Below, one piece after another: positions 1-64,000 of a stretch of 64,000 bases of DNA. The translations under genes were made by a program, and so were the position numbers. Under the pieces are notes generated by a model, which ran no database searches, was not told the origin of the DNA, and saw only the letters and a program-made list of their open reading frames with translations. Source of the stretch: a virus; the IMG/VR virus record IMGVR_UViG_3300025941_000667, positions 1 through 64,000 of that record. One strand, written 5' to 3'. The number at the start of each line of letters is the position of its first letter. Within the stretch, counting starts at the first letter, position 1.

Positions 1-243
1 GTCGTGGTCGAGGCTCCAGAAGGAGTAAGCATCAATGGGGAATCTGTTTCCAACACGAAGGTTTTTGAACAAGACTCAAAGGGGCGGCCCTACCCTGCTC
101 GGTTCCTCGGTGTAATCACAGTGCCGCGTGGGCTAGTTTTCTGTCTCGCGCCGTACAACGAACGCAGCTTCGATTCTCGGTACTGGGGCCTACTTTCTCA
201 GGACAGCATTGTGGAAACGATGAAGCCGGCCTGGACATGGTAA
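1..243 (+). CDS. traF: TraF-like conjugative pilin-maturation peptidase (S26 family), 5' end outside the window
   Basis: C-terminal motifs VSING..DSKGRP..P and SFDSRYWG; lies directly upstream of the relaxase. Confidence 0.85.
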   Translation, partial: VVVEAPEGVSINGESVSNTKVFEQDSKGRPYPARFLGVITVPRGLVFCLAPYNERSFDSRYWGLLSQDSIVETMKPAWTW

Positions 244-1301
244 TGCCGAACCCTCCAGCACAGCGAGATAACTGGACCTTTGGCGTTCAGCCTGACCGTG
301 CCCCTCGTATCCATGCTAGGCGGGGCGTACATCGACTGAGGTATGGACAGAAAGAAGCGCGGCGCAATGGTGGGGGAAAGTACAGGGCTACATTGGGGTA
401 CGGGAAACAATACTTCACGAATCCGCGCAACCAACGGGTTATTACACGGGCTCCTATCTCCATGAACGGGACAGGAAAATCTTGGTATAAGCATGGCGCG
501 TATCTCCAACGTGAGGGAGCACAGCAAGACGGACGTGGATTAGGCTTTGACGCGGAAGGAAATGCGGTACGCATTCCCACCACAGTAGCCCGGTGGCAAC
601 GCGAAGGTGACCGATGCCTCTTTCGGATTATGTTGAGTCCAGAGCATGGGGACCGGATAGACCTGCAAACGTTTACGCAGGCAACGATGCGCAGCGTTGA
701 GAAGGATCTCGGGAAGCCGCTGGAGTGGGTTGCCATTGACCATCACAACACCGCGCATGACCATGTTCATGTCTGCATGCGGGGCGTGGACCGCGAGGGG
801 CACGAGCTACGCATTGCGCAAGATTATCTCTATCGGGGCATTGCTGCCCGCGCCTCGGACCTGCTGACGCGAGAGTTAGGGTGGAGGCTAGAACCGGAGC
901 TAGAGCAGGCGCGAGAGCGAGCATTGGAACGTCTGCTCTTTGGCGAGCACGACCGATCAATCCTCATGAAGCTCGATGATCGACAGCAGGTACAGGAGCG
1001 CGATCTTACCGATATTGAACGGCGGCGATTGCTTATTTTAGAAGAGCGGCGTCTTGCTTGGAAACACGATGAAGTATGGGAAGTGGCCTATCAATGGAAA
1101 GGAAAGATGACCATGGCGGAAACGAACGATCGAGAACAACGGAAGCAAGAACGGGAGTTGGAGCAAGAACACGCGCGAGAGCAGGAACGTGAACGGTCTA
1201 AAGAGGAGTTGACGAAGAACACGCCAGAGCAACAACGAACACGGCTCGTGCGAACGATTGATGAAATGGAACGCGAGCAGAGCAGGGAGCGAGGTCGCTA
1301 A
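243..1301 (+). CDS. Relaxase, MOBP/VirD2-like (RlxS type), short form
   Basis: HGAYLQREG (candidate catalytic Tyr), FRIMLSPE, WVAIDHHNTAHDHVHVCMRG (HUH motif), charged tail ending EREQSRERGR; TAATG coupling to traF. Confidence 0.88.
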   Translation: MPNPPAQRDNWTFGVQPDRAPRIHARRGVHRLRYGQKEARRNGGGKYRATLGYGKQYFTNPRNQRVITRAPISMNGTGKSWYKHGAYLQREGAQQDGRGLGFDAEGNAVRIPTTVARWQREGDRCLFRIMLSPEHGDRIDLQTFTQATMRSVEKDLGKPLEWVAIDHHNTAHDHVHVCMRGVDREGHELRIAQDYLYRGIAARASDLLTRELGWRLEPELEQARERALERLLFGEHDRSILMKLDDRQQVQERDLTDIERRRLLILEERRLAWKHDEVWEVAYQWKGKMTMAETNDREQRKQERELEQEHAREQERERSKEELTKNTPEQQRTRLVRTIDEMEREQSRERGR

Positions 1302-3199
1302 TGCCCCGTCTTCCTTACCGACTTCCCCAACCAGGATTGAGCCGTGTCACCGGCTTGTACCCGCAGGTTATCGTGGGCGGGATCTTTTCCCTAGTGATCG
1401 CGTGCTGGATTGGGACACAAGTGGCCGCAGGGAAAACGGGGTACGCGCCAGTGCTAGGCCCCTCATGGTTCGGCCACATTTATCCGCCCTGGAGTCTCGT
1501 GTTGTGGTCTATTCGACCGTACCAAGACCCCATTGTCGCGGCGGCGTTATGGTCAGGGCTGAAAGCGTTCTTCGTCTGGCTCACGGTGGGTGCGCTTGTC
1601 GTGTTTGGCGCTGCATTTACCAAAGCGAAGCAGTACGAAGAGCAATCGGACATTAAAGGAAGTGGACACCTGGGAACGTTAGCACAGGCTCACGAGCACG
1701 GATTGATAGGACTCTTAGTACACAAAGGTATCCTGCTTGGAAACTTCGAGCACAAGGGCCAACTCTTCCCCCTCTGGGATACAGGCACCGCGCCGTTGCT
1801 CCTTGTGGGGCCGAACCGTTCGGGTAAAGGACTCTGTTTTGTGATTCCTAATCTCCTCATGAGTGTGGGCATGAGTAGTGTCGTATTTGATCCCAAGGGC
1901 GAGAACTGGGACAAGACAGCAGGCTATCTCAAATCACAAGGACATCTAGTGATGAAGGTAGACCCGACAAACGACGAGGCTACTCCCTGGAATGCGCTCT
2001 TGGAGATGCCGGAGTACCCGCATGATGTCGCGTTTGCGCAGAACTTAGCACTCGCGTTTCGGCCACCATTGAGTGAGCACCAAACAAAAGGCGACCCGCA
2101 CTGGGAACTCACAGCAGATGAATTCATTGTTGCAGTGATGCTCCATGTCTTCTACGCAGAACCAGAGAAGGGCATGGGGCGATGTTGGGAAGTGATGGTG
2201 AACCCAAATCGTGACATTGCGCAGCTCCTTGAGTATCTCAGTACCGCAGAGCACGATCCCACAAGTAAGCATGGATGGAAAGACACAACGGGTAAGCCGA
2301 CGAAAACACACCCCAACGTACAGCTGGCGGTTGGGGCTATGCAGAACAGCAGCTTAGGGCACCAAGCGTCAGTCGTCACGACAGCCCAAGCCTACTTTGG
2401 ATTGTTCCGTGATCCCATCATTAAACAGAACACGCGAGAAAGCGGGTTCCATGTTGGCGATCTTCTTGATGAGACTCTTCCTCCCATCACCATTTATTTG
2501 ACCACGCCAATCTTTGATCAAGAGCGGGTGCGACCTTTCCTGCGGCTATTCTTCTTTCAACTGTGGCGGGTTGTTAGTCAGAGGCAGGTAGACCGTAGTG
2601 TGGGATGGAGTCTGTCACGCAAAGGACCACGGCAACTCTTTCTGCCGATGGACGAGTATCCGGTGCTTGGTAGGATGGAGACCTTTGAGGCGATTCTTCC
2701 GAACCTCGCCTCACTCGGAGTAAAAGTCGCCTTGATTGTGCAGACGCCGGCGCAGATGCGAGCGATTCACGGACAGAACGGCAGTGAGGCTATCCTCGAC
2801 AACTGCACCATTAAGATCTTCTTCCGGCCAGAAGGAACCAAGACAGCAGCGGACATCTCGCGCCTGTGTGGGACCATGACGGTCTCCACTGAGACACTGA
2901 CCTACACCGGCCATCGGTGGAGTGTGTTCTTGCCGCATGTAATAGCGGGTATCAACCGAGAAAAGCGCGGCGTGCTCGAAGAGGATGAAGTATTGCGGCT
3001 TGAAGATTTGATGGCGCTTGTTATCCATAAGGGCGTGCCCTATTTAGCGCTCAAGATTCCATACACCGAAGACATCGTACTGAGTCAACGAGCAGCGATA
3101 CCAGCACCAACAGTAAGTGATTCTTTATTTAAGAGGAGCAAGACATGGGGAGCAACGGGAACGGGCGGCGGCAAGCTAGTCTGGAACCTCACGCCATAG
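1301..3199 (+). CDS. traG: Type IV coupling protein TraG/VirD4
   Basis: N-terminal TM segments, Walker A GPNRSGKG, VIPNLL, FDPKGEN, Walker B-like MDEYPVLG, ILDNC. Confidence 0.93.
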   Translation: MPRLPYRLPQPGLSRVTGLYPQVIVGGIFSLVIACWIGTQVAAGKTGYAPVLGPSWFGHIYPPWSLVLWSIRPYQDPIVAAALWSGLKAFFVWLTVGALVVFGAAFTKAKQYEEQSDIKGSGHLGTLAQAHEHGLIGLLVHKGILLGNFEHKGQLFPLWDTGTAPLLLVGPNRSGKGLCFVIPNLLMSVGMSSVVFDPKGENWDKTAGYLKSQGHLVMKVDPTNDEATPWNALLEMPEYPHDVAFAQNLALAFRPPLSEHQTKGDPHWELTADEFIVAVMLHVFYAEPEKGMGRCWEVMVNPNRDIAQLLEYLSTAEHDPTSKHGWKDTTGKPTKTHPNVQLAVGAMQNSSLGHQASVVTTAQAYFGLFRDPIIKQNTRESGFHVGDLLDETLPPITIYLTTPIFDQERVRPFLRLFFFQLWRVVSQRQVDRSVGWSLSRKGPRQLFLPMDEYPVLGRMETFEAILPNLASLGVKVALIVQTPAQMRAIHGQNGSEAILDNCTIKIFFRPEGTKTAADISRLCGTMTVSTETLTYTGHRWSVFLPHVIAGINREKRGVLEEDEVLRLEDLMALVIHKGVPYLALKIPYTEDIVLSQRAAIPAPTVSDSLFKRSKTWGATGTGGGKLVWNLTP

Positions 3200-3570
3200 G
3201 GTGGGGTGGACATAAGCGAGTTCAACACTGTGTGAGCTTTGATCCGGAACTTGAGAGATGGATTAGTCGAGAACAAGTCGCAGGCGGACTTTCCTTTAGT
3301 GAAGTTGTCAATCGAGAACTCAAGAAGCAACACGACCTCAGACAGCAGCTCTCCGGACTCACAAGCGTAGACAGCGAACAGCAGACGCCTGTGTATCAGG
3401 TGTTATTGGAGCAGTTCGGGCAGAAAGTGGGGCGCACGGTTGACGGGGCCATGAGAGATATCACGGTTGTGCAGGCAATGGTCGCCGCGTTCGCGGAGAT
3501 CGCGATGAGCCCGGAGCAATTTAGCCGATGGGAACGGACTGTCACGGAAGGGAGGAAGAAGCCATGCTGA
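3145..3570 (+). CDS. Putative ribbon-helix-helix (CopG-like) protein; start uncertain
   Basis: RVQHCVSFDPELERWI...SFSEVVNREL fits a strand-helix-helix pattern; sits between traG and trbB as in Tn4371-type clusters. Confidence 0.6.
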   Translation: MGSNGNGRRQASLEPHAIGWGGHKRVQHCVSFDPELERWISREQVAGGLSFSEVVNRELKKQHDLRQQLSGLTSVDSEQQTPVYQVLLEQFGQKVGRTVDGAMRDITVVQAMVAAFAEIAMSPEQFSRWERTVTEGRKKPC

Positions 3571-4532
3571 TGATGAACGAGCAGAAAGAGGATCTCAAGC
3601 GCACGCTCCGTGAGGATATCGGCACTGCCTTCAGTGCGCTATTGACTCACCCTGACGTAATCGACATTCACGCGAACCCCGATGGGCGCGTCTGGATTGA
3701 TACGCTGAAAGGGCGAAAGCCTACAGACGTGGCGCTCACTCCCGAACGGATAGAGCTAATCATCCGGCATGTGGCGTCGTATCACGGGCGGGTGTGTAAC
3801 GAAGACTTCCCATCACTCCGGGCAGTCTTCCCATTAGGGGGAGAGCGGTTTCAGGGTGGACGACCACCGATTGCTTCCCCACATTTCACGATTCGGAAAC
3901 ATCTACAGAAGGTAATTCCCGTATCCGAACTCGTACAGCAGGAGACACTTACGCAGGCGCAAGCGAATGTAATCTTCTCGGTACTCAAAGCCCGTCAGAA
4001 TGTTATCTTTGCGGGCATGACGCTCTCTGGCAAGACAGTTATGGTCGATTCAATTTTGCCTGAATACCTAACGCTCTTTGGCCCCTCAGTCCGGGTCGTC
4101 ACGATTGAAGACACACGGGAGCTGATTGGCGCGGTAGACAATATAGTGATGAAAGAAGCGTCGGCGCAATGGGGCGTGCAGGAGCTAGCGCGAGATACAT
4201 GGCGTGAGAGTCCTGACGTTGTGATCTTAGGTGAAGTACGGGGTGCGGAAGTCATTGAGTTGGTCAAGATTTTGTCGTCGGGACACGGCGGCAGTATGTG
4301 TACGGTACACGGCGGTAGCGTTCGCGAAGCCCTAGGCCGTATGGAAATGCTAGCGATGGAAGGGGGGCTGATGAATTATGCCCAGCGTATTGCCTCAGTG
4401 GTGCACCTCGTAGTGGTGATGGAGCGCGCAGCATCGGACAAGTGGAGAGTCAAAGAGATGGCGCGCGTGATGGGATGGAAGGATGGGGAGTATCTGATTG
4501 CGCCAACGGAAGGAGGAATGCCTATAAGCTAA
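3564..4532 (+). CDS. trbB: P-type conjugative transfer ATPase TrbB/VirB11
   Basis: NPDGRVWID, GERFQG, Walker A GMTLSGKT, TIEDTREL, PDVVILGEVRGAE, His box GHGGSMCTVHG. Confidence 0.93.
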   Translation: MLMMNEQKEDLKRTLREDIGTAFSALLTHPDVIDIHANPDGRVWIDTLKGRKPTDVALTPERIELIIRHVASYHGRVCNEDFPSLRAVFPLGGERFQGGRPPIASPHFTIRKHLQKVIPVSELVQQETLTQAQANVIFSVLKARQNVIFAGMTLSGKTVMVDSILPEYLTLFGPSVRVVTIEDTRELIGAVDNIVMKEASAQWGVQELARDTWRESPDVVILGEVRGAEVIELVKILSSGHGGSMCTVHGGSVREALGRMEMLAMEGGLMNYAQRIASVVHLVVVMERAASDKWRVKEMARVMGWKDGEYLIAPTEGGMPIS

Positions 4533-4592
4533 GTCGTTGAATATGCGGCAAGAAGCGTTCACGGAATAACCTTTGAGTGAAGGAATAACAAT

Positions 4593-4925
4593 ATGAAAAG
4601 CTGGCTACAATCAATTAAGTGGGAACATATTTCAATGATGCTAATGACCATGGGGATTGTTGGGTTAGCAACGGCAGCGCACGCGGCAGGCGGCGGCGGT
4701 GCAATCGGCGCGTGGGGACCGATGGGGACCATTGCGGAGAGTGCAAGCGGCACGCCTGCCTTCGCCTGTGGAAGCATGATGATGGTCGGCAGTGGTATCC
4801 GCATCTGCATGGGAGAAATTGGCACCGGCATGTACAGTGCGGCATGTGGTGTTGGCGGCACGTGGCTTGCCGCCAACGCAGGCCCCGCACTCACGCAGTT
4901 CGGTATCGCAGGCGCCCTCTCCTAA
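4593..4925 (+). CDS. trbC: Pilin TrbC/VirB2
   Basis: Signal peptide ending AAHA, two hydrophobic helices, C-terminal GALS; follows trbB. Confidence 0.75.
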   Translation: MKSWLQSIKWEHISMMLMTMGIVGLATAAHAAGGGGAIGAWGPMGTIAESASGTPAFACGSMMMVGSGIRICMGEIGTGMYSAACGVGGTWLAANAGPALTQFGIAGALS

Positions 4926-4937
4926 GGGAGTATCATC

Positions 4938-5228
4938 ATGGGAACACCCCGACAATATCCGATACACAAGTCACTCACCGACCCTATTCTACTTTGGGGT
5001 GGTGAATGGTTCCTCGTTGGTCCGTGGTGGACGATCATCGGTGGGGCATTATGGGTCACTGCAATAACCAAACCGAAACTTGCTGTGGTCGCGCTTATTG
5101 TCGGGCTCTTGGGTCAGAAGGGACTACAGAAGCTCGCGAAGAATGACCCCTTCTGGTCCAAGGTCTTTTGGAGAACAAGACGCTATCAATCCTACTATCC
5201 AGCACACACGAGACGAGGGGGCCGCTGA
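4938..5228 (+). CDS. trbD: TrbD/VirB3
   Basis: PIHKSLTDPILLWGGE, two TM segments, LAKNDP, RYQSYYPA. Confidence 0.88.
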   Translation: MGTPRQYPIHKSLTDPILLWGGEWFLVGPWWTIIGGALWVTAITKPKLAVVALIVGLLGQKGLQKLAKNDPFWSKVFWRTRRYQSYYPAHTRRGGR

Positions 5229-5416
5229 TGGAAAAAGAAAAGGAAGAAGTCTCTCTTGAGGAACTCGCTGCAAGGGTATTTCAACTTGAAGAAAAACAAA
5301 AACTCACAGGTGAATTTATCCAGCTTTTAACCCAACAGGTTATACGCGACAAAGGGATTACGGAACTTCCACCAAAACTCATACGGTGCATATTGCAAGC
5401 AGCAGGAACACTATGA
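5228..5416 (+). CDS. Small helical hypothetical protein (62 aa) between trbD and trbE
   Basis: TGATG overlap with trbD and ATGA overlap with trbE; MEKEKEEVSLEELAARVFQLEEKQK. Confidence 0.6.
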   Translation: MEKEKEEVSLEELAARVFQLEEKQKLTGEFIQLLTQQVIRDKGITELPPKLIRCILQAAGTL

Positions 5417-7908
5417 AAAAGCGGGACAAGGGATTCGAGGAACATCTAAACTACTGGCTACCGCTTTGTGACAATCCAACCGTTTTGGGATTCAAGGGTG
5501 GGGAGTTTTTCCGCGCCTGGGACATGTTTGGACCAGACTTACGATACGCCTCAGAAGAGGAGCGGGCGCGACTTTCTGCGATTCAAGGACAGGCATTCCG
5601 CCTCGTCTCTGACAACGGCTGGGTGCTCCAGTCGCATCGACTCTGTGATGAGCAAACCGGCTATTTACCGCGAACGGAGTTTCCTGACCCAACCTCCGCA
5701 TTGATCGACGAGGAGTCGCGGAGGCGATACACACAACAGGGGGCACACTACGAACATGCCTATGCACTCTGTCTCACCTGGAAACCACAGCATGAGTGGG
5801 CAGAGCGATACAGCCCGCTTTTTTACGAAGGCATGGACCGGGGGAAGGAAGGGAAGCAGGGAATGCTCAAAGAGTTCATTCGCGTCTCAGAAGAGATGAC
5901 GGCAATTTTAGGAACGGTCGTACAGCTCGACCCCATGGACCGAGATGGACTTTACACCTACCTGCGCACTTGTGTAACCGGACAAGGGTATCGAGTACGG
6001 GCGCCACAGGGCCAAGTCCCATGGAGTCACGCCATGATGGATCAAGAAGTATGGACCGGAGAGCAACCCAAGGTGGGGCCGTTGCATGTACGAACGGTGA
6101 CTATCGAAGGATTCCCAGCACAGAGCGAGCCGCAGATGTTGGAGTTTTACGCGGAGCTGGATTTTCCGTACCACGCCCATCACCGATTTATTTTTATGGA
6201 TAAAGTAACAGCAGACATGACACTCGACGCGAAGCGGAAGAAGCACGCGAATAAACGAGTGGGCGCAAAAGGATTCTTTGCGCGAGTAGCAACAGGAGAC
6301 TCGGGCCATAAACAGAACATTGCCGCGACCGTGCAGGCGGACGACGCACAGATGGCGCAAGCTGAGAATGAACTCGGAGAAGCAGCGTATGGTATCTACA
6401 CGGGAGGAATCACGCTGTTTCACGAAGACCAAGAAGAGGTCGAACGCAGGGCGGGCATGGTACAGCAGCTCTTGCACTTTCGACAGTTCCAGACACGGCT
6501 AGAGCGTATGAATGCTGTCGAAGCATGGCTCGGCGGATGTCCGGGACAAGTGGCCGAGAATATCCGACAGTTCCCCATCCATGCATTAAACCTGGCAGAC
6601 TTTCTGCCGGTGACATCCATTTGGACCGGGCAAAAGACGGTGACGAGCCCCTTCTTCCCTGAAGGTGCACCTGTCCTCATGATGGGTACAACTTACGGAA
6701 AAGCCCCATTCTATCTTTCTCCCTACTATAGCGACCTGGGGAATACGCTCATGGTCGGACCACCAGGTAGCGGCAAGACGACGAACCTCAACATGATGGC
6801 AGCTTCCTGGTTGCGGTATCCTCATTCTCGGGTGCGGGCCTTTGACGCCAAGTACGGGATGTACGCACTCTGCCGTGCGGTTGGCGGCACGCACCATGAC
6901 ATTGGCGGCGTGGATCGCGTAGGCGTCATGCCGTATGCGCGGGTGGAGAATGAGCGCGAACGTATCTGGGCGCATCGGTTCACGCTCGAATGTTTGCGGC
7001 TGCAACACTGCCCCGTGTCCGAGAAACAGAGCAATGAGATTTGGGATACGCTAACATTGATGGGGTCAAAGGCGGAAGGTCGAAGCATGACAGACTTCGT
7101 GCATACGCTACAGGACCAGCAACTCCGGCAGGGGATGCGCTACTATACGAAGCAGGGGGCTGGCGGTGATCTGTTTGACCAACAAACGGCTCCGCCGCTC
7201 AACAGTCGGTTCATCGTCTTTGAGCTGATGCATCTCTTTAGCCGTGGACAGGCAGACCTGCTGCCGGCAGTGCTGTACTTCTTTCACGAGGTCGAGCGAG
7301 AACTCAATGGTACACCAACGCTGATTCCCATGGATGAAGGATGGAAGCCGCTATTAGACTCAACACTTGGTGAGAAGGTGGAAGAGTGGGAGCGCACGTT
7401 CCGGGATAAGAATGCGGTGCTCGTGTTTGCCACACAATTCCTAGCAGACGTTGCACGCTCGCCTATTTACGCACACATGGTCGGCGCGTGTCCCACAAAG
7501 ATATTTGCGCCAGATCCAGTCGCAGAGACAGACATCAAAAAATACTACGAGGGCGTAGGACTGAACGACAAACAAATTGCTGCGGTCAGACATGGACTCC
7601 CCAAGAGTGACTATCTCATTACCTCGCCGCTAGGCACTGCCGAGTACACGATGAACTTGGGGCGGGCAGTACTTGCCTTCGTTGGCATGAGCGGTGTGGA
7701 GAACGTGCCGAAGATTCGCGCCATCGCAGACAAGTACGGACCAGTGTGGCCCTATCATCATTTGCTTGCGCAAGGCTGCTCGGAAGAAGCGGCGTGGTGG
7801 ATGGCGGACTACGAACGACGACAAGGAAAGGAAAAACCCTATGAAACGTGCTTTACGGTTCCTGCTACTGCTTACGGCAATGGCGTGCACCCTGTCCTTA
7901 CCCAATAA
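5413..7908 (+). CDS. trbE: Conjugative transfer ATPase TrbE/VirB4
   Basis: GPDL, NAVEAWLGGCPG, NLAD, Walker A GPPGSGKT, Walker B MDEGW, FATQ, CPTKIF. Confidence 0.93.
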   Translation: MKKRDKGFEEHLNYWLPLCDNPTVLGFKGGEFFRAWDMFGPDLRYASEEERARLSAIQGQAFRLVSDNGWVLQSHRLCDEQTGYLPRTEFPDPTSALIDEESRRRYTQQGAHYEHAYALCLTWKPQHEWAERYSPLFYEGMDRGKEGKQGMLKEFIRVSEEMTAILGTVVQLDPMDRDGLYTYLRTCVTGQGYRVRAPQGQVPWSHAMMDQEVWTGEQPKVGPLHVRTVTIEGFPAQSEPQMLEFYAELDFPYHAHHRFIFMDKVTADMTLDAKRKKHANKRVGAKGFFARVATGDSGHKQNIAATVQADDAQMAQAENELGEAAYGIYTGGITLFHEDQEEVERRAGMVQQLLHFRQFQTRLERMNAVEAWLGGCPGQVAENIRQFPIHALNLADFLPVTSIWTGQKTVTSPFFPEGAPVLMMGTTYGKAPFYLSPYYSDLGNTLMVGPPGSGKTTNLNMMAASWLRYPHSRVRAFDAKYGMYALCRAVGGTHHDIGGVDRVGVMPYARVENERERIWAHRFTLECLRLQHCPVSEKQSNEIWDTLTLMGSKAEGRSMTDFVHTLQDQQLRQGMRYYTKQGAGGDLFDQQTAPPLNSRFIVFELMHLFSRGQADLLPAVLYFFHEVERELNGTPTLIPMDEGWKPLLDSTLGEKVEEWERTFRDKNAVLVFATQFLADVARSPIYAHMVGACPTKIFAPDPVAETDIKKYYEGVGLNDKQIAAVRHGLPKSDYLITSPLGTAEYTMNLGRAVLAFVGMSGVENVPKIRAIADKYGPVWPYHHLLAQGCSEEAAWWMADYERRQGKEKPYETCFTVPATAYGNGVHPVLTQ

Positions 7909-8656
7909 GGCGCAAGCCCAGTGGGAGGTCTTTGACCACGCCAACTTTCTCAAGAATACGATCACGTCGCTGCAGATGATCCAGCAAGTCAAACAGATGA
8001 TTCTACAGGTCAAGAATAGCAACCATGAAGTAGAGATGATGTTACTGAACCTACTTCAAGGGGGACCACAACGACTCTATCAACTGGATGAATACTATGC
8101 ACTTCTGCAAGCCGAAGAAGGAAAGTTTGCAGCGCGGCCAGGGTCAGCACGCACGCTTGATTACTACCATGGAGACTTGCAACCGATGGCAACCGATATG
8201 TATCCAGGCTTCCGCAATAGCGACCACTATTGGGCGCGGGCGTCCATTAACTCAGATACGGCGCTCAACACCATTTCCGCTACGCTTGGTCGACTGCATG
8301 TCAACGCTGGGCCTGAAGCCGAGTTTCGCCATCATGGGACACGGGACGGGATTGCGAATCAATCAGCGGCAGCAGAAGGAAACCTACAAGCACTGCAAGC
8401 CAACACCGCAGCAACCCTCTTCGCCGCGGATGCTGTGCATCGAGTAGAGAAAGGGACCGCAGAGATTGCCAATCTCCAAGCAGTCAATAATGCGTACTTT
8501 CTACAGAAAGAAGCCTGGGGGGAAGCGACACTGAGCTACAATCTCCATCTTGCTGGTGGGGATCGGGACGACTACGTGCCGCTCTATAATCGAGGTGCGG
8601 GCGGTGTCACCTATATTGGTAACTACCAAGGCGTGCCTGTAGATGGGGGCTACTAA
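7841..8656 (+). CDS. trbJ: TrbJ/VirB5-like minor pilin
   Basis: Signal peptide ending AQAQ, WEVFDHANFLKN, AEGNLQALQA; lies between trbE and trbL. Confidence 0.8.
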   Translation: MKRALRFLLLLTAMACTLSLPNKAQAQWEVFDHANFLKNTITSLQMIQQVKQMILQVKNSNHEVEMMLLNLLQGGPQRLYQLDEYYALLQAEEGKFAARPGSARTLDYYHGDLQPMATDMYPGFRNSDHYWARASINSDTALNTISATLGRLHVNAGPEAEFRHHGTRDGIANQSAAAEGNLQALQANTAATLFAADAVHRVEKGTAEIANLQAVNNAYFLQKEAWGEATLSYNLHLAGGDRDDYVPLYNRGAGGVTYIGNYQGVPVDGGY

Positions 8657-9726
8657 TGGACGTCTTAATGCCGACGGTAGACGCTCTCTCTCCGATTCAC
8701 CTACACTTCATGGCCGCAGCCCAGCAATGGTTCCCCACACTGTGGGCTGCAGCAAATTGGGTCTTTAATACACTCCTCATTGCCGAGGTCGTAACGTTTA
8801 TTATTGCCCGTAGTGCGTCAACGGCGTTGTTCTGGAATCTGCTCATTGACCGGGTATTCCGCATTCTCATGTTTAAGTTGATCCTGATAAACGCAGGCTG
8901 GCTTATCCCTGCTGCGATTAACGGGTTCATTGAAATGGGCAGCAGAGCGGGCGGCGTAGAAGCACTACAGCCACAAGCTGTCTTCGTTCAAGGGTTAGCT
9001 CTGATGGTGAAGATGTGTTACAAAATGGGGTCCTGGGACATGCTAGCGCACCCAGTTTCCGTTCTCACCGGCGTATTCTGCGCAATCGGGGTAGCCCTGG
9101 CCTTCTTCGCGATGGCCTTCACGCTCACACTGGCAATGGTTGAGATGTACATTGTCACCGGCGCAGGCGTGTTCCTATTGGGTTTTGGCGGCTGGAACGG
9201 GACAGCAGGCATCACGCATCGGTATCTGAGCTATGTGGTGGGCGTAGGCGTCAAGCTCTTCATGACGTATCTCTTAATTGGGGCAGGGGACGTGCTTGTG
9301 CAGCTCTGGGCAAGGATGGTCAATGATGTCGATATTCTCAATTTCGGCACTCCGTTCGCTATTCTCTTCGGGACCATGGCTTATGGATTATCCGTCTGGA
9401 GAATCCCCTCGCTGACATCAAGTCTACTGACCGGAGCTGTGGGCAGTGGCCTCATGGAGTCGATTCAGACCACCGTAGAAGTCTCACGGCTTGCAGTCTC
9501 TGCCGTCAGCGGCCCCGCAGCTGTGGCGAGCGCGGCGCACGCACTGGGCGGTATCGGCTATCAAACTGCACGGTTAAGCGGAGGAGGAATCAGCGGGGGA
9601 TGGCAAGGGCTGAAAGCCATGGGGAAAGCAGGGGGGCAACAGATGATGTCTTTCGGGGCGCCGCGAGTCAGTCAAGGTATGAGTAACTTGAGTAAACAAC
9701 ACCAAGAATTGAAAGCGAGACCCTAA
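8656..9726 (+). CDS. trbL: TrbL/VirB6 inner-membrane channel protein
   Basis: Polytopic membrane protein with EMYIV..AGVFLLGFGG..T...RYLSYVVGVGVKLF and a Gly/Ala-rich tail. Confidence 0.88.
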   Translation: MDVLMPTVDALSPIHLHFMAAAQQWFPTLWAAANWVFNTLLIAEVVTFIIARSASTALFWNLLIDRVFRILMFKLILINAGWLIPAAINGFIEMGSRAGGVEALQPQAVFVQGLALMVKMCYKMGSWDMLAHPVSVLTGVFCAIGVALAFFAMAFTLTLAMVEMYIVTGAGVFLLGFGGWNGTAGITHRYLSYVVGVGVKLFMTYLLIGAGDVLVQLWARMVNDVDILNFGTPFAILFGTMAYGLSVWRIPSLTSSLLTGAVGSGLMESIQTTVEVSRLAVSAVSGPAAVASAAHALGGIGYQTARLSGGGISGGWQGLKAMGKAGGQQMMSFGAPRVSQGMSNLSKQHQELKARP

Positions 9727-9950
9727 TGCTCACAAAAACAGGATCTTCATTATTGCAACAGCACGGGAGGAAAGCGCCAACCTCCTCGGGCCGATCAACA
9801 CAAAAACCAAAAAAGCTCGAACAGAAATCCGGTATCCCCTACGGCTGGAAGCCGTATAGTATCGTCACCGCACGGGACGAGATGCTCTTTGAAGCAGACC
9901 CCATACGATTCATTAACGATCCCCGATTTGCGGGAAGAAAAAGGGGATAA
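9726..9950 (+). CDS. Small basic hypothetical protein, last gene of the trb operon
   Basis: TAATG coupling to trbL; 74 aa. Confidence 0.45.
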   Translation: MLTKTGSSLLQQHGRKAPTSSGRSTQKPKKLEQKSGIPYGWKPYSIVTARDEMLFEADPIRFINDPRFAGRKRG

Positions 9951-10031
9951 GGAAACCGTTGCCCTTCTGCTCGCCTCGCGCCACACGTGGCACTGAGCGA
10001 GCGGGCGAGATGCAACGATAATTCCGGTTTT

Positions 10032-10077
10032 GTTCCCCTGCCTGGTTTTTGTGAAGGCAGGGGAACTGTTCTTTTTT
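10032..10077 (+). terminator. Intrinsic terminator ending the tra/trb operon
   Basis: Perfect 12-bp stem GTTCCCCTGCCT/AGGCAGGGGAAC with an 11-nt loop, followed by TGTTCTTTTTT. Confidence 0.75.
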
Positions 10078-10093
10078 ATGAGGAGGACTGCGT

Positions 10094-10471
10094 ATGCAGC
10101 AGGTTGTGGTAACGGTAGAAGCATTGCGATGTCATCAGTGTCGAAGGTTAATTTCTCCGCATGAGGACTTCTATCAACATCAAGCACTCAACTCGGTGAC
10201 CGTTGGATATCACGACAGGGCACATACCTACATTAGGGCGGACATCTGTAGTGAGTGCCATACGCTGTTGGTACGCATGGAGAAAGAAGATCAACAACGG
10301 GCATGGTGGAGAAGGCTGTGGATAGGAACTCTGCTTATCAACTTGATCGTCATGGCATTTCTTCCTGTGGGACTCTTCCCCTGGTACGGCGCTTTGATCG
10401 TTCGTGCTGGGTGGAAATGGAGGATGGAGCATCAACAACAGGCAGTAACGGAGGAAAGGAGAGCCGCATAA
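10094..10471 (+). CDS. Hypothetical membrane protein with CxxC...CxxC Zn-ribbon
   Basis: AGGAGG SD; CHQC and CSEC; C-terminal hydrophobic segments. Confidence 0.7.
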   Translation: MQQVVVTVEALRCHQCRRLISPHEDFYQHQALNSVTVGYHDRAHTYIRADICSECHTLLVRMEKEDQQRAWWRRLWIGTLLINLIVMAFLPVGLFPWYGALIVRAGWKWRMEHQQQAVTEERRAA

Positions 10472-10683
10472 TGATACCTCCCTTATTACCACCATTTTTT
10501 TTCATTGACCGCACCGGACTCCACCGTATCGGAGGAGGAGGAGGAGGTCTCACGGGGAAGGAGACACTTCTTTGCATTGCTGTGTCACTTGCTATTGCAT
10601 TCGTGTTTTTCTGGGCAACTGGAATGTGGGATATATTTTGCGGAGTTCCTGGCTGTAACCCATTTACCGATGTGTGGGAGTGA
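10471..10683 (+). CDS. Small single-TM hypothetical protein (70 aa)
   Basis: TAATG coupling; poly-Gly run, then LLCIAVSLAIAFVFFWA. Confidence 0.55.
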   Translation: MIPPLLPPFFFIDRTGLHRIGGGGGGLTGKETLLCIAVSLAIAFVFFWATGMWDIFCGVPGCNPFTDVWE

Positions 10684-10723
10684 ATACCATGCGCGGCGCG
10701 AAGAAAACTATAGGGAGTTTTTC

Positions 10724-11080
10724 ATGAGTACGTTACGTCGCATCTGCCCGGTTTGTCAACATGGGCTCAAGGTGCTTGTTTCGCCCATTTCCGCATTCCC
10801 TGAGCATCCGAGGCGAGGAGTCGTTGCCATATGTCTTTGCTGTGTTGATTTGATCATTGCCCGTAAAAATAACACCTTCGTGCGATTTCCCGGCGAGAAT
10901 TTTTCCTTACTCTCCCTTGAAGATCGCGCGGAAATTGCTGAAAAACTCAAGGTGATCTCTCACCTGATTGATCTCCACAAAAAGTTAGCGAAGAGTGAGG
11001 GAGAAGGGCCGCGCCGGCCACCACAAGCAGCGTTACGAAAAGCGCAGCGCAAACGAGAGAAGTTCCTTACACGGCACTAA
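10724..11080 (+). CDS. Hypothetical Cys-containing protein (118 aa)
   Basis: AGGGAG SD; CPVC and CLCC; basic tail; stop overlaps the convergent phage gene. Confidence 0.6.
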   Translation: MSTLRRICPVCQHGLKVLVSPISAFPEHPRRGVVAICLCCVDLIIARKNNTFVRFPGENFSLLSLEDRAEIAEKLKVISHLIDLHKKLAKSEGEGPRRPPQAALRKAQRKREKFLTRH

Positions 11081-11742
11081 TGATGAAACAAAAAGGTGAT
11101 AGCAAGACCTATAATGGCGAGAAACGCGCCCCACGCAATCATAATGCCTAACCGTCTTCCTTCCGCGATCTGCTGCTGCGCCACTGCATTGTCCAGTTTC
11201 TTTTCTAGGGAGTCAAAACGGAGGTCCGTGCGATGATCTGCATCTTTGAGCTGGGTAGTGAAGGCGTCAAAGCGAATATCCACTTCCGATTTACGGATGA
11301 GCGTCGTTTGCATATCCGCCATTTGTTCTCTGAATTCATTGACCGAATCAAAACGCTTCTCTGTGGCGCGCTCTGCTTTATCAACTGCCTCTTTTGAGTA
11401 TTGGATTTGTAAGGCAATATCGTCTTTGCGCGCTAAGAGGGTAAGCTGGTCCGTGATCTGTCCCCGAAAATCATTGATACTGGTAAATCGAGCGTCAATG
11501 GACTGCGAGAAAGCAACGATGTTACTGTTGGCCGTCTCCAAGGCTTCCTTCGTATTCTGATTGGCAAGCGTGAGCGCGTCCTTCATATTCTGATTAGCAA
11601 GAAGAAGTGCTTCTTTGACGGACTGCTGCGCCTCCCGTAGTCTTTCTTCAATATGAAGAAACTCCCGCCGTACTCGTTGCTCACGTTCATTTAATAGAGC
11701 TAAGAGATATTCTTTGAGGTCAACTGTCAATTCAGGGTCCAT
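11077..11742 (-). CDS. Coiled-coil protein with C-terminal TM anchor, last gene of the phage late region
   Basis: EALLLANQN/DALTLANQN repeats, duplicated RF.S.N.FR.Q..D unit, C-terminal IMIAWGAFLAIIGLAITFLF. Confidence 0.75.
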   Translation of the reverse strand: MDPELTVDLKEYLLALLNEREQRVRREFLHIEERLREAQQSVKEALLLANQNMKDALTLANQNTKEALETANSNIVAFSQSIDARFTSINDFRGQITDQLTLLARKDDIALQIQYSKEAVDKAERATEKRFDSVNEFREQMADMQTTLIRKSEVDIRFDAFTTQLKDADHRTDLRFDSLEKKLDNAVAQQQIAEGRRLGIMIAWGAFLAIIGLAITFLFHH

Positions 11743-11751
11743 TCGGATTCG

Positions 11752-14274
11752 CTATGGTGCCGCGGCTTCTTTCACGGTGTCATAGAGTTCGCGTTGCTGT
11801 TCAGTGAGACCAATCTTTTTTTCTGGAATCATGTCTTTGAGATCATCGGCAAGCTCCGGATCAAGCTGCTTGATCGTTGAAAACGCGGATTTTGCATCCG
11901 CCCAGGTTTTTGCTTTTTTGAGCTGCACGGACGCGGAGCGCAGCAGTCGCATTTTTGTGATGTCATAGTGTGCCGGATCAATCTCCGTGATATTCATGCC
12001 TGTCCAGAACTTGAATGATTCTAGTGAAGGATCTTTGATGACAGGCTGTTTACTCACTGGATCAATCACGAGTTTGCCCAGGCCAAATAAATTTTCTGCG
12101 GTGCGGGTAGGGAGTCCTGGGATAATTTTACTGAACTCCTGCATAAAAGTTTGTGAACGCAGAAGCGGTGCGGGTGGTTGTGTGACATGGACAAAGGGAG
12201 GATGCCAATCTAACGCGGTTCGCTCCTTTATTCCTTCAATTAACCGACCGTAAGGAATAAACGGCTTGAGTAGCCGGGCTGCGGTCACACCGACAGGACT
12301 TGCTTGCTTTTCAGACGAGGCAACAGACGCAAGTTCAATTGCTTTGAACAGCGGGCCAGTATGAGGAACATTCGAACCAATGGTCGAGAGCATATCAGCA
12401 GTCGGCATCACGCCCGTGCGTTTCCAGTGCGTTCCGGCATTGAGTAGGAGCTGAAGGTTGAACCACGGAATGTCGGCAACAGAAGCCCAGCGTTCCTTCC
12501 CTTCTTTAGTGGAACCAAACTTGAGGCGGCCACTCGTCGAGACAGAGGGTGGACCGCCAGGTAAAGGAGAGCGGTCTTCGTCATCCGGACGAGGCCAGAA
12601 CATATAGGAGAGCAGCCCCATAATCATGCCGGCAGTAAGCAGGCGAGCCGCACGTTCGCGGAAGTTGCCCATTCCTGGAAAGCGAGGGTCGGGTTCTATT
12701 TGCGCAAACGGCGCCGCAAAGTAGTGCCCTAACATCTGCGCGGCTTTGTACGGATAGGTAGGAAACAATGAGAGCAAGGGCGCGATGGGGTTTGCCTTCA
12801 TCTTCTTGAGCGTGGTCGAGAGATTGTCATAATCCAATCCCCAAGTATCCACGGCTTGACGCATGGCGGCAAACGCTTTCTTTTCGGCAAGGATAGTATC
12901 TCGGTCAATCTTGATGCCTTGCGCGCGGAGATGCGCAACGGCAATAGCGCGCTTTACCCAGTTATCAATGGCTCCAATCGGTAACAGCATGACGCTATTG
13001 ATACGGTCGCCAAGGCCCGGATTATCTTCCATGTTCTGGCCTACCAAGTTGGAGCGTCCACCGATGAGCGGATCACTGAGCGCATGTATGGTGTCAGGCA
13101 TCAAGGCATCGAGCGGGCCATAGACGGCGTACATGAAGGGCTTAAAGTTTCCTCCTGCCATGATGCCGTGCGCAAGGGAATCTGTTACAAAGGTTGCCCA
13201 TTGAACCGAGGAACCGATAAAGTTCTTGAATATCGTACCAGGGTAAGCCAGCAGGGTGCCGGAGGTAAACCGCAAAAATGAACGGATAGCATCTCGGGTG
13301 GCGTGTAGCTCTTCTACAGGCTCAATAAACTGTTTCCATTCCCTGTAGAGCGGAGCGGGGATTTGTCTGCCGCCTGCAAGGTTCCCGATAAATTTCCCGC
13401 GTCGCGTGAGCTGTGTTTTTGGAATCTCCACCCAACCGGGATGCAGCTCGCCCGTTTTGGGAATAGGGTCGGTAACGAGCGGAACGAGATCACTCATCAT
13501 GTCGTTCCAGACTTTTTCCTGTGCTAGCTCTGTCCAGCTTTTTTGCGCGGCTTTCTCAAAGTGTTCGACGAATCCGGGCTTTTCCGTCCGATGGAACCGC
13601 GCACTCGCAGTGCGGCGCGCCAGCCGATACTTTTTACTCGTCAGTGATCGAAGAAATCCGTTAAATCCCTTATCAAAGTAATGGTGAATATAGCCTTCAA
13701 CCGTTTGGTCAATGCCGGCCTGCTGCGCGAGCACCTTCTGTTCTTCAATCAGCCATTTCACAACCTTTTGTTGATTGGGCGTCATGTCATTCCAGAACTG
13801 CTGTCCTTGTGCTGCGGTATAACGTGGCCGATCAACGATATCGTTCCCATTGGCATCCTTAATGCGGGCGCCGGTCTTGGGGTCCGTGCGATAGATGCTC
13901 GTGCCAAACACGGGATTGCCGTTCGTGTCGAGTTCACGGATTGACTCAACCGCATGAAACATACGCTGTTGGTCAGCATCGGTGAGTTGATCACGAGAAA
14001 GGCCAAGGCGGCGCGCGAAATGAGTAAGACCGGCAGCGCCGCGGTTACCTAGATACTTAGAGAGAATAGGAATCTTGGCGATACGGTTAGCAATCTGGTG
14101 GTCCGAGAGGTCATGCATCCGCTGTTCGATGGACGTGGCAACGTCGTGCGCCTCGACCTGCATCCGCGCGTGGCCGAGTTGCTCAACGGCAAAGGCTTCT
14201 GGCCCTCGTTTGTTTCCGAGATATCCCGCAAGTTCCTGCCGTCGCGTGCCGAATGTTTCTTGAAGGTCAGCCAT
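11752..14274 (-). CDS. Large helical putative internal virion/ejection protein (LPD38-like C-terminal type)
   Basis: 840 aa directly after the polyvalent gene; GYIHHY, LFPTYP, FKFWTGMNI features. Confidence 0.6.
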   Translation of the reverse strand: MADLQETFGTRRQELAGYLGNKRGPEAFAVEQLGHARMQVEAHDVATSIEQRMHDLSDHQIANRIAKIPILSKYLGNRGAAGLTHFARRLGLSRDQLTDADQQRMFHAVESIRELDTNGNPVFGTSIYRTDPKTGARIKDANGNDIVDRPRYTAAQGQQFWNDMTPNQQKVVKWLIEEQKVLAQQAGIDQTVEGYIHHYFDKGFNGFLRSLTSKKYRLARRTASARFHRTEKPGFVEHFEKAAQKSWTELAQEKVWNDMMSDLVPLVTDPIPKTGELHPGWVEIPKTQLTRRGKFIGNLAGGRQIPAPLYREWKQFIEPVEELHATRDAIRSFLRFTSGTLLAYPGTIFKNFIGSSVQWATFVTDSLAHGIMAGGNFKPFMYAVYGPLDALMPDTIHALSDPLIGGRSNLVGQNMEDNPGLGDRINSVMLLPIGAIDNWVKRAIAVAHLRAQGIKIDRDTILAEKKAFAAMRQAVDTWGLDYDNLSTTLKKMKANPIAPLLSLFPTYPYKAAQMLGHYFAAPFAQIEPDPRFPGMGNFRERAARLLTAGMIMGLLSYMFWPRPDDEDRSPLPGGPPSVSTSGRLKFGSTKEGKERWASVADIPWFNLQLLLNAGTHWKRTGVMPTADMLSTIGSNVPHTGPLFKAIELASVASSEKQASPVGVTAARLLKPFIPYGRLIEGIKERTALDWHPPFVHVTQPPAPLLRSQTFMQEFSKIIPGLPTRTAENLFGLGKLVIDPVSKQPVIKDPSLESFKFWTGMNITEIDPAHYDITKMRLLRSASVQLKKAKTWADAKSAFSTIKQLDPELADDLKDMIPEKKIGLTEQQRELYDTVKEAAAP

Positions 14275-17200
14275 CTTCCCAGTTTACTAGGAGAAGGAGG
14301 GACAGGGGGAGCCATACCGGGAAGATAGGAGGCTTTTGGGGCAGCAACACGGAAGGTGGGGATCTCTCCGTTCTCGTCAGCGAAGATGTCCGCACGCTTC
14401 ACTTGCTGGCTTGGATTAAATGAAATCTCGGGAGTCACGTAATCCATGAGGGCGCCGGAGCGAATCAACTTCGTGGCGGCGGCATACATTTTATCAGTCC
14501 CGGTAGCTACGCTCGGTTGTTCCACATACGCAAACGCCTCTGCCGCACCAAAGCGCAGCAATCCTGCTTTGAGATGGGCTTTTGCTTTCTCTGTGTCGAG
14601 GAAGGTCTGTTCATGGATAGATTGGGCGGCACGGACACGCCCCGTTGCATCACGGTACACGATAGCGACCCAGCCCGTAGGAGCTTGGAGTTCTTTTCCG
14701 ACGAGTGCGACACTTCCACTACCTAGAACCATTTTCCCTAACACCTCATGTGGAATTGGCGCTTGATTGGGCTCAAGGGGGTCTTCCGTGCCAGTCACGG
14801 AACGATCAAGCGCATAGTGAGTAGATTTGCCTTTGGGATCAATATAGGCATAGGTGTCAAAGTTAATAATGACATGACCGGCGTAGCGGCCACCACCTCC
14901 TTCCCTATCCAAGAGTGCAGGGACAACGGAAGAAAAACGGCGATCATCACCAGAAGGGGCAGGATTGCCTCCCGGGTGATTATGAGACAACCACCATTTG
15001 ACGTTTCCGTTGCCATTGTCTTCTATCTTCAGAATTCGATCTTTGATGTTTTGGATAAAGGCAGATTCTTGTCCTTTGGGAATGACCTGCACGGTTCCAG
15101 GAAGCCGCGAGGTAAACGCTTCATGATCCACGACCTTCCCTTCTTGGGCGTAGACGATATGGAAGGTTTCATACTGCTTGTTCCGGTAGACACGGGCAAT
15201 GGTGGCAAGGTCTTGGGCGGTGCGTAACTCTTGACCGTGCAGCGTTATGAACCCTTTCTCTTCGAGGTCCGTGCGGATCGCTTGTGCTGTCGTAATAACG
15301 TCTGGAGTTCCTCGGTCCCGCCCAAGCGTTCCTCCTGCAGTGGATAGGTCTTCGGCTGACGGGATAAGCTGCTGGGTGAGCTGCTCGGCGTGGACTTTGG
15401 CGTCGGCTCTGGTTTTGGGTTCTGGGAAGAGTGCAATTTGTTCATAACTTGACTGTACCTGATCCGGCCCATACTCTGCCGTCGGTTCAGACACGCCTTC
15501 TATCTTCAAATGATTTTCAGTCGCTACGCGAAACGCCATTGCTTTTTCAGCAGTGGGGAACAGAAATCCTTTAGCAAACCGACTCCAACCTCCACTGTTC
15601 GCTTTTGCGAAGCCTGCAACCTTCGCATACTGGTCTGAAGACAATGTCGGGCGGATATTCACCTTCTGAACAGTTTTATTGATACGAGTATCGAGATGTT
15701 CTGTTTGAGTAGTGAGCGGCTTCGGGCCTGCCGGTTCGCCTTGCGGGGGCAAGGTGGCACCGCGACTTGTGAGCTGGTCCGCAAGATTTTCCTGTCGAGA
15801 CGGCATATTTATATGCTCAATACGATCAAACAGCTCGTTGATCGTTTTGGCGTCGGAGAGATCAAGATGCGGCCCGTCGGGGATCTGCCTGACTGCCTCT
15901 GGAGTGCTGGCTTTCTGCAACACCACAAGCCGCGTATTCACCCCTGTCCCAGCCCGCTCGAAGGTGACAGAGGGAAGATTGATCGTTGCTATGGGATAGA
16001 CATTCCCGCCGGGTTCTTTGCTATCCAGCTCTTGAAATTGTTCCCAGCGCCTATCTGCCATCCCACCACGGGGCAGTATCGCGACAATGCGGCCCCCTTC
16101 TGCAAGATGCCCGGCGGCTTTAATCAGATGCTCAAATGCTGTCTTGCCTCCGGACCCGTACGGCGGGTTCATAAGAATCGCTTGATACTTATTGCTTACA
16201 TGGTGATTCTCGAACGTATCTTCAATGACGGTCGCCTTATTATTGGCAAGTCGCGCACGGTTCGCGAGTTCAGCGGATGGTTCAATCAGTTTCGTGGTCG
16301 TATCTTCCGGGATAAAGCGTCCGATGGCGCCATGGCCGGCAGACGGCTCTAACACATGATTACCTTTACGAATATCGGCAAACTCGACCATTTTGAAGCC
16401 GATAGGTTCCGGCGTCGGGAAGTAGTCTTGGCCTGCCCGTTGGTCGCGGCGGGCGTTGAGTTTTTGTTGCGCCCAGTAATACGTTTTTGCTTTGGCGAAT
16501 CCTGTCAGCGTTTGTTGCGCGGCCACGGACTTGTCGTACTCTTTGCCGCCTGTTCCTTCTCCTTCGTAAGGCGTGAAATGCTCAGCTCCGCCATAGGCGT
16601 CAATGAACGACTGCCGGAGGCCACGAGCAAGCACGCCCATACCGAGGTTCTCGGCAGTAGAAGCCCGCTGCGCAATGGACGTAGCAAAAGCGCGGGTTTC
16701 CCAGGACGTACCGGTGGTCATGTAGCGCTGGATCGCATTCGAGGCTTGCCCGATACGATAAATTCGCCCTTCTATTTGAATAGTCGCGACAGGCCGGGAT
16801 GGCATGCCGAGATTGATATTGACACGCTGATATTTGCCAGTCGTATCATGCAGGCTAATCCCTTCGCGGCCCGCATCGGACTGCACCACAATAATACGAT
16901 GGGGGTCAGCACCGGGCTGTTCTGAGTTGAATTGATCAATAGCTTGGCTGCGTTTTTTCTTTGGGACGGTTCCGTTGAAAAAGACCGCTTCAGGGAAGGC
17001 TTTTTTCAACGTATCAATGGGCGCTTCAAGGTCACTAAAATCCAGATTCGCAAGATCGGTATGCTCTCGGTTGAATTTGTCAATCAGGTCATGGGTATAC
17101 CAAGTTTCCGTCTTATAGGTTCCGTTCGACTGTTTGACGGGAATAGTCTGTGCTTCGTTGACGTAATCTTTCTTCTCAAACTTGAATGGATGAAATCCAC

Positions 17201-20200
17201 CGCCTTTGTTGAAGTCGTGGAACACAACGACTTTTCGGCCAAGATCCAGATGCGCCTGAATCTGGGGAATCGCCTCTTTTGCTTTGATCGCCTCAAGCAA
17301 GAATTGCCGTTTGTGAAAATCGAAGTTCTGTTCTGCGACTCTATAGAGCGGGTCAAAGACACCGCCGCTACCATTGCGGAGAATGTCAAGTCCGCGGTCA
17401 ATGTCCTGACCAATCGCGGAAGGGGTGAGAACGAAGCGCCGATCATAATCAAAGGGGACATCGAGTTGACGGCCAACAAGCGCGCCTTGGTCCTGGAGCC
17501 ATTGATTAAAGTTCTGCTCCATGATTTCTGAGTTGACATCGGCAGTCGGCTGTGTGAGTTTGCCAGTCCGCATTCGATAGCCGAAATGCTGGATCATGAA
17601 GGCTTGTTGTTTGTCAGGTGCATTGTAACCGCTACCACCCCGAAGTCCTTCCTGAAAGATGCGGGATGGCGGAACATAATGGAACAGGAATCCTTCTGCG
17701 GCATCGACGTTTGGCGCCCACGCAAATGGGGTCGCGGACAGGAACGTCACCAGCGGGCGATCACCTTCCTGCCAACGTTTTTGATAGAGCGGGCGCTCGC
17801 GCTTTTCAATCGCATGAACGGCATCGCCTGCTTCTTGGATTTCCCGTTCCATCGCCATGATTTCTTGGTCTGTGGCATCCTGAGAGACATGACGCATGGC
17901 CTGTGCAACACGATCATAGCGTTCGTATTCTCTCGGATACGCCGTGCGCGCCCAATCAAGAAACGCTACATGGTGCCCTGTCAGTGCGCGAAACATGCGG
18001 AGTGTTTCATTGACCGCGCCCGTTTTCTCGCTCGACATACTATGGGATTCGTCAAGAATAATGAGATCCCAGGTCCGGGGCGCCACGAGCGAAATGTTTT
18101 GGTGCATGTTGGCGTAGGTCGTCACCACCGGGCCACTGCCGCCATTCTCTGTTGTACTTGTCAGAGGGCGAAGGGGGAGCCCGACCAACGCTGCCCGAGT
18201 CGCCCACGTTTCCACGAGTTCTTGCGTCGGAGCAAGCACGAGAATGTTCTTTTTGCCTGCCAAGAATTGACGGTAGGCAATGCCAAGCCCCGTAAACGTT
18301 TTGCCGGTCCCAGGTCCATTGGTGAACAGCATGCCGTGCTCTTTGACTTTTCCGTCCGCATCAAAGAACCGTTGCTCAGCTTTGAGCACGTCGTTTTGCT
18401 GTTCAGGCAGGAGGTAAGGAACGGTGCGGGCTATGTCTCGGGCGTCTCCGAAGGTGGGGCGTTTGTCAGCATCGGGGAGGGCGTTGAAGTCCTGTTGTCG
18501 GGCAAGACGCTCTCCTTCTGTGGCTGTACCAAGTTCTTGAACATCGTCAACAATGTCTGCTGTTCGCTGTTCGTCAGTGGGTGATCCCGCTTCGCCGCCG
18601 CCACTGCTTCCGCTGGGCTCGTTATCTCCGGTAGCGGATTTCTCAAGGTCAAGTTGGCCGTCTGGTGTATATACTCGCTGATTGCCTGATGTTCCGCCAG
18701 CAGCGGGGCTAGTGTCTGGTACGCCACGATCACCGGCGACGAGAGGCCCTGTGCCCGTAGCGCCTTGGCCTGTTCCTGTAATGTTTGGTTGAGTTCCTCC
18801 TGGTTCATTGAGAACAGGCGATGGAGCGCCGGGTGTTTCAGGTGGACCGTTCGGGCGATCCGGTTCAGGACTGGGGCCGCGATGTGGTACATTCTGTTTC
18901 TCCTGCTGTAAGTCGTGACGAAGGCGCCGCAGATAAGGGACGGCATTTTGTCCATACGTTGTAATCGCGTCACGAAAGAAATCGGTTAAGGGGCGACCCA
19001 TTTGCGCAAAATCATCAAGCGTCTCCAGTAGCAGCGGCTTCACGCGCTCGTAGCGAGCCTCATCCGGGACGGGAGGAGGCGCAGGCGCACCATACGGCGC
19101 GTTCTCCTCTTTAAGGGAGCCGAACTCTTGCAATAATTGCAGTTCGCGCGCAACGCGGGCGGGGGTAGGATCAATCCCTTTATTGACCAAGGATTGCCGA
19201 GCTTGCTCTTCAGGGGTGGCTTGCACTTTCGGAGTACGCGGAGCACGGGGGGCGCGAGGAGGGACAGACGCGCCTTGTGGTCGGGACGCGCGAGGAGGAC
19301 GAGGAGTCGCAGGAGGAGCTGGTGGCTGTGCTTCTTGAAGGGCGTTCTCGAAATCATCGTCGGACAAATCAGTGACCGCGGCCCGAGAGGACGCGGGCGC
19401 CGCTACTGGAGCGGGCGGTTCTTCAGCAGGGGACTCACCGGGGGTGGTGGGTTCGGGAACTTCACCCTCGGGGCCAGTTTCGGGGCTGGGAGGCTCACCC
19501 TGTGTGCTGGGACTAGATGGGGGTGTTGGTTCTGGAGCCGTTGGTACAGCGCCTGGAGTACCTTCTGTTGTACTAGCGGGTTCGTCTGAGAAAAGCGAAG
19601 TTTGACCACCGCCTGTTTCTCCTTCATAAGTTAAGGCCGCACTCCACAAGTCGGCCTTGCTGGGAGTCGGCCCTTTGGGTCCAAACAATTCATGTTGCCG
19701 GGGATCGCCTGTTGTTTCAACGGCATCGAGATACCGGGTAATGAGTGAACCGAGTTTCTTTCCACTGCGTGCATACTTCTCTAGGGTATCCAGCACGTCT
19801 TTTTCAAATGGGGTCGCCTTCGGAGCACCAAACAAAGCGCCTTGTGGATTGTTCAAGTAATTATTGACATTAATGCCCTTCGCCCGCAGACTCGACAGCG
19901 TATTTGCGGCAGTGGCAAGGTCGGAGGCGATGTTCAACGGATAGCGAGCGCCTGCGTCAATGCGCTCTTGGAGCTTCACAAACCGGGGCGCGGTGACCAC
20001 CAGCGCATTCATGATGGCTTTGACATTTGCGTCAGGGTCTTCCCCGATCCGAGTCACCATCTCAGGATTGCCGTAGGCTTTCGCAATGATCGCGTTCCGT
20101 ACTCGCTGAATGCCGGTGGTATTAAGACCGCTGCCGTCCTCCATGTAATAGTTCGGCCACTCATTCTTAGGGACGAGGTCCGTAAAGAACTGGTTAATGA

Positions 20201-23200
20201 AACCGGCATTTTGGGCGCTGTTCAGGTTGCCGTCTTCGGCTGGAACAAACTGCCGCACGAGTTCAGGACTCATGTTCTTTGCGTCCATGAACGCAATTTC
20301 TTTGGGCGACATACCGGCCACGCCAGGATTGTTGGCCTCCTGCGCAAACTTGACCCGGTTCGGAACTTCGGTCTGTCGAACCCGCACCAAGACAGGTGCT
20401 TTCATGTTCTGGATAGCCTGCGGGTCGAGACCCCAGCGGGGCGCATTGTCTACGAGCCACTGTTTGTAGTCGCCCGCCGTGCCGCGGGCGTAGGCTTTAC
20501 GCAGCCCCATGGTGCGGCCATTGCCGCTTTCTACGGTCTTGTCAGGGCCAACAATCGGAGCACCGGGAGATGGGGTAGGTGTATCGCCTAGCCGGGCAGT
20601 ATCAGGCTTATTCCCAATCTCTTCCACTTGAAGACGAAGTGATTGTTGATCACGGTTACGTGGTTGCAGTTCCTGCGGGTAATCAGGATTTGCGCGGTAA
20701 TTGTCATCGTGCGAGGTCACCAAGTCAGGCGCTTCCGCAACAGCTAACCGGGTATCAAATTTTGTCCCTGCTTCGGTGGTCACAGGATGGGGGTGGCCCA
20801 TCAGGAAGCCGGAAGGGGTTTCTTGTGGAGGCGGTTCTTGACTTTGTGAAGAGGATTGTGGTATAGTAAGGGGTGCTCCCAGTTCTGAACTAGGAGCACC
20901 AGACACGTTACTCGTAGGAGGAGCAACATGCCCTTGATCACTTGTGTCTGTTTTTTCTGTGGGACTCAATTTTTGCGGCGGCCTTCCCAAATCACTCGGG
21001 GAAGGGACCATACTTTCTGTGGTCTGCCCTGCCATTTTGCGTATCGTCGTGTCGGCAATATCACTGCGAAGGGATATCGAGTTTTTCGGATCAAAGACAA
21101 GCGGATCTCCGAGCACCGCTTGGTCATGGAGCGACACTTGGGACGACGACTTGATCCCACGGAGGACATTCATCACATTGACGGGAACGGACTGAACAAC
21201 GCTATTGAAAATTTGAGGGTCATGCAGCGCTCTGATCACAACGCTCATCATCATCCGTTGACTTGGGATATCGAAGCCGCCAAGGCCATGCTCACGAAAG
21301 GCCGGACTGTTCGAGAACTCGCGCAGACGATCGGCGTCAGTGAGAGTGCTATCGCGCATGCCTTGAAAAGGCGCAACATTTCCGTGAATAGGCTGAGGAA
21401 GGACGGGATGAACAGGAAAATTGAGGCTGCCCGCGCCTTGCGGGAGCAAGGATGGACCTTCCGGCGCATTGCTAGGGAGTTGGGTTTCTCCCTCAGTTAT
21501 CTTTTTCGTGCTTTGCGGTAACGATGACTCTTCTTTTGCGCTGGAAAGCGCGGTTTGGTGTGGCAGTTGCTCTTGACTTGGCGCAGGCTCTTCTGTCTGT
21601 TGTTCCGGCGTAGGAGCAGGTGCTTCTTGTGGAGCAGGTCCAGCTTCTACGACTTTCGGAGGTTCGTCCACTTTAGGAGATTCGAATTTCGGAGCCTCAG
21701 TTTCGAGAGGGGCTATGGGTTTCTCAGGAGCAGTCGGGACTTGGATAGGCGGCTTCTTTCCGCGTGCTAACGCTTCCGCAACCGTGCGCAGCTGGGCAGG
21801 CTGCATCTTATCCAAATGGGATTCCCCCGTGAGTTGCTTTGTCCACTCACCAAACGCTGGATTCTTCTCCGCATCGGATTCTATCCCATGACGCTGTGCA
21901 ATCGTATGGATATCTGTTGGACGTAAAGTGTATTCATTGCCCGGCTCAATAGTCTTATTAAGATTAGGATGTGCCTCAGTTGGAGCCTCTTCTTTTGTCG
22001 CTGGAGACAATATGGGTTCCGGCGCTGTCGGTGGAGTAACTGGTGGCGTTACCGGAGCTTCCTGCTTCGCCTTCGGCTGTATCCCGACCTCTTCAATCAT
22101 CTTCCGCAACGGACTCGCCTGCTTGATAGAGATGCCAAGTTCTTTACGAATTTCGGATATAGTTGGAACTCGACCAAGCCCCTGCGCATACTGGAGTGCG
22201 CGTTCTTCGAGACTGCCGGCGGGAGGAGCAGCAAGTTTTACTTGGGGCGGCTGTGCAACAATCGGGGGTGGCGACTGGGTCGATACTGGGGAAGTGGACT
22301 GCGCTGCATTGACATCTCGGAGAAATGGAGAGTCTTCAGGAACATCTACATAACGGATTTTCTTTCCGTTGACCGTCACAGTTGTGAGCGAGTATTTCTT
22401 CGGAAGACTCGCGGCGAGATTAGGAAAATCGGACTCATACAAACGCGCCATCCCTGGAGGAATACGCCCTTCACCATATTTTGGCGCTGGGGATGGCGCT
22501 TGTTCAGGTTGAACAGGGGGCTGTTCAGTTTTTGGCGCTGCCTGTTCAGTTTGAGGAGCCGGCTGTTCAAGAGGGGCGCCCTTTGCGGGTGGGGGGAGTG
22601 TAGGCGGCTGCGGGCCAGCTGGACGGAGCTTACGATAAGCCTTATCAATCGCTGACGTCTCTTGCGGCGTCAGATTCTTGACTTCCAACCACTTTGAGTA
22701 GAGTTCTTGGGCTTCGGGACCAAGAGCGGCAATGTCTTGTGGGGTGAGTTCTTGCCCGTCAGTCCAGCGGGTCAGTGCTTGATTTTGTGGGTCATTTGCC
22801 GGGGCATTCTTCCGTATATTTTTGAGCGTAGAACGAAGATTACTAGCAACCGCATCAACTGGCGCATCGTTAGGTAATCCCAAATCCTTTTTAAGGCCAA
22901 GATATTCCCGTTCACCTAATGACAACGGACGACCAAGAATAGACGAAGCCGAGAGTGGTTCACCAACAGCTTTTACACCAAGAGCAAAGCCACCGAGTTG
23001 CCCCGCCTGTTCACCGATCGCTTTCCCGCGCGCAGCGCCCGCAGGTCCACCAAGTGCACCTCCTGTCATTGTCCCAGCAACTTCAGTAAGTGGGGTGAGC
23101 GCTTTCGCTGCCGCCATGCCACCCACAATACCCATCGGGTGAGTAGCTAAGGCAGGAATCATGGAAAGTGCAAGAATATCGCCAACTCCAGGATTTGGTT

Positions 23201-24239
23201 CCGACGGTGGTGGCGTTTCTCCAGGTTGTGTTCCCATTGGCGGCAAAGGTTCCATACCCAGAGGCGAAGGAGGACCACCAAATGTTTTTTCATAGGCGCG
23301 TTCGAGCTGGGAAAGCAGAGGAATCCCCATTCCTTCAGGCGCTGATTTCTTTATTTCAGGAATCTGTCCAGGAATCCGCCACTGTGTATCAGGAGAAACA
23401 AGAGGAGGAGAAGTCACAGGAGCAGGGGTGGCAGGCGGGAGACTCGCTCCTGTGACTGGGGGGACAACGGGAGGAGCTGTAGGTTGGGAAAGAACGGGGA
23501 GAGGCGCACCAAAGGCGCCAAGCAACGCGCCGGTCTCTCCAGTAGGTAACTGTTGAGGAAAGAGGTCGGGGGCCGGGGCAGGCGGCATAAACTCTTTCGG
23601 AACAACACCCCCAAAGGTTTTCGCGTAGCGATAGGGGGCTTCGGCTTGTTCTTGAGGAGATAACGCCGCAAACTCCGGCGACTTGATAATCTCGGAAAAA
23701 GGAGGAGGAGTGGTCGAGACCGGCGCGGACGGTGCAGACTGCCCCGCGCTGGTAATCCGCGCCAGATAATCGCGGGTTTCCGGAGGAATACCACGTTCCC
23801 AATCAAACTCACCATACTTGTTAATTGCGGCCTTGACCGTACCAATCCCCGCATTGTAGGCAGCCAGCGCTTTGCGCTTTGACCCCAATTGGTCAATCAG
23901 CGACCGCATGTACTTTGCCTGCCCATACATACTCAGGTCAGGGTCGGAAGGGTCAACACCCTGTTCTAGCGCGGTCGCGGGGACGAACTGACTGACACCC
24001 TGCGCGCCCGCAGGCGAACGAGCAGCATTCTTCCAGTTACTTTCTTGTTGAATTTGACGGGCAAAAACATCAGGGTCGAGTCCATAGTGTTCCGCAGCGC
24101 GAGCAGCAACAGACTTACCAAAAGTATCGACATACCTCTGGGGGGCCTCTTTTTGTTGCTGGGGAGTGAGCGCCTGAAATTCAGGCGAGCGCATGATCTC
24201 TGCAAGAGATGGGGGAGCCAGTGGTGTCTGTTCAGCCAT
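14049..24239 (-). CDS. Giant DarB-like polyvalent virion protein: SLT lytic transglycosylase, DdrB-like ParB, SF2 helicase, N6-adenine MTase, MPN/JAB domain
   Basis: QQESNW..SPAGAQGVSQF..AAYNAG; LVTSH..YPQELQPRNR..VESGNGR; GPGTGKT, IILDESH, LSATP, AGREGISLHD, QIEGRIYRIG; YFPTP, LEPSAGHG, NPPY; HNHPGGNPAPSGDD..GHVII. Confidence 0.88.
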   Translation of the reverse strand: MAEQTPLAPPSLAEIMRSPEFQALTPQQQKEAPQRYVDTFGKSVAARAAEHYGLDPDVFARQIQQESNWKNAARSPAGAQGVSQFVPATALEQGVDPSDPDLSMYGQAKYMRSLIDQLGSKRKALAAYNAGIGTVKAAINKYGEFDWERGIPPETRDYLARITSAGQSAPSAPVSTTPPPFSEIIKSPEFAALSPQEQAEAPYRYAKTFGGVVPKEFMPPAPAPDLFPQQLPTGETGALLGAFGAPLPVLSQPTAPPVVPPVTGASLPPATPAPVTSPPLVSPDTQWRIPGQIPEIKKSAPEGMGIPLLSQLERAYEKTFGGPPSPLGMEPLPPMGTQPGETPPPSEPNPGVGDILALSMIPALATHPMGIVGGMAAAKALTPLTEVAGTMTGGALGGPAGAARGKAIGEQAGQLGGFALGVKAVGEPLSASSILGRPLSLGEREYLGLKKDLGLPNDAPVDAVASNLRSTLKNIRKNAPANDPQNQALTRWTDGQELTPQDIAALGPEAQELYSKWLEVKNLTPQETSAIDKAYRKLRPAGPQPPTLPPPAKGAPLEQPAPQTEQAAPKTEQPPVQPEQAPSPAPKYGEGRIPPGMARLYESDFPNLAASLPKKYSLTTVTVNGKKIRYVDVPEDSPFLRDVNAAQSTSPVSTQSPPPIVAQPPQVKLAAPPAGSLEERALQYAQGLGRVPTISEIRKELGISIKQASPLRKMIEEVGIQPKAKQEAPVTPPVTPPTAPEPILSPATKEEAPTEAHPNLNKTIEPGNEYTLRPTDIHTIAQRHGIESDAEKNPAFGEWTKQLTGESHLDKMQPAQLRTVAEALARGKKPPIQVPTAPEKPIAPLETEAPKFESPKVDEPPKVVEAGPAPQEAPAPTPEQQTEEPAPSQEQLPHQTALSSAKEESSLPQSTKKITEGETQLPSNAPEGPSLLPQGAGSLNFPVHPVLPQPIHGNVAPFQGMRDSTLTDADRLREFSNSPAFREHGLGGFDIPSQRMMMSVVIRALHDPQIFNSVVQSVPVNVMNVLRGIKSSSQVSLHDQAVLGDPLVFDPKNSISLRSDIADTTIRKMAGQTTESMVPSPSDLGRPPQKLSPTEKTDTSDQGHVAPPTSNVSGAPSSELGAPLTIPQSSSQSQEPPPQETPSGFLMGHPHPVTTEAGTKFDTRLAVAEAPDLVTSHDDNYRANPDYPQELQPRNRDQQSLRLQVEEIGNKPDTARLGDTPTPSPGAPIVGPDKTVESGNGRTMGLRKAYARGTAGDYKQWLVDNAPRWGLDPQAIQNMKAPVLVRVRQTEVPNRVKFAQEANNPGVAGMSPKEIAFMDAKNMSPELVRQFVPAEDGNLNSAQNAGFINQFFTDLVPKNEWPNYYMEDGSGLNTTGIQRVRNAIIAKAYGNPEMVTRIGEDPDANVKAIMNALVVTAPRFVKLQERIDAGARYPLNIASDLATAANTLSSLRAKGINVNNYLNNPQGALFGAPKATPFEKDVLDTLEKYARSGKKLGSLITRYLDAVETTGDPRQHELFGPKGPTPSKADLWSAALTYEGETGGGQTSLFSDEPASTTEGTPGAVPTAPEPTPPSSPSTQGEPPSPETGPEGEVPEPTTPGESPAEEPPAPVAAPASSRAAVTDLSDDDFENALQEAQPPAPPATPRPPRASRPQGASVPPRAPRAPRTPKVQATPEEQARQSLVNKGIDPTPARVARELQLLQEFGSLKEENAPYGAPAPPPVPDEARYERVKPLLLETLDDFAQMGRPLTDFFRDAITTYGQNAVPYLRRLRHDLQQEKQNVPHRGPSPEPDRPNGPPETPGAPSPVLNEPGGTQPNITGTGQGATGTGPLVAGDRGVPDTSPAAGGTSGNQRVYTPDGQLDLEKSATGDNEPSGSSGGGEAGSPTDEQRTADIVDDVQELGTATEGERLARQQDFNALPDADKRPTFGDARDIARTVPYLLPEQQNDVLKAEQRFFDADGKVKEHGMLFTNGPGTGKTFTGLGIAYRQFLAGKKNILVLAPTQELVETWATRAALVGLPLRPLTSTTENGGSGPVVTTYANMHQNISLVAPRTWDLIILDESHSMSSEKTGAVNETLRMFRALTGHHVAFLDWARTAYPREYERYDRVAQAMRHVSQDATDQEIMAMEREIQEAGDAVHAIEKRERPLYQKRWQEGDRPLVTFLSATPFAWAPNVDAAEGFLFHYVPPSRIFQEGLRGGSGYNAPDKQQAFMIQHFGYRMRTGKLTQPTADVNSEIMEQNFNQWLQDQGALVGRQLDVPFDYDRRFVLTPSAIGQDIDRGLDILRNGSGGVFDPLYRVAEQNFDFHKRQFLLEAIKAKEAIPQIQAHLDLGRKVVVFHDFNKGGGFHPFKFEKKDYVNEAQTIPVKQSNGTYKTETWYTHDLIDKFNREHTDLANLDFSDLEAPIDTLKKAFPEAVFFNGTVPKKKRSQAIDQFNSEQPGADPHRIIVVQSDAGREGISLHDTTGKYQRVNINLGMPSRPVATIQIEGRIYRIGQASNAIQRYMTTGTSWETRAFATSIAQRASTAENLGMGVLARGLRQSFIDAYGGAEHFTPYEGEGTGGKEYDKSVAAQQTLTGFAKAKTYYWAQQKLNARRDQRAGQDYFPTPEPIGFKMVEFADIRKGNHVLEPSAGHGAIGRFIPEDTTTKLIEPSAELANRARLANNKATVIEDTFENHHVSNKYQAILMNPPYGSGGKTAFEHLIKAAGHLAEGGRIVAILPRGGMADRRWEQFQELDSKEPGGNVYPIATINLPSVTFERAGTGVNTRLVVLQKASTPEAVRQIPDGPHLDLSDAKTINELFDRIEHINMPSRQENLADQLTSRGATLPPQGEPAGPKPLTTQTEHLDTRINKTVQKVNIRPTLSSDQYAKVAGFAKANSGGWSRFAKGFLFPTAEKAMAFRVATENHLKIEGVSEPTAEYGPDQVQSSYEQIALFPEPKTRADAKVHAEQLTQQLIPSAEDLSTAGGTLGRDRGTPDVITTAQAIRTDLEEKGFITLHGQELRTAQDLATIARVYRNKQYETFHIVYAQEGKVVDHEAFTSRLPGTVQVIPKGQESAFIQNIKDRILKIEDNGNGNVKWWLSHNHPGGNPAPSGDDRRFSSVVPALLDREGGGGRYAGHVIINFDTYAYIDPKGKSTHYALDRSVTGTEDPLEPNQAPIPHEVLGKMVLGSGSVALVGKELQAPTGWVAIVYRDATGRVRAAQSIHEQTFLDTEKAKAHLKAGLLRFGAAEAFAYVEQPSVATGTDKMYAAATKLIRSGALMDYVTPEISFNPSQQVKRADIFADENGEIPTFRVAAPKASYLPGMAPPVPPSPSKLGRWLTFKKHSARDGRNLRDISETNEGQKPLPLSNSATRGCRSRRTTLPRPSNSGCMTSRTTRLLTVSPRFLFSLSI
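18431..18892 (-). CDS. Probable overprinted gene (153 aa) in the +1 frame inside the giant ORF
   Basis: AGGAG SD 7 nt upstream of ATG; product looks amphipathic-helical while the host frame is a P/G/T-rich linker. Confidence 0.55.
   Translation of the reverse strand: MYHIAAPVLNRIARTVHLKHPALHRLFSMNQEELNQTLQEQAKALRAQGLSSPVIVAYQTLAPLLAEHQAISEYIHQTANLTLRNPLPEITSPAEAVAAAKRDHPLTNSEQQTLLTMFKNLVQPQKESVLPDNRTSTPSPMLTNAPPSETPET
20838..20867 (+). promoter_or_regulatory. Sigma70-like promoter for the nested HNH gene
   Basis: TTGACT-N18-TATAGT with TG in the extended -10 position. Confidence 0.65.
20872..20900 (+). promoter_or_regulatory. Inverted repeat/hairpin in the HNH leader
   Basis: GGTGCTCC-CAGTTC-T-GAACTA-GGAGCACC. 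Confidence 0.6.
20928..21521 (+). CDS. HNH endonuclease (Zn-finger, HNH, HTH) nested antisense in the giant gene
   Basis: CFFC..FCGLPC; GYRV..EHRLVMERHLGR.L...EDIHHIDGNGLNNAIENL....SDHNAHH; two HTH-like segments; AGGAGG SD. Confidence 0.9.
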   Translation: MPLITCVCFFCGTQFLRRPSQITRGRDHTFCGLPCHFAYRRVGNITAKGYRVFRIKDKRISEHRLVMERHLGRRLDPTEDIHHIDGNGLNNAIENLRVMQRSDHNAHHHPLTWDIEAAKAMLTKGRTVRELAQTIGVSESAIAHALKRRNISVNRLRKDGMNRKIEAARALREQGWTFRRIARELGFSLSYLFRALR

Positions 24240-24247
24240 GACTCACC

Positions 24248-25906
24248 TTAGCGATACATCTGCTGCAAGGCGCCCGGTATCGTGTTGACAGGAGCAGCAG
24301 CAGGAGCAGCGTTCGGCGTTGGGGGACGTCCTGTCTTGATAGTACCCCACGCTTGTTGCCATTCCGCCTTATTGCGTTGGAGAATTTGCCGCTGCGCGCT
24401 AATGACATCCGAGAGTTTTTGACCAAATGGGACCAACTTCGGGTCCATGAGCCGCACACCAGCCTTATCAATTGCTTGCTTCACTGTTGGATCTTGGAGA
24501 AGTTGGTCCCATTTGTTACTCGGGTCCATTGCCGTACTGACATACTGTGGCGGAAGCACGGCAGCAAGTTTTTGTAAGGTTTGCGATCCCTTATTGATAT
24601 CTTGCTGAATCCCTCCGGTAGACTGAGAAGCAGCAACGAGATTCGCACCACTGGCGTGACGAGATGCGCGAAAATCTAATGTCTCTGCCGGATTCATGGC
24701 AGGAAGGGGAGGATTGAGATTTTCGCGGCGCCGATTTTCTAGTATGACATCTTGCGCGAGCTCTGATTGCTTCCCCTCTAGTGAGGCTTGCTTTTGGGCA
24801 TCATTCATCATGTCCCATTTCTGCTGAGAGACCGAAGGGGGTTTCTGATGTTTCGGCTTAAAAGTACGACTTGCTTTCAGTGTTCCTTTATCCCCCACTC
24901 CTAATGTTAAAGAACTTTCCATATCACCCGCAGCGCCGGCACCTCCCCCAACTCCTCCTTGTAGGATAGCTGCGGTAGTAGCCGCTTGTCGCTTCAGTGC
25001 TTCTTGATCAGCAAGCATCTTTGCCACGCCTCCTACTCCAGCTTGTGTCGCAGGCAACCCACCATAAATTTGCATCGCATCGGACGGCGTTGACATGGGA
25101 ATGGTAGGAGGAGGTTTCACTCCAGCTCCTTCAGGTAAGGAGCCACTCGTAGGAGTCCACGTTGTGCTTGATGGTACGTCCGCATGCGGTTGAAAAATCT
25201 TCGGGAACTTGTCTGCCAAAGTGCCTTGTTTATAGATCGGCATGCCGCCAAAGTTCCCAATGGGAGGAGCCCCAGGAGTCGGCGGGGTAATCGTGTACTG
25301 CCCGCTCTGTATCATGGCTTGCGCAAGGGCTTGCCGTTGTACTCGCTCTTGTTCATCGCGGCCACCCAGCATATTGCCAAGATTCCCCGCAATCAGCGGC
25401 CCGGTCAGGTTTCCCCAGCCCATGCGCGTGCGTTTCCCAAAGATGGCCGGTCCCAGTGCACGGAGCGCCACGGCAATAGCCAAGTTACGCATATCATGGT
25501 TACCGCCGCCACTCGTATCAAGAAAAGGGGGCGTACCTGAAGTCGGGAGTGGCGGAGCTGAAGAACGCCCGAGTACGGTATCTAAGATTGACCCCAATAC
25601 TCCACCACTAGCCCCTCCCCCTGCGCCTGGAAGAGGCGCGGGCGCATCAAAGACACCTGGACCACTCCTATTAGGAAGGGGAGCGGGGGCATCGAAAACA
25701 GAGCCTGGCCCCATTGCTGTTCGTCCATCTGGTAGTGTGTGGGTAGGTCCTTCGACAATCATCCCAGGATCAACAATGGTCGGAGGCGGCTGGGCAACAA
25801 TTGGCGGCATTCTTCCAGAAACCATATCAGGCAGTGAGACTCCACCACTATTAAAAAGGTTGCGAAACGATTGACCAGCATAATCCGTAGGAGTAAGACT
25901 TGGCAT
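24248..25906 (-). CDS. Putative ejection/internal virion protein (552 aa)
   Basis: P/G-rich and helical, duplicated GPG(S)VFDAPAPLP; lies between nozzle and giant gene. Confidence 0.6.
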   Translation of the reverse strand: MPSLTPTDYAGQSFRNLFNSGGVSLPDMVSGRMPPIVAQPPPTIVDPGMIVEGPTHTLPDGRTAMGPGSVFDAPAPLPNRSGPGVFDAPAPLPGAGGGASGGVLGSILDTVLGRSSAPPLPTSGTPPFLDTSGGGNHDMRNLAIAVALRALGPAIFGKRTRMGWGNLTGPLIAGNLGNMLGGRDEQERVQRQALAQAMIQSGQYTITPPTPGAPPIGNFGGMPIYKQGTLADKFPKIFQPHADVPSSTTWTPTSGSLPEGAGVKPPPTIPMSTPSDAMQIYGGLPATQAGVGGVAKMLADQEALKRQAATTAAILQGGVGGGAGAAGDMESSLTLGVGDKGTLKASRTFKPKHQKPPSVSQQKWDMMNDAQKQASLEGKQSELAQDVILENRRRENLNPPLPAMNPAETLDFRASRHASGANLVAASQSTGGIQQDINKGSQTLQKLAAVLPPQYVSTAMDPSNKWDQLLQDPTVKQAIDKAGVRLMDPKLVPFGQKLSDVISAQRQILQRNKAEWQQAWGTIKTGRPPTPNAAPAAAPVNTIPGALQQMYR

Positions 25907-26715
25907 TAGAAGAGACTCCCACTGTTTTGTGAGGCATTAAAGGACTTCTGGAATTCACGAATCGCCGCAGGACCAAGAATGGATTGCAATACAGACATGA
26001 GGGTATTCGAGCCACGTTCCGTAGCGCCACTGACTAACGGTCCTTCATACTGGTGAATTGCATTCGCCCCTGCTTGAATCCCTGACTGCGCGGCGTTACT
26101 GAGCCCCTCTTGTAGGTTTCCACCCTGCATTGTGTCGCGCACTTGACCCTGCGCATTCTTCACGCCGGATTGAATCTGCGCAAGTTCCGGCGCAGCGAGT
26201 ATCCGTGCGGCATCCGGCAATTGACCGCTGAGCGCCATCTTGTAGAGATTGGCCGTCATGGACTGCAGCGGTCCAAAATCTTGCCAGTAATTGTTACCGA
26301 GATTCCCGGAGTAGTTCACCATGTCGCCAAGACTCAGATAATCGCCGGGATGAATCTTCGAGAGATCGTTAATCCCGCCCCCTCCCTGCACTGAGGAATC
26401 CGAGTATGGGGAAAACTGTCCTGCGCCTGCGGTCGGAGCACCGAAAGCTAAGCCCGGTCCAGCAGCGCCCCCAGAAGGCAGAGGGGGAGGCGTATAGCTT
26501 GGAGCAGCAGTGGGGGCAGGAGACGACCCTGCGGCGCCGTAGCCGCTCATATTCGGTGACGAAGGAGGCTTCGGCGTTTTCGGCGTAGACGGAGCGGCAG
26601 ACATGGATGTTGGAAACGGTGTCGTTGGAGCCACAGCGTCATTGCCGTATCCCATACCTGGCTGGACCTTCTTCATCGAGGAAGCAAAAAAGTTAGTATT
26701 CGCTTTGCGTGCCAT
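25906..26715 (-). CDS. Putative ejection protein (269 aa)
   Basis: G/S/Q-rich; coupled to neighbours. Confidence 0.55.
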   Translation of the reverse strand: MARKANTNFFASSMKKVQPGMGYGNDAVAPTTPFPTSMSAAPSTPKTPKPPSSPNMSGYGAAGSSPAPTAAPSYTPPPLPSGGAAGPGLAFGAPTAGAGQFSPYSDSSVQGGGGINDLSKIHPGDYLSLGDMVNYSGNLGNNYWQDFGPLQSMTANLYKMALSGQLPDAARILAAPELAQIQSGVKNAQGQVRDTMQGGNLQEGLSNAAQSGIQAGANAIHQYEGPLVSGATERGSNTLMSVLQSILGPAAIREFQKSFNASQNSGSLF

Positions 26716-26719
26716 AGTG

Positions 26720-27874
26720 TTACCTTATTTGACTAAGAGCATGAAGCAGGGCAGCGATGTTGACCCCGTGCGGCACTGGAAAGAATGCAGGGACTTGTGA
26801 GGCTTGGGGGACAGTAGATGTATTCCCAGTCTTATCTTCATAGAGTACCTTCCCAGTCTGAGGATTCACAAGGGTATTCCCGCGCCACATACCTGCCTGA
26901 TTCCCTTCGCGTGCAAAGCGCTGATACAGATCGGAAAACATTTTGGCTTGGTCATCATGAAGCGCAAGCGACGCTGCGGTAGCTTGATCTGGAGTCTGAA
27001 AAATCCCGAGATGCTTCCCGGTCTGTCGGTAGTTGCGCCGGGCTTCTCCGAGTGCAGTATAGTTGGGTTCTATCAACGCCTGACTAACGCCTGGGACATC
27101 AGACGAGGACGGTTGCCATTTTTCAATCTCACTCGGTTCATACAACATGCGCGCATCTTCACTGACGGTAGGGACAAGGGCTTCCCCTTCTGGGGTGCCG
27201 AATGACATCGAATGCACAGTGCTAATGGAACCGTCAGGATGCTTCACAAACGGACGGTGTAACACATCAATGTTGCCAGGCGTCAATAAACCAGGAGGGA
27301 ACGGGCTTCCTGGGGGTGGAGAAAGTGGTGAACTTCCTACAGGGGCAGGCATCAGCCCTGCTGTTGCATCTTCTGGCCATCCGAGTTTCATGGCCGCTTG
27401 CACTTCAGACGGAAAATCATTGTGGGAATAAGGTCCTTCATCAAAGGCAATGTCTCCCTTTTTATACGTCCCTACCGGGCTATCCTGTTGCGCGAGTAAA
27501 CGAAAAGGTTGCGTCTTTGTCCACCCTGGCGCGGTAGGAGACGCATACTGTGAATCTTTTGAGAAACTGTGATGATACGGAGTTTTCCACACGTCTGAAA
27601 AATGCAGTTGTTTATCGTTAAGATTTTCTTTTGTTACAGCCCGCGGATCACCCGCCTGTGCTGCTTGCCACCATCCCCGGTAATCGTAATCAGATGTCGG
27701 ACTTAAATCAGGTTGAAACTCTATCTTGTTACCAAATCGTGACTGGGCAGCCTTCATAAAAATCTGCTCTAACTGAGGAGGAAGAGTTGTTTGAAACGTC
27801 GTAGCGGTAGGGTCTTTTACCCATTGATTTGCCAGCGCCCGCTGCAGCAATCCTTGAGGATCAGGTTGGGGCAT
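26720..27874 (-). CDS. Putative internal virion protein with two compact motif blocks
   Basis: DYDYRGWW..HFSDVWKTPYHHSFS and GNID..HRP.VKHPDGSISTV.SMSF..LVPTV..TGKHLGIF. Confidence 0.6.
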   Translation of the reverse strand: MPQPDPQGLLQRALANQWVKDPTATTFQTTLPPQLEQIFMKAAQSRFGNKIEFQPDLSPTSDYDYRGWWQAAQAGDPRAVTKENLNDKQLHFSDVWKTPYHHSFSKDSQYASPTAPGWTKTQPFRLLAQQDSPVGTYKKGDIAFDEGPYSHNDFPSEVQAAMKLGWPEDATAGLMPAPVGSSPLSPPPGSPFPPGLLTPGNIDVLHRPFVKHPDGSISTVHSMSFGTPEGEALVPTVSEDARMLYEPSEIEKWQPSSSDVPGVSQALIEPNYTALGEARRNYRQTGKHLGIFQTPDQATAASLALHDDQAKMFSDLYQRFAREGNQAGMWRGNTLVNPQTGKVLYEDKTGNTSTVPQASQVPAFFPVPHGVNIAALLHALSQIR

Positions 27875-28377
27875 TAGTACCCCCCACCCATACCGTTACT
27901 CGTATGCTGTTTCAGAATCTTCTGAAGTTGCGAGGCGTATTGATCATCAGGACTGCCACCTCCAAAGTTCACAGCTGGAGCCGCACCGGCGCCTCCTGCT
28001 CCTGCTGAAGCCGGCGCTGCTGTTGGTTGTGGAGGCGCTACCGACGGTGCGGTCAATTGTTTTGCTTTGCCTGCCACGTCGAGAGCTTGGCCGCCTGTTT
28101 TGAGGATGTCTCCCAAATTAAACCCACCGGCTTCAGGAGCCGCAGCTCCAGCACCTCCTGCCAAATCAGGTAATCCAACCGCATTCAATAACTCTGGGCT
28201 CGCGCTCGCAATGCCAGTTCCTGCCGTGGCAGCAGGTAGTGCAGCCATAGGAGCAGCGGCGCCACCTAAGCCACCAAGCAGAGAAGAGAGAATGCCACCG
28301 CCTCCAGCAGCCCCAGCGCCACCAATACCGAGGGCGCTCATAATCTGCGGTAGAAAGGCCGCTAACATTTCAATCAT
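27874..28377 (-). CDS. Small Ala/Gly-rich putative ejection protein
   Basis: Hydrophobic G/A-rich N-terminus; first position in the ejection gene block. Confidence 0.55.
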   Translation of the reverse strand: MIEMLAAFLPQIMSALGIGGAGAAGGGGILSSLLGGLGGAAAPMAALPAATAGTGIASASPELLNAVGLPDLAGGAGAAAPEAGGFNLGDILKTGGQALDVAGKAKQLTAPSVAPPQPTAAPASAGAGGAGAAPAVNFGGGSPDDQYASQLQKILKQHTSNGMGGGY

Positions 28378-28565
28378 GAGGTGGTTCCTTTCATCTGTTC
28401 TTGCAACGCGGCAAGTTGCGCCTTGGTGTCTTGGAGGTCTTGCCAGATTTTCGTGAATGTTCGCTTTACTTCCCGGTCATAGGCAGCAAGATGCTCATGC
28501 GGTTGCATACCAGGGAGTGGTGCGGCAAATACGGGAAGAATGTGCGTGACTGACTGATCGGCCAT
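28374..28565 (-). CDS. Small coiled-coil hypothetical protein
   Basis: 63 aa; GAGG SD; ATGA overlap with the next gene. Confidence 0.55.
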   Translation of the reverse strand: MADQSVTHILPVFAAPLPGMQPHEHLAAYDREVKRTFTKIWQDLQDTKAQLAALQEQMKGTTS

Positions 28566-28614
28566 AGGTCACCTCTCTCCCCACGTATTGGAACACAATA
28601 CGAAAAAAAAAGAA

Positions 28615-31600
28615 TCAGGCTGCTAATTGCCAAGGCTGTAACTGTCGGTCATTGTCTAGTTCGGCTACTTCCCAGTATGATTCTGGGTAGACCACGAACC
28701 CTTCTACGCTCTCAAGTCGATACTCCAGTTGCTTCCCAGCAACACCGATGGGACAACTCACACGATAGAATTGCCGGGTGTTCTGTGAAGAGGGAAGCGT
28801 TGTTTGATGAACCTTTTTGTTGTCCGCGTAAAACGTTAGCAAAACAGCATCGGTGCTACGAAGCAATAAATTTCCGCGACGGCACCAACCTTGAGACCGA
28901 GTAAACGTGTAGCGCCCAACATGGATGGAATCTTTACGAGGCTCTACTTGGTAGGATGGCCCCATGCCAAAGAGCGTCACCCGCACTTTCTTTTGCCAGA
29001 TCGAAAGACGAAGGCTGGCTTTGTAGCCAATAATGCCGCTCGGCATTCCATCCCCATCGACAACGGGAAAGAAGAGTTTTGATCGGCCCCAGGCGCCTTG
29101 CATTCCTAGGGGAATCAGCTGTCCATCGTCGACGGAGATTTCCGCCATGACTTGCGTATTGTCACCGCCCGTGTCTACATCGACGAGTACGCCCTTTACA
29201 TCAACCTCACGGTCGGACGGTTTCAACTCCGCATCAAAGGTATGTTGGGCATTGATCAGTACGGACTCTTGGCCGAAGTCGGTAGCGAGGTCGCCGTTTG
29301 GTTCATACTTGATGAGCCACCCATCGCGCGTACCTCCTTCGAGATCATCAATCACATCGGTAGCAACGGACTCGCCTTTCTCCCAGCGAAAGCGGCGCAT
29401 TTCCCAGCCCACGCCGTGCGCTTTATACCAAGCAGGCGGATTACGCTCTATTTGATAAATAAGAACACGGCATGTCTTGTCTAAATCGTCAAGGAAGACC
29501 CGATAGGTTCTATTATAATACGCCCCAACAATGTTCTCATATTCGGTTGCGGTCTCCGGCAAGACCCCAAAGATTTCCAGACCATCTTGATTGACTGTTT
29601 CTCCGTGGATAAATGGCTCGAGCTGAGTAGACGCGATGCTGCGCGAGGTCGAGCCATTGAATAGATACGGTCCATCAGTGGACCCGTAATAGAAGATGCC
29701 ATACGGCGAGGAAACAAAAGCATACGGGGAATCTGTGCCAATCGGGGCTTCGGTTTTTTCCACTTCATAGGTATTATTAAATGGAGTGACTCGCCAAATA
29801 TGCGCTTTCGTCGCAATCCACATGCGCCCTTCCCAGACGACGACTGCGCGAATGGGATCAACCGGCGAGCCTGCTAATTCGTAATTTGTCAGGGGGAAGG
29901 AATCTGGATAAAATTTCTCTGACCACCGCAACGCATAGGGTGATTCCTCGTCTCCAGTCCCGACGACCGTAAAGATCCACGAGTTTGTAGCCGTATGGCC
30001 TGTAGTCGCGGCAAACTTAATAGTCATGCCAAAGCTGAGTGTCTGAAACCCACCTGTGATGACGACGCCTGTAGTAAATGTACCGCCGATCGTATCGCGC
30101 CACTTAAACGTATCAGGGGTGCCGGTTGCATCAATCACAATCTCATACGTGCGTTGTGTTTGGCCCGTATAGACTACCCCTGTGGTGAAATCATTGAGTC
30201 CGGCGCCGGTATAGGCAATCGGTCCCACAAACGCCTTATTGCTCATCCCCATCACAAACATTCGGTTGTCAAACGAAATGGCAAAGCGGCCTGTGGGAGG
30301 AATGTGGTTAATCTCGACTTGTGTTCCTGCTGCATTAAGTTTCCCGAGAATTTCTCCCAGCTCCAGATCATCCTTAATGTCCAGATACGTCGTAGTCGCA
30401 TAGGGAATCGTGGCTACCAATTGGAAGAGGCCCGCGCCATCACGATTACGGCGCCATAGTCTCCAATGTGTCACTTGCGCATCCGATGTCGTTGAGACAC
30501 GGGTAATGTCAATGCCTTGGCGGTGGGCTAGAATCTGAGCAGAGATCCGTTCGATGCCATTGTAGATGTCCGCCAATTGGCGAGAATTGGATGGAATGTT
30601 TATACCTTCAGCCCACCACGTCACCTTGTACTCGAACGTGCCTTCCGGGTGCGTAAAGGCCTCGAGGCGCATATCGTCAGCAGAGACAATCACATCGCTG
30701 CCTACCGCGGCTTCAGCGCTGCCGGCCACGGTAATCTGTGTCCCGTTGGCATTTGCCCACCCTTGAGTTGAACCGCCCGTCGGGCGAACACGCTGGAAGT
30801 CAGTCTGGTGGAATTTGAATTCCTGCCAATTGTTATCTTGCTGAAATGAGGATGCAGGAATCCGAATCCAGTAATAGTCATCCTGAAAATTGGTAGATCC
30901 GGAGACATTGACGCCTACTTCAACGTGGTCAAGAAACTGGGTGTGGTTACACTTGAGCATAATCCGCACCCACGCTTGATCGGTATACACCGCAAGACTG
31001 CCAATCGAAAACATGCGCCGGAAGCGCTCGGTTTTCTTCTGGGGCACAGTAAATTTTCGGGCAGACGTAGCGTAGAAGTTTGCATCTGAGCCTTCCGTCC
31101 CCGTCCCGTCCACCGCAGTATAGGCAGTCGCAAAATCATCAATGGCAGTAATCGCCGGTTGGCTGGCATTGAGCGCCACGGTAGGTGCAGCGGCAGGCCC
31201 GTCAATGCCCCAATTACGAGTCAGGGTTCCATTGTCTTTCTTCCGACTATCACCTGTCGCGGCGCCGTGACTCGTCGCGGTGCCGTCACCGTTTGCCATA
31301 TAGGTCCACTGCTCTGAGACGGCAGTGGAGGGGGCCATGGAAGCAAAAGTAAAGCGACGACCGGACATGCCGGTCAAGAGATCGGTCCCGGTGTCGTAGC
31401 CACGTTTCACTTTTGAGCCGACGCCAATGTAGCGCACGGAGCCGTGGACAATATGGCTGTGGACTTCTGTAGCGTTGGCATTGGCCGTGCCGTCGGTCAA
31501 CTGCTGAAGATTGATCTTTGCGGTTCCTTGTCGGCCACGGAGAATACCATCCGGTTCAACGTGGGCATTGGATAATTCAATGAGGCTATTTCTACCCGCA

Positions 31601-31677
31601 GCCGTACCCCGCTGAATCACGAGACCCTCATGGAAATCAGAGAGGAGATAGTCTTGCGTTTGAGCGGATACGGGCAT
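28615..31677 (-). CDS. Tail nozzle / tail tubular protein B-like (P22 gp10 / T7 gp12 analog)
   Basis: 1020 aa, beta-rich; DF.EGL, GILRGRQG, FDNRMFV, LRWSE...PDSFP; follows the adaptor genes. Confidence 0.7.
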   Translation of the reverse strand: MPVSAQTQDYLLSDFHEGLVIQRGTAAGRNSLIELSNAHVEPDGILRGRQGTAKINLQQLTDGTANANATEVHSHIVHGSVRYIGVGSKVKRGYDTGTDLLTGMSGRRFTFASMAPSTAVSEQWTYMANGDGTATSHGAATGDSRKKDNGTLTRNWGIDGPAAAPTVALNASQPAITAIDDFATAYTAVDGTGTEGSDANFYATSARKFTVPQKKTERFRRMFSIGSLAVYTDQAWVRIMLKCNHTQFLDHVEVGVNVSGSTNFQDDYYWIRIPASSFQQDNNWQEFKFHQTDFQRVRPTGGSTQGWANANGTQITVAGSAEAAVGSDVIVSADDMRLEAFTHPEGTFEYKVTWWAEGINIPSNSRQLADIYNGIERISAQILAHRQGIDITRVSTTSDAQVTHWRLWRRNRDGAGLFQLVATIPYATTTYLDIKDDLELGEILGKLNAAGTQVEINHIPPTGRFAISFDNRMFVMGMSNKAFVGPIAYTGAGLNDFTTGVVYTGQTQRTYEIVIDATGTPDTFKWRDTIGGTFTTGVVITGGFQTLSFGMTIKFAATTGHTATNSWIFTVVGTGDEESPYALRWSEKFYPDSFPLTNYELAGSPVDPIRAVVVWEGRMWIATKAHIWRVTPFNNTYEVEKTEAPIGTDSPYAFVSSPYGIFYYGSTDGPYLFNGSTSRSIASTQLEPFIHGETVNQDGLEIFGVLPETATEYENIVGAYYNRTYRVFLDDLDKTCRVLIYQIERNPPAWYKAHGVGWEMRRFRWEKGESVATDVIDDLEGGTRDGWLIKYEPNGDLATDFGQESVLINAQHTFDAELKPSDREVDVKGVLVDVDTGGDNTQVMAEISVDDGQLIPLGMQGAWGRSKLFFPVVDGDGMPSGIIGYKASLRLSIWQKKVRVTLFGMGPSYQVEPRKDSIHVGRYTFTRSQGWCRRGNLLLRSTDAVLLTFYADNKKVHQTTLPSSQNTRQFYRVSCPIGVAGKQLEYRLESVEGFVVYPESYWEVAELDNDRQLQPWQLAA

Positions 31678-31679
31678 GG

Positions 31680-32018
31680 TTATTCCTTATTCACCATTCT
31701 CCATGCTTGGAGATAAAGACACGAGGAGTCGTGCCCATTTTCCTCCTCATTGATAGGATGGCTGGCGCCGGGGAGCGGCCACTCCGCAATGCCTCTGTCG
31801 CAAAACCAACACAGATTCTGACCTTCATGGAGATAGGAACCGTGCGCAACAAAGGCCCGTACACAGTCGAGCAGCGCCCGGACGTAACACGCATCGTCCT
31901 CGGGATCTACCTGTTGAACAAGTTGCGTATGAGCGCGTCGAGAAAGCTGGGCGGCGCCCAGCGTGCCAAAATACGTTCTCTCAGCGATGGTCCGCAATAC
32001 GTCACGCATAGTCGTCAT
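31680..32018 (-). CDS. Hypothetical protein (CWFC...H..C)
   Basis: 112 aa; ATGA coupling. Confidence 0.5.
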   Translation of the reverse strand: MTTMRDVLRTIAERTYFGTLGAAQLSRRAHTQLVQQVDPEDDACYVRALLDCVRAFVAHGSYLHEGQNLCWFCDRGIAEWPLPGASHPINEEENGHDSSCLYLQAWRMVNKE

Positions 32019-32629
32019 CGGGGGCTCCTCTTATCAATTACGTCGCGCCAGAGCTGGCTGAGCGCTCGAAAGAAAGCACCCTGTTGCGCATCCCTAGCGG
32101 TATGGGCACCTTCTCTAAATCCAGCGCATGTCAGATACACAAGTAAAGGTCTTATCCACTGCATTGACGGGTTCTCATCTTCAGGAGAACAAATCTCATA
32201 GATTGTGAGTCCATTGGCTGTCGATGTGGCCGGAGCGGGATGAATAAAAAAGACTTGTGGTGTAACTGTAGGGTCCGGGGTCTCATCGTGCCACCACACC
32301 TGGGGGGTTCCCGGTTCATCGACGGTATCCGTCGCTTGCGCTTGCCACTTACGACGCAACAAATCAAGCGAAGCGCCCGTAACCTTCCCAAGATGACGAC
32401 TGCCGTACATCACGGACACAATGCGGCGCATGCGCGGTTGCGCAACATAGCGGCGCTGATTCGCTACCGTGTTCGGGAATTCAGTCTCCATAAACCAGTC
32501 GGTTGTTTGCAATAACACCCGCAATTCGTCAGAGTAGACATCTTGGAGCTTGATATCCCACTCCGTATTGTTAACGGGAAGCCGGAGCAAATCCTTACAG
32601 GTGTACAGAATGTCACTTGGGATGGTCAT
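32015..32629 (-). CDS. Head-tail adaptor/ring protein paralog 3
   Basis: TVANQRRY, GTPQVW, IHPAP, LLVY pattern shared with the two upstream genes. Confidence 0.55.
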   Translation of the reverse strand: MTIPSDILYTCKDLLRLPVNNTEWDIKLQDVYSDELRVLLQTTDWFMETEFPNTVANQRRYVAQPRMRRIVSVMYGSRHLGKVTGASLDLLRRKWQAQATDTVDEPGTPQVWWHDETPDPTVTPQVFFIHPAPATSTANGLTIYEICSPEDENPSMQWIRPLLVYLTCAGFREGAHTARDAQQGAFFRALSQLWRDVIDKRSPR

Positions 32630-32723
32630 GGCGGCGTTTCGTTTTCCTCACAACGTAGAGAAACACTTCGGCAAGGAGTGTCCCAATTGCGATGCCAATA
32701 AAGATAACCCAAAAATTGCCCAT
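32613..32723 (-). CDS. 36-aa single-TM peptide (not in the ORF track)
   Basis: MGNFWVIFIGIAIGTLLAEVFLYVVRKTKRRHDHPK; TAATG coupling; fills the intergenic gap. Confidence 0.5.
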   Translation of the reverse strand: MGNFWVIFIGIAIGTLLAEVFLYVVRKTKRRHDHPK

Positions 32724-33385
32724 TACGGTCTCTCATCACTCTTTGTTAAGGGAGCCTCGAAACGTGAGGGTGCATCGCGTTGCGTCGAATCACGAAGGAA
32801 GCGCACATCTCTCTTATTCCCCGCATGTTCTGCCACCATTTTCAAAAGATCCTGAGTACGAGCCATTTGCCCTTCTTTGGCAGCACCTAACATTGTTGCG
32901 TAAGTCATCAGGGCTTCATGCCACATATCTTGAATCACAGGACTCACTCCGGCAGGAGGATCACTCAAAGTCGTAGGCGGGCACGCAAGATAAGTAATGT
33001 CAACATTCATATTTGCGCTAGGCGGTTTCACGAAGGCTGACATAGTATGCCCCAAGCGAATGTAATTCTCAGGCGTGCCGCGTTGCGTGCGCCAGGCAGG
33101 ACGCACCCGCGCCACAGTATCGAGCTTGATTTCTGTCACAGGAAAATTCGCAATGGTGATACGCAGGGGCCAGCACCAATCAGGATAGGTATCGAGCATA
33201 TTGTACTCAGGAACATTCGCGAGCAATGGAAACGTAACGGTCTTCTCGACAAGAAACCGAGAGAGTGAGAGAAACAATTCACCGTGCTCCAGGTACGTCT
33301 GGACATTGGCATCGGTATGGAACGTACCATCCTCATCATCCAGAGTAGACTGCACGTCGAGAATAATATCAGCGAAGGTAGACAT
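32723..33385 (-). CDS. Head-tail adaptor/ring protein paralog 2
   Basis: MSTFADIILDVQSTLDD, LANVPEY, GTPENY, WHEALMTYA. Confidence 0.65.
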   Translation of the reverse strand: MSTFADIILDVQSTLDDEDGTFHTDANVQTYLEHGELFLSLSRFLVEKTVTFPLLANVPEYNMLDTYPDWCWPLRITIANFPVTEIKLDTVARVRPAWRTQRGTPENYIRLGHTMSAFVKPPSANMNVDITYLACPPTTLSDPPAGVSPVIQDMWHEALMTYATMLGAAKEGQMARTQDLLKMVAEHAGNKRDVRFLRDSTQRDAPSRFEAPLTKSDERP

Positions 33386-33387
33386 CG

Positions 33388-34281
33388 TTAATACTCAAAG
33401 GCGGGGAATCCATAATGTGTATCGGTGCCCCACGCATCATAAAAATCACCCGGTTTGCGTTCGGCATAGCCGAAGCGGTAGCGATCGGCACGGCGGACAC
33501 GCGGCATACGATCAATCTGTTTTTTCTCCCATTCGGCGGCCAAACGCATCCAATACGGACCTTCTTGTACATTCCCATTTCCCGCAACCGTTAGACATCC
33601 GTTTGCAATCGCTTTCTCAAGTAAGACCTGTGCCAGGAGCGTAAGAATCTGGTCTCCAGAAGTAATTGACCCCGCAATCAAGCCCACATAGGTCAAATGA
33701 TACACAGCATCAGGGACAGGCGAAAGTTCAATCATGGACTGACCAAGACTATTTTCTCCGATTGGCATATACCCCCACTGTTGCCCGGTCACAAGGCGTT
33801 GCGGATCTACGGCATCAAGATTCCACTGTGTGCCCTCGCGCACGGGATAAGCACCGGCCATCGTGAGAATGCGTTCAATGCCAACAGGAAGAGCGTAGCG
33901 ATGTTGAAAGAGAGTATAGGACGCGCCAGTAACAGTCGTTCCAGTAAAGGGCGCAGTCAACGTCAGCACTTGCGCCGTCACAGCAGAGACTTCGTAAAAA
34001 TTGGAGTCCGGAAGACGAATAAATTTCCCGACATCCCCAGGATCGGCAAATGACGTACCAGTCCCGGTAACGGTCGCACCACCTGCAACAACGGCAATCG
34101 TTCCATCCGTCTTCGGAGCAATTGTAGTCAAGACAAGATTTTGCCGGGCAAACGACCATGCGTACTCATTCATGAGGCCACGCCACTCATCATCTACCAC
34201 AGTCCGGGCTTCTTCTATATCGAGCGGCTTGACACGGAGCCGGACCCGACCGTTGATATCATCAAAATTGAGAAACGCCAT
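33388..34281 (-). CDS. Head-tail adaptor/ring protein paralog 1 with an inserted beta domain
   Basis: WSFA, YALP, ELSPVPDAVY; insert GTIAV..GATVTGTGTSF..LTLTAPFTG. Confidence 0.65.
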   Translation of the reverse strand: MAFLNFDDINGRVRLRVKPLDIEEARTVVDDEWRGLMNEYAWSFARQNLVLTTIAPKTDGTIAVVAGGATVTGTGTSFADPGDVGKFIRLPDSNFYEVSAVTAQVLTLTAPFTGTTVTGASYTLFQHRYALPVGIERILTMAGAYPVREGTQWNLDAVDPQRLVTGQQWGYMPIGENSLGQSMIELSPVPDAVYHLTYVGLIAGSITSGDQILTLLAQVLLEKAIANGCLTVAGNGNVQEGPYWMRLAAEWEKKQIDRMPRVRRADRYRFGYAERKPGDFYDAWGTDTHYGFPAFEY

Positions 34282-34290
34282 ACTAAACTC

Positions 34291-34887
34291 CTAGGGCAAG
34301 GTCCCATGAAAGTTTGCTGTTTTGACCGGAACAATCCGGGCAAATCGGGCATCAGCGCCCGATGTAGGAATAAACTGATAATACACCGAATAGAAATGTC
34401 CGGCATCAGGAAAGGCATCGAGCACATGCAAAAAATTGTAGCCAACGCTGTCAGCGGTCCAGCGCTTGTCGATCTTCGGGCGATCAAACACGGTGCTCAC
34501 AATCGTGAGCGTCCCGGTATCAATCGCCGTTTCTGGATCTTCGCCGCTTGTATCGAACACAGCGTAAGTAATAGACGAGAGTGAGGCTTGCGTAATGTAT
34601 GCACCCGTGAGATCACATTCCCGGAGCAGAATCACAACTGGCTGATTGGGAACAATAGAAAGGGTGGCGGTCATAGTGGGCAACTCCTCATCATCGGGGG
34701 CTTGCCAGAGGGCGCAGGCTTCGGCGCCTTGGTAGAGATCATACTCCTCGGCTTCCGCTGCCGCCCGAAATAAGCTAAACGGAAGGATGAACGCGGGGGC
34801 ATTATCAAAATCGAGGGACAAGCCCGCAACTTGGTCGCTGAGAGTAATCCCCGCGTGTCCATCGGCTGACCACTCATCAAGGTGCAT
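34291..34887 (-). CDS. Hypothetical structural protein
   Basis: 198 aa, beta-rich C-terminus; coupled. Confidence 0.5.
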   Translation of the reverse strand: MHLDEWSADGHAGITLSDQVAGLSLDFDNAPAFILPFSLFRAAAEAEEYDLYQGAEACALWQAPDDEELPTMTATLSIVPNQPVVILLRECDLTGAYITQASLSSITYAVFDTSGEDPETAIDTGTLTIVSTVFDRPKIDKRWTADSVGYNFLHVLDAFPDAGHFYSVYYQFIPTSGADARFARIVPVKTANFHGTLP

Positions 34888-35960
34888 TACGTTGCCTGCG
34901 AGTAAGTAATTGTGCCGCCCACGTTACTAACAGGCAACGTGGCAATCACGGTGCCAGCATCATTTTTGATTGTCTGCGCACCAGCAGACTGTGCATGTTC
35001 ATCAAAGAAACGGTCAACCAAAGCACGGACACCTTGGGCGAGATTCGCCTTTGCCGCGGACACACTGGTTACGTCAGCAAAATTCGTCGTTGCGTTCTGC
35101 ACTGTCGTAATTTGAGCGGCTAATGCCACAAGTTGGGTATCGAGATTCGCGATGGCTAACCCGATGGCTGCGCGAATAGCGGCAGCATTTAAGGTTGAGA
35201 GTCCCGACTGAATTTCAGTAACAGCATCGGTTGCAAGAGCGGAAGCGGTCAGCGTATTTGCTGCCATGGCTCCGGTACTCGAATCCATCCGGCCAGCCAC
35301 CAATGCGGACGGAAGACGAATCTGGATATCATTCGTGTCCGCTTGGAGAGACACGAGCTGCGTATCGAGGTTCGGGATAGCGAGGCCAAGCGCATCTCGA
35401 ATATCTGCTTGAGTCAGACTGCCGCCGCTCACATTATCAGCAAGCGCCTCGGTAGAATCCGTAGCGGGATTAAACGTGCCGCCGATATCAGAAGGCGTCG
35501 AGGCTGTTTTTGAGAGCAACGCTTTGAAGAACCCCAGCAAAGTATTTACACCCGTACCGGTAATCGAGCCAAACCGGGCAAGCACAGTCGCCATATTTGT
35601 GGCAAGCGTTGCAAGGGTTGCTGCCACCCCAGCTTGCAGCGAGAAACTTTCGAGCACATAACTAACGACAGTTACACCATTCACCGTGCCCGCAGTCAGT
35701 ACCGCCTGAAAGTGATGCCCGGCAGCATAGAAAGTTCCATCAGCGCCGGTATCAATCTTCACGTTGTTCAGCCCCGTCAGGCCGTCGTGATCTGCTAAAA
35801 GCGTAACCCCCGTGGTCGTCTGCGAGAGGCTATCGTCCTTGTAGATGCTAACCGTACCCCCTGACAGCGTAAACGGGACAGCAGGCGAGACGCTAATGTC
35901 TAACGAAGTGAAGTTGAAATAGAGAACCGCGCCAGGATTATAATCGCCACGATAGCCCAT
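34887..35960 (-). CDS. Putative virion fibre/collar protein
   Basis: N-terminal beta domain, repeated IR.A.GLAI.NLDTQLV.L coiled-coil units. Confidence 0.55.
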   Translation of the reverse strand: MGYRGDYNPGAVLYFNFTSLDISVSPAVPFTLSGGTVSIYKDDSLSQTTTGVTLLADHDGLTGLNNVKIDTGADGTFYAAGHHFQAVLTAGTVNGVTVVSYVLESFSLQAGVAATLATLATNMATVLARFGSITGTGVNTLLGFFKALLSKTASTPSDIGGTFNPATDSTEALADNVSGGSLTQADIRDALGLAIPNLDTQLVSLQADTNDIQIRLPSALVAGRMDSSTGAMAANTLTASALATDAVTEIQSGLSTLNAAAIRAAIGLAIANLDTQLVALAAQITTVQNATTNFADVTSVSAAKANLAQGVRALVDRFFDEHAQSAGAQTIKNDAGTVIATLPVSNVGGTITYSQAT

Positions 35961-35964
35961 AAGA

Positions 35965-37257
35965 TTATCCTAAGATGATTGCTCCCCCGCCCCCACCGGC
36001 CACACCTCCACCACCTCCACCCGACGCTACTTGATCCAACACATAAAAGTCCATCATCGGGAACTCAGTTGTGGTATCGACCCACGCCCCTGCGGTTTCC
36101 TTCGTGTAGTACCACGAGCCGCCTCCAGGAAAGGCTTTTGCCAGCTCCGCTGCGGAACCACTATTTACGGTCGTGGCGACGGTTCCAATCTGCCGGCGAT
36201 GGGGAGCATTCCAGTTGGTGGACCCATAGTAGACAAACCGGTAGGGCGTGTTTTTGATCAACGTATACGGGGCAGAGAAGAGACAGCCAATATAGACTGT
36301 ACCGTCGGTAGAGAGACGCTCGGTACCAAATCGGGCAGGCGAACCAGCAGGTCCCCCACCATTCCCTTCCCACAATCTCACGCCGGTCGCATTGACAACG
36401 TTACTGCCAATATAATTGACGACACCATACACTTCGAGCTTTTCGGTCACGCCATCAATATAAAGCCCGCGCTGGTTCGTATCTAACGCGCTGGCGGTAA
36501 AAGCAGTAAACGGATCGCCCGCCGCTGTGCCATCGGTAAAAATTGCCACAATCCCTTGGGTCTGATTCCGAATCGTCAGTGTCGACCAGCCGTTGGCCGT
36601 ACTCGCGGCATTCCACAAGATCGTGGAGCCCACACTCAAGGTATTAAAATCCCGGTGCAGGACGGTAATGTAATCGGTTCCACTGGCTGCCGCATTCGCG
36701 ACAATGAACCAATAGAGAGTATTAGCGGCGATGGACACTGTGAGCGTTCCACTCTTGATCCACCCTGCTTGTGACAACGGATTGACCGTAGCCGTCGCTA
36801 ACGCCGCAATCCCAGTATTTGGCTTGTAGGCGGTATGCGCTCGTACTTCAGCATTGATTGAGGTGACGTTGGCGGCAGTGCCATGGTAGGCATTGATATT
36901 AAAGTAGAGGGCACTGAGCGTCTTCGCTAAGGGGATGGCGCCGCCTGCACCGATGGCAATCCCTGCGGACCCTGCCGTATAAGCAGTGTTAATATCCTGG
37001 GTCGAAAAGTTAGCGCCCGTATCTCCAAGGTCAAAGCCGATCACCGGACGCATGTGGCTGAACCCACCATGCAATCCGATGCCACCCGAAACAGCAGGAA
37101 TAAGATTTCCATCAGCTTCTGCGAAGCGTTCGTATGGTTGAATGCGGGGTGACCACTGCGCACGGCCACGGTCAAGAACCACAGGTCCGGAGAGCGCATT
37201 GTTGCGCCATGGACTCCACACCCGCAACTTCTCGTAGCGATGGAAGAGGAGGTGCAT
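35965..37257 (-). CDS. Putative virion accessory/receptor-binding protein
   Basis: 430 aa, beta-rich, poly-Gly C-terminus. Confidence 0.5.
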   Translation of the reverse strand: MHLLFHRYEKLRVWSPWRNNALSGPVVLDRGRAQWSPRIQPYERFAEADGNLIPAVSGGIGLHGGFSHMRPVIGFDLGDTGANFSTQDINTAYTAGSAGIAIGAGGAIPLAKTLSALYFNINAYHGTAANVTSINAEVRAHTAYKPNTGIAALATATVNPLSQAGWIKSGTLTVSIAANTLYWFIVANAAASGTDYITVLHRDFNTLSVGSTILWNAASTANGWSTLTIRNQTQGIVAIFTDGTAAGDPFTAFTASALDTNQRGLYIDGVTEKLEVYGVVNYIGSNVVNATGVRLWEGNGGGPAGSPARFGTERLSTDGTVYIGCLFSAPYTLIKNTPYRFVYYGSTNWNAPHRRQIGTVATTVNSGSAAELAKAFPGGGSWYYTKETAGAWVDTTTEFPMMDFYVLDQVASGGGGGGVAGGGGGAIILG

Positions 37258-37916
37258 TACGCTACTGCCTCCAGCTTGAGTTGTTCCGCTTGGGGCCGCT
37301 TCGGTGTGAACAGGCTCGGCGTCGTGTTTCTTAGGCGGTTCGCAGCGATTTCACAATACGATTCCTCAATCTCGATGCCGATAGCTTTTCTGCCGAGTTG
37401 CTTTGCGGCTACTAGCGTGGTGCCGGAACCGGCGAAGGGGTCGAGGGTGTCCCCTTCGACAAAGGAGCAGCACCAAGACATAAGGAGAAGGGGCTTTTCT
37501 GTAGGGTGTAATGGCCTTCGCCCTAGTCGTGGCAAATCAAATGTGCGGACTGGTTTGTCTAAATTTGTCCAGGCAAGTTCAGCATCAGCTAACGTGAAAT
37601 TCCTTTCCGGCTTATTCCAAATCAACCAGCACCGAGCCGGAGGCAATGGGAAATAATTTCCGCCCCAGATAATAATCTTTTGGCCTTTTGTCAGGAGTAA
37701 GTCAAAAACTTCTTTCGCGGGAGGGGCACTGTCCCATATAGCACCATCGCTGATGTACAGGTTTTTCTTTGCCCAAGTGCCACCTTGCATAAGTTTACGG
37801 ATTCCGTAAGGCGGGTCAGTAATGACGGCATCCACCGGCCCCACCTCCGGCAAAATCTCTCGACAATCCCCGTGGTAGAGCACGATGCCGTCTTCTTCGT
37901 AGTAGGGTTTCAGCAT
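37257..37916 (-). CDS. DNA amino-methyltransferase (N6-A/N4-C, beta class)
   Basis: GDC, ITDPPYG, HPTEKP, LDPFAGSGTT, GIEIEESY. Confidence 0.93.
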   Translation of the reverse strand: MLKPYYEEDGIVLYHGDCREILPEVGPVDAVITDPPYGIRKLMQGGTWAKKNLYISDGAIWDSAPPAKEVFDLLLTKGQKIIIWGGNYFPLPPARCWLIWNKPERNFTLADAELAWTNLDKPVRTFDLPRLGRRPLHPTEKPLLLMSWCCSFVEGDTLDPFAGSGTTLVAAKQLGRKAIGIEIEESYCEIAANRLRNTTPSLFTPKRPQAEQLKLEAVA

Positions 37917-39844
37917 TAGGCAACCGCCTCCGTGACACCCTGGACAAACCGCACGCGCCCGAGTTCGCGAGCATACGGGTTGCCGTCACTGGTTAAGACC
38001 TTGATATCGTAAAAATAAAGTTTCCGGGTGGAGAAAATTACACGAGACATCTCAGAAGCATAAATCGCAAAGACGAGGCGTCCAACCCCATCCGTCGTGC
38101 CGTCATCTGTAATCTGCCCATTCATCCCGAGTATGGGAGTAATCACCTTCTGGAAGGGGGCTTCGTCGTCAGTTTGCTGAAGATTTTCCTTGATCGTGAA
38201 CCACGCTTTTGTCAGAGTCAGCCCCGGGGGAATTGCCTGCACTTGGCGTATTAACTGATCGGCGCTGCCAAGCACCAAGTCATCAATCGTACTATTCAGA
38301 ATCGGCACGGGCGTTTCTCCTTCGGCCAAGCTGATCACGCCATAATGAAACGTCTTGAGCGTAATGACGCGGGGCAGACAGAGCGTCTTTTGAAAGGTGA
38401 GTTCGACAGGGGAAGGCGGAGTAGGGATCACATCGCCAAAGACGAAGGCGCCCACCACACCCTGAGAGAAGTCTTCACACCAACATCCACCTAACACCGG
38501 ATCGTAGAGCGCAGTTGTAGGGTTAAATACGCGAGAAGCATCATTCGTTTGGTTGAATCCATTAAAAAAGACACCGACGCACCCGGTCACTCCAGCGAAG
38601 TCTATACTCCGAATGATATCTAATGTGAGTAAATCAATTTCGTAAAAGATCGGACCAGTTACACCGCCATCGACCAAAAACATCGACGTATCGTCAATCG
38701 TGTGATGGAACGATTGATAATTATGGTCGTACTGAATAGTAATGGGCGCATCAGCAGTATCCGTTACGACGCCATCAGTAAGACGACACTTTACAAGTTT
38801 GTCCGCGGCGCCGATGAACAAGGAATTATCAGCCGCAACCCACCGCACCATGGGTTCTGCTCGATGGCCCATCGTAAAATTAGCGCTCAAGTCTTCCATC
38901 AGCGTCTGTGTCCCATCGGGCGCCACTTTCCAGAGCAAGGTATAGACTGCATTATCGTCGAGACTGACGCACCACAAATTGCCCGCGGAATCCGAGTCAA
39001 TATCCCAGACTCGATTGCGCGTGCCGCCCACCGGTACCCCATCCCAGCTCGCGGCAGTCTTGTTGTACACACGAACGCGCGTCTCTCGGTCCCAACAGTG
39101 AAGATTGCCGTGGATTGAATGATCGTCAGCTTGGTCGAGCGCCCAAACAAAATGATTCGGGCTATGGCGATCGACGCGGACTTGGCCGGCTGAAGGATAC
39201 AGAATAGTGACGCCGTTCGTGGTGACGCTGCCGATCTTCGTCAACGTGTCTGCAGCAAAGGCCGTCTGTGCTTCTTTACTCTGCGTGAGGTTCCCCACTT
39301 CAATCCCAATCCACCACAGCACCCCAAACTCGTCCATATCAGGTGGCCCAAAACTCGGCCAGTTGTGAAATTGTCCGGTGTGATCGGTAATGACGCCCGT
39401 GCGACGATTGAGCGCCCAGACGTGAGAAGACGCACCTGCATTGTTGGGAGCGCCGCCGATCGAGTAGAGATAGGGCGCCACATCGCCACGAGGATCATAG
39501 AGTAAGCAGTTGCGGGCGAGCCCTGGTAGATGATTGTAGGGTTGATACGCCGTAAACGAGAGAAGAGTCACGGTAAACGCAACGACAAGACTTCCGGTGG
39601 AGGCATCGAGGTTTGTAACCGTCACTGTGCGCCGGCCAAGCGCCGCGCCGCCATTGATGACGACGTTAAGATGAATCTGCGTGGCCGAATCAATAACAGT
39701 GGTTGCGGCCTCGGGGGCCACATTCGCGCCGCTAAAGGTCACCACCGCACCCGCAACAAAGCCGGTTCCATGGATCACGACATGGAACAGATGGCCGCCT
39801 TGCGCGCCAAAATTCGGAGTAATACTGGTGACCGTGACTGCCAT
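37916..39844 (-). CDS. IPT/Ig domain, beta-propeller-like region and C-terminal BppU-like Ig domain; putative virion protein
   Basis: VTSITPNFGAQG..GTGF..RTVTVTN; C-terminal AWFTIK..YFYDIKV..GRVRFVQGVT; no signal peptide. Confidence 0.6.
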   Translation of the reverse strand: MAVTVTSITPNFGAQGGHLFHVVIHGTGFVAGAVVTFSGANVAPEAATTVIDSATQIHLNVVINGGAALGRRTVTVTNLDASTGSLVVAFTVTLLSFTAYQPYNHLPGLARNCLLYDPRGDVAPYLYSIGGAPNNAGASSHVWALNRRTGVITDHTGQFHNWPSFGPPDMDEFGVLWWIGIEVGNLTQSKEAQTAFAADTLTKIGSVTTNGVTILYPSAGQVRVDRHSPNHFVWALDQADDHSIHGNLHCWDRETRVRVYNKTAASWDGVPVGGTRNRVWDIDSDSAGNLWCVSLDDNAVYTLLWKVAPDGTQTLMEDLSANFTMGHRAEPMVRWVAADNSLFIGAADKLVKCRLTDGVVTDTADAPITIQYDHNYQSFHHTIDDTSMFLVDGGVTGPIFYEIDLLTLDIIRSIDFAGVTGCVGVFFNGFNQTNDASRVFNPTTALYDPVLGGCWCEDFSQGVVGAFVFGDVIPTPPSPVELTFQKTLCLPRVITLKTFHYGVISLAEGETPVPILNSTIDDLVLGSADQLIRQVQAIPPGLTLTKAWFTIKENLQQTDDEAPFQKVITPILGMNGQITDDGTTDGVGRLVFAIYASEMSRVIFSTRKLYFYDIKVLTSDGNPYARELGRVRFVQGVTEAVA

Positions 39845-39850
39845 AGTCTA

Positions 39851-40069
39851 TTACTTTACAGCGTCGACAATGGCCTCCGCCTGAGCTGCTGGCCCTTTCA
39901 ACCCCGCTTGTTCACTCGTGACATTGACTTGACGAGCACGCAAGCCAGCCATTCCTGCGGAGAAGGCGAGCATGGCTTCCGAATTATGGCCTTGATACAG
40001 AAAATACACACCCATCAAGATATTAAAGAGGCCCGGAAGGCCCGTTTGCCAATTGACCCACGTTCCCAT
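39851..40069 (-). CDS. Small membrane protein, holin candidate (72 aa)
   Basis: AGGAG SD; NWQTGLPGLFNILMGVYFL and a second hydrophobic segment. Confidence 0.5.
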   Translation of the reverse strand: MGTWVNWQTGLPGLFNILMGVYFLYQGHNSEAMLAFSAGMAGLRARQVNVTSEQAGLKGPAAQAEAIVDAVK

Positions 40070-40082
40070 AGATAACTCCTTA

Positions 40083-41084
40083 CTAATGCACCTGGACCGC
40101 AACGTTAGACGGCGGATTTGGCAGCGGCGCCGCACTGGGAGCCGGGTTTACTTCCGCAAAATTCGATGCTGCATTACCAACCTTGATGTTATCGTGATAG
40201 ACAATACTTTTTTCTCCTGCTGGTGGAATATGACCAGCCGTGTTTGCAATCCACCAACTTTGATACACGCCCCATTTGACATCTGTTTGGTTGAAATTAT
40301 TAAAAGAGTTAATGCCAGTAAATATCACCGTAGGAGTGCCGCCGGTTGTCCCTGTCCCATTCCGCCAGATTTGCAAGAGTCCATTCGATGTACTCCAGCG
40401 CGCATGAATCACGAAGTTCTCCCACTGATCCAGCACGGCGGCGCCAAGAGGAAGATCGGTGCGGGTAGCTAAGTTCACGTTTGGACAACTTGTCCCCGTA
40501 TTATTCTGTGCATCCACATGAGCATTCCAGACTAAGGAGCCCGTATGATTTGAGAACCAAATAACAAAGCGTGGCCCAAAGCCAGATCCGCAGGAGCCGC
40601 CAAGCTGGTGGGCTTGGAAAATCACTTGCCCATTAAAATCATTAAACGACGCATTGTGCGTATACTGCGTCGCGGAATCAATCCGCACGGAAAACCCGTA
40701 CCATTCGTCGGCCTCGGGGGTGTAGGGAATAGCAATTTCAGACTCACTGCGGTCACACGAGGGGAGCCCCGTTAAGTTACTTCCAAAGAGCCAACATGGA
40801 TTCCAGAATCCAGCAATTTGCCCAGGTTTCGCGATATGCTGGATCGCGTGCGTTCCTTCACTGACGGGTAAGGAAGGCGCCGTGGTAATGGTAATGGCGC
40901 CAGGATTCGGCGTAGACTGAAAATTCGGAGTGGGGCAACTGCCAGCATTGATTACCGATTGCGCGCACCTATCCGCTTGCCCATATGTGTTGTCGTTGTA
41001 GTCAACGGGGAATTTGTTGAGAATCGCAGCATGCGCGGGCGCAAGCGTGAATATCAGAAAGAGAAGACAAAGCAATGTGTTCAT
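40083..41084 (-). CDS. Secreted polysaccharide lyase-like protein (jelly-roll type)
   Basis: Signal peptide MNTLLCLLFLIFTLAPAHA; RSE, WYGFSV, IFQAH, WENFVIHARWS, GLLQIWRNG, KWGVY. Confidence 0.75.
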   Translation of the reverse strand: MNTLLCLLFLIFTLAPAHAAILNKFPVDYNDNTYGQADRCAQSVINAGSCPTPNFQSTPNPGAITITTAPSLPVSEGTHAIQHIAKPGQIAGFWNPCWLFGSNLTGLPSCDRSESEIAIPYTPEADEWYGFSVRIDSATQYTHNASFNDFNGQVIFQAHQLGGSCGSGFGPRFVIWFSNHTGSLVWNAHVDAQNNTGTSCPNVNLATRTDLPLGAAVLDQWENFVIHARWSTSNGLLQIWRNGTGTTGGTPTVIFTGINSFNNFNQTDVKWGVYQSWWIANTAGHIPPAGEKSIVYHDNIKVGNAASNFAEVNPAPSAAPLPNPPSNVAVQVH

Positions 41085-41085
41085 A

Positions 41086-44000
41086 TTAGGGGAGAGCAGT
41101 TCCCATATCCTGCTGGACCTCATAGGTAGACAGTAGGCGGTTATACGTTCGTATTTCGTCAAGGTTGCCATCCCACGCTCTATCAAGAGCAGGGCGGTTC
41201 CCCCATGTTTCCGCTTGCGCGTTGGTCTGGAGTGTTCCCGTCACGACAGCAACGGCAGTCACTGTCTGTTCGACGCCATCCAGCCACCAGCGGGGAAGAG
41301 AGGCGGGGAGCCCATCGTGACTAATCGCCACATGATGCCAGGCGTTGAGTGTCGGAATGGGGACGCTCCACTTGGCGATGCCGCCCGAGTAGAACCGCTG
41401 AAATTCTAAGGCAGTGCCGTTGCCACTGATGAGGGCGAGTTCTATTCCCTTATCGAAGATTCTGCCTACGCCGCCTCCCCCTGTCGAACGAATAAAGATC
41501 CAGGCTTCCCAAGTGCGTTGCGTAGAGTCTGCAGTCAGGCCCGCAATGGTCAAAATTGAATTGGTTGCATTGAAGTTAAGCGCATTCCCAAAGCTGGCAT
41601 GGGCTGCACGCGCCCCATTCGTAAATGTACCAGGGAGAGAATCGGCGGAATCCGTAACGACCGTTCCCGACGCTTCATTTGCCCCGAATGCAAGGATCGG
41701 GGGTTGCGGCTGAAAGGGGAGAAAACAGGCCGCGCCGGTTCCACCGATCCTTGCGGATTCGCCGGTTGCATTAAACGAGGCTACTTTGTAGCAGCAGCTC
41801 GTCGTTTGCGGCATGTTTGTGTCATCATACATCACTGCATTTGCTGCCGTCGTGGCAATCAGCGTATCCCCAGCGTCACTACACGAGCGGTACACATGAT
41901 CGCCCGTTTCAAGAGAGGAATTATCGGTCCAGGTAATCGTGGCAAAAGCAGGACCAGCAACAGTGAAGCCCGCAACGAGACTGCTACTTTGCCCGTCCGC
42001 ATTCGTGACAATGACCGTGCGGGTTCCTAGCGCCGTTTGCGCAGCAACCGTGATATTCGCCGTAATCTGCGTGGCCGAGTTGCGGGTGCAGGAATTGACC
42101 GTTACTCCGGCGCCGAAGCTACAGGATGGTCCGGTGACATAGTTCGTTCCGGTAATAATCACGTTAAACGCGGATGCTCCGCGCGTGCCGCTCGTAGGGG
42201 CAATAGACGTGATAGTCGGAGCAGGAGGGGGAGGAGCGGCGGTTACGGCAAACCCGTTCGTCAGGGTGCCGGTCAAGGTGTCGGGATTGGTAACGACAAC
42301 ATTACGAGTCGCAATCGTCGCACCCCCAGCAATCGTAATGCCTGCCGTGATTTGCGTGGCTGAGTTAAAGACACAGCTATTGATCGTGATTCCAGCACCG
42401 AAGCTACAGGTGGCGCCACTCTGAAAATCAGCGCCGGTAATCACTATGCTCAGCACCGCGTCTTGCGCGCCCGAGACCGGAGACACCGCACTAATAGTAG
42501 GCGCGGGCGGCGGCGCCGCAGTCACGGTAAAACCGTTGGTCAGACTCCCACTTTGCTGATCGGTATTCGTCACCATGACCGGCCGTGCTCCAGGGGAAGC
42601 AGCAGCGCCAACGGTGATACTGGAAGTAATCGAAGTCGCGGAGTTCAGCGCGCAGGTGTTGACGATGACTCCTGTACCGAAGGAACAGGTTGGCCCGGTC
42701 AGAAACCCCGTGCCAGTAATCGTAATACTTGTCGTTGCGCCTTGCTGTGCAAACGTCGGGGAAATCGAGGTCACCGTAGGAACAGGATTCACAAAAGGCG
42801 TAACTGTAAAAGAGGACACGGCAGTCCCGGTTTGTCCATCAGGGTTCATGATAGCGATATTGCGCAGCCCAAGGGTGGTATTGGCGGCGAGCGTGATGTT
42901 CGCAGTGATCTGCGTGACGGAATTGAAGATACAGCTATTGATGGTAATACTCGCGCCAAAATTGCAGGTAGCGCCACTCTGAAAGGCAGACCCGGTAATC
43001 ACCACAGCAGTCAAGGTGGCGCCTTGCGCGCCTGAGTTGGGTGAAGCGGAGGTCGGCGCCGGAGGAGGGAGCGGCGCTGCTTGCACAGAAAACCCACTCA
43101 CGAGACTGCCGCTCTGCGCATCCTGGTTCGTCACTGTGACTGTCCGTGGGCCAACAGCAGCAGCGCCATTGATCGTCACACTCGCCGTGATCGACGTGCT
43201 GGAATTAAAAGTGCACGTATTGGCAATGCCCGCGCCGAAATTGCACGTCGGCAGATTGAGAAACCCTGTTCCTACAATTGTCACACTAGCCACTGTCCCT
43301 TGTGTCCCCACATTGGGCGTGACACTGGTAATCGTGGGCGGGTCGTTAATAAATGGTGTGACCGTAAAACCATCAGTTAATGTCCCAGCTTGCGTATCGG
43401 GATTGGTCACTGTTACGTTGCGCACCCCTGTAGTCGCCGCTTGAGCAATCGTCAGTGCTGCCGTGAGTTGTGTAGGAGAATTGAAGACACAAGAATTGAC
43501 GGCAATGCCGGCGCCGAAGGAACAGGTTGCGCCGCTCTGAAAAGCAGAGCCGGCAATCAGAACTCCAGTCAGCACCGCATCTTGTGCGCCGTTCGGGGGC
43601 GTCACGGAAGTCACCACTGGGGGAGGGAGCGCCGCCGATTGAACGTTAAACCCACTGACAAGACTGCCACTTTGCGCGTCAGTGTTCGTCACCGTCACTG
43701 TGCGTACCCCCACCGAGGCGCTCGCGCCAATGGTAATACTCGCCGTGATCTGTGTGGCGGAGTTACGGGTACAGCTATTAATGGTGATGCCAGTGCCGAA
43801 ATTGCAGGTCGGAGAGGCAAGAAACCCGGTGCCAGTGATCACAATACTACTGCCACTGTCTCCTTGTACTCCAGCATTAGGATTCACCCCGGTGACCGTC
43901 GGAGCAGGATTCACAAAGGCCGTCACGGTAAAGACGCTTACTCCAGTCCCGGTTTGCAAGTCGGGATTGGTAATAGCAATGTTTCGTAGTCCAAGCGTCG

Positions 44001-46644
44001 TACCTACAGCAAGGGTAATATTCGCTGTGATTTGCGTAGCGGAATTGAAGATACAGGAGTTGATCGTGATACTCGCACCGAAATTACAGGTAGCGCCAGA
44101 TTGGAAATTGGTGCCGGTAATGACAACACTAGAAAGTGTGGCGCCTTGCGCCCCGGTGTTGGGAGAGGCCGAGGTCACAGTAGGCGCGGGAATCACTGCC
44201 CCTGTCACGGTAAAGGCGCTCACCAGACTACCCACTTGGGAGTCAGGATTGGTCACCGTGACTGTCCGATTTCCCACCGCTGCACCCCCACCAATCGTGA
44301 TATTCGCGGTAAGCTGCGTAGCAGAGTTAAACGTACAGCTATTGACCGTGATATTGGCCCCATAACTGCAGGTCGCACCACTCTGAAAGCCGGTTCCAGC
44401 AATAACATCACTCGCAATGCTATCGCCTTGGGCGCCAGTATTGGGCGTAACAGATGATACGACTGGAGGAGGAGGCGGAGGTTGCGAAACCGTAAAGCCC
44501 GCTGCAAGGGCAGCGCTCTGAGAATCGGGATTCGTGACAGTCAGTGAGCGCGTACCTAGCGTGGCGCCTCCAGCAATGGTGATATTCGCCGTCAATGACG
44601 AGGAGGAAGTAAAGGAACAAGAATTTGTGGTGATCCCTGCCCCAAAATCACAGGTGGCTCCGTTCTGAAAATTCGCACCAGCGATCGCTACGGCGACGGT
44701 CGCGCCTTGCGCCGCAATGTTTGGGGTCAGTGAGGTAATCGTTGGGGGTGGAGGAGTGGGCTGCGTAACAGTAAAGGCAGGGGCCAGTGTAGTAATTTGC
44801 GCATCGGGATTGGTGATTGTCAGGGTATAGGTGCCAAGATCCGCCCCTACATCAATCGTGATATTCGCAGTCAGTTGCGTACTCGACGTGAATGGACAGC
44901 TCAGTGTGTTGATCCCGGCGCCAAAACCACAAGTCGCGCCGTTCTGAAAGCCCGTGCCAGTAATGACGACCGCAACGGTGTCGCCACGCGCCGCGATATT
45001 AGGGACAACAGAGGTAATCACTGGCGGCGGGCGTGGCCCCTGTGTCACGGTGAATCCATTCGACAAAGTGCTTAATTGAAAATCTGGGTTGGTCACCGTG
45101 ACAGTATGTCCACCCTGGGGCGCATCGGAGGCAATCGTCAGCAGCCCAGTAAGGGTTGTCGAAGAAACAAAGGAGCAGGTGCTGGTAATGCCAACGCCGA
45201 AATCGCATGTTCCACCTGTGCGAAAATCCGTGCCGGTAATAGTAACACTGAGATTGCTTGCGCTCTGCGCTCCGGTCGCCGGCGAGACGCTCGACACAAC
45301 GGGAGGGTTCGGGGGTGTAATAGGACAGGTCTCTTGCCCAGTCGCAATCCGCCAATCTGAGCAGGTAGCGTAGGTATCTACCCCCCAGAGAACCACAAAC
45401 GGCGTCGCCACAAAGATATTGCCCGAAAAGAAGAGACCGGTTTGACAGGCAAGTTGCCCCACTGTCGCGATGATAAGATCCGGGCCGGTAGTCGTCAGAG
45501 GATTGCCCCCGAGTCCCACATCTTGGACACACGCGGACGCAGAGACGGGATTGTCAATCAAGATGGTCGCACGCGGGTGCGCCCCGGAAGTGAGCGTCAA
45601 CGTATTGGAGTTCAAGACCGAGTTCGTCACTGCGCCCCGCACAGTGAGGCTACCCATGCTCAAAATGGCATCATCCGTAGATATATTGTTTGTAACCTGC
45701 GTATTGGTATGTTGCGAAAGTCCAGCGATATCTTGTCGAAGAAGATATCCAGCCCCATCATTCGCAGAGGATATATTGTCATGCACTGTCGAATTCTGAA
45801 CATTGGGACCAAGAACAAACCCCTCGCCATCGACGCTGCCTGTCAGATTCCCATGCGAGTTATTAGCGTGCATGTTCATCGCACTAGAGTCATACACGGC
45901 AATACCTGCCGGGCCTGGAGTGCTCGAATTTGTGGCCCCATTGGCGTAGGCTTCTGAGTTTACAATTTCACCGCTCAGCGTCCCTCCTAGGCTAATGCCA
46001 GAGCCGCCAGCGTTATCATGTGAAATCACGCCATCGAGAATAATATCCTGATTGACATTCTGAGCGCCGGCGCCGATCACCACCCCCGTGTTGCCGTTGT
46101 TATGCACCGCAAGGGTCGTCAACCGAATCGTGCGATACGAAGTAAACGCATACAACAAAATACCGTACCGCCCATACTCACTCACGGAAAGATCAGAGAG
46201 AGAAATACCCGCACTACCGCTGCCATTATTTTGTGTAAAGACAAGCCCGTCACCCAGTGAAGTCGCAGGCGTTCCGTTGCCCACAAAATTCAATCCAGTA
46301 ACGGTCATCCAACTGAGATTGTTCGCGACGATGCCTTGATTGCCGGTAATCGTGGCGCGACCCGCGCCATAGGAGGACACAAGCACGGGATTAACGGAAG
46401 AGCCACTATCGCTGGAGGAGAAACGAATAGGGCCGGCGAAAGAATCGCCGCCACGGAAGAGGATAAGATCACCAGGATGGAAGGATTGCAGATTGACCCG
46501 CAGCACCGTATGCCACGCCGTCTCTGGGGTCAGGCCATCGCCACAGGTATCATCGCCTGTGGAGGACACATAATAGGTGGCGGCCTGGAGAGGCGCGGGC
46601 AAAAAGAGGAGAAAAAGAAAGAGCAGTACATAGAGTTTACGCAT
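41086..46644 (-). CDS. Secreted adhesin-like protein: right-handed beta-helix, 12 IPT/Ig repeats, FN3-like and LamG-like domains
   Basis: Signal peptide ending LQA; TYYVS..GDD..G..P.TAW..PGD.ILFRGG; 12 repeats with TC.FG..C; WHHVAI, LDEIRTYNRLLS..EV. Confidence 0.8.
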   Translation of the reverse strand: MRKLYVLLFLFLLFLPAPLQAATYYVSSTGDDTCGDGLTPETAWHTVLRVNLQSFHPGDLILFRGGDSFAGPIRFSSSDSGSSVNPVLVSSYGAGRATITGNQGIVANNLSWMTVTGLNFVGNGTPATSLGDGLVFTQNNGSGSAGISLSDLSVSEYGRYGILLYAFTSYRTIRLTTLAVHNNGNTGVVIGAGAQNVNQDIILDGVISHDNAGGSGISLGGTLSGEIVNSEAYANGATNSSTPGPAGIAVYDSSAMNMHANNSHGNLTGSVDGEGFVLGPNVQNSTVHDNISSANDGAGYLLRQDIAGLSQHTNTQVTNNISTDDAILSMGSLTVRGAVTNSVLNSNTLTLTSGAHPRATILIDNPVSASACVQDVGLGGNPLTTTGPDLIIATVGQLACQTGLFFSGNIFVATPFVVLWGVDTYATCSDWRIATGQETCPITPPNPPVVSSVSPATGAQSASNLSVTITGTDFRTGGTCDFGVGITSTCSFVSSTTLTGLLTIASDAPQGGHTVTVTNPDFQLSTLSNGFTVTQGPRPPPVITSVVPNIAARGDTVAVVITGTGFQNGATCGFGAGINTLSCPFTSSTQLTANITIDVGADLGTYTLTITNPDAQITTLAPAFTVTQPTPPPPTITSLTPNIAAQGATVAVAIAGANFQNGATCDFGAGITTNSCSFTSSSSLTANITIAGGATLGTRSLTVTNPDSQSAALAAGFTVSQPPPPPPVVSSVTPNTGAQGDSIASDVIAGTGFQSGATCSYGANITVNSCTFNSATQLTANITIGGGAAVGNRTVTVTNPDSQVGSLVSAFTVTGAVIPAPTVTSASPNTGAQGATLSSVVITGTNFQSGATCNFGASITINSCIFNSATQITANITLAVGTTLGLRNIAITNPDLQTGTGVSVFTVTAFVNPAPTVTGVNPNAGVQGDSGSSIVITGTGFLASPTCNFGTGITINSCTRNSATQITASITIGASASVGVRTVTVTNTDAQSGSLVSGFNVQSAALPPPVVTSVTPPNGAQDAVLTGVLIAGSAFQSGATCSFGAGIAVNSCVFNSPTQLTAALTIAQAATTGVRNVTVTNPDTQAGTLTDGFTVTPFINDPPTITSVTPNVGTQGTVASVTIVGTGFLNLPTCNFGAGIANTCTFNSSTSITASVTINGAAAVGPRTVTVTNQDAQSGSLVSGFSVQAAPLPPPAPTSASPNSGAQGATLTAVVITGSAFQSGATCNFGASITINSCIFNSVTQITANITLAANTTLGLRNIAIMNPDGQTGTAVSSFTVTPFVNPVPTVTSISPTFAQQGATTSITITGTGFLTGPTCSFGTGVIVNTCALNSATSITSSITVGAAASPGARPVMVTNTDQQSGSLTNGFTVTAAPPPAPTISAVSPVSGAQDAVLSIVITGADFQSGATCSFGAGITINSCVFNSATQITAGITIAGGATIATRNVVVTNPDTLTGTLTNGFAVTAAPPPPAPTITSIAPTSGTRGASAFNVIITGTNYVTGPSCSFGAGVTVNSCTRNSATQITANITVAAQTALGTRTVIVTNADGQSSSLVAGFTVAGPAFATITWTDNSSLETGDHVYRSCSDAGDTLIATTAANAVMYDDTNMPQTTSCCYKVASFNATGESARIGGTGAACFLPFQPQPPILAFGANEASGTVVTDSADSLPGTFTNGARAAHASFGNALNFNATNSILTIAGLTADSTQRTWEAWIFIRSTGGGGVGRIFDKGIELALISGNGTALEFQRFYSGGIAKWSVPIPTLNAWHHVAISHDGLPASLPRWWLDGVEQTVTAVAVVTGTLQTNAQAETWGNRPALDRAWDGNLDEIRTYNRLLSTYEVQQDMGTALP
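41950..45310 (-). repeat. 12 tandem IPT/Ig-like coding repeats of about 93-95 aa (boundaries approximate)
   Basis: P(T/V)(I/V)TS..P..G.QG....I.GT.F....TC.FG.GI...SC...S.TQ.TA.I.I.....G.R.VTVTN.D. Confidence 0.85.
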
Positions 46645-46647
46645 GAA

Positions 46648-49600
46648 TTATGATCGTCTCGCGAGTTGACGTTTGAGTTCGTCAATCTGCGCCTGTTGTT
46701 CCTGAATGGCTTTGACTAAGACCGCTGTAAGTTCCTGGTATCGCACGCCTTGAAGTTTGCCGTCGGTACCATAACCCACGAGCCGCTTATCTACGCTCTC
46801 GGTATGGTGAGCGCCGAGCCCTGGCTGTTCATACTTATCACCGGCAGCAATTTCCTTCTTTTTCCAAGTAAACCAGAAGGGTTTGAGTTTCATGACAATA
46901 TCAAGGCCATTCATGGCATGGGACCACTTGATATTTTTCCATTCTTCAAGAGACGCCGTACAGGCAGTCGAGTTGTTGACTCGAAGATTCCCTGTTGACG
47001 TTGTCCAACACACCGTGCCAGTCGTCGCGCCGGTATTCGTGGACAAATCGGGCAGCTGTAGAATACCGTGCATAATCGTATTGGCAGTGGTGTTTGTTCC
47101 AGTCCCCGTTACGAGCACCCAACTCCCGCCAGTGCCGCCGATATTGATTGTGTCCGACGTGCTTAACGATGCGGTCGTGATAGCGGCGCTGACCCCCATT
47201 TCGATATTATTGGAACCGGTCGTCAGTACCGTCGACGCGACATTGGGACCGATAAGCAGATTATTGGCGCCGGTCGTCACGATAAGACCGGCCTTTCGCC
47301 CCAATGCGGTGTTGCCGGCGCCGGTAGCAACCTGGAGCGCCGCAGATCCTAAACCCGTAGCGTTCGACCCAGTATGTAAGCCAAGCACTCCATCGCCAAT
47401 AGCCGTATTGTCATTCCCGCTCACAACCGTATGTAGGGCGCCATTGCCCATTGCCACATTATCGCCGCCACTTGTCACTAAGGCATCGGCATTGGTTCCA
47501 ATGGCAACATTTGAGCCGCCGCCAATGGTGGCGTTCCCTGCATGGTATCCAATATAGGTATTGCCAGTGCCGCCACTAATTGTTGCAGGGGCGCCCGAGT
47601 TGCCTACCACTGTATTCTGATTGGTGGCGCCATCTTCCCAGAGCGCGCACACGCCGCCGAGTTGATATTGGCAGGTCGTGCCAGTACCCGTCGTATTTAC
47701 CGTTGTTGCACTCGCAACGCCTAATGTCGGCGTCACCAACGTCGGTGAGGTATTAAACACTGCCGTGCCACTGCCCGTCTCATCAGAGAGCACCCCAGCC
47801 AGTTCCGCAGATGTGGTTGCAGCAAAGACGCTGAGCTTATTCCCGGTATACGCAACCGTACCGCCCGCACCAAACGCCACAGTCGAAGTATCAGTCCCTG
47901 TAAAGGTCAACGTATTGCTGGCGGTCAGTGTCTTACCGTCTGCTATCGTAAGAGTTGCCGAAGTAGCAGGCGGTGTAATCGCGACCTTATTGATCGAGGT
48001 GGCGGCGGCAACACCGAGGACGGGGGTTGTCAGGATAGGAGTCGTATCCAGCACGGCTTTCCCCGTACCAGTAATGTCACTAATCGCGGTCCCGTTAATC
48101 TTGAAAACGTTCCCGGACCCCGCAGTGTCATAGGTTTTATTCGTGAGAGTATCAGTCGTGGCCTTGCCTACGGCGGTATCCGTAGCGGCAGGAATACTCC
48201 AAGTGACGGTTCCTAGGGCTCCTGCTACAGGTTGTACGGTCACGACTCCAGAGGTAGCGTTGCCCATACTCATTGAGCCAAGTGTCCCGCTCGCACCAAG
48301 CGCAAGCGATGTTCCAGAGGCAACACCCAACACCGGAGTTACAAGCGTAGGGGAAGTATCTAACACCATTTTGCCAGTGCCGGTCTTGTCGGACACGGTC
48401 ACGGTGTTGATCTTAAAAACATTCCCACTGCCCGCCGTGTCAAAGGTTTTGTTCGTGAGAGTATCGGTGGTTGCTTTGCCCACGAGCGTATCAGTTGCGG
48501 CAGGCAGACTAAGAGTAGGAGTCCCAAGAGCGCCAGTCACGGGAGCAACGGTAATGGTTCCAGAGGTCGCATTCCCCATTGTGAGAGAGCCTAACGTCCC
48601 AGAAGCTCCTAGGGTTGGTGTCGCTGTAAATGCAGGAGTAGCCCCAGCTAAGACTTGGCCTGCGGCCCCGGTCACCGTGAGATTTCCCGTTGCGGTACTC
48701 AACGCGAGCGGCGCAGATACGGTTACGGCGGGCGTCCCTGAAGACGTGCCCCATGTCACCGTGGGTGTCCCAGCCGCGGCTTGCGGCTTGACTGTGACGG
48801 TCCCGCTCGTATTGCCGTTCATCGTCAACTGTCCAATGGACCCGCCATTCGCGCCCAAGGCCAGTGTTGTGCCGGTCGCTGCCCCAAGTACAGGCGTTAC
48901 TAGCGTCGGCGTCGTATCCAACACCACTTTTCCCGTTCCCGTTTTATCGGTCACGGCGGTAGTGTTAATCTTCAATACGTTGCCGGTATCAGCAGTATCG
49001 AAGGTCTTATTGGTAAAAACATCAGTGGTTGCTTTACCCACTGCGGTATCCGTTGCAGCGGGGAGGCTCCAGGTCACCGTCCCAAGAGCGCCAGCCACCG
49101 GAGCAACGGTTACGGTCCCGGAAGTGGCATTGCCCATGGTGAGAGAGCCAAGTGTTCCAGAAGCACCGAGAGTCGGGGTTGCAGTAAAAGCGCCGGTTGC
49201 CCCATTGGGCACTTGTCCAGCACCACCAGAAAGCGAGACGGCGCCGGCAGCGCTGACGGCCACAGGGGCAGTACCTGTGATGGCGCCCCCCCCTGAACTC
49301 GTAACACAGGTCGCGCAGGTCATATTGCCGGTGGCGCTGGTAATCGCGAGGGGGGAGGATGCAGTCACAGCAGGCGTACCGCTGGCCGTACCGAAAGTAA
49401 CGGTAGGCGTACCTGCAGCCGCTTGGGGCTTGAGTAGTACGGACCCGCTACTATTTCCGGCAAAAGTGAGGGTGCCAATCGAGGCGCCTGCGATACCGAG
49501 TGTCGGAGTCGCGGTAAAGGCGCCGGTCAAACCATTTGGCACTTGGCCCGCAGTACCGGAGAGAGAAATCGCACCGGCAGCAGAAACTGCAACAGGGGCA

Positions 49601-50994
49601 GTGCCTGTAAGATCCCCTCCGTTCGTAGTGGTCGCGCATGTCGGGCAGCTCGCGTCACCCGTGGCCGACGTCACCACCAACGGAGAAGACCCCGTCACCA
49701 CAGGAGTGCCAGTATTCGTACCCCACGTAACCACTGGCGTGCCTGCCGCTGCTTGGGGCGCAAGCGTTACTGTTCCAGAGGTATTACCCTTGAGCAGCAC
49801 CTTCCCAATCGTTGTATTCGCAACACCGAGCGTCAGAGAGCCATTCGAGATGTTGGCGTTGACATTCCCGTCAACCGCAGTCCCCGTCCCGCCGTAGTAG
49901 GCCAATTGGCCCGCCGTCCCTGTGTTTACCGTTCCTGTCGGAACGCCAGCTGCCCCTAATGTCGTCCAGGAACCATTGACCCGCGCCTCGACACCAGGGA
50001 TGTCTGAGTTGTAGCGAATCATAGAATTTTCAGCAGTGGGACGCTGGGCCGTGGTGCCGCTTGGGAGTTTAAGCGCACTGGTCTGTGAGGAAGCATCAAG
50101 GGCCGCATTTGCGCTGGGCGTTCCGCCAATACCTAAATGCGTCCCACTCAGATCTCCAACGAGCAAAGTTCCGATACGCAACGTATCGCTTTCTGCTCCT
50201 GAGCCCGCATTCGTTGCCGTGCTATTTCCGAGATAAATGTTACCGCTGCCTGTGGTAAGCGCTTGGCCTACTTCCGCACCGAGAATCGTGTTGTGGCCGC
50301 CGGTGGTAACGCCGGTGCCCGCCTGAAAGCCTACGGCTGTGTTAAGCGTGCCGCTTGAATCGGCAGTCAGCGTATGGTCGCCAATCGCCACAGAGGACAG
50401 CTCCCCTCCGGCGCTCGCTAACGCATCGGCGCCCGCGACCACACAGAGCGGCGCAAGCGACTGATCAAAAGCAGTGGTGCCCATGACAGGGTTGCCAGCA
50501 GTCGTCAACTGAAAGCCGGTAATAGGAGAGCAGGAACCCCCATCCCCACTCGCGCTTCCCAACTGCCACGCTGAGGGAGTAGGAAACAACAGCGTAGTCA
50601 CATCCGCAGTCCCGCTCACGTAGTCCGTGGCTTTCACCCGAAAGTAACGAGCATTCACTGGTCCTTGCCACATGCCCGGGGCAGTAGCTGAGACCACGCC
50701 TGGAGTCGGGGATAAGGCGCCAATAGCTGCCACCGTCGTCGTTTCCCAATCGACGCCCGTATTTGACGTTTCAATAGCCAGTGTTCCAACAAAAGTATTG
50801 CCAACTTGGATAGAGACCCAACGATAGCCAGAAGTATCCACCTGAATGGCGATACCGTTGAGTGCGGCGACGGACCCGACAATTTGTAGGGTAGACCCGA
50901 GGCGAGTAATCGTTCCGACATTGGATTGCGCCAATACCGAGACCGGCACACAGGCCAGGGTCAAGATGAAGAAGAAGGCGCGAATCCAGCGCAT
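46648..50994 (-). CDS. Trimeric fibre protein with N-terminal signal peptide and C-terminal S74-type intramolecular chaperone
   Basis: MRWIRAFFFILTLACVPVSVLA; NTAVG/NTALG beta-roll repeats; LPSGTTAQRP; triplicated LP.ATDT.VGKATTD..TNKT; SLEEWKNI..LKP..F.W..VRYQELTAVLVKAIQEQQAQIDELK. Confidence 0.8.
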   Translation of the reverse strand: MRWIRAFFFILTLACVPVSVLAQSNVGTITRLGSTLQIVGSVAALNGIAIQVDTSGYRWVSIQVGNTFVGTLAIETSNTGVDWETTTVAAIGALSPTPGVVSATAPGMWQGPVNARYFRVKATDYVSGTADVTTLLFPTPSAWQLGSASGDGGSCSPITGFQLTTAGNPVMGTTAFDQSLAPLCVVAGADALASAGGELSSVAIGDHTLTADSSGTLNTAVGFQAGTGVTTGGHNTILGAEVGQALTTGSGNIYLGNSTATNAGSGAESDTLRIGTLLVGDLSGTHLGIGGTPSANAALDASSQTSALKLPSGTTAQRPTAENSMIRYNSDIPGVEARVNGSWTTLGAAGVPTGTVNTGTAGQLAYYGGTGTAVDGNVNANISNGSLTLGVANTTIGKVLLKGNTSGTVTLAPQAAAGTPVVTWGTNTGTPVVTGSSPLVVTSATGDASCPTCATTTNGGDLTGTAPVAVSAAGAISLSGTAGQVPNGLTGAFTATPTLGIAGASIGTLTFAGNSSGSVLLKPQAAAGTPTVTFGTASGTPAVTASSPLAITSATGNMTCATCVTSSGGGAITGTAPVAVSAAGAVSLSGGAGQVPNGATGAFTATPTLGASGTLGSLTMGNATSGTVTVAPVAGALGTVTWSLPAATDTAVGKATTDVFTNKTFDTADTGNVLKINTTAVTDKTGTGKVVLDTTPTLVTPVLGAATGTTLALGANGGSIGQLTMNGNTSGTVTVKPQAAAGTPTVTWGTSSGTPAVTVSAPLALSTATGNLTVTGAAGQVLAGATPAFTATPTLGASGTLGSLTMGNATSGTITVAPVTGALGTPTLSLPAATDTLVGKATTDTLTNKTFDTAGSGNVFKINTVTVSDKTGTGKMVLDTSPTLVTPVLGVASGTSLALGASGTLGSMSMGNATSGVVTVQPVAGALGTVTWSIPAATDTAVGKATTDTLTNKTYDTAGSGNVFKINGTAISDITGTGKAVLDTTPILTTPVLGVAAATSINKVAITPPATSATLTIADGKTLTASNTLTFTGTDTSTVAFGAGGTVAYTGNKLSVFAATTSAELAGVLSDETGSGTAVFNTSPTLVTPTLGVASATTVNTTGTGTTCQYQLGGVCALWEDGATNQNTVVGNSGAPATISGGTGNTYIGYHAGNATIGGGSNVAIGTNADALVTSGGDNVAMGNGALHTVVSGNDNTAIGDGVLGLHTGSNATGLGSAALQVATGAGNTALGRKAGLIVTTGANNLLIGPNVASTVLTTGSNNIEMGVSAAITTASLSTSDTINIGGTGGSWVLVTGTGTNTTANTIMHGILQLPDLSTNTGATTGTVCWTTSTGNLRVNNSTACTASLEEWKNIKWSHAMNGLDIVMKLKPFWFTWKKKEIAAGDKYEQPGLGAHHTESVDKRLVGYGTDGKLQGVRYQELTAVLVKAIQEQQAQIDELKRQLARRS

Positions 50995-51008
50995 AGGACG
51001 ATCTCCTT

Positions 51009-51380
51009 TTACATAAGAGCGGCAATAGTCATACGAACATCAATGGTGGTGGCGGCATCTCCCGCTGTGATATTGGGGCGCACCATGTGGGGATTCTCTA
51101 GAATTTTGGCGAAGATATCGCCGCCCGTGTTGATCGGTACGCCGGTGGGTTCCGCGCTCAAGGTAAACCAGGTGGGACTCACATCAGCGAGCCCGTTGTT
51201 TGAACCTTCAATGAGTGCTGTCCCGCCGGCGCCATACGTCCCGGTGACCTGCACAGTTACGCGAGACCCGGCCACTCCAGTAAACGGAGCACCGGTATCG
51301 CCGTTCTTCAGCCCAAGCCACGACACCTTGACCACGCCTGCCGTGCCGACGAACTGTTGGACATAAGGAAGGATGCTCAT
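51009..51380 (-). CDS. Small beta-sandwich virion protein
   Basis: VTVQVTGTYG.GGTALIEGSNNG...WFTL. Confidence 0.55.
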   Translation of the reverse strand: MSILPYVQQFVGTAGVVKVSWLGLKNGDTGAPFTGVAGSRVTVQVTGTYGAGGTALIEGSNNGLADVSPTWFTLSAEPTGVPINTGGDIFAKILENPHMVRPNITAGDAATTIDVRMTIAALM

Positions 51381-51697
51381 TAGTATGACCCGCGCGCCTG
51401 CCAGCGAAACACAACCGCAGCGAGATCCACAGCATTGCCCACTTCCGCTGAAATGCCCGTGGTGCCATCATCAGTATAGGCAAGTACGAGCCAATGAGTG
51501 GCGTCGGTTTTTGTCACTTCAAACCGATAGGCGCCAACATTGCCCACGTCGAGATAATCAATGATGCCAAGTCCGCCGCAATCATTTGGGATCACTGCCA
51601 CACCGCTGGTCACGTAGGCGCCAAGGTTGCCGTAGCCGGAGCGGATCAAGTAGCCATTCCCGGCATGGCGTTCTTCTGTCGTTAAGGAAACTGCCAT
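51380..51697 (-). CDS. Small putative head decoration/structural protein
   Basis: 105 aa; GAYVTSGV, AEVGNAVDL; downstream of the capsid gene. Confidence 0.5.
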   Translation of the reverse strand: MAVSLTTEERHAGNGYLIRSGYGNLGAYVTSGVAVIPNDCGGLGIIDYLDVGNVGAYRFEVTKTDATHWLVLAYTDDGTTGISAEVGNAVDLAAVVFRWQARGSY

Positions 51698-51755
51698 GTA
51701 GATACTCCATGTGGGGGCGCTAACCGCGCCCCGTGTTACTGTGAGAAAGGAAGGC

Positions 51756-52556
51756 TTACGCTAAGGCGTCTACGTCAGAGTAGGAGTTCGCCCACGGTCC
51801 ACACCGCACGTCAACGAGCGTAAAGTCGGACACGATATCCGAGGAGATGGTGACGAGCGCTGCGCCAATCATCAGGCGATGCGCAGAAGCCGCGCCAGTA
51901 ATGGTAAAGCGTTTCGTTGCAGCAATGATTTGTACGCCAACGCCAAGAGCTGTTGAAGCAAGCATCAGCCCGCGACAGTGACCTTTATTTTGAGTAAACC
52001 CATATTTGCCAATCGGGAGTCCATCAGGAGCAATGACAATACCCATGACGGTATTGGCAAAGTCGCCAGCAGCAGCGGCTTCAATGCCGTAGGTTGCAAG
52101 GAGCTGAAGATCGTCGTTGACAGCAAGGGCAGTCGTGAGTCCGGCATTCTCAGAGGTGTCGAGTTCAATACGTGTTGCGGTGTTGCGCTTGATGGGGCAG
52201 TATTCACCTTCTGGAGCCGCACCTGCGGCATCGGCATTATCGAGGACAAACATAATAGCGCCATCATGCGCGCCGGCAGTCAGTCCCGTGGTCACCGCAA
52301 GCACGGTCGATCCACTGAGGATATTATTGACTGCGGTGAGGCCGTTGGCGTCACCCACTTTGGAAACAAGTTCTCCCTGGAGAAAATCAACGGTATCGCG
52401 GTTATGGACAAAGCTGAAGAAGCGGTGACCCAACTTATCCAACATCAGCGCTTGGATATTGGTCGGGAAATCCTTGTTTTGATAGACTTTATTGACTTCC
52501 GTACCACCGACAACCAACAGGTTGCCGATCATGGAATAATTGATTGCAAGGGACAT
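51756..52556 (-). CDS. Putative capsid cement/decoration protein
   Basis: 266 aa; VMGIV..P.GKYGFTQNKG pattern; downstream of MCP. Confidence 0.55.
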   Translation of the reverse strand: MSLAINYSMIGNLLVVGGTEVNKVYQNKDFPTNIQALMLDKLGHRFFSFVHNRDTVDFLQGELVSKVGDANGLTAVNNILSGSTVLAVTTGLTAGAHDGAIMFVLDNADAAGAAPEGEYCPIKRNTATRIELDTSENAGLTTALAVNDDLQLLATYGIEAAAAGDFANTVMGIVIAPDGLPIGKYGFTQNKGHCRGLMLASTALGVGVQIIAATKRFTITGAASAHRLMIGAALVTISSDIVSDFTLVDVRCGPWANSYSDVDALA

Positions 52557-52598
52557 GACGGACTCCTTCCCCCGGTTTCAAGGCCGGAAAGGGAACGG

Positions 52599-52895
52599 TT
52601 AGACAGGGACGAGGAGGCCCCCGCGAGTTGTTTTCATTTTCTGCACCCGCATTGGTTGAGGTTGGGGTGCGTCGACCATTTTCATACTCAAGTTACGGTA
52701 CGCATTGAGCGATGGGTCTTTGACTAACGCCGCGACCACTGAAGACACCGAGTAGCGGGTTGCGCGCTGCCCCTCTTCTTTAACGAGGAAGGCATCCGCC
52801 CCACATCGTTGCGCCTCACGCAGCGCTGCAATACACAGCCAGAGGTGGGGCACAGCGCCTGCGGCGCCGTGTGCTGATTCCACCCAAAAGTCCAT
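52599..52895 (-). CDS. Hypothetical protein (98 aa)
   Basis: GAGG SD; fills the gap in the operon; ends GLLVPV. Confidence 0.5.
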   Translation of the reverse strand: MDFWVESAHGAAGAVPHLWLCIAALREAQRCGADAFLVKEEGQRATRYSVSSVVAALVKDPSLNAYRNLSMKMVDAPQPQPMRVQKMKTTRGGLLVPV

Positions 52896-52899
52896 GGCG

Positions 52900-53139
52900 C
52901 TACGATTCCTCTCCGTACTTTTCCAACAGCTGACCCCAACGACGACCAACCACACGCGGAGGATTCCGCACTTTCTCTGCTCTGCCGTGCTCGTTCCGGT
53001 AATACCCGTCGCCCTGACGAATCATTTGCTGGTTCCTGCGATACTTGGGGTATTCTTCAGGATCATAGGGAATCATGTGGTCCGGAGGATCTTCTCCGTA
53101 CCCATCGTAATCCAGCCAAGGACATTCTTTATTCATCAC
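52900..53139 (-). CDS. Hypothetical protein (79 aa)
   Basis: AGGAG SD; same orientation as the operon. Confidence 0.5.
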   Translation of the reverse strand: MMNKECPWLDYDGYGEDPPDHMIPYDPEEYPKYRRNQQMIRQGDGYYRNEHGRAEKVRNPPRVVGRRWGQLLEKYGEES

Positions 53140-53145
53140 GAACTC

Positions 53146-53340
53146 CTATTTCTTTTCGAGAAGCGCCCTCACAAAGCAGTCTTTTGCTTCAAGGAGTTTT
53201 CTAAGCCCTACCGTCTTTTCCGCTCCTTCCTCTAGCAACTCATCCATCTTTTGCGCGAATTCGCCACACAGTTTTGACACTTCCTGCAAAGGCATAGGTA
53301 GATGTTCATAACCAAAAAATTGCATCAATCTGTTTGCCAT
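53146..53340 (-). CDS. Small conserved phage helical-hairpin protein, possible Acb2/Tad1-like nucleotide sponge
   Basis: FF.YEHLP..LQEVSK...FA.....L....EKTVGLRKLLEAKDCFVRA. Confidence 0.5.
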   Translation of the reverse strand: MANRLMQFFGYEHLPMPLQEVSKLCGEFAQKMDELLEEGAEKTVGLRKLLEAKDCFVRALLEKK

Positions 53341-53349
53341 CTGTTTTCC

Positions 53350-53856
53350 TTAACTCCCAGGCACGAAAAGCCCGGATTCATGGAGCTTCCATCTGTTGGG
53401 CATCTTCGACCAGCTCTCGAACTCTGTTTCGACCTTCAGCTCCGCACTGGCTTCGGCTTCGGGAGAGAGTTTCTTTCCCTGCTCAGTGGCCGGGAAATCG
53501 TCAGGGTTCTTGAGGAGAAAGTCCTTGAGTGCAGACACTGCAAAGTCGATCCATTCCAAAGCGCGCTCGCCTTTCTCTTCACTGTGGCCCGGAGTATGGA
53601 CCCGGAGCACGTCATAGTTGTCACAGAAGCCTTTACGACACGCCATCACTGCCACCTGTACGGGGCTCCAGCTCTGCGATTTGCCTTCTGAGACAAATGG
53701 AAGGTTTTCGATAATACGAACCCGGCCCGGTAACTGATCCGGCTTCCGCCACGCTTGCTTGAAGACGCGCTTGAGCTTCTGGTTTTCTCGATAGTCCCCT
53801 CCTACACGATCAAGAGGGTCTATCGGTAACAGGACATGACCGGCATTCGCAGGCAT
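53350..53856 (-). CDS. Hypothetical protein (168 aa)
   Basis: Operon context; ends SGLFVPGS. Confidence 0.55.
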   Translation of the reverse strand: MPANAGHVLLPIDPLDRVGGDYRENQKLKRVFKQAWRKPDQLPGRVRIIENLPFVSEGKSQSWSPVQVAVMACRKGFCDNYDVLRVHTPGHSEEKGERALEWIDFAVSALKDFLLKNPDDFPATEQGKKLSPEAEASAELKVETEFESWSKMPNRWKLHESGLFVPGS

Positions 53857-53958
53857 AGGTGAAGTTTCCTATCAGTAATGGGCTCGCTACCTGTTTGGTA
53901 ATTCTGTGCTAATTTTATTAGCACGTTCCTACCACAGCGTACCGTAAGGTCGCGATAT

Positions 53959-54906
53959 TTAAGTTAAATTGTACAAACTAAAGAAGGCCCACGGCGCCAA
54001 AAACTCAAAATTGCCAATCAGCAAGAATTGCGCGGCGTAGCCATCGGTGCCGGGGATACGGTCCCACCCGGTCCAGTTCCAGGCCCCATCCTGCATGATG
54101 CAAAATTGCATATATTCAGTGTTGTAGCCGTTCATCTGCCCTGCAGGGCACTTTGCGTCGTCTACAAGGTTACATCCGAGATTACTAATGACTCGGTAGC
54201 CAAGTTCCGCAATCTCATTATTGCCGCTGTTCTTGTCAAAAATTTGTTGCGTGCTGATACGATTGGCCGCGGTTTCCCAGATCGTAGGAGTAGTAATCGC
54301 GAGATCGGGGGAATCGTTGCCGCGCCGGGCTCTCGTCTGGCCGTGCGTCATCGCCGCAAAATTAAAGGAACCGCCGGTCACATCTACAAAGGATTGCCAC
54401 CCATCAACAGAGGCACGCGGGATCGTGGCATACGTGGGATAAAACGTGCCGTCATCAATCGCGACAGCGGAGCCGTCCATATTAACGCCAGTGCCATCGC
54501 TAAAAATCTGCTCGCCCATAATATCGACGATTTTCATCTTGGCGGCTTGCTTCAGCGCTTCACTCAGCGTGAAACTGGAGGCGGGACCACGAGCACGTAG
54601 AGCATCAATCCGGGTAACGACCACTTCGGAGTAGGCTTGTTTCCATGTGACCGTTGCGGGGCGAAAGAGTTGTTTCTCCGAATTCGCAAAACGACCCAAG
54701 CCCGAGTACATGCCGCCGTTAGCCTTATCCACCATCACCGCCCAGGTAAGGTCAAAGTTCGGGTCGCACTCCATCAGCTTGTTATGAGAATCGAGGTACG
54801 AAAACAACGCAGACGAGGTAAAGGCAACATCGACCAAATATGGTTGGATCACACGACCGACCGCAGACCCCACGTTATCTAACCCGTTGGTAATGGTGAC
54901 AGGCAT
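53959..54906 (-). CDS. Major capsid protein (HK97 fold predicted)
   Basis: 315 aa after the scaffold; WKQAYS, IFSDGTG, PDLAITT, D.KCPAG.M...NT.Y. Confidence 0.8.
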   Translation of the reverse strand: MPVTITNGLDNVGSAVGRVIQPYLVDVAFTSSALFSYLDSHNKLMECDPNFDLTWAVMVDKANGGMYSGLGRFANSEKQLFRPATVTWKQAYSEVVVTRIDALRARGPASSFTLSEALKQAAKMKIVDIMGEQIFSDGTGVNMDGSAVAIDDGTFYPTYATIPRASVDGWQSFVDVTGGSFNFAAMTHGQTRARRGNDSPDLAITTPTIWETAANRISTQQIFDKNSGNNEIAELGYRVISNLGCNLVDDAKCPAGQMNGYNTEYMQFCIMQDGAWNWTGWDRIPGTDGYAAQFLLIGNFEFLAPWAFFSLYNLT

Positions 54907-54958
54907 TTCCGCTACTCCTTCTATGCGCGGTGGTCTTTAGTAGTGTGTCCACCGACAG

Positions 54959-55969
54959 TTAATTGACTAATTCAGCGTCAGGATTGGCGAGCACGCGCCG
55001 CAAATTTGTTGATACATTCGCTTCGCGATTGCGCGCGTGCCACACTCGCGATTTCCCCTCAGTCGGGGCAGCCTCTGCTGTGCGCGGGACTTCACGGCCA
55101 GGCCGATGAAACGGACTGACGGGTAATGACCCCATTGCCCCTTCGCCGTTGCTTGGCAGCGCCGCTTCTTTTTCCGCACGGTACGCAGCCCACTTCTCCT
55201 CAAGGCGCTTCTGGTCGCTGGCTTCCCGGTCCTCATCTGCATAGAGCGCGTTGGCGGCCTCGCCCCAGGTTCGATAGTTGCCAGTCTTGTATTCTTCAAA
55301 AATGCGGTCGACTCGGTCAGGATGCTCTCGGGCATACAGCACTTCTTCATGGTTGAAGTGGCCCATTTCTCGGAGGCCCATCCCGAGCTTTTGGTCAAGC
55401 TGTTTGGCGCGTTCTTCTGCTGCGCTCATCATCGTGGGAATCGAGTTACGGAGCTGCTCAACTTGCTGCTCTAATTGCTGATAGCGCTGCGGGAGGTGCT
55501 CCATTTCCGTCATCATGTTTTCCATCGCGTCCACAATGCGACCCTGCGCGTCGATCGACTCTTCAAAGGTGATCTCGCCGCGTTGCTGCATCGCCTTGAT
55601 GGATTGCAGACTTTGACGACCCTGTGCAAAACGAGATGCCACATCAGGAGCAGACCGTTCAGTTCCATTCTGTGGCTGGGGTCGCCCGCGCCCTGCCCGC
55701 ACGTTCTGGACAATCTGCGGAAGTCGCTCATCCCGCAGCCAATCCTGATTGTCGTTCGCCCAGCGTTGAAGAGGCTCTACTTGCTCGTAGCGTTGCTTAT
55801 ACTCACTCGCCTGCTGGGTCGCCCGCGTGTGATCGGCTTGTAAATGGAAAAATTTGTCTACTGCAGTCGAGCTCGTGAATTTCTTCTCGATCTCTCGCTT
55901 TTGCTCATCAGTCATAGGAAGATCGTCGATCCAACTCGTAAATTCTTTACCGACTACTCGTTTTGCCAT
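54959..55969 (-). CDS. Putative capsid scaffolding protein
   Basis: Charged coiled-coil with QADHTRATQ motif; immediately upstream of MCP. Confidence 0.7.
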   Translation of the reverse strand: MAKRVVGKEFTSWIDDLPMTDEQKREIEKKFTSSTAVDKFFHLQADHTRATQQASEYKQRYEQVEPLQRWANDNQDWLRDERLPQIVQNVRAGRGRPQPQNGTERSAPDVASRFAQGRQSLQSIKAMQQRGEITFEESIDAQGRIVDAMENMMTEMEHLPQRYQQLEQQVEQLRNSIPTMMSAAEERAKQLDQKLGMGLREMGHFNHEEVLYAREHPDRVDRIFEEYKTGNYRTWGEAANALYADEDREASDQKRLEEKWAAYRAEKEAALPSNGEGAMGSLPVSPFHRPGREVPRTAEAAPTEGKSRVWHARNREANVSTNLRRVLANPDAELVN

Positions 55970-56057
55970 ACGATATCTGAACTTTCGCCTTTTGTTCGCC
56001 CTAGGTGGTGTGACTCGGCTCGACGAGCGGCACCTGGAGGCGGAACAGGTCAGGCTG

Positions 56058-56516
56058 TTATTCGCCTGCCATTCCTGGGGTGCTCATCATGGGCCGAGGA
56101 GGGGCAAGGTTACCGGACGAGGGGGCAGAGATGCCGTCGCCGGACATGGGCATGGTAGGACCAGCCACGACAGAAGCGACGGTACGGATAATTTTAATCA
56201 GGGCGTCAGGAAGACCGGGGATTTTTGCGGCGTCATACGCGAGAGAGCCGACTTGATTGATGATGTCTTTGGGATCTACGGGCGGGGGTTCAGCGCCAAG
56301 CTCCCCTTCCATCATCTCATCATCGGGCGATGGCTGCGCCATCGTCTCTTGCATAACAGAGCGCATGCGTTCTGGTCCGAGTTGCGTGACGTCGGGAATG
56401 ATCGGCGGGGCCATCATCTGACCCACGCCGGTCATGCTCCCTGAAGGACCATTGGGAGGCGGATAGCCGTCTAGAGGACCCGGCACATCTAATGGTGAGA
56501 GTATGGGCGAGGGCAC
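56058..56516 (-). CDS. Pro/Met-rich hypothetical protein
   Basis: Lies between portal and scaffold. Confidence 0.45.
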   Translation of the reverse strand: MPSPILSPLDVPGPLDGYPPPNGPSGSMTGVGQMMAPPIIPDVTQLGPERMRSVMQETMAQPSPDDEMMEGELGAEPPPVDPKDIINQVGSLAYDAAKIPGLPDALIKIIRTVASVVAGPTMPMSGDGISAPSSGNLAPPRPMMSTPGMAGE

Positions 56517-56723
56517 TTAATAGCCCTTTTTACTTTTCTTCATGCCACCACTGTTCCCACCGGAAGGATTCGGGGAGGGTTGCTTGCCATTGCCAAGATG
56601 TTCGGCGGCAATGTGACCTTTGCCCCACCACCCGCGATTGATCGGACCCGGAGGCATCCCGGCGCCGCCAGAGGTTTGTTCAAGTTCGGTTCCTGGAACT
56701 CCGTTTTTGACAACTGCAGCCAT
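56517..56723 (-). CDS. Small basic hypothetical protein (MAAVVKNG...)
   Basis: AAGGAG SD before ATG. Confidence 0.5.
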   Translation of the reverse strand: MAAVVKNGVPGTELEQTSGGAGMPPGPINRGWWGKGHIAAEHLGNGKQPSPNPSGGNSGGMKKSKKGY

Positions 56724-56818
56724 AAAGGTCTCCTTATACGATATTCGGGGCGAAGATAAAGCGAAAGTAAAATATACAGGCACGCTAGTACAATACAACC
56801 AAATAGCAATACGGACGG

Positions 56819-56974
56819 TTATTTCCCTTTGCCGCGCCGCGCTTCATCGAGGCCAATCTTGATGGCCTGCTTTCGACTCTTCACAATCGGCCCATTCTTA
56901 CTGCCAGAATGCAACTCACCAGCTTTGAATTTTCGCATCTCGTCTTCAACTTCATGACCTTTGCGTAGAGGCAT
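56819..56974 (-). CDS. DUF6496-like small basic protein (51 aa; not in the ORF track)
   Basis: MPLRKGHEVEDEMRKFKAGELHSGSKNGPIVKSRKQAIKIGLDEARRGKGK; AGGAG SD. Confidence 0.7.
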   Translation of the reverse strand: MPLRKGHEVEDEMRKFKAGELHSGSKNGPIVKSRKQAIKIGLDEARRGKGK

Positions 56975-56989
56975 AGCACTCTCCTTTTT

Positions 56990-57130
56990 CTACAATTTAA
57001 GACCGCCAATCAGGACACCGAGCATAAAAAAGAACAATCCCCACGCTACGAGATTCCCATATGGGACTCCTACGCCTGCGCATCCAAATAAGACAGCAGC
57101 AACAATATAAAATACTTGGGTAATGTTCAT
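56990..57130 (-). CDS. 46-aa two-TM membrane protein
   Basis: MNITQVFYIVAAVLFGCAGVGVPYGNLVAWGLFFFMLGVLIGGLKL; GAGG SD. Confidence 0.6.
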   Translation of the reverse strand: MNITQVFYIVAAVLFGCAGVGVPYGNLVAWGLFFFMLGVLIGGLKL

Positions 57131-57137
57131 AGAAACC

Positions 57138-59135
57138 TCAGAGTGTCCCGCCGCTTTCGAGGCCCGGACCACCCATCAGTCCGGGAGGAATCCTTTGGAG
57201 AGCCGGAGGTAACGGTTGCGCGGAGTGAATAGTTCCCATTGACGGGGGGCCTGCCACCGGAGGATTGACGGGCGCACCAACAGGGATACCCCCGGCAGGC
57301 GGTCCCCCGTTCTGTTGCTGAGCTTTTTGCATTTCCGCTTGCTGCTGTTGCTGCATCATCGCCAGCTGGACGCGCGCTTGTTGATCGGCTTGCATTTGGG
57401 CAGCTTTCTCAAATTCCTCTTCTGCATTGGGCACTTGCGCCACTTCCATCACCGTTATTGGGTGCATCCAGCCTTTATCTGCGAACCGTTCGTACATGGA
57501 AATCTTGGGCAGTTGCGCAACGGCTAAGGCGCTGAAGGGTTTAATCCGGAACGTAAAGTCATCGAACAGATGCTGGAGCATCCGAGTCTGCTCTTCTTCA
57601 GACCCAGCCATCGCTAGCTCACGAACCAGTTCCCCCCGCTGCCACAGCACCCGCTGTATTTCTTTCTCGTTCGAGAGCAAGAGCACCCGGTCGTCGCTGA
57701 AATACTGGAGAACCCGGCTAATCATGAGCTGACCAAGCCGGTTCAGCATGTCTTCCGCGACACGGGCTTGCAGGCGAATCGTGTACTGCGAGGCTAAGAG
57801 CAGCGAGTCGAGGGCAACACCGGAAGTAACACCTTCTGGCCGTTGGCCCTGCGTGACGGGCGTAACACCTGTAATTTGTTCGAGGAGCTTTTGCAGTAGT
57901 TCAATCGTCGAGAAGACGACGGTGCTCATTTGCGCCGGATTCACCTGTTCAAAGCGCATGTTCTTCGGAACTACCCACGCCCACCCAGGTCTGTCTCTCC
58001 ACTTCCGAAACTTATCCAGTTCAGGGGGTTCGAGAGCATCCTGTTCCATAATCCACGGTGGGTCATTCGCAAGTTTTGCATTGTGAACAACACCACTAAT
58101 CAACACATTGAGCGCAACTTGCATCGTTTCAACGGTGTCAATCTCGGAATCGCCATACGGATGCCCCATCTGGAGGCCCCAATCGAAGACTTCGAAAGGA
58201 AATCCGCCATCCCAGTTGACGTTGGGACCATCGTAGAGAATGACATCGCGCGACCAGACAATCACCCGCTTCCGAGGAAACAAGAAGTTTGGTTGAGAAC
58301 TATTCGGCATCGTCGGCTCAATGGGATGCACCGACGGATCACGAAAATAGCAGCGGAACTCTTCCGCGTAGGGGATGGCGGAATTGCGAAAATGCCGATG
58401 ATGCCCACGGCGGCCAGGGCGCACAAACGGGCGGGCGCCGATCGAGCCTAGATCGTCATCCTCCTCATCGCCCGGCAGTTCATACTGGGAGAGTCCCACG
58501 TCAGGGCGCACCCGATAGCCCGCCTCTCCATAGAGTTGACGGAAATCTGAGAGCGGGCGCACCTTGCGAATGATCCCATAGAGCGCATCGGTCTGGAGAT
58601 TCTCAGGATGCAGCAAGCCGCGATCTAAGAGCACGTCTTTTTGCTTCATGACGTCGAAGCGGACATTGCGCACGCGATGGTCCCACATACAGGTGACGGG
58701 AGCACTACCGTCGAGGCTTCCCATCGCCACCATATTTTTGAAAAGCCTCTGCATATTGTTCTCTTCCCACAAGGCAAGAGACACATCCTTCAACATGCTC
58801 GCAGTGGCCGAAAATTGATTTGAGCGGCTCACGACGTCGAGCTGAGGAACGGAGTCTGTGAGCATCGCAATTTTGCGTTCAAGATTCGAGCGGAAGAGAT
58901 TGACCACGACTCGCGCCCGATAATTGGCTTCGCCGCGTGACAAGAAGTGATTCGAAGACAAGAAATCAAAAGCCCTCTGCGTCCGTTCTGCTAACCCGAG
59001 TTCGCCCCGCCACGCGCGGGACTCATCAACAAGTCGGTCACAAAACTTGATGACCTTCCGATGGTCAGTTGTTACCTGAATCGGATCGACCTGGACCGGT
59101 GTGAGTTCGTCGAGAACGGATTCGAGAGATTCCAT
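57138..59135 (-). CDS. Portal protein (podovirus type)
   Basis: 665 aa; VVVNLFR, FPF...D....PYG, ITGV..V.QG..P.GVTSG.A; Q/P-rich tail. Confidence 0.88.
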   Translation of the reverse strand: MESLESVLDELTPVQVDPIQVTTDHRKVIKFCDRLVDESRAWRGELGLAERTQRAFDFLSSNHFLSRGEANYRARVVVNLFRSNLERKIAMLTDSVPQLDVVSRSNQFSATASMLKDVSLALWEENNMQRLFKNMVAMGSLDGSAPVTCMWDHRVRNVRFDVMKQKDVLLDRGLLHPENLQTDALYGIIRKVRPLSDFRQLYGEAGYRVRPDVGLSQYELPGDEEDDDLGSIGARPFVRPGRRGHHRHFRNSAIPYAEEFRCYFRDPSVHPIEPTMPNSSQPNFLFPRKRVIVWSRDVILYDGPNVNWDGGFPFEVFDWGLQMGHPYGDSEIDTVETMQVALNVLISGVVHNAKLANDPPWIMEQDALEPPELDKFRKWRDRPGWAWVVPKNMRFEQVNPAQMSTVVFSTIELLQKLLEQITGVTPVTQGQRPEGVTSGVALDSLLLASQYTIRLQARVAEDMLNRLGQLMISRVLQYFSDDRVLLLSNEKEIQRVLWQRGELVRELAMAGSEEEQTRMLQHLFDDFTFRIKPFSALAVAQLPKISMYERFADKGWMHPITVMEVAQVPNAEEEFEKAAQMQADQQARVQLAMMQQQQQAEMQKAQQQNGGPPAGGIPVGAPVNPPVAGPPSMGTIHSAQPLPPALQRIPPGLMGGPGLESGGTL

Positions 59136-59143
59136 GTTTTACT

Positions 59144-59278
59144 TTATGAAGCGAAGAAAAAGCGAAAGTAGAAGGCAAAAAAGGCATTGGGTGAGCCGCC
59201 ATAGAGCAAGAAACCAATTATAAAAGACAGAGCAAGGATGAGGACAAGCAAGGAAAGATTATTGGAATACTGCGGCAT
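59144..59278 (-). CDS. 44-aa membrane peptide (not in the ORF track)
   Basis: MPQYSNNLSLLVLILALSFIIGFLLYGGSPNAFFAFYFRFFFAS. Confidence 0.45.
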   Translation of the reverse strand: MPQYSNNLSLLVLILALSFIIGFLLYGGSPNAFFAFYFRFFFAS

Positions 59279-59279
59279 C

Positions 59280-59402
59280 TTAGTACGAAATTTCCTGGTG
59301 TTGCAAAGCAGGACGATTAAAAGGGTACGTCAATGCTAACAGCATCTCTAATAACCCTACGCCAAAGACGCCAATGTAAAGATACTGTATGGGCTTTTTC
59401 AC
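59280..59402 (-). CDS. 40-aa membrane peptide (not in the ORF track)
   Basis: GTGA overlap; MKKPIQYLYIGVFGVGLLEMLLALTYPFNRPALQHQEISY. Confidence 0.45.
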   Translation of the reverse strand: MKKPIQYLYIGVFGVGLLEMLLALTYPFNRPALQHQEISY

Positions 59403-59542
59403 AATCTGCCTGTCAATAACAACACCAAGGCCACTATCAGCAGCACACCAACAATGCCGCTCGGGAAGTATCCGTATTGATGGTACCCCCAGGTCGGTAG
59501 GCCGCCAAAAAGAAGAAGGATCAGAATGATGAGGAGTAACAT
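59399..59542 (-). CDS. DUF3309-like small membrane protein (47 aa; not in the ORF track)
   Basis: MLLLIILILLLFGGLPTWGYHQYGYFPSGIVGVLLIVALVLLLTGRL; TAATG coupling. Confidence 0.75.
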   Translation of the reverse strand: MLLLIILILLLFGGLPTWGYHQYGYFPSGIVGVLLIVALVLLLTGRL

Positions 59543-59889
59543 TATTCTTCAGACTCCTCTGGCGTAGTCATCACGTATATGGGCGAGGCCGGTTCTTGCG
59601 TATCCGGGAAAGCATTCAGGGTAGGATACGGCCCCAGCTTTTGGAAGGTGTGCGCGCGAGCTATCAGTGTCCCTAACGCATGTTTTCGGTCTCGTAAGCC
59701 TGCCATGCGGTCTAGTACGGAGGCATACTCCTCTTCGGACGGCGTACTCTCAAGCAAGGCAATCAGTTTCTGCAAATCTGCTTCAATCATGGCCTGCTCA
59801 GCTTCTGCCCCTTGCATAAACGCAGCAACATCAAAATTATCCATGGGCTCCTCCTTCGGCGGTTGGGGTTTTGGATGGCGTTTGCGCAT
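59542..59889 (-). CDS. Hypothetical helical protein
   Basis: AGGAGAGG SD; 115 aa. Confidence 0.55.
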   Translation of the reverse strand: MRKRHPKPQPPKEEPMDNFDVAAFMQGAEAEQAMIEADLQKLIALLESTPSEEEYASVLDRMAGLRDRKHALGTLIARAHTFQKLGPYPTLNAFPDTQEPASPIYVMTTPEESEE

Positions 59890-59903
59890 AGTGACACCTC
59901 TCC

Positions 59904-60179
59904 TTATTGCTTGATAAGAGCAGGAGCGTCAGCGATGTCAGCCATAATTGCTGTCGCCAATTCATCCATAATCCTTGGATACTTATCAAACTTATTGGCA
60001 GGATCAGCGCCAGCAAGAAGCAAGATGTGTTTCACCAGTGCACCAAAACCCAGAGCAACCATGTGTGGCTGTCTTTGCATAATGGCATACACAATCATGC
60101 CAACTTGACTACCAAATGAAAATAAATCTTCCCAGGTAAGGCCAAACATATAATTACCCGTTCCTCCAGTCTTGTTCAT
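59904..60179 (-). CDS. Hypothetical protein
   Basis: 91 aa; operon context. Confidence 0.5.
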   Translation of the reverse strand: MNKTGGTGNYMFGLTWEDLFSFGSQVGMIVYAIMQRQPHMVALGFGALVKHILLLAGADPANKFDKYPRIMDELATAIMADIADAPALIKQ

Positions 60180-60594
60180 ACTTCAAGACTTCTTCAGGTG
60201 GTTGCTCTTCTTGTTGTCCTGCTCCATTCACAAACTCTTTCGGGTGGAATATCCGCGGTTCCTTCACCTGCGCATTGACTTTGCTCCAGAGTCGCGTCGA
60301 TTGCTCTGTCACTACACCCAGCGTCTCATGCGCAAGCTGCGTCTCGTCAACCAAGGCTTTCAGCGCCGTGGTGTTTGCCGACTGGATCTCAGTCAAGAAA
60401 ACCTTGATACTGTCCTTCGAGACACGCAGCAGATCCTGCATATCCATGTTGGCCTTATACAGCGCCTCGACGGCTTCCCGGAGTGCTCGCGCCGTTGTGA
60501 GCGCTGTCGCCGCTAACCACAACGTACCGCCTATGCCAAGGCCCAAGACCAAGGCAAGGAGGAGATAACAGAGCATCACCAAGGATTCGGTCAC
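60154..60594 (-). CDS. N-terminal TM plus coiled-coil protein
   Basis: LVMLCYLLLALVLGLGIGGTLWL followed by heptads. Confidence 0.55.
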   Translation of the reverse strand: MTESLVMLCYLLLALVLGLGIGGTLWLAATALTTARALREAVEALYKANMDMQDLLRVSKDSIKVFLTEIQSANTTALKALVDETQLAHETLGVVTEQSTRLWSKVNAQVKEPRIFHPKEFVNGAGQQEEQPPEEVLKYEQDWRNG

Positions 60595-61572
60595 TTATGC
60601 CGCCTGGCGCGCAAAGTATTGCGCGCGAATCTGCTTCACGAGACTGACAAACTCTGCGGCGCCGCTGACTCGTTTCCCGGTCGCCAAAGCGCCACACCAT
60701 AGCTCATGATAGCGCTGCCCTTCGTGCGCATCTTCAATGCGACGGGTACAGTAACCACACATTCCTTCTGGCATTTCAAGCGGCGGCAAGGCTTCGTAAG
60801 GTACGGTAAACACCTCTTCCTCAAACTGCGGCAAGGACTCAGCGAGCGGCTTCCCGACCGCGCGCTTGCCACATTCAGCATGATATGCCTGACCATCGCG
60901 ACCGTTGATAATTGGCTTCTGACAACCTTTGCAAATCAATCCGCCTGACGGCGCTGCCAAAACAGTCCCGGCATTACGTCCCATTGTCTGACCACTACTA
61001 AACAGAACGCTCTTGACCCGTTGCATCGCTTCGGGTCGATAAATCGCTTGCTGAATAATCGCGAGCAGCGCAGGAAACTTGTTGACCTTAGTAATATCGC
61101 ACCAGGTCACGAATCGGCCACGCTCAGCGGCAGGCATAGCAGCAAGGATGGTATTCAGAGCGAGCATCTCATTCGAGACTTGCGGATCATCAAGTAAGGA
61201 ATTTTGCCAGAATTCCTGCTCCAGTTCGGTCATTTCAATCATGTGAGAAGGGCGAGTAGACATAAAAGGAATGACATTGGGGTCATCTTTTGTATCGTTG
61301 ATGATATGTAAGGTATGAAGATTGGGAGCGTCTCCGTGCACGGATGCCGCCCCCTCCTTCACCGATTGCGGGTCATCGCCGGCGTTGTACGGCGCTGACG
61401 ACTCCGCAGTCGTCGCAGCTACTGGCTCCTGCGCGTCCGAACGAGCACTCGGAGGCGCTAAGAGATCCGCAGTCTGCATCAGGGCTAACGCTTTATCTGT
61501 TTCTTGTTGTCGAGCAACCGCCATAACTTTTTCCTTTATTGCTGGTGGATGTCGGAGCTTTCGCTTTTTCAT
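60595..61572 (-). CDS. Hypothetical protein with two C-terminal CxxC..YH..C motifs
   Basis: CKGC...GQAYHAEC and CGYC...GQRYHELWC. Confidence 0.6.
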   Translation of the reverse strand: MKKRKLRHPPAIKEKVMAVARQQETDKALALMQTADLLAPPSARSDAQEPVAATTAESSAPYNAGDDPQSVKEGAASVHGDAPNLHTLHIINDTKDDPNVIPFMSTRPSHMIEMTELEQEFWQNSLLDDPQVSNEMLALNTILAAMPAAERGRFVTWCDITKVNKFPALLAIIQQAIYRPEAMQRVKSVLFSSGQTMGRNAGTVLAAPSGGLICKGCQKPIINGRDGQAYHAECGKRAVGKPLAESLPQFEEEVFTVPYEALPPLEMPEGMCGYCTRRIEDAHEGQRYHELWCGALATGKRVSGAAEFVSLVKQIRAQYFARQAA

Positions 61573-61618
61573 CGGGTGTTACCGTATGCCACATTAAGCA
61601 AAAGGCAAGGGACGAATA

Positions 61619-62650
61619 TCACTCTCTCCAGCTCTCCGTATCCGATTCCTCAAAACGATTCTGCCGCACACGTTCTAACTCTTTGCGCAGGAGCGCGGCG
61701 TCAACATTCACTGGCTGCACTTCGCGCGGCTGACGATTCTTCCCATATGGAGTAAACGGCAAACACAACGCCATATACTGAATACAGTCTTGCGTATGCG
61801 AGAATGCGCCCTTTTCCGGTTCTTCGCCGGCCCCATGCTTCGAGAACGCATAACCGCCCTGCATCCCATCAATAACGAGCGTACAGGTCGGATCAATCAA
61901 AAAGCCTGCGGTTCTTGGCCCTTCCCTTGAGGGAGGCGACCAATCCAGCCAATCGTTCACAATGTTGGTCCGGTTCAGAATCTTATTACTCGGCGCCAGC
62001 TGCAAGCGAATGCCATTTTGCCTAAAGATCTGTTCAGCTGTGCCCTGGCGCTGTACGGTTTCGTTGGCGATCGTCGGATCACCGACGTCGCGCCACGTCA
62101 CCCCAGGAAACTCGACATTACGAAACTCCTTGACGAGCTGAATGAATTGCCCAAGTCCGGAGACATTGTACTCTTGGTCTTGGTACGGACTCCTCGAGGA
62201 AGAGTTCGTCAAAAAGGCGCCGGCCATTTGCCGGGCTGCATAGATGTACAAATGTCGGTCCCAACACTGGCCGATCACTGCGGCATGGATGCCAATGTCC
62301 CAGCCACACCACATTTCAAGCCCTTTGTAATAGGTCAACGAAATTTTCCCTGGCGGATTATTCTGCGGCATGCGGGCAACATGCCAGGTGCTATCGAAGC
62401 TGGAATACACAGGACGACCGCCGAAGCTCTCAAAGTTGAGCTCCATTTCCTGCTCCCACGCCTGATCCGTGAAATCCTTCATGGTCTCGTGCATCCACGT
62501 CAGACTTCGATGCTCAGAATGGGCAGTGTAATGGAGAGCAAGCACCTCGACGCCATTGAATGGATTGACCCAGTTGGCGACACCCTGCATGGGAAGGTCA
62601 GCGTAATGGGGCACCTTGAGCTTGCCCATGTTGGCGATACGGTTAGGCAT
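61619..62650 (-). CDS. Terminase large subunit, C-terminal part (RNase H-like nuclease)
   Basis: WEQEMELNF, GRPVY..F, CGWDIG, VGDP, IDPTC..VIDGM.GGY, SHTQDCIQY; own AGGGAGG SD. Confidence 0.8.
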   Translation of the reverse strand: MPNRIANMGKLKVPHYADLPMQGVANWVNPFNGVEVLALHYTAHSEHRSLTWMHETMKDFTDQAWEQEMELNFESFGGRPVYSSFDSTWHVARMPQNNPPGKISLTYYKGLEMWCGWDIGIHAAVIGQCWDRHLYIYAARQMAGAFLTNSSSRSPYQDQEYNVSGLGQFIQLVKEFRNVEFPGVTWRDVGDPTIANETVQRQGTAEQIFRQNGIRLQLAPSNKILNRTNIVNDWLDWSPPSREGPRTAGFLIDPTCTLVIDGMQGGYAFSKHGAGEEPEKGAFSHTQDCIQYMALCLPFTPYGKNRQPREVQPVNVDAALLRKELERVRQNRFEESDTESWRE

Positions 62651-63390
62651 CAAAACGCCTCCCTCGTATGACTCACAGTCTTGTCGTTCACCACGTCACT
62701 CCAGAACGTTCCATTGATTGCGCTGCAAATGACCCTGACCTTGCCGCCACCCATCGTCGTGGGCAACATCGCCGTGTACGACCTTTCTTGCCATTCCCAA
62801 AAGCCGAACTCTTCGACATGCAGTAATGTCGCCCCTTCCTGCCGGAGATCGTCCGGCTTCTGGTTCAACGCGATAATCTTGCTGTTGGTCTCCTCGAACT
62901 CCAACACCGTCGCATTGCCTTCCTTCCCATGCCTCACGTAGATATGCGGCTTGGGCATCTCGCGCGGGAGGTGCTGATAGATGAAGAGACAACGCTGGAC
63001 GAGTTTGTCCGAGTCTGTTTGATCCTTGCTCGCGATGTAGACTTGAGCCGAGGGCGTCCACATCGCAGTATGGAGATCGAGGGCGCAGGCTGTCCAGGTC
63101 ACAATCATTCGTCGACTCTTCGGAATAGCCAGCACACGCCGAGGCGACAGATACTTATGGACAAAAATGACGATGAAATCTTCGCGAGGAATACGTCGAA
63201 TCGGGTTCTTGACGATCATCGGCCCATTGGGGTTCATGGGGTCTTGTACGTTTGTTGGATCTTCGGTCCAACAGGCTTGTGTGACAAACGAGACAGGATT
63301 GCGCAGCCAGCCAGTAATCACCGCGGACCACCAAGCTTGTGTCTGCGAGGAGTCCAGCGGCATTTGTCGGGGATAGGCAACAGCAACCAT
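62650..63390 (-). CDS. Terminase large subunit, N-terminal part (ATPase)
   Basis: Walker A-type IPKSRRMIVTW, Walker B LLHVEEFGF, motif III ICSA. Confidence 0.82.
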   Translation of the reverse strand: MVAVAYPRQMPLDSSQTQAWWSAVITGWLRNPVSFVTQACWTEDPTNVQDPMNPNGPMIVKNPIRRIPREDFIVIFVHKYLSPRRVLAIPKSRRMIVTWTACALDLHTAMWTPSAQVYIASKDQTDSDKLVQRCLFIYQHLPREMPKPHIYVRHGKEGNATVLEFEETNSKIIALNQKPDDLRQEGATLLHVEEFGFWEWQERSYTAMLPTTMGGGKVRVICSAINGTFWSDVVNDKTVSHTREAF

Positions 63391-63431
63391 AAGGCAAACA
63401 AAAGGCGAAAATGAAAAACAAAAAAAAAAGA

Positions 63432-63671
63432 CTACGGCTTCTTATCAGCAGGCCAGAGCAAGCGCGCAACATACAGAGAGGTGCGCCCTTCGTCATACTT
63501 GGCAACGACCTTTTCAGCATGGAGCTGTTCTGTCACGTCTTCGAGCCCGTGTTCATCATCATACTGTTGCAGCATGGATTGCACCTGTTGATACGCCTCC
63601 CGATGCGCGCCGTTGATGTGGCGCCGCAGGTTAATGGGGTGCACATCTTGTTTGCAGAATCGACACAGCAT
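63432..63671 (-). CDS. Small C2H2 zinc-finger protein
   Basis: CRFC....LRRHINGAH. Confidence 0.55.
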   Translation of the reverse strand: MLCRFCKQDVHPINLRRHINGAHREAYQQVQSMLQQYDDEHGLEDVTEQLHAEKVVAKYDEGRTSLYVARLLWPADKKP

Positions 63672-63672
63672 A

Positions 63673-63942
63673 CTACGACTTCCTATGCCTATCCCGCACC
63701 CGGTTCACCTTCTTCTCTGGGGCCGGAGCTTTCTGCGGCACGGGAATAGGCTTCATGGGGGCAGGCTCGCTAAACCGAATCGGAATCTCGCGAATGCCTT
63801 TGCGGGCGTTTTCCTCAATAACCTCAAGTGTCGCAAGCGCAGGCGCAAGGCCAAGCAAGGTAATCACCTGCTGAAGCCTGTGCTCCAATGCGGCTACTCG
63901 GTTGTAGGTCTCTTCGCTTTCAAACCAGCTACGTTCGGGCAT
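63673..63942 (-). CDS. Hypothetical protein (89 aa)
   Basis: Same orientation as the operon; coiled-coil N-terminus, basic tail. Confidence 0.45.
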   Translation of the reverse strand: MPERSWFESEETYNRVAALEHRLQQVITLLGLAPALATLEVIEENARKGIREIPIRFSEPAPMKPIPVPQKAPAPEKKVNRVRDRHRKS

Positions 63943-64000
63943 TTTATTTCGCCTTTCTCAATATCTCTCGCGCCGTCGACTCGCGCATTCCCTGATGATA

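Follow-up and report, generated by a model that had tools for sequence, protein, structure and literature searches.

The question raised by this locus is whether a phage virion module and a conjugation module belong to one element, or whether two mobile elements lie side by side. The analyzed window comprises 64,000 nucleotides, positions 1–64,000 of a soil virus contig that is 78,217 bp in full. Genes are tightly packed across the contig and form two arms. The T4SS module traF-relaxase-traG-x-trbBCDEJL occupies the plus strand (1–9726) and faces a late arm of about 56 kb on the minus strand. This head-on layout agrees with the preliminary description, which had put the late region at roughly 53 kb; the arm continues to about 66.9 kb, with TerS-like and sigma-like genes. 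We favor, with a probability of about 0.45, that the contig represents some 60% (the CheckV completeness of the 78-kb contig) of one element, a SU10/P22-like soil phage or phage-plasmid encoding Trb-type (MPF-T) conjugation, a relaxase and a coupling protein. Terminal repeats were not found on the 78-kb contig, which is therefore an unclosed fragment. Its left end falls within traF, and the left-end extension seen in contigs of other runs was absent from the right end, so circularity was not observed. Replication, partition or lysogeny genes were not recognized on the contig. The earlier proposal of one replicon with dual spread is thus supported in part: the modules are contiguous and look intact, while the fragment is not closed and has no recognized rep/par genes.

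All conjugation genes named beforehand were present on the plus strand, assigned by Pfam or, for the TrbC- and TrbJ-like genes, by position and tblastn. The contig opens with the C-terminal 80 aa of a TraF-like S26 signal/pilin peptidase (1–243; PF10502, E 6.6e-9), truncated by the contig end; in contigs of other runs this ORF reaches at least 255 nt further to the left, and its identity to TraF of cluster C25, one of the two closest T4SS clusters, is 43%. A MobA/VirD2-type relaxase of 354 aa follows (237–1301; PF03432, E 2.3e-10), with the His-rich motif HHNTAHDHVHV and 48% identity to the C25 homologue. The TraG/VirD4 type IV coupling protein of 632 aa (1301–3199; PF02534, E 2.6e-60, PF12696 and PF10412) contains the motifs GPNRSGKG (Walker A) and MDEYP. 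An accessory protein of 141 aa (3145–3570) is without Pfam match and is conserved in the T4SS clade, with syntenic homologues in C25 and the second closest cluster, C37, at 29–32% identity. Next come the TrbB/VirB11 ATPase (3528–4532; PF00437, E 5.6e-26; Walker A SGKT; 51% identity to C25) and a TrbC/VirB2-like pilin candidate of 110 aa (4593–4925). The latter, without Pfam match, was assigned by position, sequence and tblastn to relatives; it is hydrophobic, starts like a signal peptide and is 39% identical to the C25 ORF in the same place. TrbD/VirB3 (4938–5228) matched PF05101 below the cut-off (E 5.9e-4) and is 42% identical to the syntenic ORFs of C25 and C37. The TrbE/VirB4 ATPase (5386–7908; PF19044 and PF03135; Walker A GPPGSGKT) is followed by a TrbJ/VirB5-like protein (7694–8656, likely start 7841), assigned by position and tblastn to relatives with a weak Pfam match only, which has a signal-peptide-like N-terminus and 35% identity to the C25 ORF, and by TrbL/VirB6 (8656–9726; PF04610, E 2.3e-18). 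ATPase and relaxase motifs are intact, and among the natural T4SS variants listed, 36 of 39 are synonymous and 3 non-synonymous. With these motifs and mostly synonymous variants the T4SS genes look functional, and judged from sequence they are maintained by purifying selection.

By sequence comparison, the T4SS is a member of a small divergent clade of Trb-type systems. Its closest TrbE homologues are 53–54% identical, ordinary TrbE proteins 30–35% and plasmid TrbE about 34%; among plasmids with a matching TrbE, 1496 of 2121 are predicted conjugative. C25 and C37 have an identical gene order at 29–53% amino acid identity. TraF, a MobA/VirD2-type relaxase and TraG/VirD4 are shared with the Trb-type (MPF-T) systems of IncP/Ti plasmids and Tn4371-family ICEs, and the internal order TrbB-C-D-E-J-L is the usual one there. 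Unlike in these systems, the T4SS of the contig adjoins a phage late operon and has core genes off the contig. The genes trbG and trbI follow trbL in IncP/Ti and Tn4371-family systems, whereas they precede traF in the two closest relatives; TrbG-like and TrbI proteins adjoin traF on its upstream side in C25, C37 and the closed genome G066 discussed below. Their absence from the contig is explained by this position, because the contig breaks inside traF. The nearest relatives are embedded in non-phage DNA, surrounded by integrase, transposase, regulator and WD40 genes. The GC content of the T4SS is 54.3%, compared with 53–56% in the phage parts and 62.5% in its closest homologues.

The minus strand carries a virion module of a short-tailed phage that appears complete. 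TerL is split in two ORFs (61619–63390), an ATPase part matching phrog_2 (62650–63390) and a nuclease part (61619–62653) that overlap by 4 nt. The split is also found in the approximately 95% relative L020, and in L021 and L022 the halves lie 6 kb apart. The SU10/P22-type portal (57138–59135; PF23899, E 5.7e-18, PF16510; phrog_156) and the major capsid protein (MCP; 53959–54906; phrog_9953, E 2.8e-25) follow, the latter sharing 23–41% identity with the gene that follows the portal in related phage contigs. A receptor-binding/depolymerase block (40083–50994) consists of three proteins, namely a 367-aa polysaccharide lyase (PF14099), a 1852-aa IPT/TIG-Ig-LamG protein (PF01833, PF09099 and PF13385) and a 1448-aa virion fiber or spike (phrog_6002, E 2e-32). 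Further along lie an N6/N4 DNA methyltransferase (37257–37916; PF01555, E 2.4e-19; phrog_67, E 3.3e-45), a protein with a tail-fiber N-terminal (anchor) domain (33388–34281; phrog_2712 and phrog_1980, E about 1e-8) with homologues in the related phage contigs L003 and L022, an SU10-type head-to-tail adaptor (32723–33385; PF24175, E 1e-11; phrog_399), a 1020-aa protein weakly resembling internal virion proteins (28615–31677; phrog_511, E 6.6e-5) and a tight group of four late genes (552, 269, 384 and 167 aa; 24248–28377) without Pfam or PHROG matches. A giant polyvalent protein (11752–24239) has Pfam matches to SLT transglycosylase, DdrB-like ParB, SF2/ResIII helicase and methyltransferase. In the contig its gene appears as a 3396-aa frame and an 840-aa ORF that overlaps it. 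Contigs of runs X1 and X3 carry one additional base after 14282, and a 4162-aa cluster member is a single protein on a 35,328-bp contig of another assembly; the 840-aa ORF probably represents the C-terminal portion of the giant gene. A regulatory motif common to the T4SS and virion modules was not found, a late-gene box being confined to 55.9–63.4 kb. In agreement with the earlier view that neither module is decayed, both are intact-looking.

The modules meet at 9.7–11.8 kb, where the three accessory genes announced on the plus strand were found. The first, a 74-aa ORF (9726–9950), is the last of the T4SS operon. Population variants diverge at its end (9939–9955), and loose ends and a joint in other contigs were located at 9939, 9947 and 9955; 5 contigs encode exactly this protein, and a 4660-bp contig encodes a cluster member. 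An intrinsic terminator-like hairpin follows on the plus strand (10032–10078; an inverted repeat with a 12-bp perfect stem, then a T-run). Behind it lie the gene of a 125-aa membrane protein, rich in Cys (CxxC...CxxC) and preceded by a strong RBS (10094–10471), and a 118/136-aa Cys-rich ORF with a weak phrog_31190 match (10670–11080). The last gene of the late arm, on the minus strand, encodes a coiled-coil protein of 221 aa, membrane-anchored at its C-terminus and without family match (11077–11742). As described before, the convergent stops of these two genes overlap by 4 bp at 11077–11080, CTAA being read as TAA on plus and TAG on minus. The operon has its own terminator, and the divergence of contigs either side of 9939–9955 marks a module boundary.

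At this boundary a conjugative element and a phage of different genomes might have been fused by the assembler, since the assembly graph branches at 9.94–9.96 kb and, among the contigs listed, none alone spans 9901–10351. Arguments against this are given by a contig of run X1, assembled independently, which covers 10351–12153 without mismatch and crosses 11077–11080, by equal GC on both sides, and by four metagenomes (four different study codes) that contain both sides and the junction region. Contigs of 4660 bp hold cluster members of TrbL, the 74-aa and the 125-aa ORF, contigs of 6155 bp those of TrbL and the 125-aa ORF, and contigs of 3550 bp homologues of the 118/136-aa ORF and the 221-aa gene. 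Taking equal bp figures to mean location on single contigs, other assemblies seem to pair TrbL with the 74-aa and 125-aa ORFs, and the 118/136-aa ORF with the 221-aa gene; their contigs appear to tile TrbL through to the 221-aa gene. The TrbL–small ORF and small ORF–221-aa adjacencies also recur in diverged strains. With more than one assembly containing the join, an artefact is unlikely, and a chimera of two genomes is hardly credible. The misassembly that the preliminary description had named as its possible undoing was thus not borne out.

Searches with the virion module returned no match among 50,697 phage or 72,556 plasmid records. Portal relatives numbered 0 in 185,579 species genomes and 72,556 plasmids, and 0 in 56 genomes from the order of the T4SS relative. 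Five distant virion-module relatives of 44–63 kb, of which four reach a completeness of 90% or more, contained no coupling protein; the T4SS association is therefore not ancestral to the phage lineage. A comparable combination of portal/MCP and Trb genes, for which the preliminary description had proposed a search in other genomes, is present in one remote closed genome, G066 (IMGVR_UViG_3300045141_000181; uncultured, 72,812 bp, 127-bp terminal repeat, CheckV 100%). TerL of G066 matches 648 phage records (BLAST), and its SU10/P22-like portal and MCP were called from language-model leads only. Like the contig, G066 (GC 54.8%) has an SU10/P22-like virion module and a Trb T4SS, with TrbB, TrbE, TrbL, TrbG-like, TrbI, TraF and a coupling-protein-like gene. 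It is remote, with a TrbE 25% identical and a portal hhalign E of 0.0085, and its T4SS, unlike that of the contig, does not run towards the late arm. G066 has a tyrosine recombinase and lacks a PF03432 relaxase, whereas the contig has a relaxase and no recognized integrase. G066 means that phage–T4SS hybrids exist; it does not prove that the contig is one.

A T4SS without PF03432 relaxase, as in G066, would also suit one replicon whose T4SS does not conjugate the phage genome and instead serves protein delivery (into neighboring cells or the host envelope), pili or mobilization of other DNA. The viral Trb set has no tested role, and the giant ParB-helicase-methylase protein adjoins the T4SS. 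Relaxase and coupling protein, the parts for DNA transfer, are nevertheless present and intact on the contig, in the order kept with the closest clusters, and such a function is highly improbable.

A reading with two elements deserves serious consideration and is quite conceivable, as it accounts for these data almost as well as the one-replicon reading. A temperate phage would have inserted next to or within an ICE or conjugative plasmid, the T4SS being that of the neighbor; the phage could ride along by conjugation, and its virions would be without trb genes. This kind of arrangement is common and on record: Huang et al. (Sci Adv 2026, PMC13651849) count 612 phage–ICE tandems in seven phyla, in which each of the two elements has an integrase of its own and the joints carry att sites, and prophages are known on conjugative megaplasmids (PMC12934698). 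As in both, a complete prophage-like module directly adjoins a conjugation module here, and co-transfer is possible. The integrase and transposases around the closest T4SS clusters in non-phage DNA, the coupling protein missing from distant phage relatives, the operon's own terminator and the alternative junctions either side of 9939–9955 point in this direction; moreover, a late operon's end is a typical place for a prophage border, and the ends of the fragment could fall in host DNA. Conversely, neither a tyrosine integrase nor a tRNA was found across the whole 78,217-bp contig, nor a long repeat common to 1–11 kb and the remainder, nor an att-like repeat that would delimit a prophage. Transposases or recognizable host genes were likewise not found among the ORFs scanned in the 78 kb, so that the absence of such features, first noted at the junction, extends over the contig. 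The recurring adjacencies in diverged strains, the absence of the virion module as a prophage from the species genomes and plasmids searched, and the IMG/VR class 'linear', without provirus label, also speak against two elements. Two alternative junction contigs are separated by a 15-nt gap and have no common core, a weak argument because they stem from different samples. Unlike phage–ICE tandems, the contig has no visible integrase, att repeat or host flank and its modules meet in overlapping stops, a difference that could vanish because the contig is incomplete.

Conjugation machinery had been called rare in phages and phage-plasmids, in line with the literature, according to which conjugative ones have not been found so far (PMC12282955). 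Phage-plasmids of the P1, N15 and SSU5 types carry virion and plasmid-type genes on one molecule (PMC7969092, PMC12282955), and the E. coli 'conjugative phage-plasmid' p1002-1 shows that a conjugative plasmid can fuse with a phage-plasmid (preprint 10.1101/2025.03.14.643293). The contig resembles them in having both kinds of genes on the same molecule. It differs from the P1, N15 and SSU5 types in its unrelated virion module and in having no recognized plasmid replication or partition gene.

On the side of one element are linkage, gene content, the intact T4SS, the TrbG/TrbI position, GC, the lack of prophage matches and G066. On the other side are the unclosed contig, the lack of a recognized replication, partition or lysogeny gene, the nearest T4SS relatives in non-phage DNA, phage relatives without coupling protein, the T4SS terminator, the variable spot at 9939–9955, the lack of a common regulatory motif and the remoteness of G066. 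In the favored single element, an early arm on the plus strand would run from about 67.2 kb off the right end of the contig, pass through an off-contig stretch expected to hold replication genes and trbG/trbI, re-enter at traF and run via trbL and two small genes to meet the late arm on minus. In a carrier cell, the relaxase would nick a putative oriT and TraG would pass the nicked DNA to the Trb channel, so that the whole element would reach a neighbor by cell contact. Upon induction, the sigma-like factor and the late operon would build capsids packaging the same DNA and the giant polyvalent protein. Polyvalent proteins are delivered along with DNA; those of phages and conjugative elements, such as P1 DarB, were reportedly described by Iyer et al. 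in 2017. Like DarB-type proteins, the one found here unites SLT, DdrB-like ParB, SF2 helicase and methyltransferase in one giant protein. It is very large (3396–4162 aa) and lies between virion module and T4SS; in principle, the one or the other could serve for its delivery.

The contig is best read as part of a podovirus or phage-plasmid from soil with a functional Trb conjugation system of its own, and we assign this reading a probability of roughly 0.45. The T4SS module lies on the + strand at 1-9726 in the order traF-relaxase-traG-x-trbBCDEJL. Pfam matches were obtained for the TraF S26 peptidase, a MobA/VirD2 relaxase, TraG/VirD4, TrbB/VirB11, TrbE/VirB4 and TrbL/VirB6, with TrbB and TrbL exceeding the Pfam cut-offs. 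TrbD/VirB3 gave a weak Pfam match below cut-off. Three further ORFs keep their positions in relatives: one of 141 aa, a pilin-like one of 110 aa and one that is TrbJ-like; for TrbC and TrbJ the assignment comes only from position and from identities of 35-42% with syntenic ORFs. The relaxase matched PF03432 (E 2.3e-10, 41 bits against a cut-off of 24.6 bits) and its His-rich motif is intact; no relative was found by sequence in the PDB. The coupling protein matched PF02534 (E 2.6e-60), with Walker A and B motifs read in the sequence, and TrbE matched PF19044 and PF03135 with the Walker A motif GPPGSGKT. Walker motifs are intact in TraG, TrbB and TrbE. The natural variants listed inside the T4SS genes comprised 36 synonymous changes and 3 others. 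Thus the T4SS genes are under purifying selection in the wild population. Taken with the Pfam matches and the intact motifs, these mostly synonymous variants bear out the preliminary description of an undecayed tra/trb gene set on the + strand.

The TrbE protein shows about 34% identity to its counterparts on plasmids of Burkholderia, Comamonas and Agrobacterium, and its nearest homologues (53-54% identity) form a small divergent group. The two closest clusters were found on C25 and C37, contigs of one 7.1-Mb MAG, where the gene order is kept at 29-53% identity. On both contigs TrbI and a TrbG-like gene directly precede traF, and trbL has nothing but small ORFs after it. In the closed viral record G066 (IMGVR_UViG_3300045141_000181), TrbG-like and TrbI genes likewise adjoin traF upstream. 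TrbI (PF03743) was absent from the whole 78-kb contig, and the envelope-spanning VirB8/9/10 core (TrbF/G/I) was not detected there. Since the core genes stand upstream of traF in the relatives and the contig is cut inside traF, trbG and trbI are expected just past the left end. Judged by gene order, trbL is the natural end of the cluster in this T4SS clade.

C25 and C37 are non-phage DNA, with an integrase, transposases, AAA/TPR regulators, WD40 proteins and an HATPase protein. This context favors a second reading, nearly as likely as the first, in which a prophage lies beside or inside an ICE or conjugative plasmid. The possibility that C37 is itself a phage was considered and rejected, since the 967-aa protein it encodes resembles an HATPase and neither the 683-aa nor the 487-aa protein had a phage or PDB match. 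The single match of C37 to a window protein was to the 1448-aa fibre or spike (31% over 316 aa). The MAG, G006, holds two diverged trbG-like-trbI-traF-relaxase-traG-x-trbBCDEJL copies (C25 16.9-29.3 kb, C37 0-10.4 kb) in non-phage contexts. Its label 'Enterobacteriaceae' looks doubtful, given 7.1 Mb, about 58% GC and WD40 and TPR regulators. Alignment scans with TraG, TrbB and the TerL nuclease found no close relative, and single-protein scans of IMG/VR with the MCP and TrbE returned nothing. One T4CP-like match, L059, is a provirus without VirB4.

The phage module forms a late arm on the - strand, from 11077 to about 66.9 kb. It encodes a SU10/P22-type portal, an MCP, a SU10 adaptor, a tail-fibre anchor protein, a polysaccharide lyase, a 1852-aa Ig/LamG protein, the 1448-aa fibre or spike and a DNA methylase; TerS-like and sigma-like genes follow beyond the window at 65.5-66.9 kb. 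Terminase, portal and MCP were recognized by phrog_2 (ATPase part of TerL), PF23899 with PF16510, and phrog_9953, respectively, and their gene order is also seen in related phage contigs. An SU10 adaptor and fibre/spike genes, as a short tail would have, were found, and no tube, sheath or tape-measure family was matched, a weak negative because many late genes are without a family. Related virion modules were found only in uncultured contigs. L020 shares about 95% amino acid identity, from terminase to portal only, and other relatives reach 30-40% on contigs of marine and groundwater origin and 21-27% among IMG/VR phages. A relative of the portal, 31% identical, is carried on a 77,970-bp groundwater contig (ERZ1292642). 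Near-identical strains are represented by contigs of 35-42 kb. No match was obtained among 50,697 phage records by megablast of 1-20 kb or tblastn of the portal. Searches of 185,579 species genomes, of 56 genomes from the order to which the T4SS relative belongs and of 72,556 plasmids gave no prophage form of the virion module. Five distant phage relatives of 44-63 kb, four of which are at least 90% complete, lack a coupling protein, which again speaks for a prophage next to a separate conjugative element.

At the junction, trbL is directly followed on the + strand by a 74-aa ORF. Next comes a perfect 12-bp hairpin with a T-run at 10032-10078, the terminator of the T4SS operon; that the operon bears its own terminator also fits two elements. 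Two Cys-rich ORFs follow the hairpin, the first encoding a 125-aa membrane protein behind a strong ribosome-binding site and the second 118/136 aa long. The latter ends with TAA at 11078-11080, and the last late gene (221 aa, - strand) ends with TAG at 11077-11079. The stop codons of the two convergent genes therefore overlap at 11077-11080, exactly as first described.

A misassembly at this point, which the preliminary description had named as a possible refutation, is very improbable. A contig of sequencing run X1, made with a different assembler, spans 10351-12153 with zero mismatches; X1 may be the source sample. In other assemblies, the TrbL, 74-aa and 125-aa ORF proteins each occur on 4660-bp contigs, TrbL and the 125-aa ORF each on 6155-bp contigs, and the 118/136-aa ORF and the 221-aa gene each on 3550-bp contigs; we infer from the equal lengths that each set shares one contig. 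Both sides and the junction region are present in four runs with four study codes (rhizosphere 2017, soil 2025, aquatic 2017), and GC content is equal on both sides of the join. The X1 exact-match contigs had a depth of 11-13x on the T4SS side and 8-10x on the phage side, and contig depth cannot rank regions. Stretches lacking cover in runs X2 and X4 were left out of account.

The population is variable near the join, which supports a prophage adjoining a conjugative element. A contig of run X3 leaves at 9939 from the T4SS side into other sequence, an X1 contig passes at 9955 from other sequence to the phage side, and population contigs carry a 345-nt variant at 10389-10735. The alternative junctions share no common core, which argues against a simple att site, albeit weakly because they come from different samples. 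The two-element reading also has published precedent in 612 phage-ICE tandems (PMC13651849) and in prophages on conjugative megaplasmids (PMC12934698). Against it, integrases and att sites at the joints and host flanks were not found in the 78 kb. Over that sequenced length we detected no match to PF00589 (tyrosine integrases), tRNA, direct repeat between the T4SS part and the rest, or recognizable host gene; the preliminary description had likewise seen no integrase, att-like repeat or host gene at the junction.

Composition was compared across the join. The T4SS has a GC content of 54%, against 62.5% in its closest homologues, and has drifted to that of the phage. Tetranucleotide correlations of the T4SS were 0.39-0.73 with phage parts, 0.39-0.51 with unrelated loci and 0.67-0.70 with C25/C37, values that do not separate the one-element and two-element readings. 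Exact words of at least 14 nt common to 1-11 kb and the rest were few and short. An idea of replichores drawn from the GC skew was discarded, as the skew tracks the coding strand everywhere save 11.7-27.9 kb. The - strand genes at 11752-27874 have C>G on the coding strand (+ strand GC skew +0.05), and all other blocks have G>C. In composition, the giant gene of this interval and the genes next to it are outliers.

The window covers the first 64,000 bases of one contig, which is 78,217 bp long, classed by IMG/VR as a 'linear' virus record and rated 60% complete by CheckV. An early region of small genes, including a SWIM protein and a C5 methylase, runs on the + strand from 67.2 kb off the right end. 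The contig has no direct or inverted terminal repeat, and when its two ends are joined the open traF frame does not carry on, so circularity is not borne out. Contigs of other runs lengthen the left end by at least 255 nt with the TraF reading frame kept, and this extension was not found at the right end. Therefore, the record is a fragment cut inside traF, and a closed extrachromosomal replicon, as expected of a phage-plasmid, was not recovered. Rep and ParA families did not turn up in Pfam searches of ten of the larger early-region ORFs or PHROGs searches of 36 early-region ORFs, with about 40% of the genome missing. The sole ParB-like domain found in the 78-kb contig is inside the giant polyvalent protein, a 3396-aa - strand product with SLT, DdrB-like ParB, SF2 helicase and methyltransferase domains.

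Early genes and T4SS point the same way, both converging on the late arm. This arrangement, the GC drift, the lack of integrase, tRNA, att-like repeat or host gene, the failure to find a prophage and the closed G066 are counted, tentatively, for one element. Of the preliminary description, the observation stands and the join is real; its step to one replicon is only slightly more probable than a prophage with an ICE or plasmid. If a single element is present, it may represent a soil and rhizosphere lineage of short-tailed phages with a relaxase (MOB-P-like), a coupling protein and a Trb T4SS in its own genome, the set being complete and under selection. The replicon would then have two ways of spreading, as virions and through conjugation from cell to cell, and in either case the giant polyvalent protein may travel with the DNA.

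Another genome with this kind of combination is G066. This record is closed (72,812 bp, 127-bp terminal repeat, CheckV 100%) and its TerL matches 648 phage records. A SU10/P22-like portal and MCP were indicated by language-model leads only. Its T4SS comprises TrbB, TrbE, TrbL, TrbG-like, TrbI, TraF and a coupling-protein-like gene; a tyrosine recombinase and a 1334-aa protein are also present, and no PF03432 relaxase was found in it. G066 is a candidate conjugative phage with the same kind of virion and Trb combination as the present contig, but the relationship is remote only. The new virion lineage of the present contig and the closed G066 together suggest a recurrent phenomenon.

Gene flow by phages and gene flow by conjugative elements are treated as separate matters, since the vehicles differ in host range, costs and defences. 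An element owning both machines, if true, could use mating to get past receptor barriers and afterwards spread explosively in particle form. This would change models of host range, of gene flow in soil and of plasmid-versus-virus classification (geNomad, IMG/VR labels). On the more ordinary reading, the contig would be a phage-ICE or plasmid-borne prophage in uncultured soil bacteria, with a Trb clade of unusual gene order. According to a 2025 review of plasmid mobility, neither a conjugative phage-plasmid nor a conjugative prophage is known (PMC12282955), so a verified case would close a gap that the review itself names. In a preprint of 2025, E. coli p1002-1 is presented as a conjugative phage-plasmid that arose from fusion of two plasmids (10.1101/2025.03.14.643293).

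Several further features were observed in the phage genes. TerL consists of separate ATPase (246 aa) and nuclease (344 aa) ORFs at 61619-63390 on the - strand, with a 4-nt overlap. The same split occurs in L020 at 3138-4912. L021 and L022, relatives at 32-46% identity, have the halves at 404-1129 and 7309-8319, with about 6 kb between them. From these ORFs, it looks like a genuine split terminase in this phage lineage. In X1 and X3 contigs, one extra base after 14282 fuses the 3396-aa and 840-aa ORFs into 4162 codons (11752-24239, - strand), and the protein cluster of the giant gene has a 4162-aa member on a 35,328-bp contig of another assembly. Probably, then, a single giant polyvalent gene is broken up in the window by an error or variant of one base.

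An 18-nt box, TTTCGC-N6-TTYGCC, was found in four copies, with 0.3 expected, at 55983-56000 on the + strand and at 56749-56766, 59150-59167 and 63393-63410 on the - strand. It stands only before head and packaging genes and has no copy in the T4SS module. The box may serve as a late promoter or as a site for a regulator, and the sigma-like protein encoded at 66373-66918 is perhaps what acts on it. Between early genes, an intergenic element of about 70 nt occurs in three copies at contig 67779-69231 (L001 7779-9231), with the form CGCT.GCCAGAGTCCAGCC...GGGCTATGTTTAGTGG followed by a ribosome-binding site. More repeats of a hairpin plus ribosome-binding site lie at L001 8888-8950 and 9952-10015.

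Follow-up and report, generated by a model that had tools for sequence, protein, structure and literature searches.

How can a complete endonuclease gene lie on the opposite strand inside a giant gene without breaking it? This question is raised by a locus in the window (the whole stretch of DNA that was analysed, 64,000 nucleotides, positions 1 to 64,000 of IMG/VR virus record IMGVR_UViG_3300025941_000667), where an HNH endonuclease gene runs antisense within a gene for a giant polyvalent protein. Homing endonuclease genes are textbook selfish DNA, which has to reside in an intron, an intein or an intergenic gap if its host is to be spared. We consider it likely that the cassette at about 20817-21586 is an autonomous, homing-type HNH gene, from a lineage that lives backwards and codon-aligned in giant polyvalent genes. 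The features on which this reading rests are collected in Table 1.

Table 1. Features of the HNH cassette and of the giant gene that surrounds it.
Feature	Position	Strand	Details
Giant polyvalent-protein ORF as read in the window	14049..24239	-	3396 aa
Continuation of giant gene	11752..14274	-	In frame in 99.9%-identical relative
SLT domain, giant protein	Residues 45-145		
Reverse-complement reading of HNH gene, giant protein	20928..21521	-	Residues 907-1104
DdrB-ParB domain, giant protein	Residues 1158-1288		
SF2/SNF2-type helicase, giant protein	Residues about 1949-2544		ResIII/Helicase_C
Methyltransferase, giant protein	Residues about 2628-2722		MTS
Direct repeat bracketing cassette, imperfect, 35 nt, left copy	20817..20851		Contains -35 box
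Direct repeat bracketing cassette, right copy	21552..21586		
Sigma-70-like promoter, HNH cassette	20838..20867	+	-35 TTGACT, 18-nt spacer, TG-extended -10 TATAGT
Leader inverted repeat (hairpin)	20872..20900	+	Between promoter and ribosome-binding site
Shine-Dalgarno AGGAGG	20916..20921	+	6 nt 5' of HNH ATG
HNH endonuclease gene	20928..21521	+	197 aa plus stop, ATG start; Pfam, PHROG, alignments, AF2
Zinc ribbon, HNH protein	C8, C11, C31, C35		
HNH core, HNH protein	About aa 47-108		H63, H82, H83, N91, N95, H104, H108 conserved
Two C-terminal HTH modules, HNH protein	aa 114-148 and 163-197		
Terminator-like hairpin	21536..21553	+	15 nt past HNH stop codon; 7-bp stem, T-rich tail

We found that the HNH gene is intact and that its product is confidently folded (AF2 model, pLDDT 93.1); nuclease activity and the target site are inferred only. 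Pfam HNH_3 (PF13392) matched residues 63-105 with 43.1 bits against a curated cut-off of 24.8, HTH_38 and HTH_23 were likewise matched, and PHROG HNH families matched down to E 6e-20. Across 22 aligned sequences, the listed histidines and asparagines of the core are invariant, except for H108, which is nearly so, and the four zinc-ribbon cysteines are invariant in the alignment of close relatives. Foldseek with the HNH model returned nothing at E<=0.001; its top match, I-HmuI (1u3e), was weak (E 0.046, TM 0.27-0.30). A sequence search of solved structures with the HNH protein gave HTH matches only. The protein is absent from a collection of 15 billion proteins, a DNA similarity search of 50,697 phage records gave no match, and the best named relative is the HNH protein of Streptococcus phage Javan616 (49% identity over 102 aa).

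The HNH gene comes with a promoter-like site and a Shine-Dalgarno sequence of its own, both read from sequence without RNA data. A preliminary description, made from the letters alone, had read at this place a TTGACT-N18-TATAGT promoter, a leader palindrome, an AGGAGG and an intact 197-aa zinc-finger/HNH/HTH frame on the + strand, and all four were recovered. The promoter has 10 of 12 matches and is the sole such site in 19500-23000 on both strands. Of 11 nested relatives, 5 have a promoter-like site no more than 150 nt upstream (expectation about 0.04 per locus); these calls rest on start codons chosen by eye. The arms of the leader repeat (20872-20885 and 20887-20900) are 14 nt long and 93% complementary; the fold has an 8-bp outer stem, GGUGCUCC/GGAGCACC, and its z-score of only -1.5 is not significant. 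GGAG-N7-ATG is kept in three relatives (L009, L011 and L015), where it precedes a conserved MP..C..C N-terminus. No terminator-like site was found on the - strand of 19500-23000.

The two copies of the direct repeat that brackets the cassette (D1) are identical at 25 of 35 positions and spaced by 735 nt, or 245 codons. The -35 box within the left copy reads on the - strand as linker code (..SQE..), and three additional repeats (D3, D4 and D7) are also in-frame linker repeats. A relative about 91% identical (run X4) diverges from the window exactly at 21587/21591; it retains the cassette, with net in-frame indels. Near-identical copies also come from an ENA assembly made independently and from runs on soil and aquatic samples.

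The host frame had been described as 3396 aa on the - strand and open across the cassette. The open frame stood, with no stop in it, but the length did not: judged by comparison with a 99.9%-identical ENA protein (P0124), the giant gene is really about 4162 codons long and continues through the ORF at 11752-14274. The ENA protein is one intact 4162-aa frame, whose C-terminus is identical to P0123, and a 1-nt difference in an A-run near 14280 splits the frame in the window. If that difference is real, the window copy of the giant gene may be decaying. Long antisense ORFs are common in this GC-rich giant gene.

By its content, the giant gene is a polyvalent one: a single giant polypeptide, from an IMG/VR virus contig, combines several unrelated domains of the conflict type. 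Its ParB part is common to 169 polyvalent-protein homologues, and homologues of the giant protein carry ART-PolyVal, LPD and other polyvalent-protein families (Pfam). The SLT, DdrB-like ParB, SF2 helicase and N6A-methylase-type domains liken it to the polyvalent proteins of phages and conjugative elements, such as P1 DdrB/DarB (Iyer, Burroughs, Anand, de Souza, Aravind 2017, J Bacteriol 199:e00245-17, PMC5512222). That study is silent on genes nested in or antisense to polyvalent-protein genes, on homing and on inteins in these proteins, and the antisense-HNH segment differs from the domains catalogued there and belongs to no Pfam family. A PHROG search of the neighbouring genes gave no match; hence, only the SLT and DdrB-ParB domains speak for a late/virion operon.

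The HNH gene is antisense to the giant-protein segment listed in Table 1, and the giant frame has no stop there. The offset between the two frames (24239-20930 = 3309) is divisible by 3; hence, the - strand codons occupy the triplets of the HNH gene, in the codon-aligned register that had been proposed. The insert separates the DdrB-ParB domain from the N-terminal part and is some 1500 residues away from the methylase region; it lies within a stretch of the giant protein free of Tyr, Cys and Trp (Y/C/W; aa 800-1180, nt 20700-21842). The earlier reading of the giant protein as linker-like here fits the flanks of the cassette, which are 86% and 76% P/E/Q/A/T/S/G/K, but not the antisense peptide itself, which is not low-complexity. 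For this peptide, AF2 predicted a short helical core with low-confidence flanks (pLDDT 59.5), and giant residues 860-1160 matched no Pfam family even at E<=5. We ruled out the antisense ORF as a real domain on the lack of a Pfam family and on its pLDDT relative to that of the HNH protein; the many non-nested HNH homologues also contradict it.

The arrangement recurs. Among the 15 best IMG/VR relatives of the HNH gene, 13 lie antisense to open frames of 1459 to >2800 aa, in codon-aligned register, as does locus L044, and the 6 best relatives in bacterial MAG contigs are nested likewise, antisense, in giant polyvalent genes. The hosts of the nested relatives are polyvalent proteins (InPase, ART-PolyVal, RadC, LPD38, ResIII), and the sites are non-orthologous. 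On the tree, the window HNH gene falls together with three antisense-nested genes in a clade with 97% SH-aLRT support, a same-strand methylase group forms a 98%-supported clade adjoining the antisense group, and the nesting label needs 4 changes compared with 14.6 in shuffles. Antisense codon-aligned nesting is a lineage trait of the HNH clade.

At the protein level, where HNH ORFs on the opposite strand are unverified, a profile of the antisense peptide found 3457 cluster representatives at E<=1e-3, 541 of them at E<=1e-10 and 143 at E<=1e-30. The 541 representatives at E<=1e-10 are mostly proteins of 1,000-5,000 aa. The best 149 representatives have a median length of 2228 aa, and Y/C/W make up 0.7% of residues inside the segment and 3.5% outside.

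Codon usage bears on whether the host frame is open by chance, the HNH gene having simply landed in a giant gene that is now functionally split or dead. As had been noted, the HNH gene has none of the three codon types whose complement is a stop (TTA, CTA, TCA), with 3.6 expected (P 0.02). The attached caveat that these codons are uncommon also held, as they are 1.92% of the element's codons, which puts the probability of an open frame over 197 codons at about 0.02. Stop avoidance alone would thus be weak evidence, and the frequency of long antisense ORFs and the frame difference in the window copy likewise fit chance and decay. However, all eight NTA/NCA codons, which read as a stop, Tyr, Cys or Trp on the opposite strand, are missing from the HNH gene, where 11.7 were expected (P about 3e-6). 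Over 21 nested HNH genes, 68.5 stop-complement codons would be expected and none occurs; Y/C/W-complement codons number 26, where host-gene usage predicts 150. Non-nested relatives have 4.3% stop-complement and 7.2% Y/C/W-complement codons, compared with 0% and 0.7% in nested ones. The layout also holds clade-wide, hundreds of giant proteins carry the segment internally at the protein level, and the near-identical ENA copy is unbroken. Hence, on the absence of the eight codons and the family results, the open host frame is not due to chance, and we give chance and decay almost no credence.

The depletion of Y/C/W-complement codons could in principle come from something other than translation of the host frame. 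We considered robustness against near-stop codons as its cause and rejected this on the evidence of TTG. The complement of this codon, CAA, is a single change away from a stop, yet TTG is not avoided but enriched: it supplies 10 of the 18 Leu codons in the HNH gene, compared with 16% in the element.

The host could also be spared if the segment were removed, whether by a self-splicing RNA that escaped recognition, by an element resembling an intein or by proteolysis. Rfam gave no intron or other family at E<=1 on either strand of 19500-23000, which leaves ribozymes of a new kind possible. No intein, Hint or other Pfam family was found in the host frame by profile search of residues 860-1160 at E<=5, and giant residues 800-1180 contain no Cys at all, borders included. 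RNA splicing, moreover, needs no stop-free, Y/C/W-poor frame, yet such a frame is found at 21 of 21 loci and in the 149 best representatives. Proteolytic processing does occur in polyvalent proteins such as P1 DdrB (PMC5512222), but proteolytic trimming of the spacer would be compatible with the main explanation and is not truly a rival to it. We regard removal of the segment as very improbable. No restart preceded by a Shine-Dalgarno sequence was seen on inspection between the cassette and the ParB domain. Hence, with no intron, intein or internal restart, the likeliest route, inferred without RNA or protein data, is that the host ribosome reads through the HNH antisense segment.

A host frame kept open without splicing has a precedent. 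The premise that homing endonucleases are confined to introns, inteins or intergenic DNA is outdated, in view of the ShiLan elements, 'hidden HNH' insertions in mycobacteriophage DNA methylases that are splicing-free and on the same strand as their host (Arsenault, Gosselin, Gogarten 2025, Genes 16:178, PMC11855218). As at our locus, an HNH ORF lies within a stop-free host ORF without intron or intein features, and the HNH proteins are homologous: residues 4-114 of P0001 share about 34% identity (E 2e-9) with the hidden frame in the methylases of Filuzino (gp74), Bipolar and OwlsT2W, and P0001 also matches a cyanophage methylase. On the tree, these ShiLan-type genes are the same-strand methylase group, a sister clade to the antisense one. 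The Filuzino and Cr-LKS3 matches are on the same strand as the host at offset 2, and the same-strand relatives split PF01555. The window HNH gene, in contrast, is on the opposite strand and codon-aligned rather than out of frame, and lies between domains of a polyvalent protein instead of splitting a methylase domain. It also has a promoter-like site and a Shine-Dalgarno sequence, whereas neither an RBS nor a promoter is detectable for ShiLan, which its authors take to be translated leaderless; PMC11855218 does not mention an antisense, opposite-strand or reverse-complement arrangement.

Other known systems spare or split their hosts differently. Endonucleases of the I-HmuI type (Bacillus phage SPO1 intron, PDB 1u3e) resemble the window protein in having an HNH_3 core followed by helix-turn-helix modules, but their host is spared by an intron, whereas the window host frame is continuous and no ribozyme is present. 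Free-standing phage HNH/GIY-YIG genes split the host into two polypeptides, and the HNH gene of Javan616 sits between two halves of a lysin gene; neither has a continuous host frame like that of the window.

A patchy distribution is a hallmark of a mobile selfish gene, and we found the HNH segment in only 1 of 119 ParB-type polyvalent homologues. The search for insert-free alleles by aligning homologues of the giant protein succeeded for one related pair, at the protein level: polyvalent protein P0010 carries the segment (residues 2065-2208), and the alignment with its homologue P0011 shows the latter to be contiguous over that site. It failed for the window gene. The ParB-side flank yielded no cassette-free allele among IMG/VR and JGI metagenome contigs, and no contig joint skips the cassette in four DNA runs on 19000-23500 (with run X2 uncovered beyond 20775). 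Giant residues 560-1560 found homologues for the ParB part only among 5.8 billion proteins, residues 575-835 gave one weak match, without ParB, and blastp of residues 400-1160 against the 119 polyvalent proteins gave nothing. A search for an empty allele of one relative (L005) returned the L005 locus only. Hence, with no empty allele of the window gene, we infer insertion from what the relatives show and from the linker-like direct repeats that border the cassette.

Patchiness also weighs against a domesticated HNH gene, one that is not selfish and serves the element as an exclusion nuclease, a packaging or processing nuclease or a DNA-binding regulator, with antisense nesting kept for regulatory coupling with the giant gene. 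Such a role would agree with the retention of the cassette in the relative about 91% identical and in several samples, and with the promoter and the two HTH modules that the cassette has; there are also HNH proteins that serve phages in other ways (PMC3592412). However, the clade occupies non-orthologous sites in unrelated polyvalent genes, the pair P0010/P0011 shows presence and absence, and the nearest kin that are not antisense are the homing ShiLan elements and a lysin-splitting HNH gene. We therefore think domestication unlikely, though it is the least improbable of the alternatives. The absence of a splicing signal, the codon purging, the recurrence and the related homologue with an empty site together support the central idea of the preliminary description, a splicing-free HNH gene in a tolerant inter-domain stretch; its further suggestion, antisense regulation of a late gene, is conjecture only.

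If the cassette is a homing-type gene, its lineage would have specialised in the inter-domain stretches of giant polyvalent genes, in phages and in other mobile elements. Transcription from the cassette promoter would yield an HNH mRNA antisense to that of the host, and the enzyme would bind a long target through its two HTH modules. It would then cut or nick cassette-free alleles in co-infecting relatives, and recombinational repair would copy the cassette into them (homing). Only in-frame, stop-free insertions would survive. Read-through by the ribosome would add about 200-245 residues of HNH-antisense spacer before the DdrB-ParB domain, and the giant protein may tolerate this spacer, a small helical core between floppy flanks. 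The antisense reading would be kept benign by continuing selection on the host frame as translated.

The HNH lineage is large and barely described, and its genes live inside other genes without splicing. Standard gene callers miss such HNH genes, and hence they are largely absent from protein databases. Whether the 'reverse-strand stealth' coding of this lineage colonises giant injected-protein genes of thousands of phages and mobile elements, without intron or intein, is a claim we hold at even confidence. If it is true, the lineage has come to choose codons that leave a harmless spacer on the opposite strand, free of stops and with few Tyr, Cys and Trp residues, and the insertions are a regular source of inter-domain sequence, of growth in length and possibly of helical modules in polyvalent proteins. 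To the known ways of sparing a host, this would add a third route, in which the host ribosome reads the reverse complement of the selfish gene; the published same-strand case dates only from 2025. The codon statistics indicate that the genes on opposite strands shaped each other, a clean natural instance of antisense dual coding under selection. Some stretches of giant anti-defence polyvalent proteins would then be shadows of an opposite-strand gene and not domains, which matters for annotation and modelling. The lineage also offers many natural HNH enzymes with long targets read by HTH modules. Through such nesting, the invasion of densely coding phage genomes by mobile genes, a long-standing question, becomes testable.

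The HNH gene lies in the first 64 kb of a virus record of 78,217 bp (IMG/VR). We found every element of the cassette that the preliminary description had placed on the + strand at 20838-21521, i.e. promoter, leader palindrome, AGGAGG Shine-Dalgarno sequence (SD) and an intact 197-aa HNH ORF. No second promoter-like site was found in 3.5 kb scanned on both strands, and no terminator-like hairpin was found on the - strand of the region. The Zn-finger/HNH/HTH assignment of the product is supported by Pfam (HNH_3 above cut-off and two HTH families) and by PHROG (many HNH families). AlphaFold2 gave a pLDDT of 93.1 for the HNH protein with 22 relatives in the alignment, and the closest solved structure is the homing endonuclease I-HmuI, a weak match. 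Since 24239 - 20930 is divisible by 3, the HNH and giant frames are in register, so the HNH gene is the exact reverse complement of giant-protein residues 907-1104; there is no stop in the - frame, as had been claimed. The nested HNH feature is real and far past chance.

Coordinates of the HNH cassette, its host ORF and the bracketing repeats
Feature	Position	Strand	Details	Source
Giant ORF	14049-24239	-	3396 codons, open across the HNH gene	ORF listing
Promoter-like site	20838-20867	+	TTGACT-18-TATAGT, TG-extended, 10/12 matches	
Inverted repeat in leader	20872-20900	+	downstream of promoter-like site	
AGGAGG (SD)	20916-20921	+		sequence
HNH ORF	20928-21521	+	197 codons, ATG start	ORF listing
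Terminator-like hairpin	21536-21553	+		terminator scan
Longest direct-repeat pair	20817-20851 and 21552-21586		35 nt, imperfect (25/35), spacing 735 nt = exactly 245 codons	

Polyvalent proteins are known from phages and conjugative elements. The giant protein carries SLT, DdrB-like ParB, SF2 helicase and methyltransferase regions. We detected 169 homologues, which are polyvalent proteins sensu Iyer et al. 2017 (PMC5512222) and share with it only the ParB part within the region searched. Its described length of 3396 aa did not hold: a 99.9% identical ENA protein has 4162 aa and extends into the ORF at 11752-14274, so 3396 aa is below the true gene size. A one-base difference separates the window from this relative in an A-run around 14280 (14270-14290, - strand: AAA in the window, AAAA implied by the relative), and there the window's giant ORF drops out of the relative's frame. 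The final ~75 codons of the 3396-aa ORF thus merely run on out of frame, and the gene truly continues in the 840-aa ORF (11752-14274). This difference may reflect misassembly, variation within the population or a site of slippage.

Two arrangements would have refuted the nesting. For a segment that is spliced out, we found no Rfam family at E<=1 around the cassette on either strand and no Pfam family at E<=5 in the host-frame segment, which is without Cys. For two proteins flanking the HNH gene, the sequence from the cassette to the ParB domain holds no SD-preceded start; hence, 3000 downstream residues depend on read-through. No RNA run containing the stretch was found among public runs; that the host is translated by read-through and that the HNH protein homes are both inferred, with no expression or activity data.

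The host sequence had been called linker-like here, and this is true of the flanks: P/E/Q/A/T/S/G/K make up 86% and 76% of the 50 residues that flank the antisense segment on each side, vs 59% overall. It is not true of the whole antisense peptide, for which AlphaFold2 (pLDDT 59.5) predicted a helical core (peptide residues 57-120) between low-confidence flanks. Direct repeats of linker code, imperfect and in frame, lie on both sides of the cassette. Both 35-nt repeats contain TCTTGACTT; hence, the -35 box of the HNH promoter doubles as ordinary host linker code ('SQE'). Recombination between these repeats would delete the cassette in frame. A short way N-terminal to the cassette in the host frame, three tandem 12-nt units with 15-18-nt spacing (21650-21694) encode a PK(F/V)E-type linker repeat.

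The HNH gene was said to avoid TTA, CTA and TCA, and it uses none, with 3.6 expected by synonymous resampling of the HNH protein under the element's own usage (P(0) = 0.02). The caveat that these codons are uncommon also applies (1.92% of the element's codons), and their absence taken alone is suggestive only. All eight NTA/NCA codons are absent vs 11.7 expected (resampling, P = 3e-6), and the antisense peptide is without Tyr, Cys and Trp. TTG is a one-step synonymous escape from TTA, and its complement, CAA, is one step from stop. TTG provides 10 of the 18 Leu codons of the HNH gene vs 16% in the element; hence, the Tyr/Cys/Trp depletion is not mere avoidance of near-stop codons, which is ruled out as its simple cause. 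The codon depletion resembles what selection on the make-up of a translated peptide would leave. With expectations from host-gene codon usage, 21 nested HNH genes had no stop-complement codons vs 68.5 expected and 26 Tyr/Cys/Trp-complement codons vs 150 expected. These two classes make up 4.3% and 7.2% of codons in non-nested relatives vs 0% and 0.7% in nested ones.

Alleles lacking the insert were found for a related pair and not for the window's gene. The antisense segment is present in one of 119 ParB-type polyvalent homologues (P0010), and its homologue P0011 aligns contiguously over the site; hence, P0011 is the empty-site counterpart of P0010. Near-identical copies turn up in an ENA assembly as well as in soil and aquatic runs, and no contig of the runs skips the cassette. 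A ~91% identical relative from a rhizosphere run retains and matches the whole cassette, with indels that are in frame on balance, and parts from the window at 21587/21591, where the right-hand repeat ends; between these two positions, at the cassette border, it has at least ~400 nt of unrelated sequence. This extra sequence points to a linker that varies or to a second insertion.

Because gene callers pick the giant ORF alone, the window's HNH protein is absent from a 15-billion-protein collection, and relatives had to be sought in six frames. An alignment-based scan of IMG/VR found 80 loci. In 13 of the best 15, and in a further locus (L044), the HNH ORF runs antisense to, and codon-aligned within, an open frame of 1459 to >2800 codons; in ~12 more distant loci it sits inside a frame of the same strand, shifted relative to it, and the remaining loci are free-standing. 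The six best relatives in species-representative bacterial genomes are likewise antisense and codon-aligned (frames of 1119-2809 codons), on MAG contigs labelled Pseudomonadota, Burkholderiales, Gammaproteobacteria, Desulfuromonadaceae, Sphingomonas and Opitutia. The antisense hosts are polyvalent proteins (InPase, ART-PolyVal, RadC, LPD38, ResIII) that have the HNH shadow (the antisense peptide) in common with the window's giant protein, and in a few cases helicase or methylase domains; as they are otherwise unlike it, the insertion sites are not orthologous. Where the HNH gene lies on the host's own strand, the host is an N6/N4 DNA methylase that the insert splits.

In a quick maximum-likelihood tree with unsure deep branches, the window's gene and three antisense-nested genes form a 97%-supported clade, and the antisense label needs 4 changes vs 14.6 in shuffles. 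Of 11 nested loci, 5 have promoter-like sites <=150 nt upstream vs ~0.04 expected per locus (starts picked by eye), and several relatives keep a GGAG-N7-ATG start region. The window's HNH gene thus belongs to a large lineage of antisense-nested HNH genes. Three more distant relatives on bacterial MAG contigs (L093, L103, L138) are spanned by opposite-strand open frames of 464-969 codons in another register, without codon alignment; this may be a further mode of nesting or mere chance. The best named relative, at 49% identity (Streptococcus phage Javan616, 37187-37813), is flanked by two ORFs annotated as lysin; hence, that lysin gene is either split or intron-interrupted.

A profile from 18 antisense peptides, searched against 1.84 billion cluster representatives, gave 3457 matches at E<=1e-3, 541 at E<=1e-10 and 143 at E<=1e-30, with opposite-strand HNH ORFs unverified. 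Among the best 149 matches, 123 are >=1000 aa (median 2228), 120 of 154 segments lie >200 residues from either protein end, and Tyr+Cys+Trp is 0.7% inside segments vs 3.5% outside. P0138 (3126 aa) and four other cluster representatives have 2-4 separate stretches matching the profile; judging from these matches, one giant gene may hold several nested HNH genes.

Our literature search found no paper on an antisense, codon-aligned HNH gene within a polyvalent gene; the sole published parallel found was the ShiLan 'hidden HNH' (PMC11855218), in which the terms antisense, opposite strand and reverse complement are all absent. By sequence searches, the window's HNH protein is homologous to hidden HNHs of this kind, and the antisense peptide model resembles the prediction made for the ShiLan insert. 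ShiLan lies on the same strand as its host, out of frame, inside a methylase and without a ribosome binding site (PMC11855218). Antisense codon-aligned nesting is a new form of hidden HNH.
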